Positions 1-64,000 of a DNA stretch of 64,000 nt are shown piece after piece. Source of the DNA: an uncultured Chitinophaga sp. GTDB taxonomy: Bacteria; Bacteroidota; Bacteroidia; NS11-12g; UBA955. The stretch covers positions 8,416 through 72,415 of the forward strand of contig CAYTMQ010000011.1 of the NCBI GenBank assembly GCA_964438995.1, in the 5' to 3' direction. The notes under the pieces are model-generated. The model saw nothing but the letters and a program-made list of their open reading frames with translations. It had not been told where the DNA came from and ran no database searches. Made by a program: the position numbers and the translations under genes. Every line of letters begins with the position of its first letter. Within the stretch, counting starts at the first letter, position 1.

Positions 1-3000
1 ACAAAGCTTTTGCTTGTGGGTGAACAACCAATTGTTTGAAAATTGTATCAGCACAGCTTTGATCCGATACTACTATCAATCTTGTGTTGAAAGTATCTTC
101 TATTGCATAACTGTGTTGTGTGTTTTTTAGAGTATCTCCATTGTTATCGGCGAAATCCCAATAGTACTTAGAAATTGTACCACTAGCAATTGTTGAACTC
201 GAATTCAAAGCAAAGTTATTGCCTTTAAAACATTGTTTATCTGAATTCACTGCAATTCCAGCTTTCGGACTGGCATTAACGGTTATCAGTTTTACTGCTG
301 TGTCTCTGCAGTTGTGCTCGGTATTGCTTATCAACAACACATAATACGTACCATGTGTACTATAGGTTTTTAGAGCATCTTTGCTTGTTGCAGAAGTATT
401 ATCACCATATACCCACTTATAGTTTAAAGTACCATATTTAAGTGTTGATTGATTGGTAAATGTGTAACTATTTTGGTTGAGACACTGTGTATCATTATTG
501 ACCACATAAGAGGCTTTTGCTTGCGCAAATGTCACCACATTTTTATAAGCGGTGTCTTTACAACCCAAATTACTTGTTCCAATCAATCTAACAGTGAAAG
601 TATCTTCAGAGGCATATTGGTAATTAGCAACATCATTGGTGGTAAAACTTGCTGAGTTGCCTAGGTTCCAATTATAGGTTGTAATACTACCTTTGTTGAT
701 GGTAGATGTATTGGTAAAGTTAAAACGGTTGTTTCTATAACACTGCGTATCTTGATTGACACCAAATTGAACATTAGGATATTTTCCTAAATAAACCATT
801 CTAGTTTTAGAGGCATTACAACCAACACTTGTAGTAGTTGCAAGTTTCACTGTGTAAGTTGAATCTTTTACATATTGTTTATTCAAAACATTACTATCAG
901 TTGAAGTAGTAGCATCACCTAAGGTCCATGAATAGTTTAAAGACCCACCTGAAAATTTGGTAGAATTCACAAAATTGAAAGCATGTCCGTAGAAACATTG
1001 GGTATCTTTATTAATTGAGAAATCCACGACCGGAGTTTCATTCACAAATAAAGTTTTAATCAAACTATCTCGACAACCTGTTGGAGCACTTACAACTAAT
1101 TTAGCAGTATTATTTCCCTTAGAGGTGAAAGCTTTCTTGAGTGACGAATCTGTGTTGGTGGTATTATCACCCCATGTCCATTTGTAACTTAAAGGTTTGA
1201 TTGCCGATGTTGATGTACTACTAAAACTAATTGAATCTAGTGTGCAATAAATAGCATTTGGATAGGTAAAATCAGCTTTTGGATTTGGCACTACAGTCAC
1301 ATTTTGCTTCATTGTGTCTATACACCCATTCCAGTTTTCATAAATTAGCATGACCTTATAATTTCCTGATGCTGTGTAAGAACGAGGACCAGGATTGCTA
1401 TTGCTTTGGACATAGCCTTCGGTAAAATACCATTTGTATCGACGATGGTCGTTTTTGTTGATGACCGTATTATTTTTTAGTTCAATTCCATTGGTATTGA
1501 AACAAGTATCTTTCTTTGTAAACGTGAAGTTTGCTTTAGGAGAAGGCAACACATCAACTACCATGAAGGTATCGTGGTAACAACCGAATTTGGTTTCGGC
1601 TCTCAACACAATTGGGTACATGTTGGCTTTCTTGAATTTGTGATACACCATAGTGTTGGTGTCTTTGGTATAAATTACTGTATCACCAAAATCCCATCTA
1701 AATTGCTTGATGCTATCTTTAAACGATGAGTGATTGGTGTATTTTACATTGATATTTCTATTCAAACAAAACGAATCGTCAGAAATTTCAAAATTGGCTT
1801 TAGGAATTGATGAATTGGTTATAATCAATGAATCTCTAAACACACATCCATTGCGCTCTTTAACCTCCAGCCAATAAGTCCCAGGATTTTTTACGGCCCT
1901 ATAGTATACATTATGACCATCGTTCCATCGGTATTCGTTATCTATGTTAAACCCTTTTGAAATGACGATAATATTGACTGGTCCGCAGATTGCAGTGTCT
2001 TTATTAAACAGAGATTTTATTTTGGTATCTGCAACATACAAACTTTTTGTGACCGAGTCTTTTGCATTGGTCCGTTTGTGGTAACAATACATTTTAACGG
2101 TGTACCATCCAGTATCTGCGTACTTGCGCTTAACATTTGGACCTGTAGCTGTTCCGCCATCACCAAATGTCCAAGAATAGTTTTGGAAACTATCATTTAA
2201 TATGGCCTTAAAACTTACAGTATCTTTTTTACATTGCGCATTGACAATGACATAATTATTTTGAATTGGCTTGAAATTGGCTGCCGCTGCATAAGCATAA
2301 CCTTCGTACCATCCATATCCATACACATAAGACAAAAAACCTTTGGTACTTCTGATGTAATGAGAGCCAGTGTCAATTTGTACTTGAGCGAAATGATAAC
2401 CAGAAAAATTTGGGGCAGTTTTCCATTGGTTTACCTTAAGTTTTTGGTTGTTCCAAAAAAAGTAAGATGTGTCAGTGGTTTTGGTCATGACATTGATGTA
2501 GTGCTCAGGAGAATTCTGTTGCCACCACCAATTGTTGTTCCACCACCACCAAGGCGTTTGAGATACTGTGTTAACTGTTGCTGAAGTACCAAATTGTTCG
2601 TCAGGAAACAATTGCACTTGTGCTGGATCTCCAATCCACGATTTTGTAGGGTGATTTTGACAAACACCCCCGCTATAACCTCCTCCAAGAGCGAATTGCG
2701 CGACTGAAATCCTATTATTAGACGTAATCCTTACAATGGTGTCATTGTATACTTGATGAACATAAAAATTTCCTTGATTAAGTGTAGTTGTATAAGCTCC
2801 ATTAATATACAATGCTGTTGAATTTTCGGCAGCAACAATTTTTAAAGTATATCCTTTTATATTGTTCTTAAAAGGAACGGCTGTGTAATTTTGACCCCAG
2901 TTAACCGTAGGCATCATTTGCTCGTAGTCGTGGTCCCAACTGCTCCAACAGGTTTGATTATTAATGCTCCTATTGGTGTAAGTTTGTCTATTACCAGCAA

Positions 3001-3693
3001 AGACAGCAAACTTAGAATATATGTATTTGGACCTAATAACTGAGCCTGTTAAATCCATATCGGTGGTCATATATTGGAAGGTCTCACCTTTCTTAAGTGT
3101 AATTTGGAATGGGACTCCTGCGACACTAAATCTCGACGAGGCCCCAGTTGGTACTATTTCTATAACAGAAGAATCTGCAATTCCAACAATTGTAAATTCA
3201 GGTGATTGCAAATTTTTACCATTGCAATACCAACCCCAATTGTAATTGTCTTGGTAGGTGGTTATGAAATATTCTGGAGAATACACAATTGACGTAGTAG
3301 GAATGACTACTGTAGCTCCTTTCGACCACCAATATCTGTTTACTGCGTAAACGTTTATTGCAGTATCAGCAGTTATATGAACACCATTGGTGGTTACAGA
3401 ATCTGAATAACGACAAACAACCTCACGCGGCAATCGAACCATTTTAGTGATATTGGGTTGTAATGTTACCGATGTACTAAAACTTTGCCCCGGAGCAGTA
3501 ATTGACACATTAGCAGCGTATTGAGAAGACAAAAACAGCTCAGCTGTATCGTTGTTGTAATAATAGTTGTTGTAATAACAACCCCAATCTTGAGCCATAA
3601 AAGCAACCCAAAAATCCTTACCTGCAGTACCTTGAGCGCTTAATTTTAAGCCACTTAAACTCAAAAATAGGAAAAATAAGATAATGCGTTTCA
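1..3693 (-). CDS. Giant secreted adhesin-like protein with PKD/Ig-like repeats, partial (the C-terminus lies beyond the window start). Start codon at 3693, N-terminal signal peptide MKRIILFFLFLSLSGLKLSAQG
   Basis: Uninterrupted minus-strand reading frame across 1..3693 that I translated by hand. It contains at least 8 tandem ~80-90 aa modules with the recurring DTQC / W-x-F-G-D PKD-type motif. An ATG with a good signal peptide lies at 3693. The six-frame track omits it because the ORF is open at the window edge. Confidence 0.6.
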
Positions 3694-3802
3694 TGTTTAA
3701 TCTTGAGTTCATATAAGGTTTTTATCTATAAAATCGTTAATTTTGCACAAATTTAAGTATTTTTACTTAATTCCAAAACTATTATTTTAACAATTCGATA
3801 AG

Positions 3803-4381
3803 ATGAAAACTGCCAGTTCGTACGCCAAACAAATATTTTGTATTGAAGGAGATTGGCACCCTGATTTACGTCAGAAAGACACCATCGAGAATGCGTTAAA
3901 ATTTATGGAGACAGCCAGTGGTATGAAAATTAAATACATCCACAGACATTGCAGTACTTCTCACGAATTACAAAACAGAATTGAAGAGTACAGCAAAAGG
4001 CGTTACGACCAGTTTAGCATCTTTTATTTGGCCTTTCATGGCGTTCCGAATGGTTTGAAACTTAGTCAGAAGAACATACTCTCACTTGATGAGTTAGCCG
4101 AAATGGCAGAAAACAAACTCCAAAACAAGATTTTACACCTTGGCAGTTGCGAAACTTTAAACGTTAGCAAACATCAAATAAAAAAATTCTTAAGACAGAC
4201 TGGCGCTTTATGCGTAAGCGGCTTCAAAAAAGAAGTTCCATTCGTGAGTTCAACCATTTTCGACGTTTTGTACTTCGAGATGTGCCAATACTACAAACAA
4301 ATGCACATCATCGAAAAGCATATGAAAAACTACTATGGCAAATTGATGAAAGAGCTTCAATTCGTAATGGTTTACGAGTAA
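3803..4381 (+). CDS. Hypothetical 192 aa protein with a caspase-like (clan CD, peptidase C14-like) His/Cys dyad arrangement
   Basis: Hydrophobic strand + HG (SIFYLAFHG, His79) and hydrophobic strand + SC (KILHLGSCE, Cys116) align with the caspase SHG ... QACRG topology. The N-terminal strand IFCIEGDW resembles the caspase beta1 strand. No signal peptide. Confidence 0.45.
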   Translation: MKTASSYAKQIFCIEGDWHPDLRQKDTIENALKFMETASGMKIKYIHRHCSTSHELQNRIEEYSKRRYDQFSIFYLAFHGVPNGLKLSQKNILSLDELAEMAENKLQNKILHLGSCETLNVSKHQIKKFLRQTGALCVSGFKKEVPFVSSTIFDVLYFEMCQYYKQMHIIEKHMKNYYGKLMKELQFVMVYE

Positions 4382-4394
4382 AAACCCAACTTTC

Positions 4395-4461
4395 AACCTG
4401 TACATTTCAACCTTGTAAGGTTGATTTCCTGAAATTTTCAACCTTGTAAGGTTGACGACCT
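4395..4461. repeat. REP-like palindromic repeat cluster: partial copy plus two copies of CAACCTTGTAAGGTTG at 31 bp spacing, ending GACGACCT
   Basis: Copies at 4408-4423 and 4439-4454, terminal ACGACCT 4455-4461. Lies between convergent gene ends. Confidence 0.6.
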
Positions 4462-4474
4462 CCGATGTTGAAGA

Positions 4475-6673
4475 TTACAAATTGGTTTCTAAATACTTGG
4501 TAATTTTAGTGAACAAATGCAACCTGGTTTTGCCGCCTGCAATACCGTGGTTTTTGTTTGGATAATATTCGGCGTCATAAGCAATGTTCTTATCGTTCAT
4601 AGCTTTTACCATTTCGGCAGCATTCTGGAAATGCACATTGTCGTCGGCCGTTCCATGTATGATCAAATAATTGCCTTTAATTTTGTCGACATGCGACAAT
4701 GGTGAGTTGTTATCGTATCCCAATGGATTTTCATTAGGTGTGCGCATGTAACGTTCAGTATAAATATTGTCGTAAAACCTCCAATTGGTTACTGGTGCCA
4801 CAGCTACGGCAGTTTTAAAATAATCTGCTCCTCTTGTAATACAGTTACTGGCCATAAATCCGCCATAACTCCATCCAAAAATTCCGATTCTCTTACTATC
4901 AACATAAGACTGTGAGCCGAAGTACTTAGCTGCTTCAACATAATCTTTGGTCTCTAAATTTCCCAAATTTAAGTAAGTCATTTTCTTAAACTCCTCTCCT
5001 CTACCACCACTACCTCTATTATCAACGCTAATCACTATATAACCCTTAGCTGCCATGTATTGGTACCACAAATAATTTGCTCCTCCCCACTGATTTTTCA
5101 CAGTTTGGTAACCAGGACCGCCATACACAAAAAACAGCACAGGATATTGTTTGCTCGCATCAAAGTTTGGAGGTAAAATTTTCCAATAATCCAACTTCAC
5201 ATTTTCAGTCGTTGTAAAGCTTCCAAATTCTACCTGACCTAAATTCAATGTTGCTAATTTATCTTTTAAAGCTTTGTTATCTTCCAAAACCCTTATAACC
5301 ATGCCAGCTGCATCTTTTATAGCAAAAACAGCCGGATTGGTTAAAGTACTGTAATTGTCAACAAAAAACTCGAAACTGCTATTAAAACTAATGGTATGCC
5401 AACCTTTCTCAGTGGTAATTTGTTTCATTTCACCAGTTTTTACATTAACCGAAAACAACTGCCTTTCTGAAGGATTGTCTTTACCTGAAGTGAAATAGGC
5501 TAATCCATTGTTGTATCCGTTCACAACATCAATTTCCCAATCTCCTTTTGTTAATTGAGTAACTTTATATCTCGAATTCATGGCATATAAATGCTTATAT
5601 CCACTTGCTTCTGATGTAAACAAGGCTATAACATTGGTATCTTCACCATTGGTGTAAGTCCAATCTTCTATTTCTATGTAGTACTTATTAGTTTCAGTGT
5701 ATATCACTTCAGCTTTGTTGTAGAAATAAGAAAATCTCAATACTTCCAATTTGTTTTGCAATCTATTTAAACGCTGAACTGACAAGAAGTTTTGACTCAT
5801 CCATTTAATTCTTGGTAAATATTGATCGTTTTGCGAACCAGTCTCGCAGTAGACATCTTTTTTCTTTCCAATTTTGTGGATGAAAACATCAACCTTACTA
5901 TTAGGCTCGCCGGCTTTAGGGTACTTCCAAGTTTCTTTTTTGGGATACAAATCGCCATACAAATCCATGCTGAAATACGGCACCTTTGATTCATCAAACT
6001 TATAATAGGCAATAAACTGCCCATCAGGACTCCATTCGAATCCTCTGCTCATGCTAAATTCCTCTTCATATACCCAATCTACAGCTCCATTGATGATGTG
6101 GTTTTTTTCTCCATCTTTAGTAATTTGGATGTCTTTCTTTTTAATGACATCATAATAAAACAAGTTGTTATCACTCACATATGCCACTTTGGTAGCATCC
6201 GGACTTAGAGTCGCATACATGATTTTCTTATTAGAGATTTTCACCAAGTTGCCAGTTCTTATATCGTACAAGTACACATTACTTTTTCCACTGTGACGGT
6301 AAACCGATTCAAAGCCATTGGTGATCAAAACTTTCGTTTCATCTTGACTGAAGGCATACGATTCAATCTGAATTGGCATTGAATCAACCAAAATCTTATC
6401 CGTAGAGAACAACGTACTCAATTTATTACCTGTTTTAAAATCATATCTGTTACAGGCTCTTGATTTATCAGGATTGGCGTCTAATTGACAATATGATTTT
6501 CCATCGTTTAAAGAATTAAATCCAGGAACAAACTTAGAAGCGAATTCTCTGCTGTTCCAAATGTTTTCAAGACTTAATTGAGCCGATGCTTCTCCAATTA
6601 ATAAGCTGAATATGGCAATGATTAACACTCTCATAATCGGCAAAAATACATAAAAATACTTGGGTTCAATCAT
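4475..6673 (-). CDS. S9B family peptidase, dipeptidyl-peptidase IV-like
   Basis: N-terminal signal peptide, long beta-propeller region, catalytic GWSYGG Ser motif, downstream IHGTADDNVHF (Asp/His of the triad). 732 aa. Confidence 0.85.
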   Translation of the reverse strand: MIEPKYFYVFLPIMRVLIIAIFSLLIGEASAQLSLENIWNSREFASKFVPGFNSLNDGKSYCQLDANPDKSRACNRYDFKTGNKLSTLFSTDKILVDSMPIQIESYAFSQDETKVLITNGFESVYRHSGKSNVYLYDIRTGNLVKISNKKIMYATLSPDATKVAYVSDNNLFYYDVIKKKDIQITKDGEKNHIINGAVDWVYEEEFSMSRGFEWSPDGQFIAYYKFDESKVPYFSMDLYGDLYPKKETWKYPKAGEPNSKVDVFIHKIGKKKDVYCETGSQNDQYLPRIKWMSQNFLSVQRLNRLQNKLEVLRFSYFYNKAEVIYTETNKYYIEIEDWTYTNGEDTNVIALFTSEASGYKHLYAMNSRYKVTQLTKGDWEIDVVNGYNNGLAYFTSGKDNPSERQLFSVNVKTGEMKQITTEKGWHTISFNSSFEFFVDNYSTLTNPAVFAIKDAAGMVIRVLEDNKALKDKLATLNLGQVEFGSFTTTENVKLDYWKILPPNFDASKQYPVLFFVYGGPGYQTVKNQWGGANYLWYQYMAAKGYIVISVDNRGSGGRGEEFKKMTYLNLGNLETKDYVEAAKYFGSQSYVDSKRIGIFGWSYGGFMASNCITRGADYFKTAVAVAPVTNWRFYDNIYTERYMRTPNENPLGYDNNSPLSHVDKIKGNYLIIHGTADDNVHFQNAAEMVKAMNDKNIAYDAEYYPNKNHGIAGGKTRLHLFTKITKYLETNL

Positions 6674-6768
6674 CCGTTTTTAAATAGAGATGATTCATTA
6701 CTTTGAACGTATTTTTGCAGAAACGTAACAAATTGAGAAATTTTGCGTTCTAAAAGTAATCAACAAGT

Positions 6769-8406
6769 ATGAAACGCTTAATAGTATTGGTATTGCTCTA
6801 TCCTTTACTCTCTTGGTCACAAACAGAGGATAAGTCTATCTTACCAGAAAATTTCCACAAAATCAGCTCCTCTAAATTGGATATGAAATATTTAGATGGC
6901 AGCTATATAGTGCTTGAAATGGGCTTTAATGGCTCTATTCCCAAAAACAAACTTGAAAAAATTCAGCCGCAAAACATTGAATCCATCACACTTGCTTATT
7001 CTCGCTATCGCTTAAGCGAATCTTTCGACCAAAATGCGCTCAACATGCAGCGTATGCAGAAACTTTATGAGCAAATTCCTGGTATTAAGAAAAACAAAAA
7101 CATCAATTGGTTTTGGGTAGAACAAACTGGTTGCAAAGAAGCAGAAGCTTGTAAAGATTATTTCCATGGCTTCATCATCACCCTAAAAAGCGATGAAATG
7201 CGTTTGTATAAAGAAACAGAAATTGCATTGTTAGATTATTACAGTAGCATTTACGAAGGGATGATTGATCCTAGAAAAATGGACTCATTGATTAGCACTG
7301 GAAAATTACCTTATGTTAAAAAATGTGATACCATGACTTTGAGAACGCCCATTAGAGGCAATAAACTACCAAAGGTAAAGGGATGGGACCGCGAGAACAA
7401 TGATGTATTGGCCAAACTTCTCAAAACCGAACTCGACAATCAAGATACCATCAATTTCCAAGCCTATTTAAACGATGAAGGTGATTTTTTAAGTTACGAG
7501 TCAGAACTTACTTTCATCAAAGAAAAACGCATCACCCGCTTCTTAAAAAACAATTTAAAAGTGAGTCCTGGTAAATATGAAAAACAAAAAGTAGCCTCAA
7601 AAGTGTATGTGACTCTTTTCAAAAATAAATCAGGTTATAAAATCAACTTTAAAGCATTTCCTTATGATGAAAGTGATGGAGAATACGATGTCGACAAATT
7701 CTTATACGTTAGCAAGCTCCAAACTGTATGCGACTATTTAGACACAAGTGCATTAAAAGTTTCAAGCACTTTGTTGTCAAATACACAAGATGTGGTTATT
7801 AAGGTATTTGAAAGGAATAAAGACTGGAAAAATTGTTTGGTAGCTACTGATGTTACCGCAAGTATGTATCCATATTTAGCCCAATTTCAAATGTGGCACA
7901 AACTGCATCTTGATCAGAATGCAGGGAATCACGATTTTATATTTTTCAATGATGGTGATAATTGTCCAGACATTATCAAAGTTGACGGCAATGTGGGCGG
8001 ATTGTATTACATCAATACTTCTAACTTCGAACAATTATCTATTACGATGAAAAAGGCGATGTTAAAAGGCAATGGAGGTGATAGACCAGAAAACAATATT
8101 GAAGCCGTTATTGAAGGACTTAAAAAGAATCCAAATATTAAAGAGGTTATAATGATTGCGGACAACTACGCTACACCTCGTGATATGGAATTATTAAAAC
8201 AAGTTAAAGTGCCAATTCACTTGATTCTTTGTGGTACTCAAAAAGGATTCAATCCAGAATACTTGAACATGATTAAAGTCAATAAAGGGACTCTTCATAC
8301 CATGGATCAAGACTTAACTGATTTATCCAAATTAAGTGAAGGTCAAACCATCAAAATTGACAACAAAATCTACAAAATTGTCAATGGCAAATTTGTTATG
8401 AAATAA
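6769..8406 (+). CDS. Secreted protein with C-terminal vWA-like domain
   Basis: Signal peptide MKRLIVLVLLYPLLSWSQ. MIDAS-like D-x-T-x-S (ATDVTASM) and downstream GGDRPEN / VIMIADN segments typical of the vWA fold. Confidence 0.55.
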   Translation: MKRLIVLVLLYPLLSWSQTEDKSILPENFHKISSSKLDMKYLDGSYIVLEMGFNGSIPKNKLEKIQPQNIESITLAYSRYRLSESFDQNALNMQRMQKLYEQIPGIKKNKNINWFWVEQTGCKEAEACKDYFHGFIITLKSDEMRLYKETEIALLDYYSSIYEGMIDPRKMDSLISTGKLPYVKKCDTMTLRTPIRGNKLPKVKGWDRENNDVLAKLLKTELDNQDTINFQAYLNDEGDFLSYESELTFIKEKRITRFLKNNLKVSPGKYEKQKVASKVYVTLFKNKSGYKINFKAFPYDESDGEYDVDKFLYVSKLQTVCDYLDTSALKVSSTLLSNTQDVVIKVFERNKDWKNCLVATDVTASMYPYLAQFQMWHKLHLDQNAGNHDFIFFNDGDNCPDIIKVDGNVGGLYYINTSNFEQLSITMKKAMLKGNGGDRPENNIEAVIEGLKKNPNIKEVIMIADNYATPRDMELLKQVKVPIHLILCGTQKGFNPEYLNMIKVNKGTLHTMDQDLTDLSKLSEGQTIKIDNKIYKIVNGKFVMK

Positions 8407-11244
8407 TTACTTTTTAGTTTTAAAATTTCTAATTGAATATGTAAAAGTCAACATGTAAAATCTGGTTAAGATTTTGGTTTCTTTATCTTCAATATAATTT
8501 TCAGTTACTGTTCTGCTAATGCTATTGTTCTTTTTCAAAGCATCAAATACTGAGATTTTCAACTCTCCTCTGTTGTCTTTTAAAAATTTGTATCCAACAC
8601 CACCGTTCATAAGCCAAATACTTTGATTAAAACTTGCCCCCAATCCAGTGTATGAACTGTTGGTGATATCTGTATTGATGACCCATTTCGGTTTAGGCAT
8701 ATAGTTTAATTTAGCATTGAAGTTGGCTATCACATAAGAAGAGTTAGCTGTAGTTTGCAATGAATTTTCTACAATGTTATAGTTTAGGTTGTAACTGATT
8801 GTAAAGTCTAATTTCTCACTAAAATTACTAGCAGCCACGACACCTGCACTGGTATTGTAAGTGTTGCTATAATTCAATTGATTGTTGATGAATGCAGGCG
8901 ATTTGGTGTAAGTTTGACCCAAATTAAAATTGAAAGCTGATTTCAGTTTCTTTGATGGAATAGAATAGGTAAAGAACAATCTTGCATTTCTATATCCATT
9001 GATGTTTACTGGTAAATTCAATTGAGTACCTTGTCTTAATGATACAGAATCGCCATTTAACATGAATGTTGTATCAGTTTGAGCCAAAATATTATTATTC
9101 GCAATATAATTCGCAGTTGTTGCGATGTTACCAAATACGAAAAATGATTTACCTTTTAAATTGTAGCTATATCTCATAAACATTCTGTGAGACACTTCTT
9201 GTTCCAAATCAAGGTTACCTGAAGACAGAATCAATGGATTAGCATTATTGATCACATTTTGAAGTTGAGATATGCTAGGAATGTTAGCAGAACTTCTATA
9301 GTAGACCCTTAAATTTTTTGATTTAGAAGGTTGATACGTCAACATAGCATTAGGTAAAATGTTGTCGAATGTTCTATTGACAAGGTTGTTTCTCGGGAAT
9401 GTTTGGTCGCCTTCTAAAGCAACTGATTGTGCATTGGCGCCAATATTAAATGAGAATTTTTCAGATTTATATCGATAAGTTGCTCCAGCTCTTTGAGTAG
9501 TGGTTGTATTATCAAAAGTGTTACTCAATAGGCTATCAACTATACTGAATGTTTCTGTTGCTGTGTCCAATCTTTGAGTATACTTAAGCGACTTACTTCT
9601 GGTGAATTGAGGATTGTAAGTAATTTCTACCGTTGATTTCTTTTTAATTGGATGTGTATATGAAAGATTAGGATTAAAATCGTTGGATTTATTGCTTTGA
9701 TCGGCTTGTTGTTTGAAATTGCTTAAAAAGTAATTGGGCTCGTAATATGAGTTATTAGATTGCAACTCTGTGAGTCCTTCACTTAAACTGAGTGTATGCG
9801 AAAGATTCAATGAAATGGTCTGTCCCGGCTTTTTAAATCTATGTCTTAACAACAAATTGTTACTGATGTTGTATCCATCGCTGTTTGAATTTGTATTGCT
9901 AGATGAATTGTTTATGGTATCGAACAACTGCGTTTTGGTAATCCCATTAAAATATGAATTACTATTTCCATTTTGAAATCTTAACGAAGGCGTATAGATA
10001 ATTGAATTATTACTATCAATATTGTATTCCAATCTGGCGTTAAATCTGTGACTATTGGAGTTAGATTTAGATGTATCGGCTTGTGAATACAATTGATTAT
10101 TGATTGAACTTAAGAAATAGGTTCTATTAAGAAAAGAAGCAGAATTATTAACCCCATTATTGAAGAAATAACTTGCTGTTATCTTCATTTTTTTTATGCC
10201 AATTGCAGAGTAGTTAAAGCCAAATGAATTGGTTGTATTAATTCCTCCTTGTTGATTGACAAGGAAATTTCCCATATCTCCGCCACCGAATCCACCAGGA
10301 CCGCCTCTATTTGGTCCGCCGCCACCTGGACGCCCCATACCTTGCATACCACCTCCAGAAGCACTCTGACCCAGAGCGCCTAAAATATCGCTGCTTGTAA
10401 AATTTTGTTGATTGATGTTGTTGGTCAGACCTATTACAGAAAACCTTGTTTTACCATTGAAATAATTGACATTTCCTCCCCCAGCCCATCGATTGTTGGT
10501 TCCATAACCACCATAAATTTTTCCGAATTGACCGTTGTTCTTTCCAGATTTGGTTACGATGTTCAAGGTCTTTTGAGCATTTCCATCGTCAACACCAGAA
10601 AAAGATGCTTGGTCGCTAGCCCTGTCATACACTTGAATTTTATCGACGATTTCGGCAGGTAAATTTTTCAAAGCAGCTGCGGCATCGCTACCGAAGAATT
10701 CCTGACCATCGACAGTAACTTTTTTGACCTCTTCACCATGTGCTTTTATAGTTCCATTTTCGTTGGTAATACCCGGCATTTTAGTAACTAGATTTTCGGC
10801 AGTAGCGTCAGGATTAACCTTGTAACTGCCAGCGTTAAATTCAACGGTATCATTTTTTTGAGTGGCTTGTTCTTTTCTGAATGTCACGCCAGCACCCTTA
10901 AAATTTTTGATTTCTTCTCCCAGTTGTATTTCTTTTCTAATTACAGCACCTGAATCGATATTCAAATTGAAATACTGTGTTTCAAATTTGTAAGATGACA
11001 CTTTGAGAAGAAAGTTTCCCTTTCCAAAATTGACCATCCTAAACCTACCCATAGAGTCAGAATAAGTCGAACGTGTTATAGACGAATCTGGCAGAGTATA
11101 AAGGGTAAGAGCCACACCTTGAACACCTTTATTGGTAAGATTGATGGTTCGTCCCATGATTGATTGAGCTTTAGTTTGGTTGACAAAAAACACAGAGATG
11201 CCCAAAAGGCAAAAAGTTGAAATTAAATAATTTTTTAAATACAT
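8407..11244 (-). CDS. Outer-membrane beta-barrel (TonB-dependent receptor-like) protein with N-terminal carboxypeptidase-regulatory-like domain and a Gly-rich insert
   Basis: Signal peptide. The N-terminal domain resembles the one in the 26395..28719 paralog. Long run of amphipathic beta strands with Y/F-rich C-terminus ending in F. Internal GGPGGFGGG low-complexity insert. 945 aa. Confidence 0.65.
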   Translation of the reverse strand: MYLKNYLISTFCLLGISVFFVNQTKAQSIMGRTINLTNKGVQGVALTLYTLPDSSITRSTYSDSMGRFRMVNFGKGNFLLKVSSYKFETQYFNLNIDSGAVIRKEIQLGEEIKNFKGAGVTFRKEQATQKNDTVEFNAGSYKVNPDATAENLVTKMPGITNENGTIKAHGEEVKKVTVDGQEFFGSDAAAALKNLPAEIVDKIQVYDRASDQASFSGVDDGNAQKTLNIVTKSGKNNGQFGKIYGGYGTNNRWAGGGNVNYFNGKTRFSVIGLTNNINQQNFTSSDILGALGQSASGGGMQGMGRPGGGGPNRGGPGGFGGGDMGNFLVNQQGGINTTNSFGFNYSAIGIKKMKITASYFFNNGVNNSASFLNRTYFLSSINNQLYSQADTSKSNSNSHRFNARLEYNIDSNNSIIYTPSLRFQNGNSNSYFNGITKTQLFDTINNSSSNTNSNSDGYNISNNLLLRHRFKKPGQTISLNLSHTLSLSEGLTELQSNNSYYEPNYFLSNFKQQADQSNKSNDFNPNLSYTHPIKKKSTVEITYNPQFTRSKSLKYTQRLDTATETFSIVDSLLSNTFDNTTTTQRAGATYRYKSEKFSFNIGANAQSVALEGDQTFPRNNLVNRTFDNILPNAMLTYQPSKSKNLRVYYRSSANIPSISQLQNVINNANPLILSSGNLDLEQEVSHRMFMRYSYNLKGKSFFVFGNIATTANYIANNNILAQTDTTFMLNGDSVSLRQGTQLNLPVNINGYRNARLFFTYSIPSKKLKSAFNFNLGQTYTKSPAFINNQLNYSNTYNTSAGVVAASNFSEKLDFTISYNLNYNIVENSLQTTANSSYVIANFNAKLNYMPKPKWVINTDITNSSYTGLGASFNQSIWLMNGGVGYKFLKDNRGELKISVFDALKKNNSISRTVTENYIEDKETKILTRFYMLTFTYSIRNFKTKK

Positions 11245-11347
11245 GTATGGGCGTTAGACAATGCAAATATAAAAAAGTTTAACGGCATATTTGTTTAAAC
11301 ATCAATTGGGTTAAAAAAGAGGGATGTAAGCAGCCAATGAACGAACT

Positions 11348-11402
11348 CCGACCTTACAAGGTTGGTTTTTCGATTTTTTCAACCTTACAAGGTTGACGAC
11401 CT
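11348..11402. repeat. REP-like palindromic repeat cluster: CGACCTTACAAGGTTGG plus CAACCTTACAAGGTTG-ACGACCT, 31 bp apart
   Basis: Copies at 11349-11365 and 11380-11395, tail 11396-11402. Divergent intergenic region. Confidence 0.6.
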
Positions 11403-11528
11403 ATATCGTTATTGATGGAAAAAATATCTATTTTCTACTTTCTTCATTAAAATTTAGTCTAATATTGCAGCGGTTTTTAAAACAGATAAGAACTTTATTT
11501 TACAACAATCCATTTAACCTTTATAACG

Positions 11529-12782
11529 ATGGCACATCAAGTGGTTATCATTGGCGCAGGATTCGCCGGCATACAATTAGCCAAAAATCTAAATTCTCCT
11601 GAATTTGACATTCTTCTGATAGACAAAATCAATCACCACCAATTTCAACCGCTGTTCTATCAGGTTGCTACCTCTCAAATCGAACCTTCTAGCATCTCCT
11701 TCCCTATCCGAAACATCTTTAAAAATCAAAACAACATTCAGATTAGGTTGGCTGAAGCCCGAAGCATCGACTCATCAAACAAAAAAATCATCACCGATAT
11801 TGGTGAATTTCCTTACGACTCACTGGTTCTAGCCATGGGATGCAAAACCAATTTCTTTGGAAATTCTGAAATAGAAAACAATGCCTTTACCTTGAAATCT
11901 ACTTCAGAGGCTATTAGCATTAGAAACCATGTTTTAACTACATTTGAAAAAATCATTTCAAGCAATCCCGACGAAAAAATGCCCTTGCTAAACTTGGTTA
12001 TAGTAGGCGCCGGACCAACAGGCGTTGAGCTCGCGGGAGCATTTGCCGAAATAAAACATCACATACTTCCAAAAGATTATCCAAAAATTGATTTTTCTAA
12101 ATTTAACATCACCATAGTTGAAGGCAGTAACCACACCTTAAACAACATGAGTGAAAAGTCTAAATTAGACTCAGAAAAATATCTTTTATCAATGGGTATC
12201 AATCTAATCAAATCAACTTTTGTCAAGTCGTACAATGGCCAAGTGCTCACATTAAGCAATGGCGACCAAATACTAACTAAAACAGTAATTTGGGCTGCCG
12301 GCGTTATTCCAAATACAATTGATGGTTTACCCCAAGAAAGTATAACACCTGGAATACGATTAATTGTAGACCGATACAACAAAGTCAACTTAACTGACCA
12401 TATTTACGCTTTAGGGGATATCGCTTATATGTCAACACCACTCTATCCTAAAGGTCACCCCCAAGTGGCGAATGTTGCGATCAATCAAGCCAAAAATCTG
12501 GCACGAAATTTAAAAAATGAACTAAGAGGTAAAACATTAAAGGAATACGAGTACAAAGACTTAGGCTCAATGGCAACAATTGGAAGAAATAAAGCGGTAG
12601 TTGACATTGGTAAATTTCACATCAGAGGCTATTTTGCATGGTTGATTTGGATGTTCTTACATCTGATGTTGATTTTAAGTGTTAAAAACAAACTGATCAT
12701 TTTCATCAACTGGGCTTGGGCTTACTTTACCAAAGATACCTCATTAAGATTGATACTGAAACCAAGCATTAAGAAGTCCTAG
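11529..12782 (+). CDS. ndh: Type II NADH:quinone oxidoreductase (NDH-2)
   Basis: Two Rossmann dinucleotide-binding motifs (VVIIGAGFAG and VIVGAGPTGVELAGA). The length and C-terminal hydrophobic membrane anchor are typical of NDH-2. Confidence 0.8.
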   Translation: MAHQVVIIGAGFAGIQLAKNLNSPEFDILLIDKINHHQFQPLFYQVATSQIEPSSISFPIRNIFKNQNNIQIRLAEARSIDSSNKKIITDIGEFPYDSLVLAMGCKTNFFGNSEIENNAFTLKSTSEAISIRNHVLTTFEKIISSNPDEKMPLLNLVIVGAGPTGVELAGAFAEIKHHILPKDYPKIDFSKFNITIVEGSNHTLNNMSEKSKLDSEKYLLSMGINLIKSTFVKSYNGQVLTLSNGDQILTKTVIWAAGVIPNTIDGLPQESITPGIRLIVDRYNKVNLTDHIYALGDIAYMSTPLYPKGHPQVANVAINQAKNLARNLKNELRGKTLKEYEYKDLGSMATIGRNKAVVDIGKFHIRGYFAWLIWMFLHLMLILSVKNKLIIFINWAWAYFTKDTSLRLILKPSIKKS

Positions 12783-12836
12783 TAATTTTTCGAAACACGT
12801 ATACAACTTTTGCTCTATTTGTTATATTTGTTGTAA

Positions 12837-13376
12837 ATGAAATTTTACATAGAGACAGAGCGATTGATTTTAAGAGATATACTTCCTGAAGACAGAAATG
12901 GCTTATTCGAACTAGATAGTGATCCTTTGGTTCATAAATACCTTGGAGGCAATACCATTTCCAAAATAGAAGAAGCAGATTTTGTGGTAGGTATTATTCG
13001 CGATCAGTACCAAAACAATGGTATTGGAAGGTGGGCTGTCATTGAAAAGGAAACTGGCAATTTCATAGGCTGGAGCGGACTAAAATTCATTACAGAAGAA
13101 GAAAACAAACGCGTAAATTTTTACGATGTTGGATACCGACTTATTCCCAAATACTGGGGCAAAGGCTATGCCACCGAATCGTGTAAAGCAGCATTAAAAT
13201 ATGGCTTTGAAAACATGCAACTCGATCAAATTGTCGGCACTGCAAATGAACTTAACTTAGCATCAAAAAGGGTATTAAGCAAGTGTGGGTTAGTTTACAA
13301 ATCTCAATTTATGTGGCAAGATATTACATGTGATTGGATGGAAATAGACAAAGAAGATTGGCTAAAATTACAATGA
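12837..13376 (+). CDS. GNAT family N-acetyltransferase (RimJ/RimL-like)
   Basis: Acetyltransf_3-like layout with conserved WAVIEKETGNFIGWSGL and GKGYATE acetyl-CoA binding segments. 179 aa. Confidence 0.7.
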   Translation: MKFYIETERLILRDILPEDRNGLFELDSDPLVHKYLGGNTISKIEEADFVVGIIRDQYQNNGIGRWAVIEKETGNFIGWSGLKFITEEENKRVNFYDVGYRLIPKYWGKGYATESCKAALKYGFENMQLDQIVGTANELNLASKRVLSKCGLVYKSQFMWQDITCDWMEIDKEDWLKLQ

Positions 13377-14014
13377 AAAATTTCTTTTTAATTTTCGCCT
13401 TATTATTAACTAAGTGTTCACTTGGTCAAAATCCTTTTTTCAAATTAAATATCCAAAAGACCAATGCTTTTTATTACATCAAGCAACCTAGTTATGGGCA
13501 TTACACCCAAAACTATTTTTTATTGAATGGATTTCTAGATGTCTCATTAGAAAAACGATTTTCAGATGACAACTATATAGGGATTGGCCTCAACTATCAG
13601 GGCAGAATCTATGATCTGAATATTTCAAATTCAGGCGTTAACGAATTATATAAATCCCATTTTACTAGTTCACTATTTTCATATTATCTCAAGTTCAATT
13701 TTCCCATTGATTCAGGTAAACATTCCAATACATACTTAAGCTTTGCGGGCTATATGACTAAAACATATAACGATAAAACAGATTATTACAATGATACTAT
13801 ACCGCCTAATAATTATACATTAAAAAACAGAATGAATGGCGAACAATATACGTCCTTCTCACCAGTTATCGGCATCAACAACGAATATCGATTGGGTAAT
13901 TTTGTCTATTTTAAATCAGGATTAGAGTTTATTCCAGCCTATGGGAATAGCGGATTGTATAAAAACAATTCAAGATTATCATTAAACATTGGCATCCAAT
14001 TAAGGATTTATTAA
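13373..14014 (+). CDS. Hypothetical secreted protein (start refined to MKNFF, which overlaps the upstream stop as ATGA)
   Basis: The track's longest ORF starts at 13334, but the internal Met at 13373 gives a clean signal peptide (MKNFFLIFALLLTKCSLGQ) and the ATGA stop/start overlap with the GNAT gene. Aromatic-rich, ends in Y, so possibly a small beta-barrel. Confidence 0.5.
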   Translation: MKNFFLIFALLLTKCSLGQNPFFKLNIQKTNAFYYIKQPSYGHYTQNYFLLNGFLDVSLEKRFSDDNYIGIGLNYQGRIYDLNISNSGVNELYKSHFTSSLFSYYLKFNFPIDSGKHSNTYLSFAGYMTKTYNDKTDYYNDTIPPNNYTLKNRMNGEQYTSFSPVIGINNEYRLGNFVYFKSGLEFIPAYGNSGLYKNNSRLSLNIGIQLRIY

Positions 14015-14053
14015 AGGTTTAAAAAACTTAGAAGGTTTCCAAACTGTGCATTC

Positions 14054-14172
14054 CAACCTTACAAGGTTGTCGTAACAATCTAAACCAACCTTACAAGGTT
14101 GTCGAAATGATCCAAACCAACCTTACAAGGTTGTCGTAACGATCCAAACCAACCTTACAAGGTTGCCGACCT
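14054..14172. repeat. REP-like tandem array: four copies of CAACCTTACAAGGTTG with 32 bp period and near-identical 16 bp spacers, ending CCGACCT
   Basis: Copies at 14054-14069, 14086-14101, 14118-14133, 14150-14165. Spacers tcgtaacaatctaaac / tcgaaatgatccaaac / tcgtaacgatccaaac. Abuts the LysR stop codon. Confidence 0.65.
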
Positions 14173-15094
14173 AGTACTTTTCGTACCAGTCGAAGTTGGA
14201 TTTTACTATGCGGTTTTTTTCGACGGTGATGTAGTCGATAAAGGATTGGGCTGCTGCTGTGTGTTTTTTACCTTTTAACCAGATTAGACTCCAAGTTGTT
14301 TTAATGGGCAATCCTTTCATTGGAATGATGGACAATTCGTTGTTGTGCAATTCATTTCTAATCCCAATCAATGGCATAATAGAGTATCCTAAACCAGCTA
14401 AAATGGCCTGCTTAACGGCTTCATTGGATGTTAATTCCATTTTGCGATCAATATCGAAACTGCTCTTCTCTATAAACTTCTCCATAACAGTTCGTGTTCC
14501 AGAACCGCGCTCTCTAAAGATAAAAGGCAAACCATTGATCTCTTCTTTGGTTAGTCCAGTTTTCTTAAGCTTGGGATTCATCTTACCAACCATGTACAAT
14601 TTGTTTTGTAACAAGTCGATTTTCTTAATGTTAAAATTGTTGGGCACTATAGATACCAAAGCAAAGTCGACCTCGTTATTCTCAAGACTCTCTACCACCT
14701 TTTGTTTGTTGGTTACATCCATTATCAAATCAATACTCGGATTCTTATTGATAAATCCCGATAAATAATATGGCATGATGTATTGACCAGTCGAGACTAT
14801 AGAAATTTTAAGTTTTCCAAACAACTTGCCTTTGTACTCCAAAGTTCGGTAGTTGATGTTGTATACTTCCTCTAAAATTCTTTCTGCTGATTTGGCTATC
14901 TCTTTACCAAAGTCGGTAATATAAATTTTCCTACCCACAACCTCTGTCAAAGGAATATCAAACTGATCTTGAAAGTTTCTCAACTGAATAGACACTGCAG
15001 GTTGAGTCAAATTAAGCTCTTCTGCAGCCTTAGTAACACTCTCTGTTTGCACTATCTTTAAGAAGATTTGCAACTGATTTAATGTATAATTCAT
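14171..15094 (-). CDS. LysR-family transcriptional regulator
   Basis: N-terminal wHTH (LNQLQIFLKIVQTESVTKAAEELNLTQPAVSIQLRNFQ) plus a substrate-binding domain. Divergent from the efflux operon. Confidence 0.85.
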   Translation of the reverse strand: MNYTLNQLQIFLKIVQTESVTKAAEELNLTQPAVSIQLRNFQDQFDIPLTEVVGRKIYITDFGKEIAKSAERILEEVYNINYRTLEYKGKLFGKLKISIVSTGQYIMPYYLSGFINKNPSIDLIMDVTNKQKVVESLENNEVDFALVSIVPNNFNIKKIDLLQNKLYMVGKMNPKLKKTGLTKEEINGLPFIFRERGSGTRTVMEKFIEKSSFDIDRKMELTSNEAVKQAILAGLGYSIMPLIGIRNELHNNELSIIPMKGLPIKTTWSLIWLKGKKHTAAAQSFIDYITVEKNRIVKSNFDWYEKY

Positions 15095-15564
15095 AAAATA
15101 TATTTATATTATATATAACAATGTTTCATACAAATTAACAACAATGTTGTATGAAATTTGCAGCGTTTAAAATTAAATAATTTAAAAATCGATTGTAACC
15201 TTACTCTAACAATGCTTTACACAATTTTTACTTAAAACCAACTTAAAAAGAACTTAAAAAAAACTTAAGAACAAAATTAACAAAAACAATTCAAATAAAA
15301 AAATAATTTCTATTAAATATTTTAATGTATTATTTTTTTATCATTGAATTAATTAATATATAAAATGCAATATTTTAAAACATCAATATCGACTAATTCA
15401 ACTACATATCTCTAAATAACAACAAATTACAAATAATAAAATAACATTTTCACCAACAATATACAAAATCTAGACAAAATAACTATTTATAAAATCACTC
15501 AAATCAATTGAACTTTTTTAACAAAAAACAACACCAATAACTTAAAAATAAAAAATACGCGGAA
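15095..15564. promoter_or_regulatory. Extremely AT-rich 470 bp divergent intergenic region between the LysR gene and the RND efflux operon, with reiterated AACTTAAAAA / AAYTTAAG motifs
   Basis: Direct reading: aacttaaaaagaacttaaaaaaaacttaagaacaaaattaacaaaaacaattcaaataaaaaaa. No ORF. It is positioned as a shared control region with LysR box-like A/T tracts. Confidence 0.4.
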
Positions 15565-16647
15565 ATGAAACGAATTAATTTTTTGATCATCATTGGGCTA
15601 ATCATCTCTTTAGCCTCTTGTTCATCAAAGCACGAAGAAGACAAAGAAAACATCAAATTCACAGCTACTTCCCCCCTTCTAACTGACACCTCTATCATCA
15701 GAAATTATGTCTGCCAGATTCACGCCATTCAACACATTGATATCAGAGCGTTAGAAAAAGGGTATCTCGAAAAAATATACGTAGACGAAGGTCAACACAT
15801 CAAAAAAGGTCAGTTAATGTTTCAAATCATGCCTTTGATCTACAATGCAGAACTTCAAAAATCACAAGCAGAAGCCGATTTCGTAGAGATAGAATACAAA
15901 AACACCAAATTACTCTATGAAAAAAATGTGGTATCAGCCAACGAACTAGCCCTTGCTAAAGCAAAACTTGAAAAAGCGAAAGCCGAACTTAAACTGGCTC
16001 AAACCCACTTACTATTCACCGAAATTAGAGCGCCTTTTGATGGCATTATGGACCATTTTCAAGTGAGATTGGGTAGCCTAGTAAACGAAGGCGATTTGCT
16101 TACAACACTTTCAGACAACAGTCAGATGTGGGTGTATTTTAATGTTCCTGAAGTTGAATACCTCAATTACAAACTCAACACTACTAAAGAAAATTTTAAC
16201 AATGTACAACTACTAATGGCAAACAATCAACTGTTCAATCATAATGGTAGTGTTAAAACCATAGAAGCCGACTTCAACAATGAAACTGGTAATATCCAAT
16301 TCAGGGCTACTTTCCCTAATCCTGAAGGCTTGCTTAGACATGGAGAAACTGGCAATATTCAAATGGCCATTAACTTGAAAGATGCCATCATCATTCCTCA
16401 AAAATCTACTTTCGAAGTACTAGAGAAACGTTATGTTTTTGTAATTGACAAAGACAATGTTGTACACTCAAAAGAAATCAATGTGGCGGCTGAGATGCCC
16501 GACCTGTACATCATCAAAGATGGCTTATCTAAAGATGATAAAATTATGTTAGAAGGCATCAGAAAAGTAAAAGATGGCGATAAAATTTCTTACACCTTCG
16601 AAAACCCTAAAGATGTAATCCCAAAACTTAAAGTTTACGTAGAGTAA
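15565..16647 (+). CDS. Efflux RND transporter periplasmic adaptor (HlyD/MFP family), lipoprotein
   Basis: Lipobox LASC, coiled-coil hairpin and beta-barrel domains of MFPs. 1 bp gap to the downstream pump gene. Confidence 0.85.
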   Translation: MKRINFLIIIGLIISLASCSSKHEEDKENIKFTATSPLLTDTSIIRNYVCQIHAIQHIDIRALEKGYLEKIYVDEGQHIKKGQLMFQIMPLIYNAELQKSQAEADFVEIEYKNTKLLYEKNVVSANELALAKAKLEKAKAELKLAQTHLLFTEIRAPFDGIMDHFQVRLGSLVNEGDLLTTLSDNSQMWVYFNVPEVEYLNYKLNTTKENFNNVQLLMANNQLFNHNGSVKTIEADFNNETGNIQFRATFPNPEGLLRHGETGNIQMAINLKDAIIIPQKSTFEVLEKRYVFVIDKDNVVHSKEINVAAEMPDLYIIKDGLSKDDKIMLEGIRKVKDGDKISYTFENPKDVIPKLKVYVE

Positions 16648-16648
16648 T

Positions 16649-19600
16649 ATGTTCAGTAAATTCATTCAAAGGCCTGTATTGGCTATTGTTATTTCATTAA
16701 CAATTTTATTCATAGGTGGCTTGGCCATCAAAACTCTTCCAACATCTCAATTCCCAGAGGTTGCCCCTCCAGTGGTGATGGTGAGTGCGTCTTATCCTGG
16801 TGCAAGTGCTAAATCTCTAGCAGAATCTGTTATCATTCCTTTAGAACAATCTATCAATGGTGCTTGGGGTATGAGGTATATGACTTCTGATGCTACAAGT
16901 GCTGGTGAAGCCAATATTCAAGTAGTGTTCGAGCCCGGAACCGACATCAACCAAGCATTGGTTCAGGTGTCTAACAGAGTTCAGCAAGTTACCAACCGTT
17001 TGCCAATACTGGTACAACGTGAAGGTGTCGTTATAACACCAGTTATTCCAAGTATGTTGATGTATGTCAACCTCTATAGTAAAGATAAAAATTCGGACAT
17101 GAAATTTTTATTCAACTATGCTGGTGTTAACATGGTACCTGAGATTCAACGTATCAACGGCGTTGGTCAGGTTAGAATACTCGGAAGTAGACAATACGCA
17201 ATGAGAATTTGGTTGAATCCTGATCGTATGAGGGCTTACAACGTATCTCCTGATGAGGTTATGGAGGCATTAAGCGACCAAAGTATCATTGGCAAACCTG
17301 GTCGTATTGGTAGAGGCGACAGCAAACAAGCCGAAGCATTAGAATATGTATTAACCTATAACGACCGTTACAACGATCCTACTCAATACGACAATGTCAT
17401 CATTAGAGCCAATTCAAACGGAGAAAATCTTCGACTTAAAGACATAGCAACTGTCTCATTGGGCAGTGAATATTATGACATTTACTCTAATATGAACGGA
17501 CACCCTTCTGCTGCGATGGTTATCAAACAAACCTACGGCAGTAATGCAAGCGATGTTATCAAACAAGTAAAAGACAAACTTGAAGTCTTGAAAAAATCCT
17601 TCCCGCCTGGTATGGAATATGAAATATCCTATGATGTATCAAACTTCTTAGATGCTTCTATTGACAACGTCATACACACTTTAAGAGATGCCTTTATATT
17701 GGTGGCTTTAGTGGTATTCATATTTCTTGGCGATTGGCGTTCGACCTTGATTCCAACATTGGCTGTACCAATATCATTAATTGGAGCATTCTTCTTCATA
17801 CAGTTGTTTGGGTTAACCATCAATATGGTGACTCTATTTGCCTTGGTACTTGCCATCGGTATTGTTGTAGATGACGCCATTGTTGTTGTTGAAGCAGTGC
17901 ATGCAAAAATGGAAGAAGAGCACCTCTCTCCATACAATGCGGTTAGAAAAGTTATTGGAGAAATTAGTGGCGCAGTAATAGCCATTACTTTGTTGATGGT
18001 ATCTGTGTTTATTCCAGTATCGTTCATGACTGGTCCGGTTGGTACCTTCTACCGACAATTCTCCATCACTATGGCTTCATCTATCGTACTATCTGGTATC
18101 GTGGCATTAACTGTTACACCTGTTTTATGTGCCATGATATTAAAGAACAACCATGGAAAGCCAAGAAAGAAAACGTGGATGAATAGGTTCCTTGATAAAT
18201 TCAATCACCTTTTCGAACGCTTAACAGGAAAATATGTGTGGTTATTGAAACTGATTGCACACAGAAGAATTATCACTGTAGCCATGTTTACCATCTTTAG
18301 CTTAGGCATATTAGGCGTTAGCAAGATGTTGCCTTCAGGATTCATTCCAAGTGAAGACCAAGGAATGTTATATGCCATTATTCAAACACCTCCAGGTTCA
18401 ACATTAGAGCGCACAAACGATTTATCGAACAAACTTGTAGAAGTGATAAGAAAAGTAGATGGCGTAAAATCAGTATCATCTATCGCAGGATATGAAGTAC
18501 TAACTGAAGGTAGAGGTTCTAATGCAGGCACATGTCTAATCAATTTAAAACCTTGGTCGGAGCGCGATAAAGATATCACAGAAATTATTGAAGAACTTGA
18601 AGAAAAAGCTAAGGAAATTCCTGGTGCTACCATCGAGTTCTTTGACCCTCCGGCTGTACCAGGATTTGGTGCTGCAGGTGGATTTGCATTACAGCTTCTA
18701 GACAAAACAAATACGGGTGACTTGATGGAACTTGAAAAAGTGAAAAACGAATTCATGAGAGAGTTAGAAAAACGCAAAGAACTTACAGGATTATTTACAT
18801 TCTTTAGCGCCAACTATCCTCAATATGAAATTGAAATAGACAATCAAGCGGCCATGCAAAAAGGTGTAACTATAGGTAACGCCATGAATACATTATCCAT
18901 TTTTGTTGGTAGCACATATGAGCTAGGTTTCATCAAATACCAAAGATTCTTTAAAGTGTTTGTGCAAGCTTCACCAGAATTCAGAAAACTGCCAACTGAT
19001 ATCATGAATCTTTATGTTAAAAACAACAAAGATGAGATGGTTCCATTTTCAGCCTTTATGAGAATTAAAAAGAAACAAGGGGCTAATGAAATTAATCGTT
19101 ATAACATGTACAATACAGCAGCCATAAGAGGTGGACCCGCCAATGGATATAGCAGTGGTGAAGCCATAGATGCTGTTAAAGAAGTTGCTGCAAAGACATT
19201 GCCACACGGTTACGATATCGACTGGGCTGCGTTGTCGTATGACGAGACAAGAAGAGGCAACGAAGCTATTTACATTTTCATCATCGTATTGATTTTTGTA
19301 TACTTTGTTCTTGCTGCTCAATACGAAAGTTTCATCATTCCATTAGCGGTAGTATTATCACTTCCAGCAGGTGTATTTGGATCTTTCTTAATGATTAAAG
19401 GTATGGGATTGGCCAACGACATCTACGCCCAAGTTGGTTTGGTGATGCTGGTTGGATTATTAGGAAAAAATGCTGTATTGATTGTAGAGTTTGCCGTACA
19501 AAAACACCATCAAGGCGCTACAATTTTAGAAGCGGCAATTGAAGGAGCAAAAGTGAGATTCAGACCAATCTTAATGACATCATTTGCTTTCATTGCTGGA

Positions 19601-19861
19601 TTGATACCATTGGTTATTTCGCATGGAGCAGGAGCAATAGGTAATAAAACAATTGGTTCATCTGCCTTAGGAGGTATGTTATTCGGTACCATATTCGGTG
19701 TCATCATTGTACCTGGCTTGTATTACATCTTTGGCACTTGGGCTCAAGGTCGTAAGCTCATCAAAAATGAAGACGAAAATTCACTAACTGAAGATTTGGT
19801 TCACCAAATGGACAAATTCCCACAATCAACCGATTCTAGTCATGATTCAACAAACATTTAA
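16649..19861 (+). CDS. RND efflux permease (AcrB/MexB-like, HAE1 family)
   Basis: 1070 aa, 12-TM architecture with two large periplasmic loops, and conserved N-terminal MFSKFIQRPVLA and TM4 VVDDAIVVVE motifs. Confidence 0.9.
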   Translation: MFSKFIQRPVLAIVISLTILFIGGLAIKTLPTSQFPEVAPPVVMVSASYPGASAKSLAESVIIPLEQSINGAWGMRYMTSDATSAGEANIQVVFEPGTDINQALVQVSNRVQQVTNRLPILVQREGVVITPVIPSMLMYVNLYSKDKNSDMKFLFNYAGVNMVPEIQRINGVGQVRILGSRQYAMRIWLNPDRMRAYNVSPDEVMEALSDQSIIGKPGRIGRGDSKQAEALEYVLTYNDRYNDPTQYDNVIIRANSNGENLRLKDIATVSLGSEYYDIYSNMNGHPSAAMVIKQTYGSNASDVIKQVKDKLEVLKKSFPPGMEYEISYDVSNFLDASIDNVIHTLRDAFILVALVVFIFLGDWRSTLIPTLAVPISLIGAFFFIQLFGLTINMVTLFALVLAIGIVVDDAIVVVEAVHAKMEEEHLSPYNAVRKVIGEISGAVIAITLLMVSVFIPVSFMTGPVGTFYRQFSITMASSIVLSGIVALTVTPVLCAMILKNNHGKPRKKTWMNRFLDKFNHLFERLTGKYVWLLKLIAHRRIITVAMFTIFSLGILGVSKMLPSGFIPSEDQGMLYAIIQTPPGSTLERTNDLSNKLVEVIRKVDGVKSVSSIAGYEVLTEGRGSNAGTCLINLKPWSERDKDITEIIEELEEKAKEIPGATIEFFDPPAVPGFGAAGGFALQLLDKTNTGDLMELEKVKNEFMRELEKRKELTGLFTFFSANYPQYEIEIDNQAAMQKGVTIGNAMNTLSIFVGSTYELGFIKYQRFFKVFVQASPEFRKLPTDIMNLYVKNNKDEMVPFSAFMRIKKKQGANEINRYNMYNTAAIRGGPANGYSSGEAIDAVKEVAAKTLPHGYDIDWAALSYDETRRGNEAIYIFIIVLIFVYFVLAAQYESFIIPLAVVLSLPAGVFGSFLMIKGMGLANDIYAQVGLVMLVGLLGKNAVLIVEFAVQKHHQGATILEAAIEGAKVRFRPILMTSFAFIAGLIPLVISHGAGAIGNKTIGSSALGGMLFGTIFGVIIVPGLYYIFGTWAQGRKLIKNEDENSLTEDLVHQMDKFPQSTDSSHDSTNI

Positions 19862-21278
19862 AACATACATCACAATATTCACTGCCGTTTTTATTATAGC
19901 ATCTTGCGGCAGTTCTGTAAAAGTTGCACAAAAGAACGAGAACAGAAATGTGCCAGCTACATACAACAATGTCGCTGACACAAGCAATAGCGCTATGCTG
20001 CGTTGGAAAGAATTCTTTAAAGACTCTAACCTTATCGTATTAATAGATTCGGCTCTATCAAGAAATCAGGAATTGAACATCATGCTTCAAGAAATCAATA
20101 TTGCAAAGAACGACATCAAAGCAAGAAAAGGTGCTTACTTACCTTATGTTGATTTGGGTGGAGGAATTGGTGTTGAAAAGGTTGGCAGGTATACGTCAAA
20201 AGGCGCAAGTGATGCTACCAATCAAGTAGCTCCGGGTATAAAATTTCCTGAACCACTGGCAGATTTCTATGCTACACCTCGATTAAATTGGGAGATAGAT
20301 ATATGGAAGAAACTTCGCAACTCAAGGAAAATGGCCATTAACAAATATTTATCATCTATTGAAGGAAGAAGGTATATGGTCACAAATTTGATTTCAGAGA
20401 TTGCCGATTCTTATTATGATTTACAAGTACTGGATTTACAATTAGACATCATCAGACAGAACATCGACATTCAAACCAATGCCTTGGAGTTGATTAAAAT
20501 TGAAAAGAATTCTGCAAAGGTGACAGAACTTGCTGTTAAAAAGTTCGAAGCCGAAGTGTTAAAAAACAAGAGTCTACAATATGCGCTTTTACAACAAGTG
20601 AGAATAGCCGAAAATAGAATCAATTTCTTAGTTGGTAGATTCCCTCAACCTGTAGTACGCACAAAAATGGCTATGGACTCATTTGCAATTGATTCAATTC
20701 ATGCTGGAGTGCCTTCACAATTGTTAAGCAATAGACCAGACATCAGACAATCTGAATACGAATTGATGGCTGCTAAACTAGATGTCAAAATAGCCAGAGC
20801 TGAGTTTTATCCCAATGTACGAATTACTGCTGGTACTGGCTTTCAAGCCTTCAATCCAAGTTACTTACTGAAAACACCTGAGTCACTGTTGTACAGTATT
20901 GCTGGAGATATTGCAGGACCATTGATCAATAGAAATGCCATCAAGGCCAATTTAATGTCGGCAAACGCTAGACAAATACAAGCAGCATACAAATACGAAC
21001 AAACACTATTGAATGCATTTATAGAAGTATCCAACCAATTGTCAAACATTGATAACTTAAAAAACAGTTACGATTTAAAAAGCAAGCAGGTTGATGCTTT
21101 AAATAGCTCTATTGAAATATCCATACTATTATTCAAATCGGCTAGAGCAGATTATATGGAAGTATTGATGACACAAAGAGATGCTTTAGAATCTAAAATG
21201 GAAATGGTAGAATTGAAAAAACAGCTGCTTAATGCCAATATCAATTTATATAAAGCATTAGGCGGTGGAACAAGATAG
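19842..21278 (+). CDS. TolC-family outer-membrane efflux protein (OMF), lipoprotein
   Basis: Lipobox IASCGSS, two internal OEP repeats, overlaps the pump gene end by 20 nt. 478 aa. Confidence 0.85.
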   Translation: MIQQTFKTYITIFTAVFIIASCGSSVKVAQKNENRNVPATYNNVADTSNSAMLRWKEFFKDSNLIVLIDSALSRNQELNIMLQEINIAKNDIKARKGAYLPYVDLGGGIGVEKVGRYTSKGASDATNQVAPGIKFPEPLADFYATPRLNWEIDIWKKLRNSRKMAINKYLSSIEGRRYMVTNLISEIADSYYDLQVLDLQLDIIRQNIDIQTNALELIKIEKNSAKVTELAVKKFEAEVLKNKSLQYALLQQVRIAENRINFLVGRFPQPVVRTKMAMDSFAIDSIHAGVPSQLLSNRPDIRQSEYELMAAKLDVKIARAEFYPNVRITAGTGFQAFNPSYLLKTPESLLYSIAGDIAGPLINRNAIKANLMSANARQIQAAYKYEQTLLNAFIEVSNQLSNIDNLKNSYDLKSKQVDALNSSIEISILLFKSARADYMEVLMTQRDALESKMEMVELKKQLLNANINLYKALGGGTR

Positions 21279-21633
21279 TAGTGAGGATGATTAAGTTCAG
21301 AAATATTTATTCAATCGGACTGTTGGTCATATTTATTATGCTGTTTGCACTGGCATCCAGAATACACACAGTTAATCAATCTGCCTATGTCATCACCAAC
21401 TGTAGTTTAACAGTTTTAGCGGTGGCAATGTTCGATTGGATATTTATTTCTAAGAAAAAACAATGATTTCAGACCTCTAATTGTTTAATTTTACGTAATT
21501 TGAATTAATAAACAAACATTTATATATAAAATATAATATATAAATAAAAATATATATTCTAAAAGTGTGATTTTTGCGGCCGTAAATTTTCAAACAAGGA
21601 ACATTTACAAATGAATGAGCACTTTAACAATAT

Positions 21634-22599
21634 ATGAATTATAGTCTATTAATTGAAAATTTAACCAATCCAGCTTTATTATTTTTCGTTTTAGGTATTG
21701 TAGCCGTTTCTTTAAAAAGCGATTTAGAAATACCACCCAACTCATCAAAATTTATTTCTATTTACCTATTGTTTTCTATAGGATTCAAAGGTGGACAAGA
21801 ACTTTCTCATGAGACATTCGATTTGGATATATCGTTGTCTATGTTATTCGGAATCATCATTTCTTTATCTATTCCACTCTACACATTTTTCATACTCAAA
21901 CGTCGATTGAGCATTTATGATGCTGGTGCAATTGCCGCTGCTTATGGCTCTGTCAGTGCTGTTACGTTTGTAACTGCAGTATCGTATTTAGAATCACATC
22001 AAATGCACATGAAAGGTCACATGGTTGCTGTAATGGCCTTAATGGAATCTCCAGCAATCATCATGGGATTGATACTGATTTCAATCTTCGATAAAGACAA
22101 TGCAAAACAGAGCATCAACAAACTAGATGTATTAAAGCATTCATTAACCAACGGAAGTGTGCTGTTAATTCTTGGCAGTTTGATTATTGGCTATTTAGCC
22201 AGTGCCAAACAGGCTGAGGGTATTAAGCCATTTACGACCGATATTTTCAAAGGATTTCTAGCGATTTTCTTATTAGACATGGGCATCAACAGTGGTAAGA
22301 AATTGAAATCATTTTTCTCTTACGGTTGGTTTCCAGTGATGTTTGCAGTCATCATTCCAATTCTCAACGGTTGTTTGTTTGGATATGTTAGCGGATTTTT
22401 TGTTCAAGACATCAGCAGTAGATTTGTATTTGCAATTTTGGCGGCCAGTGCATCATACATTGCCGTACCAGCTGCGATGAAAATAACAGTACCCAAATCA
22501 GATCCTGGATTATACTTACCAATGGCACTGGCTGTAACATTTCCAGTCAATATTACTTTAGGTATGCCTCTGTTTTACAATATTGTTCAATGTCACTAA
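21634..22599 (+). CDS. SbtA/DUF897-family permease (putative Na+-dependent anion transporter)
   Basis: Multi-TM protein. The N-terminal LTNPALLFFVLGIVAVSL..LEIP and DAGAIAAAYGSVSAVTFVTA segments parallel the SbtA bicarbonate-transporter family. No adjacent PII-like sbtB was seen. Confidence 0.6.
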   Translation: MNYSLLIENLTNPALLFFVLGIVAVSLKSDLEIPPNSSKFISIYLLFSIGFKGGQELSHETFDLDISLSMLFGIIISLSIPLYTFFILKRRLSIYDAGAIAAAYGSVSAVTFVTAVSYLESHQMHMKGHMVAVMALMESPAIIMGLILISIFDKDNAKQSINKLDVLKHSLTNGSVLLILGSLIIGYLASAKQAEGIKPFTTDIFKGFLAIFLLDMGINSGKKLKSFFSYGWFPVMFAVIIPILNGCLFGYVSGFFVQDISSRFVFAILAASASYIAVPAAMKITVPKSDPGLYLPMALAVTFPVNITLGMPLFYNIVQCH

Positions 22600-23876
22600 T
22601 TGATTACTACAACTTTTATTGAACGGCCTTTCTTTCCAGAAAACCCATTAAATCCTGAATCACCGCTGTCTCCTGAACTTGCATTAGAACGACTGCTAGA
22701 GTCTCTTGACTTGTTGTATCCTTTGCTACCAGAAGAGCCTGCACTACCTCCTTTTCCGCCTAAACCACCTTCGTTATTGAGATGTATTTTGGATATGTAC
22801 TTTTGAGACATGGCATCGGTATAAATTGTTAAGTGACCGCCATCTCCACCATTGCCACCGTGTCCTCCATTTCCGCCATTGCCACCATGACCAATTTCAT
22901 TTGGTATTGATGAGTCGTAACCAGACCCACCATAACCTCCGCTTCCTCCATTACCGCCCCTTCCTCCTTTCAGTTGAATATCCACTTCAGAGCCAGATTC
23001 AAATTCCAGGAAAAAAGTATCACTTTGATAAAAATCGCTTTTTACAATCAGTCTTGTAATTGTTGAATCCATGTTTGTGAGATACAATTCCATATCTGCC
23101 GCATCTCCACCATAACTACCAGAAGAGCCATTGTCACCATTACCTCCATTTGGGGTTCTTTCACAACCACTAGAGCCACTGCGTCCATCGCGACCATCAA
23201 CGCCATTTGGCCCATTGTCCAACAATTGTATTACTTGATTGTATTTGACGTTAGAAGAGAGTTCAGTTTTAATATCAGATTGATATCTAATAAAGAACTC
23301 CATTTCAAACGATTTTATCACTTTTCGGCTATTAAAGGTCATTATAGCATCTTCAATATTCAATCCTTCTGGCAAGCTATCGAACCCAATTAAATGCAAT
23401 AAATTTGGATACTTTTTGGTTGACACTTTTTGTTGATTGTCAAAAGTGACAATAAAATTCAGTGGATATTTTTCAGAAACCTTAATGGTGCGATATGAAT
23501 CTTCAAGTGCAATATGGATTGGGCGAGGAATATGCAAAAAAAGTGTGTCAACATATTTACCATCATTTTTTTTAGCAATGATATACGGATCAATCTTTTT
23601 ACTGTATAAATCTTCCCTATCATAAGTAAATTTACCTTCAAAATTGACCGCGCAGTTAACACCAATAAATTCGATGTAACTTATCATCAAACCACCACCC
23701 ATATTATCGGATGTTCTTAGTTTCTTTTTCTTTTTAAAGGTAGCGCCAAGTTCGCCTTTGCTGCTATAAAGATAATTAGAGTCAAGCGGAAAAATGGTCA
23801 GTTGAGCTTTGAGAGAAAAGGCTTCAAAAATGAGTGCAAAAAATAGAAAGTACTTGGTTTTAGTCATTCTATTCAA
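22596..23876 (-). CDS. Secreted protein with C-terminal glycine-rich collagen-like (GGX / G-X-Y) low-complexity repeats
   Basis: Signal peptide MNRMTKTKYFLFFALIFEAFSLKAQ, a ~230 aa globular N-domain, then GPNGVDGRDGRSGSSG, GGRGGNGGSGGYGGSG, GHGGNGGNGGHGGNGGDGG and GGLGGKGGSAGSSGSKG blocks. 36 bp downstream of hipA on the same strand. Confidence 0.55.
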   Translation of the reverse strand: MNRMTKTKYFLFFALIFEAFSLKAQLTIFPLDSNYLYSSKGELGATFKKKKKLRTSDNMGGGLMISYIEFIGVNCAVNFEGKFTYDREDLYSKKIDPYIIAKKNDGKYVDTLFLHIPRPIHIALEDSYRTIKVSEKYPLNFIVTFDNQQKVSTKKYPNLLHLIGFDSLPEGLNIEDAIMTFNSRKVIKSFEMEFFIRYQSDIKTELSSNVKYNQVIQLLDNGPNGVDGRDGRSGSSGCERTPNGGNGDNGSSGSYGGDAADMELYLTNMDSTITRLIVKSDFYQSDTFFLEFESGSEVDIQLKGGRGGNGGSGGYGGSGYDSSIPNEIGHGGNGGNGGHGGNGGDGGHLTIYTDAMSQKYISKIHLNNEGGLGGKGGSAGSSGSKGYNKSRDSSSRSNASSGDSGDSGFNGFSGKKGRSIKVVVIN

Positions 23877-23912
23877 ACATCAAAAAAAATGCCAGTTTAA
23901 ATTCTTTATGCA

Positions 23913-25223
23913 TCACAACTTCAACAAAGTTGATTCAATTTCCTTTCTCAAACTAGACTTAACTTTGACCTCGTTTGCAAAGTGCGACCAATGGTTGATT
24001 GCGTACTGAATATCATCAATAATCTTATCAGCTTGTTTACAACGAATGGTTTCTCCTAGCACCAACAAATCTTCTTTTGAAATTCCAGTTCGTTTGCCAT
24101 TGATGCTTAAGGCATGCTGACTTACCCATTGACTTCCTGGTTTATAAGCATGACAAATATCGTAAGCTGGCGCTAGCGACCATTTGTCGCCTTGTTTTAA
24201 ACGAAATGAAAAATTCTTGGTATGATCATCGCAATTGCGTGCTATCACATTAAATACCATTCTTCTAAACATTTGTTCTGCTGAAGGATAATCAAGTTTC
24301 AATTGTCGCATCAATTGAAAGAGCTGTTCGTAACTAAAACTATTGACTTCGTTGTAATCAAAGTGGTTGAGCGCACAAAATGTTTGTATGTGGTGCTTGG
24401 TGTCGATTCCTTCACGGTCAAATCGCATGGTCATAAAGTGGGCTCTTCCATTCTCTTCTAAAAGACGAGAAGGCATCATCTCTATACCAACGCTTGTAGC
24501 CATTTTATAATAAGCCATTTCTACCCTGCCGTATCCTGAACTTGAGCCCAATTGAACATTGCTAACACCGTCGAGTTTGATGAGCCAATGCTCGAATCCT
24601 TTAGGCGTATTTGTCTGTCCAGAACGCACCTCTCCTGTTTTTTCATTGAACGCAATAACAGCTTTTGGTCGCGCACCTCCAGCAGAAGTTCCAATTTTAA
24701 GAATGTCTTTTACTGCTGTTTCGTCTTCTTTGTTGATTTTAGTTGAGAACTTTTGTTTGTTTGACAGCATTCTACTGGCAATGTCAACCATGTTGTCTAT
24801 CTCTATTCTAAATGTTCTGCTATGATGAGGCATAGAAAAAGGCTCAAACTCTAACGCCCCCATTCCTCTATTTCCTATAAAGCACAACATCTCAACTGGA
24901 TTCATACTATTAGGAGCTCTTCCTAACATTGCCAACCATTGATTGATCAATTGATTGCCATACCTATCTGGCAATACATCGGCTAACAATCCAGGCAATC
25001 CTTTGAATGTATTGAAATCTGAATATGGATTGCCTTTCAACTCCGGGAAACTAAAATATTTCTGAGTGGAGCTTAGTGGCATTTTGATTGGAGACAATTC
25101 AATACCAGATGATTTAAAATTAGCATCGTACTCAAAACCTGCAACGCCTGTTTGAGAATTCCAAGCCACTGCACCAGCTACAGTATTCCATATTTTAACA
25201 AATGCTGTTTCCATTATTACCAA
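23913..25223 (-). CDS. hipA: Type II toxin-antitoxin system HipA-family Ser/Thr kinase toxin
   Basis: HipA N- and C-domains with the catalytic VIARNCDDHTKNFSF (D-x-H-x-K-N) and P-loop-like SAGGARPKA motifs. Overlaps the upstream HTH gene by 7 nt. Confidence 0.85.
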   Translation of the reverse strand: MVIMETAFVKIWNTVAGAVAWNSQTGVAGFEYDANFKSSGIELSPIKMPLSSTQKYFSFPELKGNPYSDFNTFKGLPGLLADVLPDRYGNQLINQWLAMLGRAPNSMNPVEMLCFIGNRGMGALEFEPFSMPHHSRTFRIEIDNMVDIASRMLSNKQKFSTKINKEDETAVKDILKIGTSAGGARPKAVIAFNEKTGEVRSGQTNTPKGFEHWLIKLDGVSNVQLGSSSGYGRVEMAYYKMATSVGIEMMPSRLLEENGRAHFMTMRFDREGIDTKHHIQTFCALNHFDYNEVNSFSYEQLFQLMRQLKLDYPSAEQMFRRMVFNVIARNCDDHTKNFSFRLKQGDKWSLAPAYDICHAYKPGSQWVSQHALSINGKRTGISKEDLLVLGETIRCKQADKIIDDIQYAINHWSHFANEVKVKSSLRKEIESTLLKL

Positions 25224-25582
25224 TCAAAGGTGTCATCCTTTTTAGATCTAGACTTATAAGCCCTTTGCCTTTCTTCTGCTTGCATCTTTGCCAATTGCAT
25301 CGGACTGTAGGTAGGCTCTATGACAAATGATTGAAACACATTCAATCGATCTAAAACCCTAAGCACTTGTATCAAAGTTGCAAGCGTAATTGAATCTCCT
25401 CTTTCAAGAAGACTAAGAGTAGACCTGCTAATTCCGGCGGCTTTTGCTATATCAGATTGAGAGCGGTTTTGTTCAATCCTAGTTTTTTTAATGAAATGAC
25501 CAATAAGCTCTGATATGGCTTTATCCGACAAACTTGCATCAATACTGTATGATTTATCATTCATTATAAGGCAAATATACAT
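25217..25582 (-). CDS. hipB: XRE-family HTH antitoxin (HipB-like)
   Basis: HTH_3 (QNRSQSDIAKAAGISRSTLSLLERGD). Lies immediately upstream of and overlapping hipA. Confidence 0.75.
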   Translation of the reverse strand: MYICLIMNDKSYSIDASLSDKAISELIGHFIKKTRIEQNRSQSDIAKAAGISRSTLSLLERGDSITLATLIQVLRVLDRLNVFQSFVIEPTYSPMQLAKMQAEERQRAYKSRSKKDDTFDW

Positions 25583-25697
25583 CTTTTGTATGAATTATCA
25601 TACTTTTTTTAAAAGATTTTTTAATGAAATACACAAATATTGATTTAAAATGAAAATCGCACTATATTCGTTCAATTAAACATTAAACAATTGGAGG

Positions 25698-26258
25698 ATG
25701 GATCAAATTAATTCATGCGTAACTATCCACATGGTATCAAGTATTGATGGCTACATTGCCAATCAAGATAACACCATAGATTGGTTTGAGGCTAGTTGCG
25801 ATTATCCTCGAGGTATTGAATTTGAAGACCCTGAAACGTTTCTAAAGTCAATTGATTGTTATGTGATGGGCGCCAAAACATACGAATATGCTCTTGAATT
25901 ATCAAAAGACCATGGCTGGGCTTATGGCACAACACCAACTGTGGTTTTAAGCAAAAGAAAATTTGAATCCAGCAGAAGTCATATTCAATTTTATTCAGGC
26001 GAAATCGAAACTCTAGTCAATGATGTGCTAAAACCTCAATATAAAAATATATGGGTTGTTGGTGGATCAACATTAGTTCAATCCATTTTAAATAAACGAC
26101 TTGCTGATAAAATCATCATCAGTATTCTACCAATTGTTTTGGGGAATGGACTGCCATTTTTCAAACCTTTAAATCAAAAACATTCACTTCAACTTAGCGA
26201 CTCAAAGGCATACAAAAACGGGATGGTAGAATTGACATATAACATCATCCATCAATAG
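25698..26258 (+). CDS. Dihydrofolate reductase family protein (RibD C-terminal domain-like)
   Basis: YVMGAKTYEYAL ... IWVVGGSTLVQSIL ... LPIVLGNGLPFF pattern of RibD_C/DHFR-like reductases. 186 aa. Confidence 0.75.
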   Translation: MDQINSCVTIHMVSSIDGYIANQDNTIDWFEASCDYPRGIEFEDPETFLKSIDCYVMGAKTYEYALELSKDHGWAYGTTPTVVLSKRKFESSRSHIQFYSGEIETLVNDVLKPQYKNIWVVGGSTLVQSILNKRLADKIIISILPIVLGNGLPFFKPLNQKHSLQLSDSKAYKNGMVELTYNIIHQ

Positions 26259-26394
26259 ATCACTTTCACTTTTAAAAATACTAATGCCAATTCAAAAGAT
26301 ATTTTCATCGAATTTATACCACTTGGTAAGTCGCGGTATAGATTTTTAAAGTATATTTCAAGTCCATTTAAAACAAAAAATCAAAGAGATACGA

Positions 26395-28719
26395 GTGAAC
26401 TTAAATCGACTATTCTTACTACTGATTGTGCTTCTTACTTATCAAGCTAAAGCCCAAAACCATGTGTTACAATTTCGTATCGTAGACAGTTTAAACTCTC
26501 AAAACATTCACGGCAGTGCCACTCTTCTTATGCCTACCGATTCTAGCTTTATCAGAATTGCTGCGTTCGACAATGGCATGGGAAAATTTGAAGGATTATC
26601 TAAAAACACTTATACATTAAAACTACAACTTATAGGTTATAAAGATTCAATGCTCCTTGTTAAACTGGACAGCAGTATGAATTTGGATATTCCATTATTC
26701 CGCCGAACAACTACGTTTAGTAATGTTAAAATATCAACCTCTAAAAACACATTTACTTTTACTGAAGGCAATATCAAAACCAATATAGAAAATTCTGTTT
26801 TAAACACCTTACCTGATGCAATTGAAGTATTGTCTAAAATCCCAACAGTTCAAGTAAGCAATGATAGAGAATCCATCACGGTAATTGGCAAAGGCAGTCC
26901 GCTACTATATTTAGGCAATCAAAGAATTACCTTGAATGATTTAAGCTTAATTTCTGTAAACGACATCAAATCCATTGAAGTGATATTAAATCCTTCTTCA
27001 AAATACGAATCAGATGGTCGTGCGGTGATATTAATTACACGGAAAATCAGTAAAGGCAACAGTTCGAAATTGGACATCAATGAAACTGCGGCGCAGAAAC
27101 GTTTGTTTGAAAATCGGTTCAGCATCAATGGCAATTTCAAAAGCAATAAGAATGAATGGCGAACCAACTTACAAATCTATCATATCAATAGATGGGAAGG
27201 TTTAGATGGTAAGTTGATATCTGATGCTCGAAACTATAACAGTGGATTTGATGGGACCTCTATTGGCTTGCGCAGACAATTGGTTGGTGGTTTAGGCTAC
27301 TATAGACAAATCAACGACAACGATTACTTCTCCTTCAATGTATCTGGAAGATTACAAGATGAAGTTCCCTACATACAAACCAATAGCTTTGAACAACAAC
27401 ATTTAAATTACACCACTTATCAAACCAAAGCAGACAATTTTCAAGTTCGACCATACATCAATTCAACGCTCAATTACGAGAAAAAACTCAAACACAATGC
27501 GGGCAAAATATTCTTCGGTTCGCAAGCCTCCTATTACGCCAGAGAATTCACCAACGACATTTACAACAACATCCAAAACACAGGCTTTAATTTAAGTGAA
27601 AACAGACACCAAAAATTTGGCATCAATGTGTACAGTGCTAGATTAGATTATGAAACCAATATTAGAAAACATCTAAAACTTGAAGTTGGACTAATGGGCA
27701 ATTACGCCACTTCATTTACAGATTTCAAAATCGATTCTAGCAACATTATAAACAAACTTAACGCCCGTTATCATTACGAAGAATGGAATCAAGCCGCATA
27801 TACCCAAGCTTCAGGAAAGTTTAAAAAAGTCAAATGGTCGGCAGGTGTCAGATTCGAAAACACCGATTTAAATGGAGGAGAAACTTACTCAAACATCGAA
27901 CTTCTCAAAAGACAATTTAGCAATTTGATGCCCAGAGCGAATATCAGCTTTCCAATAGATAGTTTAAAAACTCTGACCATCAATTATGCCAACTATTTGG
28001 TAAGACCAGATTACTCCAATTTGAATCAAACGACCAATTACATCACCCCATTTTTAGATAGAGCGAATAATTTGTTCATCAATCCAAGTAAAATTCAAGA
28101 AGTCGCATTTGTTTACCAATATAAAACTTACAATCTAACTGCAAGTTTCAATTACACAAAAGACCCTGTTTTTTACATCACAGATACATTTCAAAGCAAT
28201 GGCACCATTCGTATCATCAACCGAAATTTATCGCAAACAAGAGGCGCTAACATCGGTATAAACATTCCATTGGATTACAAAAAATACAGCTCGGTAAATA
28301 CCATAAGCACGATATACAATCAGATACAAGATAATAGATACAAAGAATTAAAAACCGCTCCTTACTTGTATGTACAGAGCAACAACCAATTCAAGTTAAA
28401 ACGCAATTGGACAATAGCCATTGTTGCATGGTATACCTCTAAAAAATATGAGGGATTATTTGAGCACAATTCGCAATATGCAGTGGATGTCATTGTGTCA
28501 AAAAAAATCAAAAACAAGCTAAGCATTACATTGAATGCATTGGATATATTTAGGTCATTAAACTACAGAGAGACTTTTAACATCAATGGCATTTATTCTG
28601 ATATCACCTATTTTGAAAATGTGAGAGAATTGTCATTATCACTTAGATACAGCATTGGCAACTTGAGTGCCTTAAAATTTAAGAACAGAGATGTGATAGA
28701 AGGCAGGCGAATCAATTAG
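26395..28719 (+). CDS. Outer-membrane beta-barrel (TonB-dependent receptor-like) protein with carboxypeptidase-regulatory-like N-domain
   Basis: Signal peptide and N-terminal domain resembling the 8407..11244 paralog. Alternating beta-strand pattern with aromatic C-terminal region. Confidence 0.7.
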   Translation: MNLNRLFLLLIVLLTYQAKAQNHVLQFRIVDSLNSQNIHGSATLLMPTDSSFIRIAAFDNGMGKFEGLSKNTYTLKLQLIGYKDSMLLVKLDSSMNLDIPLFRRTTTFSNVKISTSKNTFTFTEGNIKTNIENSVLNTLPDAIEVLSKIPTVQVSNDRESITVIGKGSPLLYLGNQRITLNDLSLISVNDIKSIEVILNPSSKYESDGRAVILITRKISKGNSSKLDINETAAQKRLFENRFSINGNFKSNKNEWRTNLQIYHINRWEGLDGKLISDARNYNSGFDGTSIGLRRQLVGGLGYYRQINDNDYFSFNVSGRLQDEVPYIQTNSFEQQHLNYTTYQTKADNFQVRPYINSTLNYEKKLKHNAGKIFFGSQASYYAREFTNDIYNNIQNTGFNLSENRHQKFGINVYSARLDYETNIRKHLKLEVGLMGNYATSFTDFKIDSSNIINKLNARYHYEEWNQAAYTQASGKFKKVKWSAGVRFENTDLNGGETYSNIELLKRQFSNLMPRANISFPIDSLKTLTINYANYLVRPDYSNLNQTTNYITPFLDRANNLFINPSKIQEVAFVYQYKTYNLTASFNYTKDPVFYITDTFQSNGTIRIINRNLSQTRGANIGINIPLDYKKYSSVNTISTIYNQIQDNRYKELKTAPYLYVQSNNQFKLKRNWTIAIVAWYTSKKYEGLFEHNSQYAVDVIVSKKIKNKLSITLNALDIFRSLNYRETFNINGIYSDITYFENVRELSLSLRYSIGNLSALKFKNRDVIEGRRIN

Positions 28720-28744
28720 AAATTGAGATCATTAAAATTTACTT

Positions 28745-28990
28745 TCTTACTCGAACCTCTGGTCGGTTGCGCTTAAGACAGCGACTAAAGGATTGCAACC
28801 TCCGTTACAGTCAACCGCACTCCGCACCCACTCTCCCTCACTTCTTCCGGCCTCCGAATCGGCATCAGAGTCTCGAGGACTCGACTCGAAACTAGGCAAG
28901 CGTTGTAACCTCCGGTCGGTAGCCTCACGCCTAAGGCGGACTTGCTCCGGCTGCGCCAAAGGGACCTCCGACGTTACACAGACAAATACA
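28745..28990. ncRNA. Candidate structured non-coding RNA or GC-rich structured element of unknown family, built from two tandem ~80 nt units
   Basis: ~57% GC island in a ~33% GC genome, between two convergent CDS ends. Two similar units each contain AACCTCYGGTCGGT ... CTAAGG-type hairpin ... ACCTCCG(AC)GTTACA and can be folded into nested stems. The nominal ORFs here (28747..28959 -, 28793..29020 +) are GC artefacts. I could not match tmRNA, RNase P or SRP motifs. Confidence 0.35.
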
Positions 28991-28995
28991 AATTC

Positions 28996-30039
28996 CTACT
29001 TATACTCTACCCACCAGTAATTGGTGCTCGAACCTATTGTAAACACTTCTCCAATTGAAGGCACAAAGAATGGTATATTGTTCTTTTGTGCATGTTGAAT
29101 GAAATGTTCTACTGGCTCGTACCAAGCATGTTGATACGACAATTTAAATCCACCCCAATGCACTGGCATAGCCACTTTGACATTCGCATCAGATGCCGCT
29201 TGTATACATTCTTCGGGAAACATGTGTATTTGAGGCCAGTCAACACAGTATTGACCGCATTCAACAAATCCAATATCAAATGGGCCTAACCTCTTCCCTA
29301 TTTCTTTAAAATGCTCGGCATATCCACCATCTCCGCTGAACCAAATGTTGTGTTGCTTACTTTTAATCGCCCAACCACCCCACAAACATTTGCCAATAGA
29401 AGAAATACCTCTTCCTGAAAAATGCCTTGTTGGCGTAAAAGTGATGTCCAAATCGTGGATGTTTATACTGTCCCACCAATCAAATTCTTCTATTTGGTTT
29501 GCATCATATCCCCATTGTATCAAATGTCTTTTCACACCCAAGGCAACAAAAGTTTTCTTGATTTTAGAATTCAATTTTAACATACTATCCAAATCCAAGT
29601 GGTCATAATGATCGTGGGTTATCAGCATGATGTCTATTTCTGGTAATGCATCAATAATAGACAAAGTATTCTCAGAGAATCTGCGGGTTTTTGTTGGAGC
29701 AATTGGAGAAGCATCACTCCCATACATTGGGTCGATTAGGATGTTAACTTGATTGATTCTCATCAACAAAACAGAATGTCCATACCAAATACATTTGGGT
29801 TCATTAGATGCCTCTAAAAAAGATGAGTCATCAAACGTTTTAATGGCAATAGGTTTGGATGGTTCACCTTCTTTATGACCTTTAATTTGTTTGCGGATGA
29901 TACCAGGCAACTGCCTCCAGTTAATAGCAGTTTGAGTATCCACTAAATTTTTAAAGCTACCATCCCTCCAATTTGAAGATGTTTCATATTTTTCTTTCCA
30001 GTGCTTTGAGATTTTACCCCCAAATTGTTTTGTTGACAT
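28996..30039 (-). CDS. MBL-fold metallo-hydrolase
   Basis: H-x-H-x-D-H motif (ITHDHYDHLD) plus downstream His/Asp ligands. 347 aa. Confidence 0.85.
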   Translation of the reverse strand: MSTKQFGGKISKHWKEKYETSSNWRDGSFKNLVDTQTAINWRQLPGIIRKQIKGHKEGEPSKPIAIKTFDDSSFLEASNEPKCIWYGHSVLLMRINQVNILIDPMYGSDASPIAPTKTRRFSENTLSIIDALPEIDIMLITHDHYDHLDLDSMLKLNSKIKKTFVALGVKRHLIQWGYDANQIEEFDWWDSINIHDLDITFTPTRHFSGRGISSIGKCLWGGWAIKSKQHNIWFSGDGGYAEHFKEIGKRLGPFDIGFVECGQYCVDWPQIHMFPEECIQAASDANVKVAMPVHWGGFKLSYQHAWYEPVEHFIQHAQKNNIPFFVPSIGEVFTIGSSTNYWWVEYK

Positions 30040-30189
30040 AAACTTGCAACAATTCTAGCATTTTTAAAAGACAATCATGAAAGTAATTCGACAAACAACA
30101 GAGGGCGACGATGTTGGTGAGACTGTATTTTGATAACTAAAAAAAAAGCGTCTACTGTCGTATTGTATTTAAAGGATGTTTCAAGTAAT

Positions 30190-30575
30190 AGGTGGATTTT
30201 TTCTTGAGGAGAGAGAGGGATTATTATATGATCCCATTATGGGTAGGCTACAATTCAAAGGATAATCCAAATTGAAATCAATTTGGATTTTATGACTCTA
30301 ACTTATCACTTGAACCCTTGCGGGATTCAGATGAAAGTTTGAGCCATAAAAAAAGTCCAAGCTTTAGCTTGGACTATCATTTGAATTGCGGAGAGAGAGG
30401 GATTGGCTTCGCCGGTCTCGCCAAAACAGCCAATGTATTTCTTCCAATTAGTTTTTCACAATTGGCTGTTTTGGACTCGGCTCGAACCCCGGGGGTTCTC
30501 ATCCCTTTCTCTCTCCTATGCAAAAAAAAATCCAAGCATTAAGCTTGGATTTTTTCTTGCGGAGAGAGAGGGACA
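30190..30575. repeat. Complex repeat region upstream of the integrase: three degenerate ~175 bp tandem units. Each unit has an A-run/hairpin/T-run (tccaa..ttgga stems) and a GGAGAGAGAGGGA motif. Unit 2 forms a ~130 bp palindrome. Candidate attL with arm-type sites, or a MITE-like insertion.
   Basis: GGAGAGAGAGGGA direct at 30208-30220, 30390-30402, 30561-30573 and inverted at 30502-30516. Hairpins at 30262-30285, 30352-30383, 30530-30550. Perfect 12 bp inverted repeat AAAACAGCCAAT / ATTGGCTGTTTT at 30421-30432 and 30461-30472. The ORFs 30318..30542 and 30403..30600 are spurious. Confidence 0.5.
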
Positions 30576-30657
30576 CTCCGCTATACTCATATTTAATTGA
30601 TTTACAGACATTTATTTTATATAGTGTCATTTCAGTGCCAAATATTATATTTGTCCT

Positions 30658-31791
30658 ATGAAAAATTATCGGCTTTGTAAAATTTACAAGGGTGCTAAAA
30701 AAGGTATGCGCCCAACTCTAAACAATTGGTATGTTTACTACTACTTCTTTGATGGTGTCGAATGGAAACGATTCAGACTGAAAGAAGACATCAATACTGC
30801 TAAAACAATCACTGAAAGAACCCACAGAGCAAATGCGCTCAAAGAAGCAATGGATGAATTATTAATGGCCGGTTATAATCCGTTTAGGGATGACAATCGA
30901 ATAATCTTAAAGCAGTTTACCATGAAAGAAGGGATTGATTGGGCAATGTCAAGAAAGAAATTTGCGCACAAAACTCAACTTGATTTTAATTCAATTGTTA
31001 AGCACTTTCATGAAACTTCAGCAAAACTTGGTTATGGTAGTTTAGAATTAAAGAAAGTTACCAGGATAATTATTAGAGAGATCATTGAAAAAATGGTTGA
31101 ATCTAGAAATTTAGGTAATCATGCTTATTTGAAGTACAAAAACAATCTGGGCAATCTATTTGAAGAGCTTGTAAGTTGGGAGAAAATTGATTTTAATCCA
31201 TGTAGGTTTAAGACTACCATCAGAAAACCGAAGCCAAAGACAAAGATTCTATTAAGTGAGGACCAAAGAATGCTGATAAAAAATACTTTGCTTGAAAAAA
31301 ATCCAAACTTTTTCAATTATCTGATGTTTATTAATCTGACTGCATTAAGGCCAGTTGAAATACTTCGCTTAAAAGTCGAGGATATTGATTTAAAGAATTC
31401 TCGAATTATTATAAGGTCAGAAATCACAAAAGATAGCGAAGATAGGATAACCATCATTCCAAAAGCATTAGAACCTTATATCGATATTGATGCGCCAAAG
31501 CACTATTACTTATTTGGCCACGATTTTAAACCTCAAGAACGTAAAAAACCATTGTCTAGAGATAAGGCCACCCACTTATGGCAAGAATTAATCATTAAAG
31601 GACTAGGCATTGATTCTAAAATGTACTGGCTGAAACATCTCGGTTTAACTTCTATGAGACAACAAGGTATTGATCCCGAAATTGTTCAGTACCATGCAGG
31701 GCATTCTACCTATGAAATGACACAAGTTTACGTTTCAAGTGATAGGCCAGAAGTAGTAAAAGCAATTCGAGAAAGAAAAGGGGATTTCTAG
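30658..31791 (+). CDS. Tyrosine-type site-specific integrase (phage integrase family)
   Basis: C-terminal catalytic region with R...HxxR-like LGLTSMRQQG and YHAGHSTYEMTQVY (catalytic Tyr). N-terminal SAM-like DNA-binding part. A Bacteroidetes -7 promoter motif TAtaTTTG lies at 30646-30653. Confidence 0.85.
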   Translation: MKNYRLCKIYKGAKKGMRPTLNNWYVYYYFFDGVEWKRFRLKEDINTAKTITERTHRANALKEAMDELLMAGYNPFRDDNRIILKQFTMKEGIDWAMSRKKFAHKTQLDFNSIVKHFHETSAKLGYGSLELKKVTRIIIREIIEKMVESRNLGNHAYLKYKNNLGNLFEELVSWEKIDFNPCRFKTTIRKPKPKTKILLSEDQRMLIKNTLLEKNPNFFNYLMFINLTALRPVEILRLKVEDIDLKNSRIIIRSEITKDSEDRITIIPKALEPYIDIDAPKHYYLFGHDFKPQERKKPLSRDKATHLWQELIIKGLGIDSKMYWLKHLGLTSMRQQGIDPEIVQYHAGHSTYEMTQVYVSSDRPEVVKAIRERKGDF

Positions 31792-31912
31792 GTAAAGCAA
31801 AATGGACCATAAAATATGGTCCATTCTAACATGAAAAATTACCAACTTGTGTCAATAGTGAATACAAACATAGTTGATAGATTTTTAATTTAATTGCCAA
31901 TTTTATGACACT

Positions 31913-31950
31913 AAAAAAAGCCTATCAAATTAATGATAGGCTTTTAATTT
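31913..31950. terminator. Bidirectional intrinsic terminator-like hairpin (A-run, GCCTATCA-loop-TGATAGGC, T-run) between int and the tRNA
   Basis: aaaaaaagcctatcaaattaatgataggcttttaatttt read directly. Confidence 0.5.
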
Positions 31951-32133
31951 TGACCTACAAGGATTGGTCGGTTTCGTTGTTCTTTTAGGAGATGTTATCA
32001 TTAGTATCGCCCTTTGTAGTTTTCCATTGGCTAACCTTGCATTTACCACATCGAATCAATATTGAGAGGGACGCACAATATAGATTACAGCACTAACCAC
32101 TAATTAAACATTTTGTTCTCCACTTCAAATGTG

Positions 32134-32209
32134 TGGTTGCGAATATCGGACTCGAACCGATGAACTTCTGGTTATGAGCCAGACGAGATACCAACTTCTC
32201 TAATTCGCA
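32134..32209 (-). tRNA. tRNA with CAU anticodon (elongator tRNA-Met, or tRNA-Ile2 if lysidine-modified), 76 nt with encoded CCA
   Basis: Hand-folded cloverleaf: acceptor TGCGAAT/ATTCGCA 7 bp, D-arm GAGA-AGTTGGTA-TCTC, anticodon arm TCTGG-CTCATAA-CCAGA, variable AGTTC, T-arm ATCGG-TTCGAGT-CCGAT, discriminator A, CCA. U1-A72 is paired, so it is not an initiator. Confidence 0.85.
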
Positions 32210-32270
32210 CTACAAATATAAAAAAATGCGAGATTATTTCCAAACCTCGCTTTTTAAACATCAACAATTA

Positions 32271-34391
32271 CTATATCCCACTTATCTCAAAATATTGTAA
32301 AGCTCCACTATGTTCACAATTGTTCCAGAAGTAATACTTGCCATTAACAAATACAACTCCGCCACCATTGGCGTTTCCTGCTGCTTCTTCGCCTGCAATG
32401 GTATTCCAATTGGTTTTACCTCCTCTAAATAGAAGTTTTCCAGTTTGATCATATACAAAGAATAAATTTGTCTGACCTCCTGCACCCCCAAAGAACTCTC
32501 CAATGTACTTAACGAAAACTTTGCCTTTGCATGTCCAAACATTGTCAGCTCCTGCATACTGCATTATTTCGGATGTAGCAAAGAAGTCACCATCTGGATA
32601 AACTCTGCTTTCTCCAACTGCCTTGCTAGGCATTCCATTGTAAATGAATTTACCACTAACAACAAAAGTCAAATGGTATCCTTGATGAGATTTATGTGGC
32701 TGAAACGCAACCAAAGTATCTCCCATCATAGAGAATGTTACCGCTTTGTCAGTAGCGAATGCAGTTGTATTATCTGGTTTAAATTGACTATGCACTACCT
32801 CATTTTTAAACAAGGTGTACTGAAAGTCTTTAAGGGCATCAGAGTAATCTAAACTCAATCTCCAAACAACACCTTTGGTATCAATGTGAAGATTGGCATT
32901 CACTGGATATTCCTTAACTAACTCTGCTTTAGTGGTTAATTTAAAGAGTGTTGGGTATTCATAACCACCTAAGAACTTATTGATTGTGCAATATGTGACA
33001 CCATTAACAGTGACTAAATTTCTCAAAAGGTTTTTACCTTGATTGTATGGCTTAAACTCCTTTGGTAATCCATACGCCCAATTTTTTACAAGTGTATAAG
33101 ACTTGTTTTTGTAGTCATATTTGAACTCTAAAAATCCTGCTGTAACTCTGCTTGGGTCATTCCTATCAACAGAGCATGAATAGGTCATAGGTAAATAATG
33201 GATGTCGTATAAATAAACCCCATTGCTATCGTACACCAATACTCTGCAATTACCATTGTCGCAAACATAGATACGATTAGATTTGTCGATGTAAACACTG
33301 CCAATGTTCTCGTGCGTGTTGTAATCCTCCGAAAAGAAGGTATAATTATCAACTAATGCGCTTGACTGACCTTTACAAATAACTTTGCCGTTATAGGTAA
33401 CATCATTTGCCATTACAACACTACTAGCGCCCCTTGTAAAACTTATTTGAGGTGTGAATGTTGAAGTGCTTAAAAATTTACCATTTAAGTCGTATTTAGA
33501 AAGTGTTTTATCAGTATGGTAAAGGTTTATAGTCCCATTTACAACTTCAATCTTTGTAGGTCGTTTATTTGGATTGCTTTTATAAATACCAATTACTGAT
33601 TTGTAAGGATTGCTTTTATCTTGGTATGTGCACCTGGTTGATACACCACTTGAAAAAATTACTTCATTGTCTGACTTGTCAATAGCGATGACCATACAAT
33701 CTAAATTTGAAGAGTATCCACCATCATCATCTGTTGCAAAAGGATCATATCCTGCCCAAAATAAATAATTGTCAGTTTCAGCGAATGCAGTCACTTCCAT
33801 TACAAAGCCATTTGCAGGTGGTGGCATCACTTCATTTCGTTCCTTTGGATTGTTTATTGGAGATTTAATGACTGGACTTTTACCTTCTGGATAACCAACG
33901 GACATATAAAGGAATCCATTAAATTCTGCTACACATCTAATCGAGCGCAAACCTTTGAATTTCTTTGCACCATAATGCAACCCACTCGAATTATAGACAT
34001 TCCCAGTCCAATTATAGGAAGGTGTTGTAGGAAGTGGATTTGTAGGAATATTAATTATTCTCGGACCAACATAAACAACTGCTTCTTTTAATCCGCATTC
34101 CAATGTTTCATAAATAATCCATCTGTCCAAATAATCAGACTTGCTTGGTTGTAGAGTACCAGTTCCATCACTTTTAAACAATACTTTCCCAATACCACTT
34201 ATTGTTGTAGGAGTTATGGTAGTGGTTGCAGAAGTAGTACGCCTTACACAACTGATGTAGTGAAAGGATACCTTTTTTTTAAGGTTGAAAGTAACCTTGT
34301 TGGTGCCGTTGGTAAATATCGAATCTTGACAATGTAAACTAAAAGGCAAGATAGTTGCTATTATAGCAAAGATGTAAACTAATTTTTTCAT
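32271..34391 (-). CDS. Secreted NHL-repeat / beta-propeller protein (706 aa), a prophage cargo gene ('moron') candidate
   Basis: Signal peptide MKKLVYIFAIIATILPFSLHCQ. NHL-like repeats (IYVCDNGNCRVLVYDSNGVYLYD). Lies between the endolysin and the tRNA. Overlaps the endolysin stop by 4 nt, and a hairpin terminator follows at 32221-32256. Confidence 0.55.
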   Translation of the reverse strand: MKKLVYIFAIIATILPFSLHCQDSIFTNGTNKVTFNLKKKVSFHYISCVRRTTSATTTITPTTISGIGKVLFKSDGTGTLQPSKSDYLDRWIIYETLECGLKEAVVYVGPRIINIPTNPLPTTPSYNWTGNVYNSSGLHYGAKKFKGLRSIRCVAEFNGFLYMSVGYPEGKSPVIKSPINNPKERNEVMPPPANGFVMEVTAFAETDNYLFWAGYDPFATDDDGGYSSNLDCMVIAIDKSDNEVIFSSGVSTRCTYQDKSNPYKSVIGIYKSNPNKRPTKIEVVNGTINLYHTDKTLSKYDLNGKFLSTSTFTPQISFTRGASSVVMANDVTYNGKVICKGQSSALVDNYTFFSEDYNTHENIGSVYIDKSNRIYVCDNGNCRVLVYDSNGVYLYDIHYLPMTYSCSVDRNDPSRVTAGFLEFKYDYKNKSYTLVKNWAYGLPKEFKPYNQGKNLLRNLVTVNGVTYCTINKFLGGYEYPTLFKLTTKAELVKEYPVNANLHIDTKGVVWRLSLDYSDALKDFQYTLFKNEVVHSQFKPDNTTAFATDKAVTFSMMGDTLVAFQPHKSHQGYHLTFVVSGKFIYNGMPSKAVGESRVYPDGDFFATSEIMQYAGADNVWTCKGKVFVKYIGEFFGGAGGQTNLFFVYDQTGKLLFRGGKTNWNTIAGEEAAGNANGGGVVFVNGKYYFWNNCEHSGALQYFEISGI

Positions 34392-34864
34392 AATATTGGG
34401 TATGTGCTTTTAATTTTTGGGAGTGCGTTAAGTTCTTTGGTTGTATAACCAAATGTTTTCTGAAAGTGAGGATAGTCTTTTAATGTTTTGAAGTCTCCAC
34501 CCCATTCCCAACCAAACTCTTTAAATACTTTTACCACTTCCATCCAGTCGGGTATTTTATCTCCATCGAAATCTTCACCTCTGGACCAAACTGCTTTACC
34601 ACTAAAAATAATTGTGATATCAATGGCAAGTCCATAATTGTGATATGATTCACCGGCTCTTGCATTGGTTACAATTTGTCCTGGCATTTGTCTTCCTTTT
34701 GCATACAGATCATTCTGTTCTTTAAAACTTCTGAATGTATGAGTAAATCTACAATATGCAGGACCATTTAATCTCTTGCATATTTCTTCGTAGATTTTAG
34801 TTGCTTCTTCTTGAACTGAAGGATGAAGCAAACTAATTCTTGTTAATGTTACTTGATCGCTCAT
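34388..34864 (-). CDS. Endolysin, peptidase M15 family (L-alanyl-D-glutamate / VanY-like zinc peptidase)
   Basis: Zinc-binding SYHNYGLAIDI (H-x-x-G-x-A-x-D) and downstream DYPHFQ His motif. 158 aa. Adjacent to the holin-like gene. Confidence 0.8.
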   Translation of the reverse strand: MSDQVTLTRISLLHPSVQEEATKIYEEICKRLNGPAYCRFTHTFRSFKEQNDLYAKGRQMPGQIVTNARAGESYHNYGLAIDITIIFSGKAVWSRGEDFDGDKIPDWMEVVKVFKEFGWEWGGDFKTLKDYPHFQKTFGYTTKELNALPKIKSTYPIL

Positions 34865-35106
34865 TTTTTTAAATCTTTATTTTCAACTGGAAATTTACTT
34901 GGAGCTTCTGGTGCATATCCGTAAGCATCACAAACAATCTGTATAGCGTGTCCGCCAATTGTATAGAATATCATAATTAACAACATATCGTGTTCAGATA
35001 TGCCCCAATTACCTATTAATGCGGTTGATAACCCGCTAATGCCTATATAGGCGTATAATCGTCTGAAAATAGACAACCATTTTGGTGTTTTTGTTTTTCG
35101 TGCCAT
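34861..35106 (-). CDS. Holin-like small membrane protein (two predicted TM helices)
   Basis: 81 aa. TM segments LYAYIGISGLSTALIGNWGI and MLLIMIFYTIGGHAIQIVC, charged C-terminus. Immediately upstream of the endolysin with a 4-nt overlap. Confidence 0.5.
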   Translation of the reverse strand: MARKTKTPKWLSIFRRLYAYIGISGLSTALIGNWGISEHDMLLIMIFYTIGGHAIQIVCDAYGYAPEAPSKFPVENKDLKK

Positions 35107-35399
35107 TATTTTGATTTTAAATTAAATTCGTAGAGAGCTTTAGTGTTGTCTTTGATTACCTCATTCTGCATTTGCCACATCATCTGCTGCATTGCATCAA
35201 CTTTTCGATTGAGGTTAAAATTCTGATACGTTAAGACTGCAACCCATGCAACCAGTATCATGACCGCCAATCCTTTTGCGATTATTTCTTTTAAGATTAG
35301 CTTTTTTTCGTCGCTTGTTATTCCTATCATTGCTTTATAAGTACAAATACAAATCTTTGTCCGAGCATTCGGCCACAATTCTATACCCTCTTTTATCAC
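35106..35399 (-). CDS. Small single-TM protein of the lysis cassette (possible spanin/antiholin)
   Basis: 97 aa with one TM helix (GLAVMILVAWVAVLTY). Its position is the only other support. Confidence 0.35.
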   Translation of the reverse strand: MIKEGIELWPNARTKICICTYKAMIGITSDEKKLILKEIIAKGLAVMILVAWVAVLTYQNFNLNRKVDAMQQMMWQMQNEVIKDNTKALYEFNLKSK

Positions 35400-35847
35400 A
35401 TTGATTTTTAAATTCAGTTGGTGTCATTCTATACCAATTCTCCATGTTAAGAACTCTTGCAACAAACTCATAACATGTTGGATAATTCTTACATTTGGTT
35501 TTGTTGCCTATGAAAATACCTCTACCTAATAGCCATTTAGTGAAGTACCAAATGAGCATGAATAGCAAGTCTTCAAATCCGTAACGGACTTTTTTGAATA
35601 CCATCTTGTCAAACTCCTCTTTATTAAAATTGTCATCAGAAACATCAATCACTTGACATTGATAGTCATCTGGCCATAAATAAACCAGTGTTGAGATTAC
35701 TCCCTTAAAATCTGATTCATAAACATATCTCTTGTCCGCAATAGCTACATGGTGCCATCTATCTCCAGTTACTTGTCTGATGATGTGCGATACAATTCTT
35801 AATGGTTTCTTCCATGTGAATGGCTTATATACTCTTACGATTTTCAT
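35335..35847 (-). CDS. Hypothetical phage protein, possibly a permuted papain-like (His then Cys) hydrolase
   Basis: 170 aa. RWHHVAI ... NYPTCYEFV residue order. Weak inference only. Confidence 0.35.
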   Translation of the reverse strand: MKIVRVYKPFTWKKPLRIVSHIIRQVTGDRWHHVAIADKRYVYESDFKGVISTLVYLWPDDYQCQVIDVSDDNFNKEEFDKMVFKKVRYGFEDLLFMLIWYFTKWLLGRGIFIGNKTKCKNYPTCYEFVARVLNMENWYRMTPTEFKNQCDKRGYRIVAECSDKDLYLYL

Positions 35848-36407
35848 AATTGTACTAATTCATTGTTCATTGCTTTTGTTTTCAAGTCTTCCCAAACTTT
35901 AGGCAACTCGTTTTTTACTGTTTCATGTATTGGTTTATCCTGCTCATCTCTGAATGCTTGCCATAAGATATACGCTAAATCAACAGCCAATCCCCCGTTA
36001 TAATCAGTCAATGGCACGACAAAACCACCTAATTTAAATTGTTTAGCATCCCAAAATCCAAATACATCGTATTTAGAATCAATCACAACTCCTACTCCCA
36101 TAGGTGTTGGAGGTGTTGTATCTGGTTTGGTTAAGGTTGATATTTCAATTAAAGGCAAATCTTCAAGCCATGTGAAAATACTTTTAGCCTGGTTGATTTC
36201 TTCTTCACTTATAAAGAAGTCTCCAGAAACGTCTGCTCTTGGTCCTAATAATGTTCCGTCTGGCAATTCATAAAGGTATAACTGCCTAAATTGTTCTATT
36301 GTTAATAATGCTATTCTACTCATCTTCCTAATTGTGTTTCTAATGTATCTATTGCTGCATCTAATAAAGCTACTTGACTGTCTGATGCGCCATGAAAGTG
36401 AATCCAA
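35844..36407 (-). CDS. Hypothetical phage tail-associated protein
   Basis: 187 aa ORF co-oriented with and overlapping its neighbours in the distal tail/lysis region. Confidence 0.4.
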   Translation of the reverse strand: MDSLSWRIRQSSSFIRCSNRYIRNTIRKMSRIALLTIEQFRQLYLYELPDGTLLGPRADVSGDFFISEEEINQAKSIFTWLEDLPLIEISTLTKPDTTPPTPMGVGVVIDSKYDVFGFWDAKQFKLGGFVVPLTDYNGGLAVDLAYILWQAFRDEQDKPIHETVKNELPKVWEDLKTKAMNNELVQL

Positions 36408-37168
36408 ATACTTCTCTTTCTATCACTAAATTGAATGGCAGTACCTCCGTTGTTAACCGCACCTTCAATCAATATTTTAGGTGTCGTGTTTGTAAAAGTG
36501 TTACTTGCTTGAGTAACAGTATTGAATGGAGAACCATTTTTATATTGTTTATAGTTAGCGCTTGAATTTCTACTTATAAAGTATCTTCCAGTTGAATTGG
36601 TGTTGGTGCCAGTATTATTGGTTTGATCTACTAATCTTGATGTGAAATTTGAACCATTACGAGTGTACTGAAGCACGTTAGCAAATCCACCATCAATAAC
36701 CCCGAAATCCGCTTTAACGCCTGATGTATCAGTTTTTAACACGATACCGAATGACTGCGCATTTTGTTGGAAGGTATTACCGTCATAACCGAAAATAGTG
36801 GTCATATATCCAGTTGTTCCGTTAGGTAATGAACCAGTTCCGTCATGTGTCCATCCACCAACATAAGTTCCATCTGGATTGCCAGTTACTGCATTGTATC
36901 TGTGATATGTAGCAGTTCCACCAACTCTAAAGAATGCAAACTCCGAAACAGTTCCTAAATTATCTGCTCCTAAAGTTAATCCATAAATGTCTTTTACTGC
37001 AACAATAAAGGCATCGATATACTCCCATAACTGCTGACCAGTTCTTTCTTGTGCAGAACCAGTATTATATGTAGTAGAATCGTATGCAATACCTTTGTTA
37101 GTGAACAACCTTTTTGTTTCTGGTTGCCATCTTGATTTGCTGCCGTATATGTTAATTATTCTAGTCAC
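36320..37168 (-). CDS. Tail fibre/receptor-binding-like protein (Gly/Thr/Asn-rich)
   Basis: 282 aa, low-complexity T/N/G-rich beta-rich sequence typical of distal tail fibres. Confidence 0.4.
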   Translation of the reverse strand: MTRIINIYGSKSRWQPETKRLFTNKGIAYDSTTYNTGSAQERTGQQLWEYIDAFIVAVKDIYGLTLGADNLGTVSEFAFFRVGGTATYHRYNAVTGNPDGTYVGGWTHDGTGSLPNGTTGYMTTIFGYDGNTFQQNAQSFGIVLKTDTSGVKADFGVIDGGFANVLQYTRNGSNFTSRLVDQTNNTGTNTNSTGRYFISRNSSANYKQYKNGSPFNTVTQASNTFTNTTPKILIEGAVNNGGTAIQFSDRKRSIWIHFHGASDSQVALLDAAIDTLETQLGR

Positions 37169-38378
37169 GAATTCCGTTTAATTTTACAAATCCTGCACTT
37201 GTGCTTATAGTTCTTTTTACAACGATTGTGTCTGTATCTTCCAAAACCAATGGATTGGAGAATGCAGTAAATGAACCCCCATTTTTTGACAATGTAATTG
37301 TACCACTTAAACCATCATCTTCTATTGAGGTATATGTTCCGGCACTATCAGTGTCAATCGTAAATGATTCCATCTCCAATTCATCTTGTGAGAAGTGGAA
37401 TTTTAAAATGATGGTTTTATCAATGACATACTTTGTCTCAACTGCAGTCATTGGAGTTATACCCCAGTCACCATCAATATTTCTTTTAATAATGTTGTCC
37501 TGCTTTTCTTTAAATTCATAAGTAAAATTGGACTTCTTACTCAATGAATGATTGGTTACATCTTTGATATTACTTGGATAAACATTAAATCTTCTGAATA
37601 GATGTTGATTCAGTAAATTGTAATCAGTGATGTAAATATCGTTACCCAATATTCCATCCTCATTGATCACATCAAAAATGTATGCAGGTAAAAGCTCGGT
37701 TTCAAGAGTGTAAGTATTTTCAATTTTAGATTGAATTTGCTTAACCACACGATTTGAATCTTGATAGTTATCAATTACAAGTGTTGGTGTTTTATCTCCA
37801 AACTTACCTTTGATTCGTAGTGATTGATACCATCCAAGTCCAGTGTAATCAAAACCATTCATTATTGAACCGCTTTGATACCATTCAATTCTGATGGTGC
37901 CGTCTGCTCTTTCTGCATTGTATTCAACTACATGGAATTTATGTGATTCATACACTAGTGTAGTGCCTAATGATGTATGAGTAGTTTTGATGGTGTAATA
38001 ACCATATCCAAATGCTTGTTGAACTAAATCCCAATCAATCACAAATCCTTTATAATCGCTGTTTTCAAGTGAACCGAAATCGTAAAATGTACCATAGGTG
38101 TTAGAATTTAAAACTGCTACTTGAACTCCATCTTTTAGCAAAGTGTAGACAATTGTATCGCTTGATACAACTTTGGCTCTAATGAAAGACTTTGTGTCAT
38201 TTTGCCACCATGAACCACCATTTTTCACATATGCTTCTTCGATAAAATCACAACCATTGCATGCGCAAACCTCAAAACCTGGCGATTGACTTATTGCAGA
38301 AATCAATGTTGCAGATTGTGAAGATGCTATACCTAGTAAAGGCATCGGAAAAGCATTATACCATTGTGTTGTTATCAT
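37161..38378 (-). CDS. Tail/baseplate-associated protein
   Basis: 405 aa, downstream of the Tal-like giant protein, overlapping stops and starts. Confidence 0.4.
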   Translation of the reverse strand: MITTQWYNAFPMPLLGIASSQSATLISAISQSPGFEVCACNGCDFIEEAYVKNGGSWWQNDTKSFIRAKVVSSDTIVYTLLKDGVQVAVLNSNTYGTFYDFGSLENSDYKGFVIDWDLVQQAFGYGYYTIKTTHTSLGTTLVYESHKFHVVEYNAERADGTIRIEWYQSGSIMNGFDYTGLGWYQSLRIKGKFGDKTPTLVIDNYQDSNRVVKQIQSKIENTYTLETELLPAYIFDVINEDGILGNDIYITDYNLLNQHLFRRFNVYPSNIKDVTNHSLSKKSNFTYEFKEKQDNIIKRNIDGDWGITPMTAVETKYVIDKTIILKFHFSQDELEMESFTIDTDSAGTYTSIEDDGLSGTITLSKNGGSFTAFSNPLVLEDTDTIVVKRTISTSAGFVKLNGIRD

Positions 38379-41300
38379 TTTAAAATATTTCCAGTTGTAA
38401 AGTTGAATGTTGGGTCATTTGGAGTAAATACAAACCAATCATTATTGTTTTCTCCTGACCAATCGTTAATTATAAATTTTACCCAATAAGGTTTGATGTG
38501 ACCTAGCACAAATTCATTATCTCCAACTACAAATGCATGACATTGATTCTTTCTTTGTAGTGGACTTGATGAAAATCCTAATCCTGCTTTTCCATTTAGT
38601 TTCTCAACTCCTCCATACAATAGATTAGTTGCAATCATTGGAGTTTGTATAGTCCAATCATCAGATGAATTTGGACTTGCAACAGTTGAATAAACTCTAC
38701 TAATATGCCTTGCTCCGTCAGTTCCTAATGAAACATCATGGACCACTAAAAACACTGGATTTGAATCATCATCTATTGTAAGAATCTCAAATCCAACTGC
38801 AGCTAATAAATCAGCATCATTACCTGGTCCATCTTGATTTTCTGTATCACCTGAATTTCTGTAAACGTTGTATGAATTAGTATAATTAGCGAAGTTTGCT
38901 CTATCTGCAGGAGTTGTTACGCTTCCAGACGTTTGAGAATAAACCGCAATTTTGCCTTGTTCCCATTGGTTTGAATTTGGAGGTAAATCAAGATTCATTA
39001 CATAGATATTACCACCATAGAAATTTACATCAATTGGATATCTGCATTGAGAGTTTGCAGGAGAACCACTATCATAACACTTCCAGTCTAGTGTTGTCCA
39101 AGATGCTCCGTTGTAATAAAGGTGTTTGAACCCTCTTTGACCACCAATACTAGCTTGTGAATTGCCTATCCAGAAGTATGGTTTGCCATTTACTTGTCCC
39201 ATTTCTGGGTCAATTCTTATGCATGTGTATGTACCACCACCCAAGTTTGCTGAATAGATTCTTGTTTGCAAGTATGTAGAACCATTGTAGATGAATTCAT
39301 GGACCTCTGTTGCTGAACCAGTATAAGTAATTGCATAGAAATTAGGTTTTCCATTGGTCACAACATCAGAAACTACCATTTTGAAGTTCTGATAGGTGTA
39401 TAATGCACTTAAACTAATTGCTACTTCATTATCGATAAATCCATCAACTATTTCAGCTAATCGAAGTGAATTACTTACTGCAACTCCATTATCTGGACAA
39501 TTGAATAACAATACTTCGCTTTCACTTAATGTCTTAATGTCTCTTGCAATCCCATATCTAGGATATGAAGGTGTTCTTGACAATCTTGCTGAAATATTAT
39601 AGTTGCCCGAAATTTTGGTATAATCGATTAATGATTCAGTTATTATCTCGGTGCCAGTATTAGTGATCTTGGTGTAAGTTTCACCATTTATTGGTTTCAA
39701 AGGACTGTTTTTTGCCTTATCTCTGAATGAAGAAAGCTCTATAATTCCATAGCCTGATGAAAGCAGTTTGTCAAGTCTATGAACAACCCACTCGTCAGTA
39801 AATCCACTTGAATCTCCACTTTGAGGAGTAAATGTTATTACAAGTTTGGTGTCACCAGTCTTTAATATTGCACCTCCTAAATCGTTGTCATCAATATCAA
39901 AAGTTTGAATTAATGTTGACCATTCAGCAGGGTCATTACCATCTAAATCCCATCCATAAACTTTCAGTTGCGGAGAATAGTTAACGTATTTCGTTAACTT
40001 TTCTGTCAATTGTTTTACATCTGCATCAATAGCAAGTCGAATTTCATAGTTATTGCCTTCGTACCTCGATGCATCTTTACCCAATCCGTTTGAATCTAAT
40101 GAGGTATTGTAGAAAATTGTGTCTGCACCTGGCAACTTTATCCAACTTTGCCAGTCAAATTTCATTGAAAGAATAAGCTCAACTTCTTGGTAATCTCCAA
40201 CTGGGTCTTTGAAATTTACATAAATGCTATTGAATTGGTCGCCTGATGCCAATCTAAATTCTCTTTCAACATCTAATGTCAGTTTTTGATATGTACCTAT
40301 CTCAACTATGTTTGATAAATCGAATGAATACTCTTGCAATGAGAACTCCTCACCACTTACAGTATTATATGCAATCAATCGAGCTTTTAATGCATGCAGA
40401 TTCGCATTCAAGAACTTATTAAGGACCAAAGTACATGCATAGTTGAATCCATCTTGTTTCCAACCTTTATAGTCTGAATACCCTCCATTAGAGATATCCA
40501 TACCATGGTCATAGAATCTTTGGTTATAGAAATCTACTAGTCCTGCAACATCATTATTGATAACAAATTGATTCCAATCTGCTTGTAAAATAACTTTGTT
40601 GGATGTATCGGTGGCATTGTTATTACCAACTTGTACTCCTATGAAGTATTTATCTGAAACAACATCAAGTAAATCAGGATTGATCATCTCTTGTTCGGAT
40701 GATGAAATCTCGATATCGAACTCAAAATTTACTCTTGTTGCATCAACATAGTCAAATTTCACTCTTTTTATTCTCTCTGAACCGGTAGCTGAAATTGTAC
40801 CGCTCGACATGGTTGCTAGTAAAGAATCCCACAAGAAAGTAGATTGAAAACTATCTTTGTTTGATGAGTAAACAGAAAATGGCGCACCCCACCAGAAATA
40901 AACACCTAATTGATTGGTATTTGTTAATCCAGTTCCAGTAATATATCCGCTTACTTTCGTTTTTTTACCTAATTGAAGCCTATTAACCGCATCTCCAGTT
41001 TCAGTATCGGTGTAACTGCTTAAAGTTACAGAGTAGATGTTCTCAAATCCATTGAAATTTTCGTTAATCCATCCAACTGAACCCAACATTTCTTCATCTT
41101 GAAGCCTAACAGTAGTGTTAGGATTATTCATTGCTGAACGGAATTCGAATGTGCAAACGTGTTTTACTGATTTATCTCCTTCAAACTCTTCTGGACTTGT
41201 GCCAGAATTAAGCGCATTCAAGTATGATTCCAAGAACACTGGACTAATAACGAACTCTTGAGTTATCTCGTATTCATGAACATAATTAGTCGCAATTCCT

Positions 41301-41920
41301 AATGGATTGGATGATGATTTATACTCAACTGTGGCACCGCCCGACTTCCATGATTTTGAACCACTCATATTCTTCATGGTATGGACAGTTGGGGTTGTAG
41401 TGTCTATTGTTGAATAGTAAAAGCCTTGAATATCGTTAGTGTATGGACTTCTTACATCTAAAGCTCCGTCATTTGGCACAATAGCAGAGTTGTAAAGTAA
41501 TGCAGGGAACTTCGAAGCACATACTAGCGCATGGTCAGATTTATAGCCAACAGCACCAATTGCTGAACTAAATTGAATTTCAGTATCGTTAATTGCTAAA
41601 ATAGTATCAGTCCATTCAACTGATGCAGCATTGCTAGTATTTAAACCAGTATAATCACGAATAAAAGCGCATGATTGACCAACTGCGAAGCCTTCATCAA
41701 TCCATGAACCTGATTGTCTTCTTAATACATTCCCATTAAGAACCTCAAATTGATTGGCTGTATCAGCAATTGAAATCAATGCAGCTTGAACGCGAATAAC
41801 GGCCTTTACTTTCTCTCCAATAGAACCTTTTAGATGTGTTCCAAAATCGCTTGTATTGGATGAGAATGAAGTACCATTACCCCACTCGGAGAAATATTTT
41901 CTAGTTAATACTTGTATCAT
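38375..41920 (-). CDS. Large tail tip protein (Tal-like, tail-associated), 1181 aa
   Basis: Its position (third gene after the tape measure protein) and size match siphovirus Tal/tip proteins. No enzymatic motif was identified by eye. Confidence 0.5.
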   Translation of the reverse strand: MIQVLTRKYFSEWGNGTSFSSNTSDFGTHLKGSIGEKVKAVIRVQAALISIADTANQFEVLNGNVLRRQSGSWIDEGFAVGQSCAFIRDYTGLNTSNAASVEWTDTILAINDTEIQFSSAIGAVGYKSDHALVCASKFPALLYNSAIVPNDGALDVRSPYTNDIQGFYYSTIDTTTPTVHTMKNMSGSKSWKSGGATVEYKSSSNPLGIATNYVHEYEITQEFVISPVFLESYLNALNSGTSPEEFEGDKSVKHVCTFEFRSAMNNPNTTVRLQDEEMLGSVGWINENFNGFENIYSVTLSSYTDTETGDAVNRLQLGKKTKVSGYITGTGLTNTNQLGVYFWWGAPFSVYSSNKDSFQSTFLWDSLLATMSSGTISATGSERIKRVKFDYVDATRVNFEFDIEISSSEQEMINPDLLDVVSDKYFIGVQVGNNNATDTSNKVILQADWNQFVINNDVAGLVDFYNQRFYDHGMDISNGGYSDYKGWKQDGFNYACTLVLNKFLNANLHALKARLIAYNTVSGEEFSLQEYSFDLSNIVEIGTYQKLTLDVEREFRLASGDQFNSIYVNFKDPVGDYQEVELILSMKFDWQSWIKLPGADTIFYNTSLDSNGLGKDASRYEGNNYEIRLAIDADVKQLTEKLTKYVNYSPQLKVYGWDLDGNDPAEWSTLIQTFDIDDNDLGGAILKTGDTKLVITFTPQSGDSSGFTDEWVVHRLDKLLSSGYGIIELSSFRDKAKNSPLKPINGETYTKITNTGTEIITESLIDYTKISGNYNISARLSRTPSYPRYGIARDIKTLSESEVLLFNCPDNGVAVSNSLRLAEIVDGFIDNEVAISLSALYTYQNFKMVVSDVVTNGKPNFYAITYTGSATEVHEFIYNGSTYLQTRIYSANLGGGTYTCIRIDPEMGQVNGKPYFWIGNSQASIGGQRGFKHLYYNGASWTTLDWKCYDSGSPANSQCRYPIDVNFYGGNIYVMNLDLPPNSNQWEQGKIAVYSQTSGSVTTPADRANFANYTNSYNVYRNSGDTENQDGPGNDADLLAAVGFEILTIDDDSNPVFLVVHDVSLGTDGARHISRVYSTVASPNSSDDWTIQTPMIATNLLYGGVEKLNGKAGLGFSSSPLQRKNQCHAFVVGDNEFVLGHIKPYWVKFIINDWSGENNNDWFVFTPNDPTFNFTTGNILK

Positions 41921-42089
41921 TGAGTTTCTTAATTGTGGCCATTATTTTATCCATATCTGCATCAGCAATTGACTTTTCAATGTTGTCAATTTCATTCAAT
42001 ATCAATTCTCTGTTTGGACTAGATAAACTTTTTGCGCTTTTTCTAGTTTCATCGAGTTGTGTTTTTATCATTTTTGCAAAATCTTCCAT
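41901..42089 (-). CDS. Small hypothetical phage protein (62 aa)
   Basis: ORF between the Dit-like and Tal-like genes. It overlaps the Tal start by 20 nt and could alternatively be a misplaced start region. Confidence 0.25.
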   Translation of the reverse strand: MEDFAKMIKTQLDETRKSAKSLSSPNRELILNEIDNIEKSIADADMDKIMATIKKLNDTSIN

Positions 42090-43867
42090 TAGTTCTCTAT
42101 GATTGTTTCAGTAAAATTATCAGTGTATTTTTCGAATATCTTATACGATACAATCGCATAGTCATCACTCATTTTCCAGTTAAGTTTTAAGAATTGGCCA
42201 TCTTTACCATCAGATGTTTTGAAGTAAGATGACTTATTGGTTTTCAAGTAATCCAAAAAGGAGAATGGTATTTTTACATTCTCATAAACTCTTGCTTGTG
42301 TATATTCTGGATTGGTTTTGAAGGACCTCCAATAATGGTAATTGTTGTAAAGTGCTTTAGCCGACATCAAATCTCTATGGTTTTGAGGTATCAATCCGTT
42401 TTGTAGCACAATCAATTTAGGTATATTGAAAGAGTTTTGAGATATGATCAATCGGCCTTTACCTTCATTGATTTTTTCAGCAAATGTTTTACCTCCAAAC
42501 AATTTAATTACCAAATCAACTAGAGAGGTTAAAACCTTTAAAGTTTGTTCAGCAACGCTTAAATTATTTCTTCTATTACCAAGCGACATTGGTATTCTTA
42601 CCTCTTCAAAATTCTTCAGCAAATCAAATTGAGGGTCTTCTTCAAGTCTGTTAGCAACTCTAGTGATTACCTCATAACTAACACCTCGCTCATATCTATC
42701 TTTCTCTTCATCCTTTTTCTTTGAATCAAATGGAGTATTTCTTGCATTTGGCATTGTGTACTCATCAGATGGATCATATTGAAACGTCAGCAAGAAATTT
42801 GCTTTCATTTCATTAGTATTTAAAGTGTATTCTTCTGCAAGTACATCTGGTAGAACAAATGTGCTTAAATCTCTGATATTCTTTTCCGCTTTGATTATCA
42901 GTTTTTTTGCGCCTAAATCATTTGTTTGCATCACTGGTTTCGCTCTAAATAACTTTAGAACCAATTCAAACATTTCAGATACTTGATATCCGTAATCAGA
43001 TGAATTTGGAATGCCCTCATCTTTGCGATTCTTTCTTATTTTATCATCAACTTTTGACGGCAAGTAAACGCAATAATCAAGCTCTGGGATATCAGATTCT
43101 AGTGGAATATTGTAGTAATCCAATGCTCTTTCAAGTGCTGTTCTTAATTTAATACCCTTGTAAATTGTTGGTTTTGGGAATAAATTGTCAAATAATGTTT
43201 TAGTCAATCTTATAATTGCCACAAGCATTGCAGCATAGTAGGCAATGATTAACAGAGAATAAGCCAACATCTTAAAAAATTCAGCAGGCTTTTGAAGTGG
43301 AGCTGACAATGCAGTTACTATTGCATCTATTTTCTTTTGAGTAAATGTTTTAGAGAATTCAGTTACTTGTTGAGTTATTAGAAAAATTGAAATAGCTGCC
43401 ATTGCAGTTTCAGTGGTATCAAATTTCTTTCTAATGACAACTGGAACATCTGTATAATGCTCTTGGTCAATAAATCCTTTTGGACCACTTTGTTCTGCTA
43501 AAAATCCATAAGAAATTGCTTTAAGTTGTGAATCAATTAAATCTAATCCCTCATCAGGTTTGATTTTAACAGCAATCTCTACTGGACTGATTACTCTTAA
43601 TCCATCACATAAATCAAGTTTACAATTCCATATCTTATATTCACCTTTTGATGAAATGCCTATTGTGAACAATATCGCTTGGAATGGACCATATAATTCA
43701 ATGAAATCAAAAATGATTTTTGCTTCACGATTTACGAAAACAAACTCATCAACATCTAATTCTGGTTGAACATCATTACCAAATGAGGATTCAAATTTAA
43801 TGTCCATCCAGTTTTTAGGAGGGTCACATTGAATGCGATTTAATTCAAAGTATAATTCGTACTTCAT
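42089..43867 (-). CDS. Distal tail protein (Dit-like), 592 aa
   Basis: Immediately downstream of the tape measure gene with a 4-nt overlap, the canonical Dit position. Confidence 0.45.
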   Translation of the reverse strand: MKYELYFELNRIQCDPPKNWMDIKFESSFGNDVQPELDVDEFVFVNREAKIIFDFIELYGPFQAILFTIGISSKGEYKIWNCKLDLCDGLRVISPVEIAVKIKPDEGLDLIDSQLKAISYGFLAEQSGPKGFIDQEHYTDVPVVIRKKFDTTETAMAAISIFLITQQVTEFSKTFTQKKIDAIVTALSAPLQKPAEFFKMLAYSLLIIAYYAAMLVAIIRLTKTLFDNLFPKPTIYKGIKLRTALERALDYYNIPLESDIPELDYCVYLPSKVDDKIRKNRKDEGIPNSSDYGYQVSEMFELVLKLFRAKPVMQTNDLGAKKLIIKAEKNIRDLSTFVLPDVLAEEYTLNTNEMKANFLLTFQYDPSDEYTMPNARNTPFDSKKKDEEKDRYERGVSYEVITRVANRLEEDPQFDLLKNFEEVRIPMSLGNRRNNLSVAEQTLKVLTSLVDLVIKLFGGKTFAEKINEGKGRLIISQNSFNIPKLIVLQNGLIPQNHRDLMSAKALYNNYHYWRSFKTNPEYTQARVYENVKIPFSFLDYLKTNKSSYFKTSDGKDGQFLKLNWKMSDDYAIVSYKIFEKYTDNFTETIIEN

Positions 43868-46215
43868 AGAATCCTCCGTTTAGTTGTTTCCTTTTTAAAT
43901 TTCGTTTCACTAATGATGCTAACTAATTTGGTTACCTCGTCCACTTGAAAATCTTTAACTGGTCTGTTCTCGATAACGTTCTTTAAATCTTTGATTTCGT
44001 TCTTAACATCATCAAGTTTTTTGACTTGTCTGTCATCATCGTAATGCATAACCATTGGTAAATTAGGTGCAATTGATTTGCTTCCTAAAATTGCAAGGTC
44101 GATTAATTGTTCGTTCGTTACATTGCCTATTTCGTCTGCTATTTTTCTGTTGCCTTTTGGATTTACGATTCTTTCGTCACCATCTACTCTAACAATATAT
44201 CCATCCTTGCCGGGCAAATGTGGTTTACCAAGTGATTCAGCTACATTTTCAGTACCTTCAATAAAACCTGGAATAGCAGCTAATGCAGAAGATAAAACTG
44301 TTATGTCTTTTAACGTTGTACTTAAAGCAGTTTGAGGGTTCTTTTCTACATTTGATGAGTAGGCTTTCAAACCTGCAAACAATAATTCTTGACGTTTTTG
44401 AGATTTCAAGGCTCTTAATCTTTTAGATTCAAGTTCGGCTTGTCTTCTCTCTTCGAATGCAAGTGATTTACCTGCATCAAGTGAACCTCTTACCGCTAAC
44501 TGCCTTAATTCATCTTGTCTGCGCTTACTTTGGTCAATTTCAACATCAATTCTCTTTTGCCTTGCTTGTTGTTCGTTTTTGGCAAGTTTGTCTAGAGTAG
44601 AGATGCTGTCATTGATGCGTTTGGTGTTTTCTTTTTTTCTATCCTCATCCTCTTTTAGTCTATCCTTTTTGCCCATTTCAACCAAAGCCTTGCGCATTTT
44701 TTTATATGATTCAGTAGCATCGACATATTGAGATTTGTTGTTCTCTTCAGCTTGCTTCATATTTTCCTTAATCAACTCCATTTTGAGTTGCCAGTATTTT
44801 TTCTCGGCTTCATCAAGTAGTTTTAATTCATCTTCAAGCAGTTTCAATCTTCTGTCTCTGGCCTTCTTGTCTCTTTCTTCATTCTCTTTTTGTCGATTTA
44901 ACTCAAATTGTTGTTGAGAAAGTACCTTTTCTTGAGATAGTTGATTTAATTTATCTTTTGCTGCTTCTCTGGCATTGTAGACATTTTTTTCAGCCTGGAT
45001 AGCGTTATTAACTGCAGTTTTTAGATTCTCATCATCCTTGTTTTTATTAAATTCATTTTCAAGGGTCATTCTACGAGACAATGCTTCACCTAATTGATTT
45101 TCTAATGCATCAAGTTGATCTTGTGACTTAACAATTGCATTATCTCTCTGCTGCTGCTCGAAATCAAATATCTCTTTTGCAGATGCACCACGTTTTTTCA
45201 TGGCAATTATGTAAGCCTTTGTAGTAAAATCTAATGAATTGATTTGCTCTTTATTCAATTGGGTAATGTTTTCAATGGTTATATCCAATTGCTTTGCAAA
45301 TTCCTCTTGTGCATCGGCTGCCTTTTTTGTAGCATCTTCATATCCAATCAAACCTTTAATACCTTCGTATATTTCTTTCGAAAACACTGTCAGTAAAGTG
45401 ATACCAATGCTTAAAGCAGTTTGCCAACTAACAATACCACTAACCAATTGTCTCCATGCAGGGACAGTTTGTTCGCCTTGTGCCTTTAGTTCTTTGTTGG
45501 CTTTTATCAGGTTATTGTACTGATCTACTAACATTGGGATATTGTTAGAGATAGCCATAAATCCAGTTTGAACTGAATTTGTGAATGCAGGAAGCTCCCT
45601 AGTTACTTGATTAATGGAATTTTGAAGTCCACTAAACCCACTTGCATAGTTTCCAACACTTCTTTGATGTTGCCCTGCTGCTGCATCAATCTTTTTCAAG
45701 GTAGCATCCAACTGATCTAACTCTTTTTTTAGATTTTTTGCTTCAACAGTGTTTTCTTTATTGACAATCGCTAGGTCTTTCCAAGTATTTCTCAACTTGA
45801 TTAGTCTTAACGATGCCTTTTCGTATTCACTTGATGTAATTGATTGTTCTTTGGCTTGTTTTTTATTCTCTGCATTAACTCTTTCAATCTCTAATCTCAA
45901 TCTTGACAATTCTTGAGATTCTAAAGAGATAGATTCAGTCAATTTAGCTTCTGCTAACTTAATATCCTTGAGTGTTTTTTGCCTTAAATCAAGAACTTTA
46001 TTGGCTTCTTCATAGGCTCTTGTAGATTTTCGAATGTTTTCGCTTGAATCTGCAGTAGTAGAAGATAATGTAACCTTTAAGTCTTTTGCTAGGCGCACAA
46101 CTTGGGCATCAACGTCAATTAGGACCTTGTATAATGCAAGAAATTCATCGGTTAGAGGTTTGACCGCCCCCGATTCTGCAATATCACTCTGTTTTATTAT
46201 ATCGTTATCAGCCAT
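43864..46215 (-). CDS. Tail tape measure protein
   Basis: 783 aa, highly charged E/K/Q/L coiled-coil over most of its length with a hydrophobic segment (ALSIGITLLTVF) in the N-terminal third (~res 270). Located after the chaperone pair. Confidence 0.7.
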   Translation of the reverse strand: MADNDIIKQSDIAESGAVKPLTDEFLALYKVLIDVDAQVVRLAKDLKVTLSSTTADSSENIRKSTRAYEEANKVLDLRQKTLKDIKLAEAKLTESISLESQELSRLRLEIERVNAENKKQAKEQSITSSEYEKASLRLIKLRNTWKDLAIVNKENTVEAKNLKKELDQLDATLKKIDAAAGQHQRSVGNYASGFSGLQNSINQVTRELPAFTNSVQTGFMAISNNIPMLVDQYNNLIKANKELKAQGEQTVPAWRQLVSGIVSWQTALSIGITLLTVFSKEIYEGIKGLIGYEDATKKAADAQEEFAKQLDITIENITQLNKEQINSLDFTTKAYIIAMKKRGASAKEIFDFEQQQRDNAIVKSQDQLDALENQLGEALSRRMTLENEFNKNKDDENLKTAVNNAIQAEKNVYNAREAAKDKLNQLSQEKVLSQQQFELNRQKENEERDKKARDRRLKLLEDELKLLDEAEKKYWQLKMELIKENMKQAEENNKSQYVDATESYKKMRKALVEMGKKDRLKEDEDRKKENTKRINDSISTLDKLAKNEQQARQKRIDVEIDQSKRRQDELRQLAVRGSLDAGKSLAFEERRQAELESKRLRALKSQKRQELLFAGLKAYSSNVEKNPQTALSTTLKDITVLSSALAAIPGFIEGTENVAESLGKPHLPGKDGYIVRVDGDERIVNPKGNRKIADEIGNVTNEQLIDLAILGSKSIAPNLPMVMHYDDDRQVKKLDDVKNEIKDLKNVIENRPVKDFQVDEVTKLVSIISETKFKKETTKRRIL

Positions 46216-46771
46216 TTATGTATGAATAAAATTCAAGGACAGTCACTTCTTTTGGATTGATTCTGTATCCTTGAGATTTTGATATTTTCGCAATTATTTT
46301 GTTGTATTCAGTTTGTTTTAGTTCTCCTTTTTTCTCTAGTTTTTTCAGTTCTATTTCTAAATGTGTAAGATTTATTGATGATGATTCTATTGCACATTCC
46401 AATTTTAAAAATGCAATGCGTTTAGTCATGTTCAGAAAGTCCAAGTATTCTTTATTTAGGCCAATGCGCTCTATAAACTCATCATATATCATGTCATAGA
46501 TGATAACTATTACCCTATCCTCTAAAAATGCGTAGACTATGCCTAATAATGAGAAAACTACCCCTAACCATACATTGACATAAAACATAGGTATTAAGGA
46601 TAGATAATAAATTGCTGCTATAGCTAATCTATTCCTGGTCAATTGTTTCTTATCATTAGTTCTATGAAGTTCAAACCAATTACCAATTGGCAAGGTTGAA
46701 ATACTCATATAGTATTTAAGACTTAATATACTTTTTAAGATTCGATATGAGCTTTGTTTTAACTTCATCAA
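46208..46771 (-). CDS. Membrane protein encoded between the tail chaperone and TMP. Either a moron (HK97 gp15-like superinfection exclusion candidate) or the +1-frame T extension of a G/GT chaperone pair.
   Basis: Two clear TM helices (LAIAAIYYLSLIPMFYVNVWLGVVFSLLGIVYAFL). Overlaps the upstream ORF by 56 nt in the +1 frame. An alternative start MSIS at 46708 avoids the overlap. Confidence 0.4.
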   Translation of the reverse strand: MMKLKQSSYRILKSILSLKYYMSISTLPIGNWFELHRTNDKKQLTRNRLAIAAIYYLSLIPMFYVNVWLGVVFSLLGIVYAFLEDRVIVIIYDMIYDEFIERIGLNKEYLDFLNMTKRIAFLKLECAIESSSINLTHLEIELKKLEKKGELKQTEYNKIIAKISKSQGYRINPKEVTVLEFYSYING

Positions 46772-47183
46772 TTAACCATTGTGTGTTTTGTCTATTTAAT
46801 CCGATTACATGACCGCCCCATTCAGTGTTGATGTCTTTACCATCTTTAATTGGATTGGCAACAATCATGATGTAATCCGCTCCAATTGGTGCAACTACTT
46901 TAAATGAATCGTAGAATGCTCCAGTTTGCTTTAGAGTTACTCTATCATAAGGAAGTCCATTAGGTATTTTGTAAAATTCAATCGTGTAGAATGAATAATC
47001 TCCTCCGACATCACTTAACCTTCTACCTAATTTATCTTCGCCTTTTTCAAATAACTGATCTTGAGTATTGAGATAGATAATTTGCTCTTGAATCTCCGTA
47101 CTACGCAATATGTCCTGAATCATCTCTGATTGGTTAATCTTTGACAATCGCAGGACCTTATTGCGCAATCGGGTAAGTGGCAT
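46716..47183 (-). CDS. Tail assembly chaperone candidate (G-like)
   Basis: 155 aa acidic protein directly upstream of TMP-region genes. Its start overlaps the preceding small ORF stop (TAATG). Confidence 0.4.
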   Translation of the reverse strand: MPLTRLRNKVLRLSKINQSEMIQDILRSTEIQEQIIYLNTQDQLFEKGEDKLGRRLSDVGGDYSFYTIEFYKIPNGLPYDRVTLKQTGAFYDSFKVVAPIGADYIMIVANPIKDGKDINTEWGGHVIGLNRQNTQWLIDEVKTKLISNLKKYIKS

Positions 47184-47353
47184 TACTGCTTCTTGCTCTT
47201 TTTAGAACCTTCAGCAGCGCCCACTTCTTTTTCAATGGACTCCCAAAGTGTTTTTAGGTCCCCATTGAATTTGCCTTTCATGGCTTCAAAGAATTTATCT
47301 TTGCCCATTTTATAGGCTTCGTGTGCGTTTCCGCTAAAATTACCTACTCTCAT
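47183..47353 (-). CDS. Small Lys-rich ORF (56 aa) not in the supplied track, between the major tail and chaperone genes
   Basis: Hand translation MRVGNFSGNAHEAYKMGKDKFFEAMKGKFNGDLKTLWESIEKEVGAAEGSKKSKKQ. Start 3 nt after the major-tail stop, stop overlapping the next ATG. Confidence 0.3.
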   Translation of the reverse strand: MRVGNFSGNAHEAYKMGKDKFFEAMKGKFNGDLKTLWESIEKEVGAAEGSKKSKKQ

Positions 47354-47355
47354 AC

Positions 47356-48294
47356 TTATTGTAGTACAATTTCAACATCAGCCCAAGTTGCATCATCGTA
47401 TGGTTTAGCTGCATCGGTTGAAGCTAATGACAAACGCAATTTATCTGTGTTGGTTTGAGCTGTGAATGTGAATGCATAAGTACCATCAGGACTTTCGGTA
47501 ACAGTTGAGATTGTTACTGCAGCAGAATCAGTCACATTATATAGAGAGAAGTCAGCAGCAACCAAGTTTTTAACTGGTAACATGTCAACTGCATCGCCAT
47601 AATCATGTGTGATTTTTACAGAGAAAGTAGTGGTTGATTTAGTCCCAACTTGCTCGATGTTAGCATCTAATTTACCCTTGAATTGAGTAAATAAATCAAT
47701 GCCAGTGATTTTAGAGTAAGGAATTATTGCTAATTCTTTGTCCTCTACATCTTGCGCCCACTGCATCATAATGATTGCCATTTGTGCTTCAGCATCATTT
47801 TGCAATGACAACATAGCATCAATAGTTTCTGGTGCAATAGCGATTGGGTGTAATTTTCCTGCTTCTTTTCTTACTCCTAAAATACCAATGGTAGTAAAGA
47901 AGTATGCTGCTTGTTTAGTACAACCTCTTGCGTTAATCTTACCAATGAAAGCAGCAGGAGCTAAAGGGTATTTAGCAGTGAAATCTCTGAATCCTTGACG
48001 GATTTTTACTTTTCTTCCTGATGCGAATGATTGATAAACAGTTTCGCCTTTTGGTGTTTCAACTTCTTCCAGGTCTTCCGGTAAAGGATAGATTCTGATT
48101 GAAGTATCTGTATTGTATTGAAGAGCATCAAAAAACGCTTTATTCAATGTAACAGTGGTATCGATGTAGTTTTCGGTACCATCATCTTTATAGCGATTAG
48201 TCAAATTTAATCGCAAAATTTTTCCTATTTGTGGTGGGCAGTTTACAGAACCTAAATTCCCTGCGTTAACACCACAAGTGCAATCGTTACTCAT
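47356..48294 (-). CDS. Major tail protein candidate with C-terminal Ig-like domain
   Basis: 312 aa. Position upstream of the chaperones. C-terminal beta-sandwich-like segment (SVKITHDYGDAV ... TFTFTAQ). Confidence 0.45.
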   Translation of the reverse strand: MSNDCTCGVNAGNLGSVNCPPQIGKILRLNLTNRYKDDGTENYIDTTVTLNKAFFDALQYNTDTSIRIYPLPEDLEEVETPKGETVYQSFASGRKVKIRQGFRDFTAKYPLAPAAFIGKINARGCTKQAAYFFTTIGILGVRKEAGKLHPIAIAPETIDAMLSLQNDAEAQMAIIMMQWAQDVEDKELAIIPYSKITGIDLFTQFKGKLDANIEQVGTKSTTTFSVKITHDYGDAVDMLPVKNLVAADFSLYNVTDSAAVTISTVTESPDGTYAFTFTAQTNTDKLRLSLASTDAAKPYDDATWADVEIVLQ

Positions 48295-49003
48295 TACAAT
48301 ATTGTTTAAAAATTCTTACTGAAAATCTTACTTCTACTCCTCCAGTTTTCTCATTCAAAATTTGATGTATTTTGCCTGCTTCTCCCTCTCTCCCAAAAAT
48401 TGCATGCCTGACAACTCTTTTATTGGTTACTTTACCGAATGTGCTGCGCATGTTCTGTATTTCTTCAAAAAAAGCATCCACTAACTCATCCATTGGTTGG
48501 ACCACTTTTGAATACCTATCAGGTGTCTCCCAATCATTATTGTTGATGTTATCAAGGAATAACACAACTAAATCGGGTTCTGATGCAATTGCACTCAATC
48601 TGTCCTCATTCTCAATGGCTGTAAATGGTTCTACTAACCAAACAAAAGGACAAATGGTGAATGAATTCTTATTTGTGCGCTTCTTTTGTGTTGAATATTG
48701 AGTTCCATTAATGTAATACGGAGCTGCAATACTCAAGGTTGTAGTTTCTGACAAATCATCTGTTGAAGTAACAGTTATCGAGGTATTGTAAACAACTGCA
48801 TCAACATCGTATTGAGTTGAACCAATTGTCACCTTTGTTGCAAGTGATTGTTGCGATTTTGGACGTGTCCACAAGGTTTTGTTTACATTGAACGTGTAAA
48901 CATTGCCAACTTGAGATACAGATTCAACATCAATATCTCTTGCCATCGCACTTACAACATCGGAGAATATGTCTACAATGTTTCTCAAAATGCACCTCCC
49001 CAA
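48287..49003 (-). CDS. Head-tail joining / tail completion protein candidate
   Basis: 238 aa. Its position between the capsid module and the major tail is the only support. Confidence 0.35.
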   Translation of the reverse strand: MGRCILRNIVDIFSDVVSAMARDIDVESVSQVGNVYTFNVNKTLWTRPKSQQSLATKVTIGSTQYDVDAVVYNTSITVTSTDDLSETTTLSIAAPYYINGTQYSTQKKRTNKNSFTICPFVWLVEPFTAIENEDRLSAIASEPDLVVLFLDNINNNDWETPDRYSKVVQPMDELVDAFFEEIQNMRSTFGKVTNKRVVRHAIFGREGEAGKIHQILNEKTGGVEVRFSVRIFKQYCNE

Positions 49004-49560
49004 TATGAAGTATCTTTGTCTATGCCTTTATATTCTGGGTAATCGGATAAATGATCTAAAATGTACCTTCTTATTACTTGAAAAGATTTGATTGCTCTGT
49101 TATAACGAGATTCTATCAGAGAGACATGTTTACCACCTGGTGCAGGGGTTGAGTTTTCATCATTATTAATAACGACACCAGTTTGAGATACTGATATGCC
49201 GTACTCGTTAACAAATTCAAAGTAAATAAAGCCTTTAAGCATTTCTTTGATGCCTTCAGAGAATGTAGGCTGAACTCTCTCATCTCGGTTATCATCGAAG
49301 CATCTAGATTTATGTGCTCCGTATGGAATCCATACCTCTTCAGCACCTTCAATATTCAACGCATTAAAAATGGTTTCGAATCTTGAAGATTGAGGTACAT
49401 TATTTTCTAAATCATCAATTAACAATTGATACAATTCATACCCAAGCAACTCCACAAGATACTGGCGCATGTATAACGTGATGTAATCCGTCAACTTTGC
49501 TTGGGTACTTGGGTCCTGCGCTATTGCGTAGTATCCTATGAAGTCGCTTGAAGTGATCAT
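48985..49560 (-). CDS. Head-tail connector/adaptor candidate
   Basis: 191 aa. Called on position alone. Confidence 0.35.
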   Translation of the reverse strand: MITSSDFIGYYAIAQDPSTQAKLTDYITLYMRQYLVELLGYELYQLLIDDLENNVPQSSRFETIFNALNIEGAEEVWIPYGAHKSRCFDDNRDERVQPTFSEGIKEMLKGFIYFEFVNEYGISVSQTGVVINNDENSTPAPGGKHVSLIESRYNRAIKSFQVIRRYILDHLSDYPEYKGIDKDTSYWGGAF

Positions 49561-49796
49561 TATTTTTTAGCAGGCTTAACTGGTTTACCTTCTTTTGTTT
49601 GAGGTGGCTCTACTACTTTTGTTTTAGCAGGCTTAACTGGTTCTACTGGTTCGATGGTGCGTTTTGTTACTTGCTGACCAACTTGAACGGCAACACCTAA
49701 ATTAATAAGCTCTCTACCTAATTGATGAGAAAATACCTTTTTGTCACCTTTTTTGTGAACTGCGTAGTCTTGAGTAAATTGAAGTTCGATTTTCAT
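49560..49796 (-). CDS. Small phage protein with Pro/Lys-rich C-terminal tail
   Basis: 78 aa. PVKPAKTKVVEPPQTKEGKPVKPAKK basic tail. Confidence 0.35.
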   Translation of the reverse strand: MKIELQFTQDYAVHKKGDKKVFSHQLGRELINLGVAVQVGQQVTKRTIEPVEPVKPAKTKVVEPPQTKEGKPVKPAKK

Positions 49797-49800
49797 GGGT

Positions 49801-50220
49801 TTAATCCTTTCTAATCATTTCTCCTGCGTTTATTTTAATTGCAGCCGTACCCCTGCCAACTACCTTTACCCTAAAATAGGATGTAGGTGCCGATGTAATG
49901 TACCAAATGTGTGTACTAGATGTAACATTAGACACATGAAAGGTATCATTAGAATTGATAGGTTCATAGTTAACTCCATCAAGAGAAAACTCAACAGTTG
50001 CCACGCCATTAGGAGTGCCAGAGATTTTAGTACAAACCAATTGGATAGCTAATTTATTAGCACCTGCTTCGAATCCATAAAGGTATTCAGTTTCAGTATT
50101 GGTTACAGTATCAAGAGTAACAGTACCATTGGTAACTGTTTTTAAGGTTTTATAACCTTGAGCAGAAGCGCCTACCATCATCCCGATGGTAAAAAGCGCC
50201 AAAAATATTAACTTTTTCAT
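49801..50220 (-). CDS. Small secreted protein (Sec signal peptide) encoded 11 bp after the capsid gene
   Basis: MKKLIFLALFTIGMMVGASAQ signal peptide followed by a ~115 aa T/V/N-rich beta domain. Unusual inside a head module. Confidence 0.45.
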   Translation of the reverse strand: MKKLIFLALFTIGMMVGASAQGYKTLKTVTNGTVTLDTVTNTETEYLYGFEAGANKLAIQLVCTKISGTPNGVATVEFSLDGVNYEPINSNDTFHVSNVTSSTHIWYITSAPTSYFRVKVVGRGTAAIKINAGEMIRKD

Positions 50221-50231
50221 TTTAGTGTTGA

Positions 50232-51638
50232 TTAGCTAGCTAAAGTGGTTAATGCTGCAGTGATGTCGGTAACTTTTCTGAAACCACCTTTGTCTGCAGC
50301 TCTGATCAAGAATGCTAAACGTGTTCTCACTTTCAAGGTCATTTCATCCTCTGTGAATTGAGTACCTACATAACCTTTTTCAATGCTCATTCCTGGCATT
50401 TCATAGATACGTCCGAAACGTCTGTCACCTACAACCATAGTGTTTGCAGTAACGATGTTTGATTCAATCACAACCATACCATCTACGTTTTGGCCATCTC
50501 TAGACACAAACGGAGGCATGATATAATTATCATTATTGTCCTTCTTCAACTTCATTTTGTTGATGTCGGCAATGTTTAAGATAACCACATCTGGAGTGTA
50601 TTTAGAACCACCAACAGAAGTGATTGCTTCTTTAACTTTAACAATTAAATCGTAGATTGAAGCATCTTGAATCGCAGAAGCAGCAGGAGAGTATGCATCG
50701 ATTGAAGCAAATAAACCAGTCAAGTTATTACCGGTACCATCGCCATTGGCAATTTGGTCATCAACTTTTAATTCAACGTTAGTTCGTAAGAACAAACCTA
50801 ATTCAGCAGCAAACATGGCTTCATCTTCGAAGAACTCTTCAGTTACTGGAATAGTGTCACCAACTTTTTGAAGTACAATTGTGCCACGTTTCCATTTAGC
50901 TTCTGATTCTGGGAATGCAGCACCTTCAGCTACCATTGCAGCAGCTCTACTGATTGTTGCTTCATCCCAATCGTAATAACGAATAACGCCATTATGATTA
51001 CCTTTGCTTAATCTCATTTTAGGGAAAATGTCATACATTGACAATTTTCTTGTAGCAAGTTGGCCGATGTCTGGTAAATCAAATGCATTAGAGTTATTAG
51101 TGATTTGAGAACGTAAGGTTAAGGCTTTAACTTCGATTTCTTTTGAACCCTCACCTTTGGCAAGTTTCTTCAAGTCTTCGTTTTTCTCTTTCAACTCATC
51201 AGTCAAAGATTTCTCTTTACCTTGTGCGCCAGAAGTTTTTAATGCAGTGATTTCTTCACCTTGTTTTACATTAGCAGCTTTAACCTCTTCGATTACTCCT
51301 TCTAATGCTTTGATTTCAGCAGATTTCTTTTCATCTCTCAAGATGTCAACTTCAAGTTTCAACTTTTCGATTTCAGATTTTTCTGCTTTAGATTCTAATG
51401 CAGCCTTAATCTCTTCTTGTTTTTTCTTGATTTCTGCTTTGATTTCTTCAGGTGTTTTCACTTCTGGATTAGGATTACCTTCACCAAATGCGCCCAAAGG
51501 CATTCTCATGTATTTGCTTACCAAATACTTTAATGTGCCGAATACGAAGCCTAACGGCAGGCTTCCTGTAATGGCTGCGATAAACGAGCCAAACAACGCT
51601 GCATACAGCAACGAGGTCAGGTTTTTGATTTGTTTCAT
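50232..51638 (-). CDS. Major capsid protein, HK97 fold, with N-terminal coiled-coil delta/scaffold-like region
   Basis: 468 aa. N-terminal ~170 aa E/K-rich coiled coil. C-terminal domain with the HK97-family signature region (IRYYDWDEATISRAAAMVAEGAAFPES) and typical C-terminus. Follows the protease gene with a 4-nt overlap. Confidence 0.8.
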   Translation of the reverse strand: MKQIKNLTSLLYAALFGSFIAAITGSLPLGFVFGTLKYLVSKYMRMPLGAFGEGNPNPEVKTPEEIKAEIKKKQEEIKAALESKAEKSEIEKLKLEVDILRDEKKSAEIKALEGVIEEVKAANVKQGEEITALKTSGAQGKEKSLTDELKEKNEDLKKLAKGEGSKEIEVKALTLRSQITNNSNAFDLPDIGQLATRKLSMYDIFPKMRLSKGNHNGVIRYYDWDEATISRAAAMVAEGAAFPESEAKWKRGTIVLQKVGDTIPVTEEFFEDEAMFAAELGLFLRTNVELKVDDQIANGDGTGNNLTGLFASIDAYSPAASAIQDASIYDLIVKVKEAITSVGGSKYTPDVVILNIADINKMKLKKDNNDNYIMPPFVSRDGQNVDGMVVIESNIVTANTMVVGDRRFGRIYEMPGMSIEKGYVGTQFTEDEMTLKVRTRLAFLIRAADKGGFRKVTDITAALTTLAS

Positions 51639-52348
51639 GATATGATATTTAATAATTCATTCAACTCTTTCTGCTCGTTCATCGGCTTATGAGTGATTTG
51701 CACCGGCTCGATAAGTGATTTATAGGCTTCGTGAAGTTTAGTCAATTCAAGTTCTGCAGATTCAAGTGTTTCATCAGATAATCCACCAATTTTCAGAGCA
51801 GATATGCATTTTTGCATACGTTTTTCAAGCTCTGCTATTCTTGATACTTTATCATCTGACTTGAATCCAGTGAATGGTGTTTGAGAGTTAGCGCCCCATG
51901 TAACAGTGCTACCCTCCCATAGTTTGAGTTCAGTTAGTTTATAGCAAACAAAGTTTTCGTTTTCATCCTCAACTCTCTCTTCTTTTACAACTCTGTATCC
52001 GATTGAGTGTTCGTTGTAAATACCCTCCGCATATTGAAGTAAAACATCTTGCCCTTTTTGGGTTTTAGACATTTGACTTTCGAAGTACAAACCAAATTTG
52101 TCTTCTTTCAATACAAGTATTTTACCGATTGGTGACCATGAATCATGCTGAAACAAATGTTTAATCTGATCTGTTCCTTGTGGTCCTCTCTCTTGGATGG
52201 TTTTTAAAAACGCACCCTTTACAATCATGTCCTGATAAGAATCGATATTATCGAATTTTGCGAAGTAACCGCAAACAACACCTGATTTGGTGTCTACTTC
52301 CTTAACGGACATGTCAAGAGATTTATATTCAAACGCTTGTCGTGTCAT
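51635..52348 (-). CDS. Prohead protease (HK97 family, peptidase S78)
   Basis: GVVCGYFAKFDNIDSYQDMIVKGAF matches the S78 G-Y-A-S-x-F ... GAF core. Sits between the portal and capsid genes. Confidence 0.75.
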   Translation of the reverse strand: MTRQAFEYKSLDMSVKEVDTKSGVVCGYFAKFDNIDSYQDMIVKGAFLKTIQERGPQGTDQIKHLFQHDSWSPIGKILVLKEDKFGLYFESQMSKTQKGQDVLLQYAEGIYNEHSIGYRVVKEERVEDENENFVCYKLTELKLWEGSTVTWGANSQTPFTGFKSDDKVSRIAELEKRMQKCISALKIGGLSDETLESAELELTKLHEAYKSLIEPVQITHKPMNEQKELNELLNIIS

Positions 52349-53699
52349 CTTGTTGTACTGGTTTTTTGTTGCCTATGTATAATTTATCAGCAGCAGGGTC
52401 TTTAACTGGTTCTAAACCTCTGACCTCTCTTGCTTCATTAGGAGTGCGAATACCACTCTCAATTTCTATTTTTAGAACATCAACTATTTCTTTGTCGTTA
52501 CGTTTAAGAGCATCGATTGATGTAATGTCGTAGTCAATGTATAAGTCTTTGCCTGATTTAGCTGCATAAGGTTTGATTAACCATCTATTCAGAGCATCAC
52601 GTCTTCTTGATAGCAATGGCAATCTTGCATCCATCCAGGCTATTTTTTGCGCTTCAACTAAATTGTTGTAAGTAGCAGCATCATTCTTTACCAATGCAAG
52701 TGGAATTTCATACACTCTTGCAATTGTTTCAAGGTCCGCTTTATCTGAATCAATCAACTGCATGTCAGCAGTAGTTAGTCCCATTGATATCCAATTTAGT
52801 TTTAGTGATGTGATTAAAACATCATTGATATTGTTTGAACCTTGATATGTACCTCTGAATTTACGCTTTAAATCTTTTGCTGCAGTATCATCAAATCCTC
52901 TTTCTGCTTCATTAGATAGAATACCAACTGGATGACCATTTTGAAGTATTCTCATTTGAGCAATTGCAGAATCATTAGACTTCTTTACTACTTTACATAA
53001 AGCAGACATAGGAGATAAACCCCTAACCTCACTTTGATAACCATCGTACTCTGGATTCATCAACTTGATGTGCAATACCTTTTCTGGGTCAATTGTCTCT
53101 GACATGAAGCCAAAGTAGTCAATCTTGTATCCTTTAATCGGTTTGCGCCAATCTCCCATTTCAATAGTGGTAACTTGAGAAGGCATGTTGAATAATTGAG
53201 TTGGATTAGAATATCCACTAGGTATTAATCCATAGATAAACTCCTCACCAGTTATCATGTGAAATCCCATGCCTTGTTCGCACCATTCCTGCCATGATTG
53301 ATTGTCATTTGGGTTTTCTAAAATCTTATCAATCTCTTTGATGGAAACTTTTTTGAGCGCTTTAGAATGGTAGAACTCTGCTCTTTCGTAATCTCCTGAC
53401 TTTACGGCCAACTTGTATTGTTTGACTTTCTTTTCATCATCCTTCCACTCATAGAGATAATGTGGAATAGCAGATGCAGGACGAATGATTTTGTTGATTA
53501 CAGTGTAAACGTGCGGATTGATTAGATACCCTTGTTTGACATACTCTTTAATCTCGTATGGAAGTAATTCGAGTTGAATCCCAAGTTTAGAATAGAGCTG
53601 TTTTATTAGCTCATTATTAGGGTCAGTAACCCCAGTGGGTTTATTAAACAACCCGATGCCCTTTTCGAGCAATCTGTCGAGTTTACCGAAGAGTTCCAA
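52329..53699 (-). CDS. Portal protein
   Basis: 456 aa, between TerL and the protease, overlaps the protease start by 20 nt. The size and position are canonical. Confidence 0.65.
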   Translation of the reverse strand: MELFGKLDRLLEKGIGLFNKPTGVTDPNNELIKQLYSKLGIQLELLPYEIKEYVKQGYLINPHVYTVINKIIRPASAIPHYLYEWKDDEKKVKQYKLAVKSGDYERAEFYHSKALKKVSIKEIDKILENPNDNQSWQEWCEQGMGFHMITGEEFIYGLIPSGYSNPTQLFNMPSQVTTIEMGDWRKPIKGYKIDYFGFMSETIDPEKVLHIKLMNPEYDGYQSEVRGLSPMSALCKVVKKSNDSAIAQMRILQNGHPVGILSNEAERGFDDTAAKDLKRKFRGTYQGSNNINDVLITSLKLNWISMGLTTADMQLIDSDKADLETIARVYEIPLALVKNDAATYNNLVEAQKIAWMDARLPLLSRRRDALNRWLIKPYAAKSGKDLYIDYDITSIDALKRNDKEIVDVLKIEIESGIRTPNEAREVRGLEPVKDPAADKLYIGNKKPVQQDDTTSV

Positions 53700-53763
53700 T
53701 GTACTACAAAGTACATAAGATTAATTTGTTTTAAAATGCCAAATTCATGCCAAGTAACTGCCA

Positions 53764-55065
53764 TTAATACGTCGCATGTTTGATTCTATGCCTATAATCG
53801 GTGCAAATATATCGAGATGCATCAATAGCATGATCTTGTTGACCTTCATCTGGAATATTCATGTAACCTCCGAATTTGTTCTTCTTGTTCTTGTATGATT
53901 CAAGTTCTCGGATTAGGTTTTTACTTCGCTTGGTGACATAGATTTTCAAATCTTTCATGATATCAATACCATATGCGATTGTCTTTTCTCCCTCCGCTGC
54001 CCAAGTATTATTGTAACCTAAATCAATTATCTCATCAATGTATAATGGTGCCGACCTATCAGCAACAATTAAATCTTGATTAAGTACGCCTTTATGCTTG
54101 AACTCTCGAATCAACCCACTTGGTCTTAAATCAGTCTGATAGATTTTCTCATCAAGTAAAACTCCGTCGAGATATTCATAAAGAGATACTAATGCAGTTG
54201 GATCATTGGTGTAACCAAAATCTAAACCATGCCCGAACAACTTTGCAATCGGACCAAATTTATCCATTGGCACATCTACTGTCTTCCATCCGCTAAATAC
54301 CAATCCTTCGATTTCACCTTTCTCACCACGTCCGTAAACATCCCACTTGTATTGATTAGCAGTTCCATTTTTTTCATTGTTCCAGGCGTTCTGAAATTTC
54401 TTTGGAACTTTGTTCAGAGGTAACTCAAGCAACCTCATTGCTTCAATCTTCTGTTCTTCAGTTTCTCTCGGCAATGGTTCATAAGACAATATTTTCTTTC
54501 TACTCTCTTCTGGACAGAATGGATTGTCCAAGAATGTTGAATGAATAACTAATGCTCTTGGATGCTTCATTAAGTCTTCAACCCAATGGTCTTCTTTTGG
54601 ATTGTAGTCAATGAATATAAAATCAGAAGTACGTTGGTCAATTTGGTCAAAGTCATCCTTGCTTACAGAGTAAGGCTCATTGAACCAAGCACAATCTTGA
54701 GTTAATCCGAACACGCTCTCTTCTTCCAGTCCAAGAAATTCAATTATTGAATCAGTGGAATAACTATACTTGGATTCTGTTTTGTTGTAACTTGCTCTTT
54801 CAAATCTATCAGTTGTTTTTAAACGCTTGATAAAATCGTTCATGACTGTCTCCTTACAGTCTTTTTTGGTTGAACGAAAAGCAGTTAATCTTTTGTAGTG
54901 ATATTTTCGAGCATACAGATCATAGCAATCAATCAATGAGAATGTTTTGGATGACCTCGATGAACCTTTGTTGATGATGTACTTATACTTTCGTGTTCCA
55001 TCTTCATTAAGAGCATGGATGGCATCCCAATTCTTTTCAAATACTATGGTACATTGTACTTTCAC
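53764..55065 (-). CDS. Terminase large subunit
   Basis: 433 aa. N-terminal deviant Walker A GSSRSSKT (G-x-x-R-x-x-K-T), ATPase then nuclease-like acidic residues. Positioned before the portal. Confidence 0.75.
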   Translation of the reverse strand: MKVQCTIVFEKNWDAIHALNEDGTRKYKYIINKGSSRSSKTFSLIDCYDLYARKYHYKRLTAFRSTKKDCKETVMNDFIKRLKTTDRFERASYNKTESKYSYSTDSIIEFLGLEEESVFGLTQDCAWFNEPYSVSKDDFDQIDQRTSDFIFIDYNPKEDHWVEDLMKHPRALVIHSTFLDNPFCPEESRKKILSYEPLPRETEEQKIEAMRLLELPLNKVPKKFQNAWNNEKNGTANQYKWDVYGRGEKGEIEGLVFSGWKTVDVPMDKFGPIAKLFGHGLDFGYTNDPTALVSLYEYLDGVLLDEKIYQTDLRPSGLIREFKHKGVLNQDLIVADRSAPLYIDEIIDLGYNNTWAAEGEKTIAYGIDIMKDLKIYVTKRSKNLIRELESYKNKKNKFGGYMNIPDEGQQDHAIDASRYICTDYRHRIKHATY

Positions 55066-55149
55066 TTTATAGTAGTATTTGCTATCAATGTATCAAGTCC
55101 TTTCATTATTCTTTTATGAGCAGATGAACATCGAAATGAGTTGACATTC

Positions 55150-55356
55150 TTATACCCAAATGCTTTTGCTATATCTCGGTGCGTTAAGTTGGCTTTTTTG
55201 ATGTTCGGATAATTCATTGTACTTTCTTTGATATAACTCTTCTAATATAATTTCTAAATGAAAACTAAATTGAAATGGGCATTTTTTAAGTATCCTATAT
55301 TTATTATAGGTTACAATCCAAATTTCATATCTCTTTTTAAGGTTATGGCATTTCAT
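55150..55356 (-). CDS. Small hypothetical protein between TerS and TerL
   Basis: 68 aa ORF, co-oriented. Confidence 0.3.
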   Translation of the reverse strand: MKCHNLKKRYEIWIVTYNKYRILKKCPFQFSFHLEIILEELYQRKYNELSEHQKSQLNAPRYSKSIWV

Positions 55357-55382
55357 ACTTTGGTAGTATATACTACTATGTT

Positions 55383-55877
55383 TTAACTTTTCTTTGGTCT
55401 GATAATCTCAACCTCGATGGTCTGATTGATTGGTTTATTATCAGTGGTGATGTCGAGTTTATCTCCATACTTTTTAGGTGCAAGTTTAGAAAGTAGCCAT
55501 TTACGAGCATCAACCCTCAATCTATCTCTTTGAATAACATTGTGGTTAACAATTTCATTGCCCTCTGAATCTTTGATAATATCGTTTTCAGTTGCATCGC
55601 ATATTTCTAAAATCTCTTCTGCTATTTTATCAGCTCTATCTTCACACGCGCGCGCGTAGTTGCGTTGAAAGTTTTCATCCTCTAATAGCCAATTATCAAC
55701 TAACCTAGCATTCGGGAAACCCTCTAATTTGCAAACCTTTGCCCTTGATAAACCATTGATACTTATTTCATTAAGTATTTTTGTTTTATATTCAGCAATT
55801 ATCTCAGGTGTCCATTTCAAAGGCCTACCTAGTTTTTTTGCAATTGGTTTCTTTTTACGCTTTTTTGGTGCCGGCAT
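55383..55877 (-). CDS. Terminase small subunit (Terminase_2-like)
   Basis: N-terminal basic HTH region and the characteristic RKWLLSKLAPKKYGDK motif. Confidence 0.7.
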   Translation of the reverse strand: MPAPKKRKKKPIAKKLGRPLKWTPEIIAEYKTKILNEISINGLSRAKVCKLEGFPNARLVDNWLLEDENFQRNYARACEDRADKIAEEILEICDATENDIIKDSEGNEIVNHNVIQRDRLRVDARKWLLSKLAPKKYGDKLDITTDNKPINQTIEVEIIRPKKS

Positions 55878-55879
55878 AA

Positions 55880-56068
55880 CTATTCAATTACTTTATATCT
55901 TTTCCTACCATTGTGCATTGTCTCATTGAGTAATCCAGTTGATTCTCTGAATAAGGCAACCTTTTTTAATTGTCTATCGAAACAGACAATGAAGGTTTCT
56001 TTAAATCCGTTTTGCAGTCTGATCAATGAATCAATTCCTGCATTTAATTGGTCATTAGTTGGTAACAT
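55880..56068 (-). CDS. Small hypothetical phage protein
   Basis: 62 aa co-oriented ORF, 2 bp from the TerS start. Confidence 0.3.
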   Translation of the reverse strand: MLPTNDQLNAGIDSLIRLQNGFKETFIVCFDRQLKKVALFRESTGLLNETMHNGRKRYKVIE

Positions 56069-56070
56069 AC

Positions 56071-56298
56071 TTAATTTAATATTTTAGATGCTAATTTGCC
56101 AAAATCCCTTTCGTGCTTTTTCAATTCTTTCAATTCAATAATCTTTTCGAGATAAATCAGTTCTTTTCTTAATTGAATATATTCGTCAACTCTATTTTCT
56201 TTTTCCATTCTAAATAAAACCTGATTGAATATCTTAAACTGTTGTTTTAAGTTATCAATGTGATAATTAGGTTTTGGATTTGTCCATTTATTTGCCAT
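56071..56298 (-). CDS. Small hypothetical phage protein (coiled-coil)
   Basis: 75 aa. Confidence 0.3.
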   Translation of the reverse strand: MANKWTNPKPNYHIDNLKQQFKIFNQVLFRMEKENRVDEYIQLRKELIYLEKIIELKELKKHERDFGKLASKILN

Positions 56299-56301
56299 AC
56301 T

Positions 56302-56868
56302 CTAAAAAAATAATAACATATTACTGTCTGAACTTGGGGCAGGAGCGCTCTGTGGTAAATACCTCAATGAAATTACTACCTCCAATGAACTTTGTCCGTT
56401 AACTGTTGGTGGGTTTGGTGTTGTTGGCCAATTTGTATAATCTTCAGTAAACTCTGTAAATTGGTTACTTCCTCCTGCTATTGTGTAAATCGTTGTCCAA
56501 TCGTCTGCTACAACTCCAAGATGTAAAACTCCTGCTGAGAAGTTAAATGGAGTTGATAGTGTTTTTACAACTGGCGTTGTGTTATGTGTATCTGATGCGC
56601 TTTCATATAATAATGCTCCTGGCGCTCCGCTTCCATTATCTGCCCAAACACAAAATTTGTAGTTTCCTGGTCCAGTCATATTGAAATAAGCGCTCATGTC
56701 TATTGCAGTACCATCAATTGGTGCCGTTACTTTACATGACCACCATTTTAGAACAGTTCCGCCTGATGTTCCTACTGTATCCGTCCTACCAAGTGTTGAT
56801 ATTGCACTTGATGGAGAACCAATCTGACTATCTCCAATTTGACCTTCACCTAAATAAAAATCAGGCAT
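56302..56868 (-). CDS. Tail-fibre-cluster protein (hypothetical structural protein)
   Basis: 188 aa, T/G/N-rich. 1 bp after the upstream gene. Confidence 0.35.
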   Translation of the reverse strand: MPDFYLGEGQIGDSQIGSPSSAISTLGRTDTVGTSGGTVLKWWSCKVTAPIDGTAIDMSAYFNMTGPGNYKFCVWADNGSGAPGALLYESASDTHNTTPVVKTLSTPFNFSAGVLHLGVVADDWTTIYTIAGGSNQFTEFTEDYTNWPTTPNPPTVNGQSSLEVVISLRYLPQSAPAPSSDSNMLLFF

Positions 56869-56869
56869 A

Positions 56870-57838
56870 TTAAATTAGCTCTAGTGTAGCAAATTCTGTA
56901 ACAATCTCGTTTGATGCATTACTCACTGACATGGTTAATGTTACTTGCAATACTCTATCTGCTGCATCTGAATCAACCGCTGCTGCTCCTTGTATTGCTG
57001 AAGTATTTGCAGCCGTTGACCAAGCATCGCCTATTCCAGTTGTAGGGTTTGTTTTTGCTGCAATGATACCCATAGTTGCAACACCGCTTAAATTTTGGTC
57101 ATTATTCGCTTGTGCCGTAATTGTGAAATCTATGTACCAAGCGTTTCTGTCTGCATCTAAAACTGATGCTCCAGAAATATCACTAAACATTGTAGTCCCA
57201 CCATAAGAAATTATTAGCCTAACTGTTGGAGTTGTGTTGTTTAGCAACATATTACCACCTATACGACATCTTAATTGCCTTCCTGCTAAAAACAATCCAT
57301 TTGGGATTGTTACGCCCGAACCTGCGTTGTTTAAAACATGTATTGGGCTTGATGATGTGTTAGTGGTTTCAACTGTTGTAGTTTTGTAAATTACGATTGG
57401 TCCTTGATCTCTCTGAACTCTTAAATCAATTAACTGATTAGCTGCTAAATTGGTATCAGATGCAGGGACATAAACACAATACAGCAATACATCATTGGTT
57501 GACCTTGCAGGAGGTTTTGGATTAGCTGCCGGTGTTCCGGTTCTTACTTGAAATGCACCAGTAGAATCAACTACGATTAAATCCAATCTTGGGTTTGTTG
57601 AATCTGCAGTTGTAATTGTTACAGTTGCATTCGCTGCAACCGCTTTTAAAACTCCGTTGGTTAATACTGAACCTTTTGCTATTGCATAGGTCATATTTGA
57701 GTTTGATGTTGCTCCAAATCCTGACAAAACGCAGTTTTTACCGCTTATTCCGTCAATCATTGCATCCAAGTATTCTTGAAAGAAAATACTCATTACATCA
57801 TTGACTGCTTCTCCTTTATCTGATATTGTAAATGGCAT
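56870..57838 (-). CDS. Tail-fibre-cluster structural protein
   Basis: 322 aa, T/A/N-rich beta-rich sequence. 1 bp downstream of the tail fibre gene. Confidence 0.35.
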   Translation of the reverse strand: MPFTISDKGEAVNDVMSIFFQEYLDAMIDGISGKNCVLSGFGATSNSNMTYAIAKGSVLTNGVLKAVAANATVTITTADSTNPRLDLIVVDSTGAFQVRTGTPAANPKPPARSTNDVLLYCVYVPASDTNLAANQLIDLRVQRDQGPIVIYKTTTVETTNTSSSPIHVLNNAGSGVTIPNGLFLAGRQLRCRIGGNMLLNNTTPTVRLIISYGGTTMFSDISGASVLDADRNAWYIDFTITAQANNDQNLSGVATMGIIAAKTNPTTGIGDAWSTAANTSAIQGAAAVDSDAADRVLQVTLTMSVSNASNEIVTEFATLELI

Positions 57839-57839
57839 A

Positions 57840-59516
57840 CTATGCTTCTGTTACGGATGCAATACAACCCCACTTGGTGCCGTTGTATATGAATCCTACT
57901 GTTAATTGTTTGTTTGCTGTGGTTGTGGTTGGGAGTGCTACTCCTTTGGCTTCAAATGATGAACCCCAAGTGATTGCTCTCGGAGTTCCATTGTCTTCAA
58001 TTCTGTAAAGTAATTTATCTCCGTTTACTGGTGTTCCACTTAAATTGGTAGTCATTGAAGTGATATCTGCTGCTTGAGCTGTGATTTCAACTTGGTCACA
58101 ATTATCGGTGTTGACTGTTGGAGTTGCATTACTTGTAATGGTAGTTACTCTTTGAGTGATACGTTTGTTTGTAAGTGTTGCAATAGCACTATTTTTGCTT
58201 GAATCCGATGTATTGTCAACGTTTGATAAACCAACATCTGACTTTGTAAGAGATAAATCGGTTTTCAATTGCAACATTGTTCTGTTTACCCAAGAACCTG
58301 ACTTTCTTTGAAGGATATCATCATCAGTTGGTGTTAATGCAGCAATTTGAGTTAATGCAGTAGCTAATGGTTGATAAAGCGTATCAAAGTAAGTTTTTAA
58401 TGTTGCTTTGAAGTTTGCCCAAGTAACTTTTTTGGATGCGTTTGAGCTTGCTGAATCACTTAATGGTAAAGAATCTCCATCAACTGGAGTTGTTTTGCCA
58501 GTTAGTCCAACTATAACCGCTCCGAGTGTAACAGCTCCAGTGCTTCCATCTAATGATAAAAACTGGTCTGTATAGTCGGCCTTAAACCAATTTGATGCAA
58601 ATGTAGAAGTTGATGCATTGTCTAAAATGGCTATAATTCTGTCATTGATATTGAATGATTGGCCGTCTACTGTTCCTGCAACCGATACGATATAACTCCA
58701 TCCTGCTTGAGCAGTTCCAGAACCTGGAAATGAACCACTTGATGCATCCCAAGAACCTTTTAAAATTACTGCCGCATCTAAATCATTAACTCTAGATTCA
58801 ATAGCATCTAAATCTACTGCTTGAGTTACTGATATGTAAGATAACTTGGTTTTTTCTGCTGCTGTTGCAAACTTTTTGGTACTACCTTCTGTTATATCAT
58901 CCGTATCATCAGTTGACTTCATAAATGCCCCTGCTGCTGCCACGTTAGCTGCATCAGTAACATCTGCTCCTGCTTCTATACCACCTAATTTTGAACGCTC
59001 GGATGTAGTTAAAAACAAATTTGTTGCACCTTCAGTGATATCATCCGAATCTGTGATGGCATCTTGTTTGGCATCTAATGCTGCTTGAAGGTCTGTTTGG
59101 TCCGATAATGTTCCAGATATTGAACCCCAAGATGCACCACCTCCACCCCCTGCTGCAGTTTGTACCTTTAGTTTACCATCGGTTGTAAATACTGCGTATC
59201 CTTTGCCGTTAACGTATGTGAATATTTCGCCTGCTGCTAGGGTAAATTTAACCAATGTAGGATTATCAGTGCCGTCATCCTTTTTTAGAGTGATGGTGTT
59301 TGATGTTGAACCATGATTATTTTTAATGCTCAACATTTCGATAACCACTTTTCCATCCTGATCCAAATAAACATCATGAACTGCTATTGATGAATATTGG
59401 TAGTATTTATTGAACGGCTCTAATTGGTTGAATAGATTGTAAGTAATTACAACATCGACATCTGCAGTTGATGATGTTTGAATCTGAAGTTTATCGGATG
59501 TGTTTTGGTGTATCAT
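57840..59516 (-). CDS. Tail fibre protein
   Basis: 558 aa with tandem tail-fibre repeat motifs (DSDDITEGATNLFLTTSERSKL and DTDDITEGSTKKFATAAEKTKL), a poly-Gly linker, and a C-terminal beta-rich receptor-binding-like region. Confidence 0.55.
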   Translation of the reverse strand: MIHQNTSDKLQIQTSSTADVDVVITYNLFNQLEPFNKYYQYSSIAVHDVYLDQDGKVVIEMLSIKNNHGSTSNTITLKKDDGTDNPTLVKFTLAAGEIFTYVNGKGYAVFTTDGKLKVQTAAGGGGGASWGSISGTLSDQTDLQAALDAKQDAITDSDDITEGATNLFLTTSERSKLGGIEAGADVTDAANVAAAGAFMKSTDDTDDITEGSTKKFATAAEKTKLSYISVTQAVDLDAIESRVNDLDAAVILKGSWDASSGSFPGSGTAQAGWSYIVSVAGTVDGQSFNINDRIIAILDNASTSTFASNWFKADYTDQFLSLDGSTGAVTLGAVIVGLTGKTTPVDGDSLPLSDSASSNASKKVTWANFKATLKTYFDTLYQPLATALTQIAALTPTDDDILQRKSGSWVNRTMLQLKTDLSLTKSDVGLSNVDNTSDSSKNSAIATLTNKRITQRVTTITSNATPTVNTDNCDQVEITAQAADITSMTTNLSGTPVNGDKLLYRIEDNGTPRAITWGSSFEAKGVALPTTTTANKQLTVGFIYNGTKWGCIASVTEA

Positions 59517-59854
59517 ATTCTCGGTTTACGACTGTTTAAATCAACCAATAATTTGAAATGTTCTGCACCAATTCCCGCAACTTCATCGATGTACTTCTGC
59601 GCTCTATTTGTATGACCTTGTTCGCACAATCTTTTCAATTGTTTAAAATGGTTAACCTTAACTCCACCCTCGATTGAATGGCTGTATTTTTTGTCATGGA
59701 TAACGGCTTTTTTATCAATAGTGGTAATACCTCTTGCTATTAGTTGATGACCATAAAGAAATTGAACTGTCTTTTGATTATCTGCAGTGTAACAGATAGG
59801 AAGTCTATTAGCAATATCCTTTAAGTGCGCTATGTCAGATTTAGACAACTTCAT
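59513..59854 (-). CDS. Hypothetical phage protein
   Basis: 113 aa. Confidence 0.3.
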   Translation of the reverse strand: MKLSKSDIAHLKDIANRLPICYTADNQKTVQFLYGHQLIARGITTIDKKAVIHDKKYSHSIEGGVKVNHFKQLKRLCEQGHTNRAQKYIDEVAGIGAEHFKLLVDLNSRKPRI

Positions 59855-59883
59855 AATACAAAATTACTAGAATTAAAAGCCAT

Positions 59884-60171
59884 CTAACTGCCAACTTTAT
59901 GACAACGAAGTAGATTGTTTACAATGCTTTCAAACTTCTTATTTGAGAAGCAAGAATCTCTAGCTGCTTCAACTAAATTCTTTGTGCTGTTGTGCGATGA
60001 ACGGCCATACCATTTAGCTATTTGGCTGTGATTCGTCGTTACACATTCGTATGTAACTAAAAACAATGCTTGTCTAGCAAGTGCTAACATGCCTTGTCTG
60101 TTTTTAGATAGTAAATCTTTTTTACTAACTGAAAACTCTTTGCAAACTGATTTGATTATCTCTTCTGTCAT
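59884..60171 (-). CDS. Stand-alone DnaA C-terminal (domain IV) helix-turn-helix DNA-binding protein
   Basis: KNRQGMLALARQALFLVTYECV...SQIAKWYGRSSHNSTKNLVEAA parallels the DnaA domain IV consensus (R.iA.pRQiaMYL.re.t..S...IG..fggRdHtTV.ha). 95 aa. Confidence 0.55.
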   Translation of the reverse strand: MTEEIIKSVCKEFSVSKKDLLSKNRQGMLALARQALFLVTYECVTTNHSQIAKWYGRSSHNSTKNLVEAARDSCFSNKKFESIVNNLLRCHKVGS

Positions 60172-60190
60172 TGGTAGTTGATTTTTGTAT

Positions 60191-60475
60191 TTATTGGTCT
60201 TCCCTATTGGCGTTTCTGAATAAGTTGTGTTGGATTTGTAGTCTTTGGATTTCTGCTTTCAATCGTTCTATTTCAGATTGAAGTTCCTTTGTTTGTCGCT
60301 CGTGTTCGCTTTCGAGGATGAACCCTACTTCTTTATCGTGCAATTTTTCTGCATACGCCCCAACAAATTTTGAACCATCTGTTAAGGCTTGATAGGTTTC
60401 CGCTGTTAAGTAAATTTTAATTGGTGATTTATTGCTCATAGGTTTCTTTAAAATATTGTTCTCCGTTTGCTTCAT
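60191..60475 (-). CDS. Hypothetical phage protein with C-terminal coiled coil
   Basis: 94 aa. Confidence 0.3.
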   Translation of the reverse strand: MKQTENNILKKPMSNKSPIKIYLTAETYQALTDGSKFVGAYAEKLHDKEVGFILESEHERQTKELQSEIERLKAEIQRLQIQHNLFRNANREDQ

Positions 60476-60641
60476 TATTATGTTGGTACTGCCAAACTAT
60501 ATCGCCACCTTTTTCGTGTGCTTCTATAATCTGTTCCTTTTCCATTGCTTTGGCTTTTTGGATTAAGTCTACTGGTAATAATCCTAAAAAATCTTCAACT
60601 TGGTCTATTAGCCATTCGACGGCGGTTTTATTATTGCTCAT
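60429..60641 (-). CDS. Small acidic hypothetical phage protein
   Basis: 70 aa. Overlaps the downstream ORF by 47 nt, so its start is uncertain. Confidence 0.25.
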   Translation of the reverse strand: MSNNKTAVEWLIDQVEDFLGLLPVDLIQKAKAMEKEQIIEAHEKGGDIVWQYQHNNEANGEQYFKETYEQ

Positions 60642-60653
60642 TGGGTTTATTGG

Positions 60654-60884
60654 TTAATGTGTTATTTTATCAGTTTGATAAATGATTTTAGCTTCAAAAT
60701 CTTCATTGTGATTATCAACTTCAAAGCATTCTACTTCACACACATATTTACCACCCCTGTAAAGGTTATGTGCATCGGCTCTCTTAATCGCTTGTGCTTT
60801 CTTTTTATAAACACCTAATACATAAGAATGGTTATTTCTATTACCAAATCTGTATGCACTTACAACGTATATTTCTGCTTTCAT
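60654..60884 (-). CDS. Small hypothetical phage protein
   Basis: 76 aa. Confidence 0.3.
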   Translation of the reverse strand: MKAEIYVVSAYRFGNRNNHSYVLGVYKKKAQAIKRADAHNLYRGGKYVCEVECFEVDNHNEDFEAKIIYQTDKITH

Positions 60885-61330
60885 TTTATATAAGTTAATT
60901 TATTTGCTAATTTTACCATTAAAACACAGAACATAAATGTAAATACTATCCATGCCCACCAATATTCTTGATACCATTTTAATTTGGCTTTAATCTCTAT
61001 CGGTTTAGTATTAGTAATAACCTTACTTTCAACTATTGTGTCTAATTCCCTTTTTGTTTGCTTTATAACACGCTCTCGCCAACTTACGATAGTAATTATA
61101 CTATCCTTACCATTTGACATTATTAGTGTGTCTGTATTGCTAAATGAATCAAATTGTACAATAGTATCATAAGCCCACCCTTTGATTGTATCCCGCAAAA
61201 TGACGGTATCGCTCGTTTCCTTTAAGAATCCGTGTTTTTTAAGCCATTCAGTCTTATTGGTCGCTCTTTGTTGCTTTATTGCAGAGCAACTTGATAAAAC
61301 TATTATTGATACTATTAGTATTTTTTTCAT
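60881..61330 (-). CDS. Phage-encoded lipoprotein with C-terminal TM helix
   Basis: Lipobox MKKILIVSIIVLSSCS. C-terminal hydrophobic helix WWAWIVFTFMFCVLMV. Confidence 0.4.
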   Translation of the reverse strand: MKKILIVSIIVLSSCSAIKQQRATNKTEWLKKHGFLKETSDTVILRDTIKGWAYDTIVQFDSFSNTDTLIMSNGKDSIITIVSWRERVIKQTKRELDTIVESKVITNTKPIEIKAKLKWYQEYWWAWIVFTFMFCVLMVKLANKLTYIK

Positions 61331-61551
61331 CTATTTAATGGTTTTGAAAATGCTGCTTTATATTTGTTTTTATAACCTATTCTAAAATTTCGGTCATAGT
61401 TTGTCATTTTTCTAACAATACCATCCTTTTTAATAAACTCTACCCAAGAACCATCTTGCATAAATACACCCCATTCAAGATAATAAATAAATAATATTGA
61501 ATCTGCTATAATCCAAAATGTAAGTTGTATAAGTGTTGCTATGTGTTTCAT
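61327..61551 (-). CDS. Small membrane protein
   Basis: 74 aa, N-terminal TM helix. Confidence 0.3.
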   Translation of the reverse strand: MKHIATLIQLTFWIIADSILFIYYLEWGVFMQDGSWVEFIKKDGIVRKMTNYDRNFRIGYKNKYKAAFSKPLNR

Positions 61552-61591
61552 ATTTTACTTGATAATAAGATAAGTAGTATGATTAAGTTTC

Positions 61592-61993
61592 TCATTTTAA
61601 AAGTTCTGGGTTTTCGTAAAGGTTGCCAATGACTTCTAAATATTTAGGGGCATTAAAATTAATTAATGAGTTTTCGCATATTGCCACGCCAACTATAAAC
61701 GAGCCTTCAAAAAAACTAATTTGTCCTTTAACATTTCCCTTATATCTGTGAACTACAATATCACCCTCATATATCTCAACTCCATTTTTATCTTTTAGTC
61801 CAGTGTATTGCCTACGAATAATTTTGCCTAAAAAACCATCACCTAAGTCTGAAGAATTGAATACTCCGTGTACGAATCGTGGAAAATAATAACTATGCAC
61901 CCATTCGCCATCTTCTATCCACTCGCTAAATTTGGCAAATTTTTTACCATCGTTGCCTAATATTAGGACTTCAAATTTTATCTCTCTATTCAT
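61592..61993 (-). CDS. YopX-family phage protein
   Basis: IYEGDIV ... GSFIVG ... YLEVIGNLYENPELL C-terminal signature of the YopX family. Confidence 0.7.
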   Translation of the reverse strand: MNREIKFEVLILGNDGKKFAKFSEWIEDGEWVHSYYFPRFVHGVFNSSDLGDGFLGKIIRRQYTGLKDKNGVEIYEGDIVVHRYKGNVKGQISFFEGSFIVGVAICENSLINFNAPKYLEVIGNLYENPELLK

Positions 61994-62043
61994 ATTTTAC
62001 TGCTTAATAGGATAACTAATATAATTAGGTTTTTCATTCTGAT

Positions 62044-62229
62044 TTAAAGGTTTGGTAATGTATTATTCAATTCGTGCTGTTTCAATTCTTCTCTTGAGAA
62101 TTCTGCTATTCGCTTGTTTCCAGAGAAGAAAACTATAGTCTTCATTTTTCTATTCAGTGATACTTTTTGATGCTTCTCTGATAGAATGGAAACTATTTTG
62201 TCTGTAATGTTTTGAACGTCTAAAATCAT
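62044..62229 (-). CDS. Small hypothetical phage protein
   Basis: 61 aa. Confidence 0.25.
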   Translation of the reverse strand: MILDVQNITDKIVSILSEKHQKVSLNRKMKTIVFFSGNKRIAEFSREELKQHELNNTLPNL

Positions 62230-62305
62230 AATAAAATCAATATTGTGATGATGGCGTAAAACACTATTACGGCAATGCCTAAATCCGATTCAAAGTCTCT
62301 ATTTT

Positions 62306-62530
62306 TCATTTGTATTCAAAGTTTAATGCTTGTAAATGCGCTTGCTTTTCACATTCGATAATCGTTTCGATTGCTGTTTTCGGATTAGTGAACATGATTT
62401 TACCCTCGTGGGTTTGATGCCTATAACCTTTGATGTCGATTTTAAGCATTCTTACAATCTCTTCAACTGACATATTCAGTTTGAAATGAGCTTGCACTAC
62501 TTCGATGTATAGTTGTTCGTTGTAACTCAT
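62306..62530 (-). CDS. Small hypothetical phage protein
   Basis: 74 aa. 4-nt overlap with the ATPase gene. Confidence 0.3.
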   Translation of the reverse strand: MSYNEQLYIEVVQAHFKLNMSVEEIVRMLKIDIKGYRHQTHEGKIMFTNPKTAIETIIECEKQAHLQALNFEYK

Positions 62531-63231
62531 TTTCTTTTACTTTCTCCTTCGAATGGCAACCAAATACACATTTCTCTCAATCTGTCATAGATTCTTTCTC
62601 CATACTTTTTGTAGATTTCTTCTTTGGTTAGATTGGATGTGAAGTGTGTGATGAGTAAATTATCTCGCATTGATCTGTATCGGGCATTGATTACTTCAAT
62701 GATTGGATTGGATTTAGTCCCATAATCGTTAATCTCTTCATTTTCTCCTCCTCCAAATTCATCTATTACAAGGTTTCTAACGGATGATAATCGTTTAATG
62801 TAGTCTTCACCTAATGACTTCGCTCCTTTTTTAATCTCGTCAACGTGAGCTACCATAAAAGTGTCGTTGTTGATGTAGGACAAAGGCGAAAATTTTCGTC
62901 CACCAACTTCAGGAGAAAGTTTAGTGTAAATCATTTCATAGATTTTGAAATTAAATGTTTTGCCAGTTCCAGTGTTACCGAACACGAATAAACCTTTGAG
63001 TTTATTTTCTTTGTGTTCTGGATAATACTCATCAGATGTTGAGCAAAAGTGTTCAATGTACTTCTGTGCTAACGAATCTGTTTCGTACTGCCCATGTCGG
63101 AGTTGAATTTGACCAACTGTTGACCAGTAGGTTTCTAGTAACTCCTTTTTGAAACGCCTGATTTTCTTGTCCTCGATTGGACCGATCAGTTGTTTTTTTA
63201 CTTCTGCGATTTTATTGTCTATTGATTCCAT
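62527..63231 (-). CDS. DnaC/IstB-like AAA+ ATPase (replicative helicase loader)
   Basis: Walker A GNTGTGKTF, Walker B LVIDEFGG, sensor THFTSNL. 234 aa. Confidence 0.75.
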   Translation of the reverse strand: MESIDNKIAEVKKQLIGPIEDKKIRRFKKELLETYWSTVGQIQLRHGQYETDSLAQKYIEHFCSTSDEYYPEHKENKLKGLFVFGNTGTGKTFNFKIYEMIYTKLSPEVGGRKFSPLSYINNDTFMVAHVDEIKKGAKSLGEDYIKRLSSVRNLVIDEFGGGENEEINDYGTKSNPIIEVINARYRSMRDNLLITHFTSNLTKEEIYKKYGERIYDRLREMCIWLPFEGESKRK

Positions 63232-63877
63232 TTGTTGGTTCCCATGTGTTATCGTATTTTTTACCTCGTGTTGTGAATACAGTCTCTGTTGGTGTTTGCT
63301 TCAGAGGGAAGACATCTTGCCAACCTCTAGTGATTGATTGCTGAAGGATTAATATTTTTTCTTGCTCATTACCTGGAGCAAGATTTTCTAATTTGTCGAG
63401 AATTAGTTTTTTAGCGTAATCGGTTAATGGTTTTTTGATTTTGATTCTAAATTTTTCAAATTCATCAAATGTTTTTTCGAACTCACTTTTATTATTAATT
63501 ATATATATATTTTCATCTCTATTTTCATCTTCCATGTGTTTAACTAGTGTTTTTGACTTCTTTTTCACTTGTTTTTTAGTGTCCTTTATCTTACCTAGTC
63601 TATTCTTTGCTCTTGATTCACTAAATGATTTTCTCTTGTTTATTTCATTTTCAAGGCGCAAATTGTAGTAAAAACCATCTTCATCTATTTCGAATTTTTG
63701 CAACACTTCATTGTCTTTTGTTTTACATATGAATAACACTTGTTTTTCACTTAACCTACCATGTTGATGTTGAGCACATAACAGACGAATATAGATGCCA
63801 ACTTCTTCGTTACTCATGAATTGAGTACCACTAATAAAGTCGTTTGTATAAAACATGAATGCGGGGTCTTTTGCCAT
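63212..63877 (-). CDS. Replisome-organiser / replication-initiation protein candidate (DUF1376/Phage_rep_org_N-like N-terminus)
   Basis: N-terminal MAKDPAFMFYTNDFISGTQFMSNEEVGIYIRLLCAQ pattern, basic middle region. Directly upstream of the DnaC-like gene, overlapping it by 20 nt. Confidence 0.45.
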   Translation of the reverse strand: MAKDPAFMFYTNDFISGTQFMSNEEVGIYIRLLCAQHQHGRLSEKQVLFICKTKDNEVLQKFEIDEDGFYYNLRLENEINKRKSFSESRAKNRLGKIKDTKKQVKKKSKTLVKHMEDENRDENIYIINNKSEFEKTFDEFEKFRIKIKKPLTDYAKKLILDKLENLAPGNEQEKILILQQSITRGWQDVFPLKQTPTETVFTTRGKKYDNTWEPTNGINRQ

Positions 63878-64000
63878 ATTAAAATAAAGTGAGTTGATTT
63901 GATTGTTGATTGTTAGTTTTAAAAATTCTTTTGTCGGAATTAAATGGTATTCCAGGTACGCAATTTCTACAGTATAAAGTTAATCTGCCATTTAAGTAAG

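Follow-up and report, generated by a model that had tools for sequence, protein, structure and literature searches.

A DUF6642 family protein from an uncultured Chitinophaga sp. is predicted to be a minimal, stand-alone caspase-fold cysteine protease

Results

The window analyzed here, a stretch of 64,000 nucleotides from an uncultured Chitinophaga sp. (GCA_964438995.1, contig CAYTMQ010000011.1), contains a complete ATG-start coding sequence at 3803–4381 of the plus strand, which encodes a DUF6642 family protein of 192 amino acids followed by a stop codon. Structure prediction places this protein, with very little doubt, in the caspase-hemoglobinase fold (MEROPS clan CD) as a single domain, and it is probably an active, single-chain cytoplasmic cysteine endopeptidase of that clan. 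A bare protease of this kind, devoid of a sensor, is the probable reading because a high-confidence caspase fold is combined with a nearly universal His-Gly/Cys arrangement. An earlier note on the same DNA had proposed a minimal stand-alone caspase-like cysteine protease candidate, and this core reading was supported by the fold, the position of the dyad and the conservation.

Family membership and distribution

The protein matched the Pfam family DUF6642 (PF20347) with an E-value of 3.1e-34 and 118.7 bits, where the gathering score is 27 bits, and the match extended from residue 9 to residue 191 over positions 2–182 of the 182-position profile. All 33 aligned homologues matched the same family. 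The proposal that the protein stands alone was upheld, as it is a single domain of 192 amino acids with PF20347 alone and falls within the architecture defined here as stand-alone (about 180–215 amino acids, single domain). A scan of the protein against NCBIfam gave no match, the PADLOC-DB 2.0 defence models gave no family at E ≤ 10, and a single-sequence search of the PDB gave no significant match; a gramicidin S synthase returned by the latter search (E = 0.097) was judged spurious. The Pfam matches to Sec8_N (E = 2e-4, 21.6 bits, below the cut-off of 26.8; 5 of the 33 members), BRCT and CobU were set aside as noise because the fold contradicts these assignments.

When 1.84 billion cluster representatives were searched with a profile, 1,853 matched at E ≤ 1e-3, 483 of them at E ≤ 1e-30, and the 150 best representatives were nearly all 180–210 amino acids long. 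A further profile search, with matches annotated by Pfam, gave 518, the best 120 of which carried PF20347 alone; no domain fusion was found in the members, and the few longer ones had no second recognizable domain. A relative fitting one motif pattern is present in at least 313 species-level genomes, and the best 80 of them were nearly all labelled Bacteroidota, including the cultured genera Paraflavitalea, Flavisolibacter and Flavobacterium. More distant members came from Sandaracinaceae, Dehalococcoidia, Anaerolineae, Cloacimonadota and a Brevibacterium plasmid, so that the phyla represented are Bacteroidota, Myxococcota, Chloroflexota, Cloacimonadota and, on the plasmid, Actinomycetota. DUF6642 is thus widespread among bacteria, with at least 1,853 clusters (50% identity) spread over several phyla. 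Its relatives are named in RefSeq and GenBank only as “DUF6642 family protein” or “hypothetical”, and a search of the literature found no paper mentioning DUF6642 or PF20347. The family is already catalogued, and caspase-fold Cys-His peptidases, including small stand-alone examples such as Tce2, are known; what seems undescribed is DUF6642 as a widespread, strongly constrained and sensor-less minimal caspase-fold family.

Predicted fold

The AlphaFold2 model, built on a 33-sequence alignment, had a pLDDT of 93.1 and a pTM of 0.90. Its topology is beta1 (11–15), alpha1, beta2 (45–49), alpha2, beta3 (73–77), a small hairpin, alpha3, beta4 (110–113), alpha4, beta5 (137–141), alpha5, an extra helix and beta6 (187–191), and structure comparison showed it to be a caspase-type alpha/beta/alpha sandwich. 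Foldseek against the PDB returned a SAVED-CHAT protease as the best match (2e-7), followed by caspase-3/7/1/4, CED-3 and Craspase, all with a probability of 1.00. These results support the claim of the earlier note that the protein aligns with the caspase core; a non-caspase fold, which would have told against it, was not seen. In a viral structure library the named matches were clostripain, caspase and metacaspase proteins. The top match in that library was an uncharacterized protein of 320 amino acids from Myoviridae sp. ctWaE18 (BFVD A0A8S5MXG5; E = 1.9e-8; TM 0.76 on the query), which outscored every named viral caspase, and a phage may thus encode a DUF6642-like or CHAT-like core.

The three motifs quoted in the earlier note were all in place, IFCIEGDW at residues 11–18, SIFYLAFHG at 71–79 followed by Gly80, and NKILHLGSCET at 108–118. 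In the model, the segment from Ile11 to Trp18 (3833–3856, plus strand), which includes Cys13 and Glu15, forms strand beta1 and the loop after it; the segment YLAFHG (4025–4042, plus strand) ends beta3 and carries His79 (codon 4037–4039) and Gly80 (4040–4042); and ILHLGSCET (4130–4156, plus strand) comprises beta4 and Cys116 (codon 4148–4150). The spacing of about 37 residues given for the two proposed catalytic positions comes to 37 from His79 to Cys116. The tail of about 75 amino acids, for which a p10-like role had been suggested, came to 74 residues beyond the Cys motif (4157–4378, plus strand) and, according to DSSP of the model, consists of alpha4 (123–133), beta5 (137–141), alpha5 (147–161), an extra helix (167–185) and beta6 (187–191), that is, it carries alpha4, beta5, alpha5 and beta6 as the p10 part of caspases does. 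The model has no p20/p10 linker, the Cys116 loop running directly into alpha4, and no prodomain, the core fold beginning at residue 11. The protein likewise has no cleaved signal peptide, in agreement with the earlier note, because its hydrophilic N-terminus lacks a hydrophobic stretch and residues 11–15 form the core strand beta1 of the model.

Active site and conservation

In clan CD, which includes caspases, legumain, gingipain and separase, beta3 terminates in the catalytic His, which a Gly follows, and beta4 in the catalytic Cys. The DUF6642 protein has the same order, with His79-Gly80 directly after beta3 and Cys116 directly after beta4. Eight residues (C13, E15, W18, F78, H79, G80, C116, and G140) were invariant in the 33 homologues, which reach down to about 30% identity. 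In a larger set of 207 sequences, 150 of which represent clusters at 50% identity, H79, G80 and C116 were each kept in 99.5%, E15 in 99%, W18 in 98%, G140 in 97.6% and C13 in 93%. Among 142 highly diverse sequences, with a mean column identity of 24%, the sole fully invariant column was C116. Homologues lacking the His or Cys position would have spoken against the proposed catalytic pair; in the 207 sequences the pair was retained almost throughout. The likeness of the motifs to those of caspases goes beyond chance, because the protein matches DUF6642 from end to end and His79, Gly80 and Cys116 are conserved.

Profile searches of the PDB pointed in the same direction. The 33-sequence profile gave just two matches below E = 10, both of them caspases, and the 142-sequence profile gave 13, of which 10 were caspases (E = 0.039–1.3, the lower value being the best). 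In the alignment with a caspase-3 chain (6wi4_A), which is below significance, lafHGekg falls on ilTHGEEG and hFgsCs on FFQACQ in one register. An hhalign comparison with human caspase-3, in which the catalytic motifs of the latter are visible, placed the His in the same register with a probability of 8–21%. Each of these sequence matches is non-significant by itself, but they form a coherent picture when taken with the conservation and the fold. Cys116 and His79 probably form a catalytic dyad, as judged from their place in the topology, their conservation and the register of the alignments, and Glu15 and Trp18, which follow beta1, are candidates for a third active-site residue or for a part of the S1 pocket.

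Relation to known caspase-fold proteases

The best structural match was to the CHAT proteases, represented by SAVED-CHAT of type III-B CRISPR/CBASS (PDB 8tl0) and TPR-CHAT/Csx29 of Craspase (PDB 7y83, 7zoq, 8d9f), although the identity was only 13–18% and the Pfam CHAT family (PF12770) was not matched at E ≤ 10 by any of the 33 members. CHAT proteases are found in defence operons and bear SAVED or TPR domains as sensors or adaptors, whereas DUF6642 members are bare proteins of about 190 amino acids with no conserved partner; no fusion or operon with TPR, SAVED or CRISPR/CBASS genes was found, and the most frequent neighbour family occurred in at most 4 of 16 lineages. The Peptidase C14 family (PF00656) was also not matched at E ≤ 10 by any of the 33 members. 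Caspases, metacaspases and orthocaspases of C14 have p20 and p10 parts separated by a linker, or a prodomain, while the DUF6642 protein has neither, nor does it have a CARD or DED. Maturation cleavage is therefore not expected. It also differs from caspases in the loop after beta1, where an invariant Glu is found instead of recognizable caspase S1 residues. Separase (C50), gingipains (C25), legumain/AEP (C13) and clostripain-like peptidases (C11) are far larger, multi-domain or secreted enzymes with pro-peptides, and no significant sequence relationship to any of these four families was found. DUF6642 would accordingly be a separate family inside clan CD, neither C14 nor CHAT.

A counterpart of similar size is Tce2 (PA2372) of Pseudomonas aeruginosa, a stand-alone protein of 190 amino acids whose C115S mutant loses toxicity (PMC13323088). 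[quoted passage not shown] DUF6642, in comparison, showed neither a DUF4347 match nor an association with hcp or vgrG, and no T6SS association was seen in the window or in the compared loci.

Genomic context

The DUF6642 gene forms its own unit, divergent from the upstream gene (108-nt spacer) and convergent with the downstream one (93-nt spacer). The neighbours named in the earlier note are both present. Upstream, at 2–3694 of the minus strand, lies a gene for an IgGFc-binding/PKD-repeat secreted protein of adhesin type, which extends past the left end of the window and carries a CHU_C T9SS sorting domain in the relatives; downstream, at 4475–6673 of the minus strand, lies an S9 DPP-IV gene. 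A functional link to these two genes, as implied earlier, was not supported. The pairing is limited to the lineage of the window.

An alignment of 10 relatives revealed a conserved block at 3738–3769 of the plus strand, which contains a −7 box TAnnTTTG (3738–3745) and a palindrome TAAGTA-N4-TACTTA (3754–3769), and which is retained although synonymous sites within the gene are saturated. The palindrome occurs once in the window; it is exact in three relatives (L014, L015, L020) and symmetrically altered in a fourth (L016, TAGGTA..TACCTA). Judged by its sequence, the block is probably the gene's own promoter together with an operator or a 5′-UTR hairpin; the −7 box is read as a promoter element from its likeness to the published Bacteroidetes consensus.

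Within the 93-nt gap between DUF6642 and DPP-IV, two tandem 31-nt units (4397–4458) each contain a hairpin TCAACCTT-GT-AAGGTTGA. The pair folds as RNA at −27.3 kcal/mol (z = −5.2) and probably terminates transcription in both directions or is a REP-like element. The repeat, (T/A/G)CAACCTT-GT-AAGGTTG(A/G) in units of about 31–32 nt, gave 10 strand matches across the window, where 0.01 would be expected, and its copies are intergenic: the two after the DUF6642 stop codon, one at 11379–11396 and four in tandem at 14053–14166. In two relatives with 88% identity (L001, 8601–8924; L002, 5744–6067), an ORF of 107 amino acids without a Pfam match separates DUF6642 from DPP-IV; its counterpart in the window is the gap at 4382–4474 with the hairpin repeats.

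Conserved neighbours were sought across related genomes, and none was found: in ORF clustering of 92 family loci from 16 lineages, no neighbour family occurred in more than four lineages, the most frequent being a generic sensor-kinase family. Recurrent neighbours such as FtsZ, enoyl-CoA hydratase, RadA-like, HAD, cyclophilin and acylphosphatase genes were considered as partners and rejected, being lineage-specific housekeeping genes. Neither a conserved neighbour nor a fusion thus pointed to a substrate. Synteny within lineages was stable. In one large Bacteroidia lineage, DUF6642 comes immediately after ftsZ, in the same orientation and closing the ftsQ-ftsA-ftsZ cluster, in 15 of 25 loci (L003, L051, L056, L058–L060, L063, L065, L067–L069, L071, L073, L077, and L080), with gaps of 14–295 nt, typically about 50–66; this adjacency could reflect shared ancestry or a functional tie to cell division. 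In another lineage the gene follows that of an enoyl-CoA hydratase in nine of nine loci, and elsewhere it is placed after a RadA-like gene, after guaB, after accA, or between rplS and priA. A Cloacimonadota locus (L098, 3940–9668) has genes for serpin, DUF2207, DUF6642 and S9 prolyl oligopeptidase packed closely on one strand, followed by S49 and M1 (T9SS-tail) peptidases; its S9 neighbour recalls the S9 DPP-IV of the window, a likeness confined to these two lineages.

Purifying selection

Compared with 20 relatives of the same length, the gene was only 11–43% identical at four-fold degenerate sites, which are thus saturated, while the protein retained 73–95% identity with dN of 0.045–0.22. 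Four-fold-site identity was used in place of dN/dS because saturation of synonymous sites precludes the latter. The gene is under very strong purifying selection, which is more in keeping with a conserved cellular role than with a toxin in an arms race.

Discussion

In the predicted protease, Cys116 would act as the nucleophile and His79 as the general acid/base, and the oxyanion hole would be formed, by analogy with caspases, by the backbone amides of Gly80 and Cys116. In legumain and gingipain R, Asn42 and Glu152, respectively, orient the catalytic His. Glu15/Trp18 may serve likewise or may shape the S1 pocket. Since the Cys loop of the model runs straight into alpha4 with no linker, the enzyme would act as an intact chain without maturation cleavage, as CHAT, separase, legumain and gingipain do. 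It would be transcribed alone, from the conserved promoter block and uncoupled from the adhesin and DPP-IV genes. A cellular processing or regulatory protease of narrow specificity is preferred over a fast-evolving weapon because of the very strong purifying selection and the mostly housekeeping neighbourhoods.

The earlier note had also raised the idea of a protease effector or toxin module. Together with a latent single-gene anti-phage or abortive-infection enzyme, this amounts to a conflict-system protease, having the same chemistry in another role, and we consider it unlikely. The nearest structural relatives are indeed defence proteases (SAVED-CHAT, Craspase TPR-CHAT, DdvA CHAT), and Tce2 is a precedent for a T6SS toxin that consists of a 190-amino-acid stand-alone protease of the same fold. 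Against this, the protein matched no PADLOC model, no T6SS, immunity or secretion-related gene lies near it in the window, and it has no signal peptide; the effector idea was left unsupported. Patchiness across phyla and the minority of members in conflict-type regions also argue for a conflict role. These members lie between Mrr and type I restriction-modification genes together with HipA_2 (L005/L006), near HigB (L010–L012), near HsdM and Schlafen-AlbA_2 (L097), beside an abortive-infection (Abi) family gene on a plasmid (L095) and inside a phage-like gene run (L004). In most lineages, however, the gene sits at housekeeping sites (ftsZ, guaB, rplS, accA, enoyl-CoA hydratase), and strong purifying selection with stable within-lineage synteny is atypical of arms-race genes. 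An association with phages or plasmids is almost entirely lacking: 50,697 phage genomes contained no member, 72,556 plasmids contained one, and the single occurrence among 2.9 million viral contigs was on a contig of 519 kb.

The clan-CD fold is also found in transamidases, peptide ligases and pseudo-proteases. The same Cys-His pair might carry out transpeptidation or ligation in the manner of GPI8 transamidase and legumain-type ligases, or might remove peptide or acyl modifications, but this is quite improbable, since nothing points to it specifically, the top matches both by structure and by sequence are to endopeptidases (CHAT, caspases) and no conserved partner would supply an acceptor substrate. 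A non-catalytic caspase-fold scaffold, comparable to c-FLIP or the N-terminal domain of Raptor, or a generic Rossmann-like similarity with a His and a Cys placed by chance, is less probable still.

Prokaryotic caspase-fold proteases have attracted interest mainly as immune effectors (Craspase, SAVED-CHAT, CBASS, NLR-like) that are restrained by sensor domains or partners. The proposed DUF6642 protease would be the opposite extreme, a catalytic core alone with no fused or genomically linked regulator. If it is active, a sizeable DUF gains a testable biochemical annotation, how a naked cytoplasmic caspase-like enzyme stays specific or silent becomes a question, and a very small scaffold becomes available to study or engineer minimal clan-CD catalysis. 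A bolder proposal, speculative and rather unlikely, is that DUF6642 represents an unrecognized clan CD peptidase family with a minimal, sensor-less caspase fold of about 190 amino acids, which is strongly constrained and acts in the cytoplasm as an intact chain on a dedicated cellular substrate (with a possible link to cell division in the lineage where it follows ftsZ), or else that it is a single-gene immunity protease that stays latent until an invader protein activates it without the help of a sensor. The present status of DUF6642 is that of a well-supported structural annotation and not of a demonstrated new system.

Other features of the window

Between the DPP-IV gene and an OMP_b-brl_3 gene, a plus-strand ORF (6769–8406) encodes a protein of 545 amino acids with a signal-peptide-like N-terminus and a sub-threshold VWA_4 match; it is missing at that position in the relatives L001 and L002 and looks like a lineage-specific insertion. 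Further along are a LysR regulator (14171–15094), an RND efflux operon (15565–21278) and, on the minus strand, a HipA-like kinase toxin gene (Couple_hipA and HipA_C; 23913–25223) adjoined by an ORF of 426 amino acids without a Pfam match (22596–23876). The region from about 30658 to 64000 is a probable prophage with a tyrosine integrase (30658–31791), a tRNA-Met (32134–32209, minus strand), a Phage_capsid protein (50232–51638) and a long run of minus-strand ORFs without Pfam matches, including ones of 1181, 783, 706 and 592 amino acids.

What the first reader, a model, noticed from the sequence alone, without database searches (positions are those of the whole stretch)
4395..14172. Host-specific palindromic intergenic repeat family (CAACCTT-RY-AAGGTTG) arranged in 31-32 bp periodic arrays that always end G-N-CGACCT
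Three intergenic loci (4395-4461, 11348-11402, 14054-14172) carry two to four copies of the same 16 bp near-palindrome at fixed 31-32 bp spacing with similar spacers and a conserved terminal motif. The longest has four units directly abutting the LysR stop codon. This looks like a REP/BIME-type element family (stem-loop or dimeric-protein site) rather than a CRISPR array, because the spacers are near-identical. The copies sit at convergent gene ends (terminator or mRNA-stabiliser role) and at one divergent promoter region.
Basis: seen in the sequence. Interest (0 to 1): 0.5.

Follow-up and report, generated by a model that had tools for sequence, protein, structure and literature searches.

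The report
REP-like palindrome arrays with cognate transposase
The repeated 16-base palindromes are real and are most likely a lineage-specific family of REP-type "junk-or-domesticated" hairpin repeats, because in a sister species the very same repeats flank a REP-associated tyrosine transposase gene sitting at one of the three loci; this is a new example of a known kind of bacterial repeat, not a new kind of system.

Summary
Observation confirmed. Eight copies of CAACCTT-RY-AAGGTTG lie in three intergenic spacers at periods of 31, 31 and 32 bp (0.33 expected by chance). Each array ends G-N-CGACCT.

Interpretation largely supported. A sister species (Logan run DRR666272, 79-85% nt identity) has arrays at all three orthologous spacers. 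At locus 2 it also has an intact 233-aa Y1/HUH transposase. That protein matches Pfam Y1_Tnp and the NCBIfam REP-associated tyrosine transposase model. It has HUH and Y---NP motifs, and its best fold match is E. coli TnpAREP (4ER8). The same palindromes flank the gene on both sides.

The true unit is 31 nt: the 16-nt palindrome plus a ~15-nt tail (nnGACCTRTACcaTT). Relatives of the transposase in other Bacteroidota carry their own flanking hairpins, several with the same ACCT...AGGT core.

No RAYT lies in this window. The prophage half of the window has no copies. The nearest non-sister relative (80% NDH-2) lacks the arrays.

Genome-wide copy number could not be measured. Arms and the 15-nt spacing are perfectly conserved between species while spacer sequence is scrambled, so a host-level role in phased protein binding or as a 3'-end hairpin remains open.

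The parts
4395..4470 (+). Array 1. Contents: a partial degenerate unit (TTCAACCTGTA, 4395-4405); unit w1a 4408-4423; a 15-nt spacer; unit w1b 4439-4454; the tail start ACGACCT 4455-4461. The tail start is also the left arm of a decayed unit CGACCTCCGATGTTG (4456-4470). The array fills the 93-nt spacer between the DUF6642 stop (4381) and the DPP-IV stop (4475).
   Evidence: The sister species has CAACCTTATAAGGTTG plus a decayed CAACCTCAGATGTTG at the orthologous place. As RNA the two units pair into an 18-bp hairpin (-27.3 kcal/mol, z -4.8). As ssDNA the value is -13.4 kcal/mol, z -6.0.
11349..11410 (+). Array 2. Contents: unit w2a CGACCTTACAAGGTTG (11349-11364, arm variant A2G); a 15-nt spacer; unit w2b (11380-11395); the tail ACGACCTATATCGTT (11396-11410). 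It lies between the divergent OMP_b-brl_3 (start 11244) and NDH-2 (start 11529) genes, upstream of both conserved Bacteroidota-type -7 boxes.
   Evidence: In the sister species this spacer holds three units plus the RAYT gene plus one more unit. The A2G variant of the first unit is shared by both species. The last unit, its tail and the NDH-2 promoter region align at 86%.
14023..14173 (+). Array 3. Contents: a degenerate unit at 14023-14038; four exact units at 14054, 14086, 14118 and 14150 with 16-nt near-identical spacers (32-bp period); the tail start CCGACCT (14166-14172). The last bases of the tail start form the LysR stop codon (14171-14173, - strand).
   Evidence: The array is identical in a second sample (L002). 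The sister species has five units here with a 31-bp period, unrelated spacers, and about 30 nt more between the array and the LysR stop. RNA fold of the - strand gives -48.9 kcal/mol, z -3.8.

Best explanation
The three loci are head-to-tail arrays of a 31-nt REP-type element. Each unit is a 16-nt near-perfect palindrome, CAACCTT-RY-AAGGTTG, which as single-stranded DNA forms a 7-bp stem (the arms plus the flanking base pair) with a 4-nt loop. It is followed by a ~15-nt tail with consensus nnGACCTRTACcaTT.

The family belongs to an uncultured Bacteroidota lineage and is the cognate repeat of a class-2 Y1/HUH transposase (RAYT / TnpAREP type). That gene is present in the sister species at locus 2 and absent from this window.

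Inferred mechanism, by analogy with E. coli TnpAREP and IS200/IS605 TnpA:
- The transposase binds the hairpin on single-stranded DNA at the replication fork.
- It uses a conserved flank as its guide or cleavage site. Here that is probably the GACCT of the tail, which is kept only in array-terminal units.
- It then cuts and rejoins, which seeds units at new intergenic sites.

The arrays then grow and shrink locally by slippage or unequal exchange of the 31-32-nt unit; array 3 shows this directly. Because the unit is its own reverse complement, two neighbouring units can also pair into a 16-18-bp REPIN-like hairpin.

A likely secondary effect at the two convergent gene ends, inferred and not shown, is that the transcribed arrays act as 3'-end hairpins that stop or protect transcripts. 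A more distant relative has an ordinary bidirectional terminator at one of these positions.
For: Shown:
- The repeat is real and non-random.
- All copies are intergenic.
- The sister-species contig L067 carries a 233-aa ORF in the locus-2 spacer. It scores 27.8 bits against Pfam Y1_Tnp, above the cutoff of 23. It matches NCBIfam NF047646 'REP-associated tyrosine transposase' at E 4.9e-11 over model positions 7-146 of 146. It matches PDB 4ER8 TnpAREP over the catalytic-Tyr helix.
- In a 21-sequence alignment N52-H53-F54-H55 (HUH) and Y147...N151-P152 are invariant. Y---NP is the class-2 signature in PMC6006769.
- The AlphaFold model has pLDDT 88.9. Its best Foldseek match is 4ER8_A at E 4.7e-9, ahead of the IS608 and ISDra2 TnpA structures.
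- The gene is flanked by the same units: one 3' of it (L067 37-52) and three 5' of it (957, 988, 1019), each side ending NNGACCTATACCATT.
- Arrays occupy all three orthologous spacers in both species.
- Relatives of the transposase carry flanking hairpins. L071 has GACCTTCAAGGTT, as an inverted doublet on one side and a single copy on the other. L072 has TACCTGGAAGGTA in 18-nt tandem at both contig ends. L068 has CCTGTAAGGTTGAATACCTATATC. F. aestivum has 2+2 copies of an unrelated 27-nt palindrome.
- The arrays are absent from the orthologous spacers of the 80%-identity relative L056, which has a canonical bidirectional terminator after DPP-IV.
- There are no copies in the 33-kb prophage half of the window.
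- A JGI contig has CAACCTTACAAGGTTG-T-CGACCTTGTAAGGTCG, a second palindrome type with a compensatory A>G / T>C change.
- Single units and doublets fold far better than shuffles, both as ssDNA and as RNA.
Against: - No RAYT gene or remnant lies in the window. No protein at least 90% identical to the sister-species RAYT was found in any sample that holds the host. The host arrays may therefore be orphans.
- Genome-wide copy number is unknown. Every copy seen lies in the same ~10-kb neighbourhood in the two species, apart from single contigs elsewhere.
- There is no GTAG or consistent CGTC tag.
- The units flanking the RAYT have the same tail direction on both sides rather than being inverted.
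- Arms (14 of 14 positions in 16 of 18 units) and the 15-nt spacer length are perfectly conserved across species while spacers are scrambled. This looks more like in-situ selection on a phased binding site than like a decaying selfish repeat.
- The RAYT-bearing contigs come from a metagenome run, so assigning L066 and L067 to one genome is an inference.
Confidence: 0.78

Rival explanations
1. The arrays are phased binding-site arrays for a dimeric host DNA-binding protein, either a regulator or a nucleoid-organising factor. On this reading the transposase association is secondary or coincidental.
For: - The unit is a 16-bp palindrome with strictly conserved arm sequence rather than only conserved pairing.
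- The period of 31-32 bp equals three helical turns.
- Spacer length is invariant (15 nt in 8 of 8 heterogeneous spacers) while spacer sequence is free.
- Arrays with the same arms, taCAACCTTWWAAGGTTGta at a 29-bp period, lie in the SatD-DUF3307 spacer of 14 Ignavibacteriota genomes and 1 Solibacteraceae genome. That pattern looks like an operator.
- Array 2 lies upstream of two divergent promoters.
Against: - Two of the three arrays sit between convergent stop codons, and one overlaps a stop codon.
- The neighbouring genes are functionally unrelated.
- The 226-aa protein next to array 3 is not SatD.
- The same units flank a RAYT gene, and RAYT relatives carry related hairpins.
- The search that found the Ignavibacteriota arrays was conditioned on these arms, so sharing them carries little weight.
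- Array copy number and spacers differ freely between species.
Confidence: 0.1
2. The palindromes are the subterminal hairpins of an ordinary autonomous IS200/IS605-type insertion sequence. On this reading the window arrays are solo ends left by excisions or deletions.
For: - A Y1 transposase gene is bounded by the hairpins on both sides.
- The window lacks the gene at the same site, as after an excision or deletion.
- The fold also matches the IS608 and ISDra2 TnpA structures.
Against: - The protein has the class-2 Y---NP signature, not the class-1 Y---Q signature.
- Its best profile and fold matches are TnpAREP.
- The exact protein was seen on only one contig, and its nearest relative is 42% identical. 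That does not fit a multi-copy IS.
- Hairpins occur as arrays of 2-5 at sites without any gene, conserved in position across species.
- There is no TnpB or other passenger gene.
Confidence: 0.07
3. The hairpins are transcription terminators or 3'-end stabilisers that arose and were duplicated in situ. They have no mobility and no functional link to the transposase.
For: - Two of the three arrays fill the whole spacer between convergent genes, and no canonical terminator is present there.
- Relative L056 has a canonical bidirectional terminator at the DPP-IV end.
- The arrays form stable RNA hairpins on both strands.
Against: - The same exact 16-mer at three unrelated loci, plus around a transposase gene, cannot arise independently.
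- Most units are not followed by a U-tract.
- Array 2 lies upstream of both promoters and is probably not transcribed (inferred from the conserved -7 boxes).
- This reading may still be true as a secondary, exapted role.
Confidence: 0.05

Closest known systems
REP / BIME / REPIN elements with their RAYT (TnpAREP) transposase, as in E. coli and Pseudomonas (PDB 4ER8; Nunvar 2010; Bertels & Rainey 2011; PMC3116915)
   Same: - Short extragenic palindromes occur singly and in clusters, mostly at gene 3' ends.
- The cognate Y1/HUH transposase gene is itself flanked by the repeats.
- Doublets can form a long hairpin.
- The repeat sequence is lineage-specific and absent from recently acquired DNA.
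   Different: - The unit is shorter: a 16-nt near-perfect palindrome with a 7-bp stem.
- There is no 5' GTAG. The conserved flank is a 3' tail starting NNGACCT.
- Clusters are strict head-to-tail arrays at a 31-32-bp period, not alternating orientations with defined linkers.
- The flanks of the RAYT have the same tail direction.
- Copy number is unknown.
Bacteroidetes TnpAY1 subclass 2.6 (RAYT group 5) with 'atypical secondary structures' (Quentin et al. 2018, PMC6006769)
   Same: - The host phylum is the same.
- The genes are flanked by weak, non-GTAG hairpins that recur elsewhere in the genome.
- The protein has the Y---NP motif and a C-terminal SS motif.
   Different: The motif set here is NHFH, (L)FQ/FR instead of WQ, and Y[VI]H[LA]NP. 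By that paper's table this fits subclass 2.1, with NH[YF]H, FQ and Y[IV]HLNP, better than subclass 2.6. The authors found no REP-like sequences for subclass 2.1. Subclass membership could not be tested without their profiles.
GTAG- and CGTC-tagged REP super-families (Di Nocera et al. 2013, PMC3733652)
   Same: - Both are stem-loop repeats with a short unpaired flank.
- Both lie downstream of coding regions and include clustered forms reiterated in tandem.
- CGTC repeats have been reported in Bacteroidetes.
   Different: - Neither tag is consistent here: rc-strand CGTC is present in only 3 of 18 units.
- Head-to-tail dimers are reported as absent or negligible in those families, whereas here they are the only arrangement.
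- CGTC repeats have no associated transposase, whereas this family has one.
   Same: Both are 16-bp palindromes repeated at about three helical turns, with sequence-specific conservation of the arms.
   Different: Operators sit upstream of one defined gene family and occur once per genome. These arrays sit mostly between stop codons of unrelated genes and around a transposase gene.

Membership tests
REP / REPIN-RAYT system | Short (about 20-40 nt) imperfect palindrome able to form a stem-loop | tested here: met
   The palindrome is 16 nt. As ssDNA it forms a 7-bp stem with a 4-nt loop, -5.2 kcal/mol, z -4.5 to -4.8. This is at the short end of the known range; 5-13-bp stems are reported in PMC3733652.
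REP / REPIN-RAYT system | Extragenic location | tested here: met
   All 8 units in the window and all 10 in the sister species lie in intergenic spacers. Only the last 2-3 bases of one tail overlap a stop codon.
REP / REPIN-RAYT system | Many dispersed copies per genome (tens to hundreds) | not testable with these tools
   The host genome is not in the species-representative collection as an array-bearing contig and is not in the JGI metagenomes. Only about 30 kb of host chromosome was available: 3 of about 13 spacers carry arrays. The one indirect hint is that a k=31 contig ends exactly in a unit (L066); L001 also ends inside array 3, but that is explained by the array's own near-identical 32-nt units.
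REP / REPIN-RAYT system | A cognate RAYT gene flanked by the repeats | tested here: met
   Met in the sister species (L067: one unit 3' of the gene and three units 5' of it). Not met in the window itself, where no RAYT was found.
REP / REPIN-RAYT system | Flanking repeats or doublets in inverted orientation (REPIN) | tested here: inconclusive
   Judged by the tail, the units on both sides of the gene and within the arrays are head-to-tail. Because the unit is self-complementary, neighbours still pair into a 16-18-bp hairpin.
REP / REPIN-RAYT system | Conserved 5' GT[AG]G guide tetranucleotide at the hairpin foot | tested here: not met
   No GTAG or GTGG lies next to the stem. The conserved flank is 3' NNGACCT, 7 of 7 in terminal units. 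Non-GTAG REPs are already accepted for subclasses 2.6 and 3 (PMC6006769).
RAYT / TnpAREP (class 2 TnpAY1), for the sister-species protein P0131 | HUH motif, catalytic Tyr in a Y---NP motif, Y1_Tnp fold | tested here: met
   NHFH at residues 52-55 and YVHANP at 147-152 are invariant across 21 homologues. Pfam Y1_Tnp scores above its cutoff. The NCBIfam RAYT model matches at E 4.9e-11 but below its equivalog cutoff. The top Foldseek hit is 4ER8_A, E 4.7e-9, TM 0.67 on the target.
RAYT / TnpAREP (class 2 TnpAY1), for the sister-species protein P0131 | Single copy per genome, vertically inherited | not testable with these tools
   The exact protein was seen on one contig only, and its nearest relative is 42% identical. 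No complete genome was available.
CRISPR array | Repeats of 23-50 nt with unique spacers of similar length, usually with cas genes | tested here: not met
   The repeat is 16 nt. The 15-16-nt spacers are decayed or duplicated copies of one tail. No cas genes lie in the window.
Intrinsic terminator | G+C-rich stem followed by a T/U run | tested here: not met
   Only 2 of 8 units (11348, + strand; 14101, - strand) pass a lax terminator scan. Most units have no T-run.

The most novel reading that the evidence does not exclude
A large Bacteroidota clade of Y1 transposases has the motif signature of TnpAY1 subclass 2.1 / RAYT group 1, the group reported to have no associated REPs. On this reading the clade does have cognate repeats: very short ACCT...AGGT hairpins arranged head-to-tail. 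In this lineage the arrays would have been retained at fixed intergenic positions since before speciation, with selection on arm sequence and on a three-helical-turn phase. That would make them domesticated, phased protein-binding or 3'-end elements rather than mere transposon debris.
Probability: 0.2. Interest if true: 0.5.

Novelty: new member of a known kind. Interest (0 to 1): 0.35.

Why it matters
REP/RAYT systems have been studied almost entirely in Proteobacteria. Well-documented Bacteroidota examples are scarce and are described only as 'atypical secondary structures'.

This locus gives a clean, compact example:
- a defined 31-nt unit;
- its transposase;
- a filled versus empty transposase site in two sister species;
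- orthologous arrays that allow turnover to be separated from selection.

It is also a practical annotation point. These arrays probably break short-read assemblies. They can be mistaken for CRISPR-like or regulatory repeats. They replace ordinary terminators at some gene ends. None of this overturns current understanding.

Tried and rejected
- Rfam found no family at any array. The only gathering-score hit in the window is the tRNA, and nothing scored E<=1 in 4200-14400. The Ignavibacteriota array gave only sub-threshold noise.
- A full-text search for the 14-mer core found no paper.
- Viral contigs hold only 36 singleton chance matches to the unit and none to unit plus tail. Plasmids gave no match to a consensus triplet. 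The prophage half gave no nucleotide match in the phage collection, only distant protein matches to Flavobacterium phages.
- The genome-contig scan for two units 5-35 nt apart returned only the SatD-DUF3307 arrays of Ignavibacteriota and one Solibacteraceae genome, not the host.
- The first JGI metagenome scan for doublets found nothing. The second, for unit plus tail, found two contigs. L064 is convincing. L065 is possibly a chance match, and its neighbours are uninformative.
- I tested whether the 226-aa protein upstream of array 3 is a SatD-like binder, by analogy with Ignavibacteriota. It is not: it has a signal peptide and no similarity.
- Walking outward from the window ends gave only the giant T9SS adhesin gene on the left and more prophage on the right, with no further host spacers.
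- The LysR operator and HipB operator ideas were dropped. The arrays lie at the 3' end of lysR and far from hipBA.

Full report
**1. The observation**

The window contains exact or 1-mismatch copies of CAACCTT-RY-AAGGTTG at 4408, 4439, 11349, 11380, 14054, 14086, 14118 and 14150. Allowing two mismatches gives 9 matches against 0.33 expected, and no shuffle reaches 9. The periods are 31, 31 and 32 bp, and TRF independently reports the 32-bp array. Each array ends AAGGTTG-N-CGACCT. A 3-mismatch fifth unit sits 31 nt upstream of array 3, at 14023, and a partial unit precedes array 1. The arrays are identical in independent Logan assemblies of the same organism.

**2. Context**

Array 1 fills the 93-nt gap between the convergent DUF6642 and DPP-IV genes. 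Array 2 lies between the divergent OMP_b-brl_3 and NDH-2 genes. Array 3 lies between a signal-peptide protein and LysR, whose stop codon overlaps the terminal motif.

The window has 35.6% G+C. Positions 30.6-64 kb are a prophage: an integrase lies next to tRNA-Met, followed by an M15 peptidase and large proteins distantly similar to Flavobacterium phage proteins. The prophage contains no copy of the repeat. No Rfam family matches the arrays.

**3. Distribution**

The organism is an uncultured Bacteroidota. The exact NDH-2 protein occurs only in NCBI and Logan records of this organism, and the next relatives are 80% identical or less.

- A scan of 185,579 species-representative genomes for two units 5-35 nt apart did not find the host or any Bacteroidota.
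- A scan of the JGI metagenomes for doublets found nothing.
- A scan for unit plus tail found two contigs. One reads CAACCTTACAAGGTTG-T-CGACCTTGTAAGGTCG. This shows that the 'terminal CGACCT' can be the left arm of a second palindrome type carrying a compensatory A>G / T>C change.
- Viral and plasmid collections hold nothing relevant.

The family is therefore rare and lineage-restricted.

**4. The key result**

Cluster members at least 90% identical to window proteins led to two contigs from run DRR666272. They are 79-85% identical to the window at nucleotide level, which indicates a sister species.

- L066 (OMP to DPP-IV) ends exactly in a unit, CAACCTTATAAGGTTG, 35 nt past the DPP-IV stop.
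- L067 has five units at the orthologous locus 3. The period is 31 nt, the centres are GT, AC, AT, GT, AC, and the spacers are unrelated to those of the window.
- In the OMP/NDH-2 spacer L067 has three units plus an intact 233-aa gene on the minus strand, followed by one more unit.

That protein (P0131) passes the following tests:
- It passes the Pfam Y1_Tnp cutoff (27.8 bits against 23).
- It matches NCBIfam 'REP-associated tyrosine transposase' end to end at E 4.9e-11, although below the equivalog cutoff.
- It aligns to E. coli TnpAREP (4ER8) over the catalytic helix.
- In an alignment of 21 homologues it keeps an invariant N-H-F-H and Y...NP. Y---NP is the class-2 (TnpAREP) signature of Quentin et al. 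2018.
- Its AlphaFold model (pLDDT 88.9) has 4ER8_A as best PDB match (E 4.7e-9), ahead of the IS608 and ISDra2 transposases.

The window has no trace of this gene. From the last unit to the NDH-2 start the two species align at 86%. The difference between them is the presence or absence of the gene cassette and of one unit.

**5. Anatomy of the element**

I aligned all 18 units from both species.
- Thirteen of the 14 arm positions are invariant. Position 2 is G instead of A in the first unit of locus 2, and this is so in both species, which shows that those two units are orthologous.
- The centre is always R-Y (AT, AC or GT), one transition away from a perfect palindrome.
- The following 15 nt are decayed copies of one tail, nnGACCTRTACcaTT.
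- GACCT is kept in 7 of 7 array-terminal units but has eroded in internal ones.

All eight heterogeneous internal spacers are exactly 15 nt. The three 16-nt spacers of window array 3 are near-identical to one another, which points to a recent local duplication of a 32-nt unit. The abutment to the LysR stop codon is specific to this strain: the sister species has about 30 nt more there.

A single unit as ssDNA folds to a 7-bp stem with a 4-nt loop (-5.2 kcal/mol, z about -4.6). Neighbouring units pair into 16-18-bp hairpins (ssDNA -13.4 kcal/mol, z -6.0; RNA -27.3 kcal/mol, z -4.8). The head-to-tail doublet is thus structurally equivalent to a REPIN.

**6. The transposase clade and its repeats**

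P0131 is a divergent member of a large family. There are 8,112 representatives at E<=1e-3 and 1,292 at E<=1e-10, and the nearest is 42% identical. Most named members are Bacteroidota or Flavobacterium 'transposase' or 'RayT'.

Where flanks could be read, the gene is bracketed by hairpin repeats:
- GACCTTCAAGGTT, as an inverted doublet upstream and a single copy downstream, in L071.
- TACCTGGAAGGTA in 18-nt tandem at both ends of the 958-nt contig L072.
- A half unit plus tail, CCTGTAAGGTTGAATACCTATATC, in L068.
- Two plus two copies of an unrelated 27-nt palindrome in F. aestivum.

Three of the four closest relatives thus share the ACCT...AGGT core with the window repeat, as expected if the enzyme and its hairpin co-evolve.

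**7. Comparison with relatives that lack the repeat**

The relative with 80% NDH-2 identity (L056) keeps the gene order but has no palindromes in either orthologous spacer. It has a canonical bidirectional terminator after DPP-IV. In the window no canonical terminator exists at either convergent site. A terminator or 3'-protection role for the arrays is therefore plausible but only inferred.

Array 2 lies upstream of both conserved Bacteroidota-type -7 boxes: TATATTTG on the minus strand for the OMP gene and TAATATTG for NDH-2. Both are conserved in the relatives. An RNA role therefore cannot be general.

**8. Interpretation**

The best reading is a REP-type family with a cognate RAYT, organised as head-to-tail arrays (confidence about 0.78).

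The points that do not fit the textbook REP are:
- no GTAG;
- a very short stem;
- strict head-to-tail phasing;
- the same tail direction on both sides of the RAYT;
- no RAYT in this strain;
- unknown copy number.

Perfect conservation of arms and of the 15-nt spacing across species, against scrambled spacers, is not explained by passive decay. It points either to continued RAYT-dependent renewal or to selection for a phased duplex-binding or hairpin function. That keeps a protein-binding-array rival alive at about 0.1.

The rival gains some colour from arrays with the same arms in the SatD-DUF3307 spacer of Ignavibacteriota. That search was conditioned on these arms, however, and the gene contexts are unrelated.

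**9. Novelty**

REP/RAYT systems are well known, and Bacteroidetes RAYTs with atypical non-GTAG hairpins have been described (PMC6006769). This is a new member.

A modest extra point concerns the motif set of this clade: NHFH, FQ, Y[VI]HLNP and SS. By the published table it matches subclass 2.1 / group 1, for which no REPs were found, better than subclass 2.6. I could not test that assignment.

Interest is moderate to low: 0.35.

Noticed in passing
L039-L053 (for example L053 3457-3501, L045 3985-4087, L041 1724-1797): Fourteen Ignavibacteriota genomes and one Solibacteraceae genome each have one locus with 2-4 tandem copies of taCAACCTT(TT/AA)AAGGTTGta at a 28-29-bp period. Wherever both sides could be read, the array lies between a SatD-family gene (weak C-terminal HTH matches) and a DUF3307 gene. 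It looks like a conserved operator array and matches no Rfam family.
   Followed up: partly
window 30658-64000 (continuing in L057/L058): This region is a prophage. A tyrosine integrase (30658-31791) lies beside tRNA-Met (32134-32209). It is followed by an M15 peptidase and a run of large proteins with no Pfam hit, distantly like Flavobacterium psychrophilum phage proteins. Beyond the window it continues with RecT, an SMC-like ATPase, NinB, HNH genes and an S24 repressor. No copy of the palindrome occurs in it.
   Followed up: partly
L071 3001-3621: A 36%-identical homologue of the RAYT-like transposase sits between a cas9-like gene (HNH_4, RuvC_III) and cas1-cas2. Its own GACCTTCAAGGTT hairpins flank it.
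   Followed up: no
L061 and L062 1-60 (about 2.6 kb left of the window start): Two independent assemblies both end in a short tandem repeat, AACCAATAACC-like with a period of about 8-10 nt. It lies just past the stop of the 2,091-aa T9SS (CHU_C) adhesin gene, whose 5' part occupies window 1-3712. This is a second, unrelated repeat that appears to break assemblies.
   Followed up: no
window 23913-25582: A HipA-like kinase (436 aa) and an HTH_3 protein (121 aa) form a hipBA-type toxin-antitoxin pair next to a 426-aa protein with no family match.
   Followed up: no
window 15230-15317: An A-rich tandem repeat (ACTTAAAAAAA, about 5-6 copies) lies in the divergent spacer between lysR and the RND efflux operon (MFP 15565-16647, AcrB-like 16649-19861, OEP 19842-21278).
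   Followed up: no
L056 17121-17449: The 80%-identity relative has a 150-nt tandem repeat (2-3 copies, 86-89% identical) in an intergenic region. It is unrelated to the palindrome family.
   Followed up: no
JGI contig of P0123 (no DNA available): In a closely related (>=90% LysR) JGI contig, lysR lies next to the Sbt_1 bicarbonate-transporter gene. In the window the three-gene RND efflux operon lies between them, so the operon may be an insertion or the neighbourhood has been rearranged.
   Followed up: no

What the first reader, a model, noticed from the sequence alone, without database searches (positions are those of the whole stretch)
30190..64000. At least 33 kb HK97-type siphovirus-like prophage with a complete modular gene set, running off the window
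Every gene from 32271 to 63877 is on the minus strand and reads as a coherent temperate-phage genome. The order is DnaD-like organiser and DnaC-like loader, YopX, a stand-alone DnaA-domain-IV protein, a tail-fibre cluster, TerS (KWLLSKLAPKKYGDK), TerL, portal, S78 protease, HK97 capsid with delta domain, connectors, Ig-tailed major tail protein, chaperones, a 783 aa tape measure (roughly a 115-120 nm tail at 0.15 nm per residue), Dit, an 1181 aa Tal-like protein, a holin / M15 endolysin pair and a secreted moron. The integrase sits on the opposite strand at the left end. The palindromic repeat family found in the host part of the window seems absent from this block, which fits foreign origin. 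The lysogeny-control end and attR are beyond 64000.
Basis: partly seen in the sequence, partly recalled or inferred. Interest (0 to 1): 0.6.

Follow-up and report, generated by a model that had tools for sequence, protein, structure and literature searches.

The report
43 kb prophage in tRNA-Ser gene
The region is an ordinary but apparently intact, about 43 kb temperate tailed-phage genome integrated into a serine tRNA gene of an uncultured Bacteroidota bacterium; three quarters of it lie in the window, and it is only distantly related to any isolated phage.

Summary
From 32271 to 63877 every gene is on the minus strand. Profile searches identify an M15 endolysin, tape measure, HK97-family capsid protein, S78 protease, portal, TerL, Sf6-type TerS, a DnaA-domain-IV protein, YopX, a DnaC-like loader and a DUF1376 replication protein, with a tyrosine integrase on the plus strand at 30658-31791. 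Public contigs identical to the window extend it to about 73716. They add recombination genes, a cro-like gene, an S24 repressor and the 3' end of a tRNA-Ser(UGA) gene. The 17-nt core TTGCGGAGAGAGAGGGA occurs at 30557-30573 (attL) and at about 73685-73701 (attR), giving a prophage of about 43.1 kb. A related phage contig carries int, a tRNA-Ser-like core and the repressor operon contiguously, which is the predicted attP form, with the same 84-nt int-to-core spacing.

Corrections:
- The 592-aa "Dit" has a gp27-like baseplate-hub fold.
- No frameshift signal was found between the "chaperone" genes.
- The 706-aa "moron" is a secreted double beta-propeller that recurs after lysis genes in other phages.
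- tRNA-Met at 32134-32209 is phage cargo.
- The palindrome-absence argument is weak.

Verdict: a new member of a known kind, of low interest.

The parts
30204..30220 (+). Outer att-like copy 1 (TTGAGGAGAGAGAGGGA, 16/17). Inferred relic of an earlier integration at the same tRNA-Ser.
30386..30402 (+). att-like copy 2 (17/17, matching the tRNA over 19 nt), preceded by a hairpin at 30354-30375. It is followed by a degenerate inverted copy of the tRNA-Ser 3' end at about 30491-30522. Inferred relic.
30557..30573 (+). attL core TTGCGGAGAGAGAGGGA, the displaced 3' end of tRNA-Ser(UGA). A terminator hairpin lies to its left (30520-30560). It sits 84 nt upstream of the int start, the same spacing as in the attP of relative L103.
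30658..31791 (+). Tyrosine integrase (377 aa), 49% identical to the integrase of relative L103.
32134..32209 (-). Phage-borne tRNA with a CAU anticodon (Met or Ile2 type) and an encoded CCA end, lying between two terminator-like hairpins.
32271..34391 (-). 706-aa secreted protein: signal peptide, N-terminal beta-sandwich and tandem beta-propellers, with one NHL repeat hit. It is the last gene of the late strand. Function unknown.
34388..34864 (-). Endolysin, peptidase M15_4 / VanY type.
34861..35106 (-). 81-aa protein with two hydrophobic segments. A holin candidate by position and by eye only.
   Evidence: no family hit
35106..35399 (-). Small protein (74-97 aa depending on the start) with one hydrophobic segment. 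Candidate lysis accessory protein.
35335..37168 (-). Three genes (170, 159/187 and 282 aa) of unknown function. They form a mosaic module shared with phage contigs L106 and L107.
37161..38378 (-). 405-aa distal tail protein (phrog_12180, function unknown). Conserved in L103 and L104.
38375..41920 (-). 1181-aa distal tail protein with no family hit. Probably a central fibre or receptor-binding protein, inferred from position. 55-57% identical in L103 and L104.
41901..42089 (-). 62-aa protein conserved between the hub gene and the 1181-aa gene.
42089..43867 (-). 592-aa baseplate hub (gp27 / Mu gp44 / Tal-N-terminal fold) with an inserted helical hairpin. It is not a Dit.
43864..46215 (-). Tape measure protein (783 aa).
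46208..47183 (-). Two genes before the tape measure: 155 aa (phrog_6195 'tail protein') and 166/187 aa (hydrophobic). They are in the assembly-chaperone position, but no frameshift signal was found.
47356..48294 (-). 312-aa major tail (tube) protein. It has an N-terminal tube-like part and a C-terminal Ig-like part (weak Invasin_D3 hit).
48287..50220 (-). Head-tail connector and decoration region: 238 aa, 191 aa (DUF6712), 78 aa and 125/139 aa.
50232..51638 (-). Major capsid protein of the HK97 family (PF05065) with an N-terminal delta-like region.
51635..52348 (-). Prohead serine protease, S78 family.
52329..53699 (-). Portal protein.
53764..55065 (-). Terminase large subunit (Terminase_3).
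55383..55877 (-). Terminase small subunit (Sf6-type).
56302..59516 (-). Fibre-like cluster upstream of TerS: 558 aa, 322 aa and 188 aa. The 558-aa protein has more than 2000 homologues; a few of the 120 listed carry collagen-like or Mtd_N domains. The 322-aa protein gives weak PHROG baseplate / virion-structural hits.
59884..60171 (-). Stand-alone DnaA domain IV (Bac_DnaA_C) protein, 95 aa.
60191..62530 (-). Small early genes, including a 149-aa putative lipoprotein (60881-61330) and YopX (61592-61993).
62527..63231 (-). DnaC-like helicase loader (234 aa).
63212..63877 (-). DUF1376 replication-initiation / primosomal protein (221 aa).
63878..64000 (-). The prophage continues past the window end. 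A further 9.7 kb (L002) carries three HNH genes, NinB, a metallo-hydrolase, RecT, an SMC-like ATPase, a cro-like gene, the S24 repressor, three small genes and attR in tRNA-Ser(UGA).

Best explanation
Window 30557-64000 is the left 33.4 kb of a complete-looking temperate tailed phage of about 43.1 kb. It has an HK97-fold capsid and a long, probably non-contractile tail. It is integrated by its own tyrosine integrase into the 3' end of a tRNA-Ser(UGA) gene of an uncultured Bacteroidota host.

Integration (inferred from the anatomy): recombination took place between a 17-nt core in attP and the same 17 nt at the tRNA 3' end.
- attP lies between int and the repressor operon.
- The displaced original tRNA end and its terminator remained at attL, next to int.
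- At attR the phage supplies the new tRNA end and a terminator.

Gene order after excision, on one strand: cro-like, recombination genes, replication genes (DUF1376 protein plus DnaC-like loader), small early genes including a DnaA-domain-IV protein, fibre-like genes, TerS, TerL, portal, S78 protease, capsid, connectors, tube protein, tape measure, gp27-like hub, distal tail proteins, holin candidate and M15 endolysin, secreted double-propeller protein, tRNA(CAU). The repressor operon and int read the other way, across attP.

Shown: gene identities, both att copies, continuity with host DNA, and the attP arrangement in a relative.
Inferred: siphovirus morphology, activity (inducibility), and the roles of the fibre-like, 1181-aa and 706-aa proteins.
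For: - Gene content.
- Strand coherence.
- Extension of the window: identical Logan contigs from several runs join the host lactamase gene, int and the phage genes and extend to 73716.
- Right-end content: S24 repressor, cro-like gene and other genes.
- The right end stops in GTCCGGGGGTTCGAATCCCTCTCTCTCCGC. This is the exact 3' end of tRNA-Ser(UGA) genes in 8 of 8 metagenome loci tested.
- The 17-nt core occurs three times in the window against 0 expected and once at the right end.
- Relative L103 has late genes, then int on the opposite strand, then an intergenic region with a tRNA-Ser-like 3' end, then three small genes, then the S24 repressor. The int-to-core spacing is 84 nt, as here.
- Nearest isolated phages by capsid protein: Tenacibaculum phage JQ at 53% aa and the Flavobacterium vB_FspS phages at 42% aa. 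TerL, TerS and the tape measure also match the latter.
- The tail tube family profile hits a solved 'tube protein'.
- No sheath family was hit in any scan.
Against: - Only 31 nt of the tRNA at attR are available, and the host flank beyond it was not recovered.
- No empty attB site and no attP junction were found in the collections that could be scanned.
- A 94%-identical relative of the host (L102) has neither the tRNA nor the prophage next to the lactamase gene. It carries different genes from window 30127 onward, so the ancestral state of the locus is unknown.
- Two further att-like copies lie just outside attL, so the choice of junction rests on the spacing argument.
- Base composition gives no signal.
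- Morphology and inducibility are untested.
- No Dit-like protein was recognised.
Confidence: 0.88

Rival explanations
1. The element is a cryptic prophage. It was integrated as described but can no longer excise or form particles.
For: No attP or empty-site sequence was found. No Dit was recognised. Relics of earlier elements at the same site show that decay does happen here.
Against: All modules are present as uninterrupted, tightly packed ORFs. Both att cores are perfect 17-mers. Integrase, repressor and cro-like genes are intact. The collections searched do not include the raw reads in which junctions would appear.
Confidence: 0.12
2. The tail is contractile. In this reading the 312-aa protein is a small sheath and the 155-aa 'tail protein' is the tube.
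For: The best structural matches of the 592-aa hub are hubs of contractile-tailed phages and pyocin-like particles. The hub follows the tape measure directly, without a Dit. The 155-aa protein hits a PHROG named only 'tail protein'.
Against: The N-terminal half of the 312-aa family matches a solved tube protein, not a sheath. No sheath family was hit. Siphovirus Tal and hub proteins (80alpha gp59, T5 pb3) are also among the structural matches. The same roughly 310 / 150 / 190 aa / tape-measure gene pattern occurs in the Flavobacterium phages named vB_FspS, where S conventionally denotes siphovirus morphology.
Confidence: 0.06
3. The integrase belongs to a different element that uses the tRNA-Met at 32134-32209 as its attachment site, and the phage merely lies next to it.
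For: int and the tRNA-Met gene converge, as in many tRNA-integrated islands.
Against: Nothing mobile lies to the left of int; host synteny with L102 runs up to 30126. No tRNA-Met fragment is repeated. The att core next to int matches the tRNA-Ser at the far end. Relative L103 has the homologous int joined to the repressor operon across a tRNA-Ser-like core and has no tRNA-Met.
Confidence: 0.02
4. The host-phage junction is an assembly chimera of a free phage genome and a bacterial contig.
For: Logan contigs tend to break near 28862, near 30490-30520 and at 73716.
Against: Contigs from at least three separate sequencing runs cross lactamase, the att region, int and the late genes with 100% identity. 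One 44862-nt contig spans 28855-73716.
Confidence: 0.02

Closest known systems
Flavobacterium phages vB_FspS_* (genus Lillamyvirus and relatives, e.g. NC_048836) and Tenacibaculum phage JQ (MT002873)
   Same: They are Bacteroidota phages of 38-41 kb with the order TerS, TerL, portal, protease-like gene, HK97-family capsid, a protein of about 310 aa, two small genes, tape measure, large distal tail proteins, lysis. Amino-acid identities to this prophage are: capsid 42-53%, TerL 37%, TerS 43%, part of the tape measure 33-44%.
   Different: There is no nucleotide-level similarity, and only 3-6 of 43 proteins match. The annotations of the two records list no integrase or repressor. They have no fibre genes ahead of TerS, a different replication module and amidase-type lysins.
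Uncultured relatives L103 (GCA_034680565.1 contig JAXOUH010050957.1), L104 and L105 (Logan contigs of 41-47 kb)
   Same: Identity is 40-75% aa across the head and tail modules, apart from the L103 capsid at 31%. L103 has the int, tRNA-Ser-like core and S24 repressor layout. L105 has Bac_DnaA_C proteins and the 558-aa fibre gene directly before TerS.
   Different: The relationships are mosaic. L104 has another head module. L103 lacks the M15 endolysin, the 706-aa gene and the tRNA. L105 has a different recombination module (YqaJ, ParB_N).
Lambdoid and other temperate phages that integrate into tRNA genes through tyrosine integrases
   Same: A tyrosine recombinase and a short core identical to a tRNA 3' end duplicated at both ends. 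An S24 (LexA/CI-like) repressor is divergent from a cro-like gene.
   Different: attP lies between int and the repressor operon, so in the prophage int ends up next to the late/lysis end rather than next to the repressor. No excisionase was recognised.
HK97 head assembly system (protease plus capsid protein with delta domain, no separate scaffold)
   Same: An S78 protease gene lies immediately upstream of a PF05065 capsid gene whose first 190 or so residues precede the capsid domain.
   Different: The capsid ORF carries a further hydrophobic N-terminal extension of about 57 aa, shared only with L105. Cross-linking residues were not examined.

Membership tests
Integrated temperate Caudoviricetes prophage | Packaging and head genes: terminase, portal, HK97-fold capsid, maturation protease | tested here: met
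   PF04466, PF20901, PF04860, PF05065 and PF04586, all above Pfam cut-offs, with PHROG agreement.
Integrated temperate Caudoviricetes prophage | Tail and lysis genes | tested here: met
Integrated temperate Caudoviricetes prophage | Integrase plus lysogeny switch | tested here: met
   PF00589 integrase. S24 repressor divergent from a 67-aa cro-like gene on the identical extension L002.
Integrated temperate Caudoviricetes prophage | Direct repeat (att core) at both ends, with one end in host DNA | tested here: met
   The 17-nt core lies at 30557-30573 and at L002 16-32. The left flank is syntenic with a related host up to 30126. The right flank beyond the tRNA was not available.
Integrated temperate Caudoviricetes prophage | Empty site or excised circle observed | tested here: not met
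   Exact searches for attB, attP and the attR junction found nothing in the genome, metagenome and viral collections. Raw reads could not be searched. The attP form is seen only in a relative.
tRNA-targeting tyrosine-integrase elements | The core equals the 3' end of a tRNA gene | tested here: met
   The last 30 nt at the right end are the exact 3' end of tRNA-Ser(UGA) in 8 of 8 loci typed by ARAGORN.
Siphovirus morphotype (long non-contractile tail) | Tube protein and tape measure present, no sheath | tested here: inconclusive
   No sheath family was hit. The tube-like hit is weak. The nearest isolates are named vB_FspS. Morphology itself cannot be read from sequence.
Siphovirus tail tip (tape measure, Dit, Tal) | A Dit-fold protein directly after the tape measure | tested here: not met
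   The protein after the tape measure has a gp27 / Mu gp44 hub fold. No other candidate was recognised.
Programmed-frameshift tail chaperones (G/GT type) | Slippery site and an overlapping open frame before the tape measure gene | tested here: not met
   No XXXYYYZ heptamer was found and the -1 frame is full of stops. The second gene can start at its own ATG after the first gene's stop.
Genus Lillamyvirus or the species of Tenacibaculum phage JQ | Genome-wide nucleotide similarity; the roughly 70% genus level is the ICTV convention as I recall it | tested here: not met
   Megablast of 18 kb against 50,697 phage records gave no match. Only 3-6 proteins are shared, at 29-53%.

The most novel reading that the evidence does not exclude
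The prophage and its uncultured relatives (L103-L105) may form an undescribed genus- or family-level lineage of temperate Bacteroidota phages with three conserved departures from the textbook siphovirus layout:
- Fibre or receptor-binding genes sit at the head of the late strand, before TerS.
- A gp27-like hub follows the tape measure directly, with no recognisable Dit.
- Stand-alone DnaA-domain-IV proteins are encoded in the early region. They could compete with host DnaA for DnaA boxes.

In addition, a secreted double beta-propeller protein is linked to the lysis cassette.
Probability: 0.4. Interest if true: 0.3.

Novelty: new member of a known kind. Interest (0 to 1): 0.2.

Why it matters
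It gives a cleanly delimited, apparently intact temperate phage for a poorly sampled Bacteroidota lineage. The closest host gene matches are only 58-66% identical and come from Saprospiraceae or unclassified Bacteroidota MAGs. The att sites, the integration target (tRNA-Ser UGA) and the full gene map are defined, which is useful for annotation and for host-phage linkage in the source metagenomes. It adds no new principle. The parts that might repay work are the Dit-less hub arrangement, the fibre genes placed before the terminase, the phage DnaA-domain-IV protein and the secreted propeller protein.

Tried and rejected
- Megablast of 18 kb against isolated phages gave no match.
- Exact-pattern scans all gave no match: the attR junction in GTDB genomes, attB in JGI metagenomes and attP in IMG/VR.
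- A portal-based search of IMG/VR found no close relative.
- Host-gene synteny in GTDB genomes: the best lactamase homologues are 58-66% identical and none has a tRNA-Ser nearby, so no empty site could be shown.
- I first suspected that the integrase and the tRNA-Met formed a separate element. I rejected this after finding the tRNA-Ser core at both ends and the attP layout of L103.
- A repeated TTTGGCMC motif as integrase arm sites is not enriched in the window. At attR it forms part of a terminator-like hairpin instead.
- PADLOC scan of ten unassigned proteins found no defence system.
- Rfam found only the tRNA-Met.
- Direct PDB sequence searches with the 592-, 1181-, 312- and 558-aa proteins found nothing.
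- Foldseek of the 706-aa model gave only generic beta-propeller matches.
- The 120 metagenome loci carrying the same tRNA-Ser 3' end hold no homologue of this integrase or of any phage protein apart from one weak hit.
Its cluster look-up showed that the window's genome lacks close copies of those genes.

Full report
**Observation.** The ORF table shows a continuous series of minus-strand ORFs from 32271 to 63877, with overlaps or very short spacers, and a single plus-strand ORF of 377 aa at 30658-31791. GC content and skew do not set the block apart from the rest of the window. ARAGORN and Rfam find one RNA gene, a tRNA with anticodon CAU at 32134-32209 on the minus strand.

**Gene identities.** PHROG and Pfam scans of all 43 ORFs gave the following:
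- tyrosine integrase (PF00589)
- M15_4/VanY endolysin at 34388-34864
- tape measure at 43864-46215 (phrog_14476, phrog_20660)
- HK97-family capsid protein (PF05065, residues 199-446 of 468)
- S78 prohead protease
- portal (PF04860)
- TerL (Terminase_3)
- Sf6-type TerS
- a 95-aa Bac_DnaA_C protein
- YopX
- a DnaC-like loader
- a DUF1376 protein that PHROGs name primosomal / replication initiation

'DnaD-like' is better stated as DUF1376.

**Extent and ends.** Exact-protein look-ups returned Logan contigs from several sequencing runs that are 100% identical to the window. One contig of 44,862 nt corresponds to window 28855-73716. Locus L002 supplies the 9.7 kb beyond 64000. Going outward from the window end, it carries:
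- three HNH endonuclease genes
- NinB
- a metallo-hydrolase
- RecT
- a 669-aa SMC-like ATPase
- small genes including a 67-aa HTH (cro-like) protein
- then, divergently, a 202-aa S24-peptidase repressor followed by three small genes, one of them a putative lipoprotein

L002 ends in GTCCGGGGGTTCGAATCCCTCTCTCTCCGC. In 8 of 8 metagenome loci typed, that 30-mer is the exact 3' end of a tRNA-Ser(UGA) gene.

A k-mer comparison found the same TTGCGGAGAGAGAGGGA at window 30557-30573, 84 nt upstream of the integrase start. Further copies lie at 30386-30402 (perfect) and 30204-30220 (one mismatch). That makes three matches in the window against none expected.

**Which copy is the junction.** A related phage contig, L103, has 31-69% aa identity over head and tail genes and 49% for the integrase. 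It shows the late genes, then int on the opposite strand, then a 223-nt spacer, then three small genes and the S24 repressor. The spacer contains CTCCCTAGCTCTCCGCGA, a tRNA-Ser-like 3' end, starting 84 nt from the int start codon. This is exactly the attP arrangement predicted by joining the window's copy 3 to the L002 end, with identical spacing.

I therefore take 30557-73701 (about 43.1 kb) as the prophage. Copies 1 and 2 each have their own hairpin, and copy 2 is followed by a degenerate inverted tRNA-like fragment. I read them as relics of earlier integrations at the same tRNA. That reading is an inference.

In the tRNA orientation, the phage arm at attR carries a 10-bp hairpin followed by a T-run. 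It would serve as a terminator for the rebuilt tRNA (by inspection).

**Host context.**
- A JGI contig, L102, is 94% identical in DNA. It is collinear with the window from 25912 to 30126, except for a 165-nt GC-rich segment present only in the window.
- Beyond 30126, L102 continues with TfoX_N, a cyclase-like gene and a glyoxalase gene, with no tRNA or prophage.
- Those three proteins have no relatives at 90% identity or more in the collection that holds the window's own genome. The locus is therefore variable between close relatives, and no empty site is available.
- The best GTDB matches to the flanking lactamase-fold gene are 58-66% identical: Saprospiraceae and unclassified Bacteroidota MAGs.

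**Tail.**
- *312-aa protein.* A profile of this protein and its counterparts weakly matches a solved 'tube protein' over its N-terminal half (E 0.009). Its C-terminal part gives a weak Ig-like hit.
- *Genes before the tape measure.* No slippery heptamer was found and the -1 frame is not open.
- *Sheath.* No sheath family was hit.
- *Conclusion.* The nearest isolated phages by capsid, TerL, TerS and tape measure are Flavobacterium vB_FspS phages and Tenacibaculum phage JQ. A non-contractile tail is therefore the best reading, but it is not proven.

**Accessory features.**
- *Fibre-like cluster.* The 558-aa protein has more than 2000 homologues; a few of the 120 listed carry collagen-like or Mtd_N domains. 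In relative L105 its 68%-identical counterpart also sits directly before TerS, so this unusual position is a feature of the lineage.
- *706-aa protein.* It belongs to a family of 20 proteins, most with a conserved signal peptide. Its model has an N-terminal beta-sandwich and tandem beta-propellers. Homologues follow the M15 endolysin in an unrelated phage contig (L106) and close the late region in L107. L103 lacks it. It is phage-associated accessory cargo of unknown function.
- *tRNA(CAU).* It lies between two terminator-like hairpins and inside the att sites.
- *Defence genes.* None were detected.

**The repeat argument.** The palindrome AACCTTRYAAGGTT occurs 8 times, but at only three loci, all within 4.4-14.2 kb. 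With three independent loci, its absence from the prophage carries little weight.

**Verdict.** The finding is real and its interpretation is essentially right. This is an apparently intact temperate phage of about 43 kb integrated in tRNA-Ser(UGA), distantly related to known Bacteroidota siphoviruses. It is a new member of a known kind and of low general interest. A few lineage-specific oddities are listed under the novel reading.

Noticed in passing
window 28815-28979 (within a GC-rich stretch at about 28740-28990): A 165-nt segment of 62% GC in a 35% GC genome is present here but absent from the 94%-identical relative L102. It lies between the TonB-dependent receptor gene and the lactamase-fold gene. 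Logan contigs from three runs break at 28862. It folds stably on the minus strand (-55.6 kcal/mol), has no Rfam match, and is single-copy in the window.
   Followed up: partly
window 4409-4453, 11350-11394, 14055-14164: A 16-nt palindrome, CAACCTT(G/A)(T/C)AAGGTTG, occurs in pairs or as four copies at a 32-nt period with similar spacers. This REP-like host repeat family has 8 copies against 0.07 expected.
   Followed up: partly
window 30386-30522: Between att-like copies 2 and 3 lies a 137-nt imperfect palindrome. Its ends resemble the tRNA-Ser acceptor and T-arm in opposite orientations, and it has a perfect 14-nt inverted repeat inside (30421-30434 / 30461-30474). It looks like a degenerate tRNA-derived relic. 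ARAGORN and Rfam do not call it.
   Followed up: partly
window 30127 onward, compared with L102: Synteny with the close relative ends at 30126. The relative carries TfoX_N, a cyclase-like gene and a glyoxalase gene there instead of the tRNA-Ser relics and prophage. Those genes have no close copy in the window's genome, so this is a variable locus.
   Followed up: partly
window 51468-51638 (N-terminus of the capsid ORF): The capsid ORF starts with a hydrophobic segment of about 57 aa ahead of the delta-like region. The segment is conserved in relative L105 but absent from L103 and from the isolated phages. It could be a true extension or a mis-set start.
   Followed up: partly
window 59884-60171; L105 6270-6994; L106 20684-21181: Small proteins consisting of little more than DnaA domain IV recur in the early regions of several Bacteroidota phage contigs, with two copies in L105. 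One full-text literature search found phage proteins that bind DnaA (YqaH, YfdR) but nothing on phage-encoded domain-IV mimics.
   Followed up: partly
window 49801-50220 and 60881-61330: Two small phage proteins begin with signal-peptide-like or lipoprotein-like N-termini. The 139-aa protein sits between the capsid and connector genes, but other gene callers start it 14 residues later. The 149-aa protein has an LSSC lipobox-like motif and a C-terminal hydrophobic segment.
   Followed up: no
L002 7674-9249 (window-equivalent about 64.5-66.0 kb): Three consecutive HNH / NUMOD4-type endonuclease genes lie in the early region just beyond the window end.
   Followed up: no
L146 9736-9765 and 10467-10496: An unrelated metagenome contig carries the same tRNA-Ser(UGA) 3' 30-mer twice, 731 nt apart, with only one tRNA called. 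This may be another small insertion at this tRNA.
   Followed up: no

What the first reader, a model, noticed from the sequence alone, without database searches (positions are those of the whole stretch)
30190..30657. Integrase is preceded by a highly structured tandem-repeat region (GGAGAGAGAGGGA x4, three tccaa/ttgga hairpins, 130 bp palindrome): candidate attL with arm-type sites, or a MITE
The 470 bp upstream of int is non-coding. It is built from about three degenerate 175 bp units, each with an A-run/hairpin/T-run followed by TTCTTG-N-GGAGAGAGAGGGA. One further copy of the motif is inverted. Unit 2 is a near-perfect long palindrome (30390-30516) that includes a perfect 12 bp inverted repeat AAAACAGCCAAT/ATTGGCTGTTTT. 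Reiterated direct and inverted short motifs immediately next to an integrase gene are what arm-type Int-binding sites look like in attP/attL. The alternative is a miniature inverted-repeat element with GGAGAGAGAGGGA termini, or an array of small terminator-bearing sRNA genes.
Basis: seen in the sequence. Interest (0 to 1): 0.6.

Follow-up and report, generated by a model that had tools for sequence, protein, structure and literature searches.

The report
Prophage attL plus tRNA-linked RtT-like repeats
The repeat-rich stretch in front of the integrase is the tail end of a serine tRNA gene that a prophage split when it integrated, together with two tandem copies of a little-understood structured element (related to E. 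coli RtT RNA) that follows serine and tyrosine tRNA genes in many bacterial phyla.

Summary
In detail: there are three exact GGAGAGAGAGGGA copies plus one inverted copy, three hairpins, roughly 175-bp degenerate units and a strongly folding 127-nt element.

The motif is the reverse complement of the 3' end of tRNA-Ser. A 17-nt core (30557-30573) recurs at the far prophage end. There, on Logan contigs reaching about 9.7 kb past the window, it is fused to the rest of a tRNA-Ser T-arm. So this is attL of a roughly 43-kb prophage integrated into tRNA-Ser.

The motif copies are not arm-type sites, because they lie on the host side of the core. Better arm-site candidates (GTGTCAwww, GTGCCAAA) lie at 30624-30642 and recur in the attP of related phages.

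The "palindrome" (30390-30516, minus strand) belongs to a family found 0-45 nt downstream of tRNA-Ser genes in at least seven phylum-level lineages. It shares its architecture with the E. coli tyrT 178-bp repeat, RtT RNA:
- an inverted copy of the tRNA 3' end;
- AUGAGAA, a hairpin and GGUUCGA;
- variable hairpins;
- a direct copy of the tRNA 3' end.

A covariance model built only from Ser-linked copies finds the window element (34.9 bits) and all four E. coli RtT units. Rfam's own RtT model gives the window element only 16 bits against a cut-off of 45. The attL is ordinary. The element is a distant RtT variant of unknown function.

The parts
30557..30573 (-). attL core. On the minus strand it reads TCCCTCTCTCTCCG+CAA, the displaced last 14 nt of tRNA-Ser plus 3 nt of trailer. 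The same 17 nt occur at attR.
   Evidence: attR on Logan contigs L034, L047 and L050 reads ...GTCCGGGGGTTCGAATCCCTCTCTCTCCGCAA|aaattagt. The composite attB sequence exists as an intact tRNA-Ser(TGA) plus terminator in L042 and L043.
30520..30560 (-). Native terminator-like hairpin of the tRNA-Ser gene (A-run, TCCAAGC stem, T-run). It forms the spacer between the tRNA end and RtT-like unit 1.
   Evidence: Inverted repeat I4, 18-nt arms, 94% complementary. An equivalent hairpin spacer follows the tRNA-Ser gene in most of the 13 other loci.
30390..30516 (-). RtT-like element, unit 1 (intact). Closing helix: 30502-30516 with 30390-30402. AUGAGAA: 30496-30502. Hairpin GAACCC/GGGUUC: 30484-30498. 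GGUUCGAG: 30481-30488. Long hairpin: 30421-30434 with 30461-30474.
   Evidence: Folds at -57.7 kcal/mol, z = -6.3 on the minus strand. Model R2, built from Ser-linked elements only, scores 34.9 bits, E = 5e-5, on the minus strand against 23.0 bits on the plus strand. Rfam RtT aligns end to end on the minus strand but scores only 16 bits.
30386..30402 (-). Second exact copy of the 17-nt att core. It is the 3' end of unit 1, a direct copy of the tRNA-Ser 3' end.
   Evidence: Read directly from the sequence and the motif search.
30347..30375 (-). Terminator-like hairpin plus T-run after unit 1.
   Evidence: Terminator scan: 9-bp stem with tail TTTTTTATGG on the minus strand.
30221..30348 (-). RtT-like unit 2 (decayed). 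It keeps GAATCCC-GCA-AGGGTTCAAG and an inner hairpin at 30264-30289, but has lost the 5' strand of the closing helix.
   Evidence: Unit 1 against unit 2 alignment score 117.5, versus 60 +/- 7.7 for shuffles. Not found by model R2 at E <= 5.
30193..30220 (-). Third copy of the tRNA-Ser 3' end (one mismatch in the 17-nt core) plus the first 15 nt of the tRNA spacer. It is the start of a truncated third unit.
   Evidence: 28-nt direct repeat, 96% identical to 30546-30573.
30574..30657 (+). Phage-derived P' arm of attL. Candidate arm-type Int sites: GTGTCATTT (30624-30632) and GTGCCAAA (30635-30642).
   Evidence: The same two motifs recur on both sides of the attP core in related phages L045 and L046, and in the P arm at attR.
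30658..31791 (+). Tyrosine integrase of the prophage.
   Evidence: Pfam PF00589, E = 7e-17. PHROG 1 integrase, E = 5e-33.
30574..64000 (.). Prophage body. It continues about 9.7 kb beyond the window to attR and the tRNA-Ser gene.
   Evidence: Endolysin and phage PHROG families. RecT, NinB, HNH and an S24 repressor lie beyond the window on L033, L034 and L047.

Best explanation
The 470 bp are the 3' flank of a tRNA-Ser gene on the minus strand. A roughly 43-kb temperate phage cut this flank off from its gene.

Integration. The phage's tyrosine integrase recombined an attP core with the tRNA gene. That core is a copy of the last 14 nt of tRNA-Ser plus 3 nt. The phage-borne copy now completes the tRNA at attR, beyond the window. 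The original 3' end, with the gene's own terminator, was left at attL (30557-30573 and 30520-30560).

The rest of the region. Downstream lie about 2.1 tandem RtT-like repeat units. One is intact (30390-30516), one is decayed (30221-30348), and a third is only a 28-nt start. Each unit ends in a direct copy of the tRNA 3' end. The intact unit begins with an inverted copy of it. The two ends therefore pair into a 13-14-bp helix whose sequence is that of the stacked acceptor and T stems of the neighbouring tRNA.

Inferred by analogy with E. coli rtT RNA:
- The unit is transcribed in the tRNA direction.
- It is released from the tRNA transcript by tRNA-processing enzymes that recognise this tRNA-like helix.
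- It acts as a structured RNA of still unknown role.
- Tandem units arise by unequal recombination between the repeated tRNA 3' ends.

Shown here: the att core duplication, the tRNA identity, the unit structure, family membership by model search, and covariation of the internal hairpins.
Inferred: transcription, processing, function, and the mode of unit amplification.
For: Integration site:
- attL and attR share the 17-nt core. At attR the core continues as GGGGGTTCGAA, a T-arm, in three independent samples.
- The composite attB matches intact tRNA-Ser(TGA) genes in L042 and L043.
- attP of phages whose Int is 53-55% identical carries the same tRNA-Ser end.
- Host genes lie to the left and phage genes to the right.

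The element as a family:
- The unbiased pattern scan returned about 125-nt elements. In 13 loci a tRNA-Ser gene lies 0-45 nt upstream on the same strand.
- Model searches added further copies in Chlorobium and Fibrobacter.

Link to E. coli RtT:
- The E. coli tyrT/tyrV repeats have the same layout, and their end sequences match tRNA-Tyr.
- Model R2, built only from Ser-linked copies, finds the window element on the minus strand (34.9 bits, E = 5e-5).
- R2 also finds exactly the four places in E. coli that Rfam calls RtT, at 31-34 bits.

Structure:
- In alignment A4, 92.4% of cells are paired and 31 of 43 pairs change on both sides. No shuffle of 500 reaches this. Slid controls give 38-53% paired.
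- In Chlorobium the closing helix follows the CCCTCCCTCTCC variant of its own tRNA-Ser(GGA).

Background: rtT RNA is reported as a processed product of the tyrT transcript (PMC3318445; PMC4986893).
Against: - Rfam's RtT model gives the window element only 16 bits against a cut-off of 45. It gives no hit at E <= 0.1 on the Ser-linked copies in L031 and L009. The link to RtT is therefore remote and rests on my own model, whose E-values are rough.
- The interior of the window element is one long hairpin nested in a stem. The gammaproteobacterial copies have four hairpins.
- Alignment A4 was fitted to the model structure, which inflates the pairing counts.
- The strand signal from G-U against A-C pairs is weak: 14 against 8.
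- No expression data exist. In the lysogen the units are 43 kb away from the tRNA promoter.
- The full tRNA-Ser gene at attR was never seen, because every contig stops inside it.
- A close relative (L038, 97% MBL protein identity) is colinear only up to window position 30126. Beyond that point it carries other genes and no tRNA-Ser or RtT-like block. No same-species empty site was obtained.
- Two Bacteroidota tRNA-Ser loci have no such element.
Confidence: 0.8

Rival explanations
1. The reiterated GGAGAGAGAGGGA copies are arm-type binding sites for the integrase within attL.
For: The copies are reiterated, direct and inverted, within 370 bp next to int.
Against: - Arm-type sites lie in the phage-derived P and P' arms. 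The extra copies at 30390, 30502 and 30208 are on the host side of the core.
- The same arrangement follows tRNA-Ser genes in 13 loci with no integrase at the junction.
- attP of related phages holds one copy of the motif, not several. It carries other reiterated motifs, GTGCCAAA and GTGTCAwww, on both arms.
Confidence: 0.04
2. The 127-nt element is a MITE with GGAGAGAGAGGGA terminal inverted repeats that happened to land next to the integrase.
For: It has terminal inverted repeats of 13-15 nt, is small, and is not coding.
Against: - No other copy lies in the 64 kb, by motif search or by model.
- In other genomes the copies are found only downstream of tRNA-Ser, always on the tRNA strand, at 0-45 nt, or as tandem units.
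- The 'TIR' sequence equals the neighbouring tRNA end and changes with it: Tyr in E. coli, and the CCCTCCCTCTCC variant in Chlorobium.
- No target-site duplication other than the tRNA end itself.
Confidence: 0.04
3. The units are relics of earlier integrations at this tRNA-Ser hot spot. They would be att scars, or integrase-less cis-mobilisable elements flanked by att cores, rather than a functional RNA. The extra cores would be leftover attL/attR sites.
For: - Each unit is bounded by direct copies of the 17-nt core: 30557-30573, 30386-30402, and 30204-30220 with one mismatch.
- tRNA-Ser is clearly an integration target here and in L025, where a zeta-toxin island leaves the same layout.
- The close relative L038 lacks the whole block at this position.
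Against: - Scars would not keep a conserved architecture and covarying hairpins across Bacillota, Patescibacteria, Pseudomonadota, Chlorobium, Fibrobacter and Bacteroidota.
- The E. coli counterpart is a known stable RNA.
- No copy of the motif or of the GGATGAGAACCC...GGGTTCGA signature was found in 2.9 million viral contigs.
Confidence: 0.1
4. The hairpins are selected at the DNA level. They might be folded single-strand recombination sites like integron attC or CTX attP, or replication or termination signals, not RNA.
For: - Covariation cannot tell RNA from single-stranded DNA.
- G-U against A-C counts are only 14 against 8.
- The element reconstitutes a duplex copy of the att core when folded.
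Against: - Model scores are consistently higher on the tRNA strand.
- The E. coli homologue is a detected RNA.
- No integron-type integrase is present, and the local integrase is a phage type with a conventional attP.
Confidence: 0.04

Closest known systems
RtT RNA / 178-bp repeats of the E. coli tyrT-tyrV operon (rttR; Rfam RF00391)
   Same: - Lies directly downstream of a tRNA gene with a long variable arm (class II), on the same strand, in tandem units of about 175-180 bp.
- Each unit ends with a direct copy of the tRNA 3' end and starts its structured part with an inverted copy of it.
- Both share GGAUGAGAAC, a short hairpin and GGUUCGA, followed by variable hairpins.
- A model built from Ser-linked elements recovers all four E. 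coli RtT units.
   Different: - Linked to tRNA-Ser rather than tRNA-Tyr, so the closing helix has a different sequence.
- The interior is one long nested hairpin instead of four hairpins.
- The host is a Bacteroidota organism. The best named relatives of the flanking gene are Saprospiraceae and Chitinophagales.
- Scores 16 bits against Rfam's cut-off of 45.
- No tpr-like ORF was examined.
Phage and island integration into the 3' end of tRNA genes by tyrosine integrases (attB within the T-arm/acceptor region, with the element carrying a replacement 3' end)
   Same: - A 17-nt core is duplicated at both prophage ends.
- int lies next to attL.
- The tRNA is completed by the phage copy at attR.
- The displaced fragment and the native terminator remain at attL.
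   Different: Nothing unusual in the integration itself. The only twist is that the host flank already held two more copies of the core, because of the RtT-like units.
Cis-mobilisable elements (CIMEs) and tandem accretion at att sites
   Same: Short integrase-less segments are bounded by direct att-core copies, in tandem with a complete integrative element.
   Different: The segments belong to a conserved structured family found without any integrative element nearby. No evidence of mobilisation was found, and the viral contigs hold no copies.
MITEs
   Same: Small, non-coding, with terminal inverted repeats.
   Different: Not dispersed. Fixed position and orientation relative to a tRNA gene. 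The 'TIR' equals the tRNA end.

Membership tests
Prophage attL at a tRNA gene | Identical core sequence at both ends of the prophage | tested here: met
   The 17 nt TTGCGGAGAGAGAGGGA occur at 30557-30573 and at the right end on L034, L047 and L050.
Prophage attL at a tRNA gene | The core is the 3' end of a tRNA gene, and the intact gene sits at the opposite junction | tested here: inconclusive
   At attR the core continues into GGGGGTTCGAA and GTCC, identical to the tRNA-Ser(TGA) 3' part in L042. Every contig stops 31 nt into the tRNA, so the whole gene was not seen.
Prophage attL at a tRNA gene | Integrase gene adjacent to an att site, and related phages carry the same core in attP | tested here: met
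   int starts 84 nt from the core. attP of L045 has GCGGAGAGAGAGGGATT and attP of L046 has GCGGAGAAAGAGGGA.
Prophage attL at a tRNA gene | Empty site (attB) in a non-lysogenic strain of the same species | tested here: inconclusive
   The composite attB was found only in other Bacteroidota. The closest relative, L038, diverges already at 30126 and has no tRNA-Ser there.
Arm-type Int-binding sites (for the GGAGAGAGAGGGA motif) | Reiterated motif located in the phage-derived P/P' arms and present in attP | tested here: not met
   The extra copies lie on the host side. Related attP regions hold a single copy. GTGCCAAA and GTGTCAwww do meet this criterion.
RtT RNA (Rfam RF00391) | Score at or above Rfam's gathering cut-off (45 bits) | tested here: not met
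   16 bits, E = 0.66 to 3, full-length alignment on the minus strand. As a positive control, the E. coli units score 133-137 bits.
RtT RNA (Rfam RF00391) | Immediately downstream of a tRNA gene, on the same strand, in tandem units ending with a copy of the tRNA 3' end | tested here: met
   With the prophage removed, the tRNA-Ser end is 44 nt upstream of the element on the minus strand. The units are 171 and 182 nt, and each ends in TCCCTCTCTCTCC.
RtT RNA (Rfam RF00391) | Conserved GGAUGAGAAC ... GGUUCGA core closed by a helix between an inverted and a direct copy of the tRNA end | tested here: met
   The window minus strand reads GGGAUGAGAACCCCCGGGGUUCGAG. The Rfam alignment matches GGAUGAGAACC and AAUCC. 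Compare the E. coli sequence.
RtT RNA (Rfam RF00391) | Stable RNA processed out of the tRNA primary transcript | not testable with these tools
   No expression data. Known for E. coli and A. pleuropneumoniae only from the literature.
Ser-linked RtT-like elements (family defined here, model R2) | Significant match to a covariance model built from 14 Ser-linked copies, with the best strand being the tRNA strand | tested here: met
   Window 30386-30514 (-): 34.9 bits, E = 5e-5. Plus strand: 23.0 bits. E-values from this shortened calibration are rough.
MITE | Multiple dispersed copies with target-site duplications | tested here: not met
   The window holds a single locus. In 20 other loci the copies occur only downstream of tRNA-Ser. 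Whole genomes were not searchable.

The most novel reading that the evidence does not exclude
RtT is not an enterobacterial curiosity. It would be one branch of a very widespread family of structured elements that trail tRNA genes (Ser and Tyr seen here). This study found copies in Bacillota, Patescibacteria, Pseudomonadota, Bdellovibrionota, Chlorobium, Fibrobacter and Bacteroidota.

The closing helix of these elements is kept identical to the acceptor/T-stem end of the neighbouring tRNA. Two consequences would follow:
- The element acts as a tRNA-end mimic for tRNA-processing or tRNA-targeting factors.
- It also supplies extra copies of the att core used by tRNA-integrating phages, as decoy or secondary sites, or as hitch-hiking cassettes.
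Probability: 0.3. Interest if true: 0.7.

Novelty: new variant of a known kind. Interest (0 to 1): 0.5.

Why it matters
For annotating this window, the result fixes the left prophage boundary at 30557-30573. It names the target gene as tRNA-Ser. It also removes the idea of an unusual att architecture.

The more general point concerns rtT RNA, which has lacked a function since 1991. In Rfam it is detected only among close relatives of the E. coli copies. Here, relatives were found behind tRNA-Ser genes in many phyla. They have covarying hairpins and a terminal helix that follows the sequence of the adjacent tRNA.

That gives a comparative handle on what the RNA must conserve: a mimic of the tRNA acceptor/T-stem end, plus AUGAGAA and GGUUCGA. 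It also suggests concrete tests, namely RNase P and 3'-end processing, TruB, CCA addition, and interference with tRNA-targeting integrases or nucleases.

Finally, it warns annotators that several copies of a tRNA 3' end near an integrase need not be several att sites.

Tried and rejected
Searches that found nothing:
- ARAGORN and Rfam at gathering score found nothing in 30190-30657. The permissive Rfam hits were chance matches to terminator-bearing sRNAs and miRNAs, apart from the weak RtT hit.
- BLAST of the region against 50,697 phage records gave no match.
- Viral-contig scans for TTCTTGNGGAGAGAGAGGGA and for GGATGAGAACCC..GGGTTCGA gave no match.
- The integrase protein found no relative in the viral contigs.

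Readings considered and dropped:
- A hammerhead-like reading of GAUGAGAAC...GGUUCGA was considered by eye. The GAA after stem II is not conserved, and Rfam finds no ribozyme.
- A degenerate or intron-bearing tRNA-Ser reading of 30390-30516 was rejected. There is no cloverleaf, and the two ends form one continuous 13-14-bp helix.

Partial or failed attempts:
Only the 14-sequence model R2 did.
- Attempts to reach the DNA beyond the tRNA-Ser gene at attR failed, because all Logan contigs stop inside the tRNA.
- The empty-site search gave only other species.
- The closest relative (L038) has a different neighbourhood from window position 30126 onward. This is unexplained.
- The literature searches found no description of Ser-linked RtT-like elements. 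The library lacks most subscription journals, and Bösl & Kersten 1991 was not readable.

Full report
**1. The observation**

The region 30190-30657 lies between a host metallo-beta-lactamase-fold hydrolase gene (28996-30039, minus strand) and a tyrosine integrase gene (30658-31791, plus strand).

- GGAGAGAGAGGGA occurs exactly at 30208, 30390 and 30561. An inverted 2-mismatch copy lies at 30502-30514. The window has 6 matches at up to 2 mismatches against 0.42 expected, and no shuffle of 100 reaches 6.
- The motif is embedded in a 28-nt direct repeat at 30193-30220 and 30546-30573 (96% identical). Unit spacings are 182 and 171 nt. The three tccaa/ttgga hairpins and the perfect 14-bp inverted repeat are present.
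- The 30390-30516 stretch folds far better than shuffles, z = -6.
The stretch is not a near-perfect palindrome. Only its ends, one short hairpin and one long hairpin are self-complementary.

**2. What the motif is**

Read on the minus strand, the motif is TCCCTCTCTCTCC followed by G. That is the T-stem and acceptor 3' strands plus the discriminator base of bacterial tRNA-Ser.

- No tRNA gene is detected in the region.
- To the right of int lie an endolysin and phage structural genes.
- Logan contigs identical to the window extend about 9.7 kb past its right end. They carry RecT, NinB, HNH and an S24 repressor.
- Three samples end in ...TTTTTGCGGAGAGAGAGGGATTCGAACCCCCGGAC. This is the same core, now continuous with a tRNA T-arm.
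- attL and attR share exactly 17 nt, TTGCGGAGAGAGAGGGA (30557-30573).
- Joining the tRNA side of attR to the host side of attL gives GGTTCGAATCCCTCTCTCTCCGCAAGAAAAAA. This sequence occurs in two metagenomic contigs as the 3' end of an intact tRNA-Ser(TGA) followed by a terminator.
- Phages whose integrase is 53-58% identical were found in the cI-attP-int configuration. The attP of L045 contains GCGGAGAGAGAGGGATT, and that of L046 contains GCGGAGAAAGAGGGA.

Together these results make this attL of a roughly 43-kb prophage integrated into the 3' end of a tRNA-Ser gene. The gene reads on the minus strand, from beyond the window.

**3. Arm-type sites**

The other copies of the motif lie on the bacterial side of the core, so they cannot be P or P' arm sites of this phage. 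The phage-derived arm (30574-30657) holds GTGTCATTT (30624-30632) and GTGCCAAA (30635-30642). The same two motifs recur on both sides of the core in the attP of L045 and L046, and in the P arm at attR. These are the better candidates for arm-type sites.

**4. The 127-nt element**

A scan of one genome per species for GGAGAGAGAGGGA-N(90-120)-TCTCTCTCC returned 24 loci.

- Some hits were tRNA-Ser genes read backwards.
- Sixteen were elements of about 115-140 nt with the same ends.
- In 13 of these, ARAGORN and Rfam place a tRNA-Ser gene 0-45 nt upstream on the same strand. The anticodons are GGA, TGA, GCT or CGA. The tRNA and the element are usually separated by a terminator-like hairpin, and weaker tandem copies often follow.
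- The hosts are Bacillota, several Patescibacteria, Gamma- and Zetaproteobacteria, and Oligoflexia. Model searches added Chlorobium and Fibrobacter.

The common layout, read in the tRNA direction, is:
- an inverted copy of the tRNA 3' end (GGAGAGAGAGGG);
- AUGAGAA (or AUUCGAA);
- a short hairpin (GAACC/GGUUC);
- GGUUCGA(C);
- variable hairpins;
- (A)AU, then a direct copy of the tRNA 3' end (CCCUCUCUCUCC, followed by GCCA where CCA is encoded).

The window element fits this layout on its minus strand. With the prophage removed, it sits 44 nt downstream of the tRNA-Ser end.

**5. Relation to RtT**

The weak, full-length Rfam hit to RtT on the minus strand (16 bits) prompted a look at the E. coli tyrT-tyrV locus.

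- Its 178-bp repeats read GGGGAAGG-AUGAGAA-GCUUCGACCAAGG-UUCGAC, then four hairpins, then UAAUCCUUCCCCCACCACCA.
- That is the same layout, with the ends matching tRNA-Tyr.
- The gammaproteobacterial Ser-linked copies even share the CCC(C)-GMA-GGG(G) hairpin and the UGA...GAR flanks.

Two covariance models were built.
- R1, built from two Ser-linked copies, collected 14 confident copies.
- On their alignment, 92.4% of cells pair and 31 of 43 pairs change on both sides. No shuffle of 500 reaches this. Slid controls give 38-53% paired. The caveat is that this alignment was fitted to the model.
- R2, built from these 14 copies, scores the window element at 34.9 bits (E = 5e-5) on the minus strand and 23.0 bits on the plus strand.
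- R2 also finds four places in the E. coli locus at 31-34 bits. These are exactly the four places that Rfam's RtT model calls at 133-137 bits.
- Rfam's RtT model itself does not reach the Ser-linked copies.
- In Chlorobium the closing helix follows the CCCTCCCTCTCC variant of its own tRNA-Ser(GGA).

I conclude that the element is a distant relative of RtT that lies outside the family as Rfam delimits it.

**6. Unit structure in the window (minus strand)**

- Unit 1 runs 30573-30403: tRNA-end copy, terminator spacer, then the intact element.
- Unit 2 runs 30402-30221. It is a diverged copy, with alignment score 117.5 against 60 +/- 7.7 for shuffles. It keeps the GAAUCCC-GCA-AGGGUUC hairpin and an inner hairpin, but has lost the 5' strand of the closing helix.
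- Unit 3 is only its first 28 nt (30220-30193).
It also parallels the tandem RtT units that follow tyrV in E. coli.
- As a result, the 17-nt att core occurs twice more on the host side: exactly at 30386-30402, and with one mismatch at 30204-30220.

**7. Mechanism**

Shown:
- the integration site;
- the tRNA identity of the motif;
- the tandem unit structure;
- family membership by model search;
- conserved, covarying hairpins.

Inferred from E. coli rtT RNA (reported as a processed product of the tyrT transcript with a possible role in the starvation response):
- transcription in the tRNA direction;
- release by tRNA-processing enzymes that recognise the helix mimicking the stacked acceptor and T stems;
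- amplification of units by unequal recombination between the tRNA-end copies.

The function remains unknown.

**8. Open points**

- The full tRNA gene at attR was not seen.
- The closest relative found (97% identical hydrolase) is colinear only up to position 30126. Beyond that it carries TfoX_N and other genes, without any tRNA-Ser or RtT-like block. No same-species empty site is available.
- Two other Bacteroidota tRNA-Ser loci lack the element.
- The strand signal from wobble pairs is weak.
- A Rheinheimera locus repeats the window's layout: a foreign segment with a zeta-toxin gene, then a displaced tRNA-Ser fragment, a terminator and an RtT-like element. Separation of the element from its tRNA by an island is therefore not unique to this window.

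**9. Verdict**

The attL is real but ordinary. The motif copies are neither arm-type sites nor a MITE. The interesting part is the RtT-like element. It is a new, distant variant of a known but functionally unexplained tRNA-linked RNA, and part of a much wider distribution than Rfam records.

Noticed in passing
window 32134-32209 (-): A tRNA-Met(CAT) gene lies inside the prophage, between int and the tail/lysis block. It is presumably phage-encoded, and no RtT-like element follows it.
   Followed up: partly
window 30624-30642; L045 2715-3003; L046 1000-1225; L034 1-200: GTGTCAwww and GTGCCAAA recur on both arms of attP in related phages and in the P' and P arms of this prophage. They are candidate arm-type integrase sites.
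   Followed up: partly
L025 6480-7750 (Rheinheimera aquimaris NZ_JAJAVQ010000003.1): The layout matches the window. Foreign DNA with a zeta-toxin gene abuts a displaced tRNA-Ser fragment (CTCTCTCCCGCCA), followed by a terminator and an RtT-like element.
   Followed up: partly
window 30126/30127; L038 1-1298: A contig from a close relative (hydrolase 97% identical, about 94% DNA identity) stops being colinear at 30126. It continues with TfoX_N, polyketide-cyclase and glyoxalase genes instead of the RtT-like units, the prophage or a tRNA-Ser gene. Unexplained.
   Followed up: partly
window 28862; right end about 9.7 kb beyond the window: All Logan assemblies of the lysogen break at the same two points, window 28862 and inside the tRNA-Ser gene. 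Two short contigs end at 30490 and 30520, inside the RtT-like element. This suggests repeats or population heterogeneity at these points.
   Followed up: no
L037 1567-1683 (-) (E. coli K-12, between tyrT and tyrV): The tyrT-tyrV spacer holds a fourth RtT unit. It is found by Rfam (132.9 bits) and by my Ser-derived model, in addition to the three units after tyrV.
   Followed up: yes
L031 622-777 (+): The Rfam family sX4 (a Xanthomonas sRNA) gives a sub-threshold hit (42 bits, cut-off 70). The hit spans the tRNA-Ser gene and its spacer just upstream of the RtT-like element in a Lysobacterales genome.
   Followed up: no
L044 2790-3003: In one related phage (Int 58% identical) the attP region carries a tRNA 3' end (TTCGAATCCCTAGCTCTCCGCA). 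Its orientation relative to int is the opposite of that in the window and in L045 and L046.
   Followed up: no
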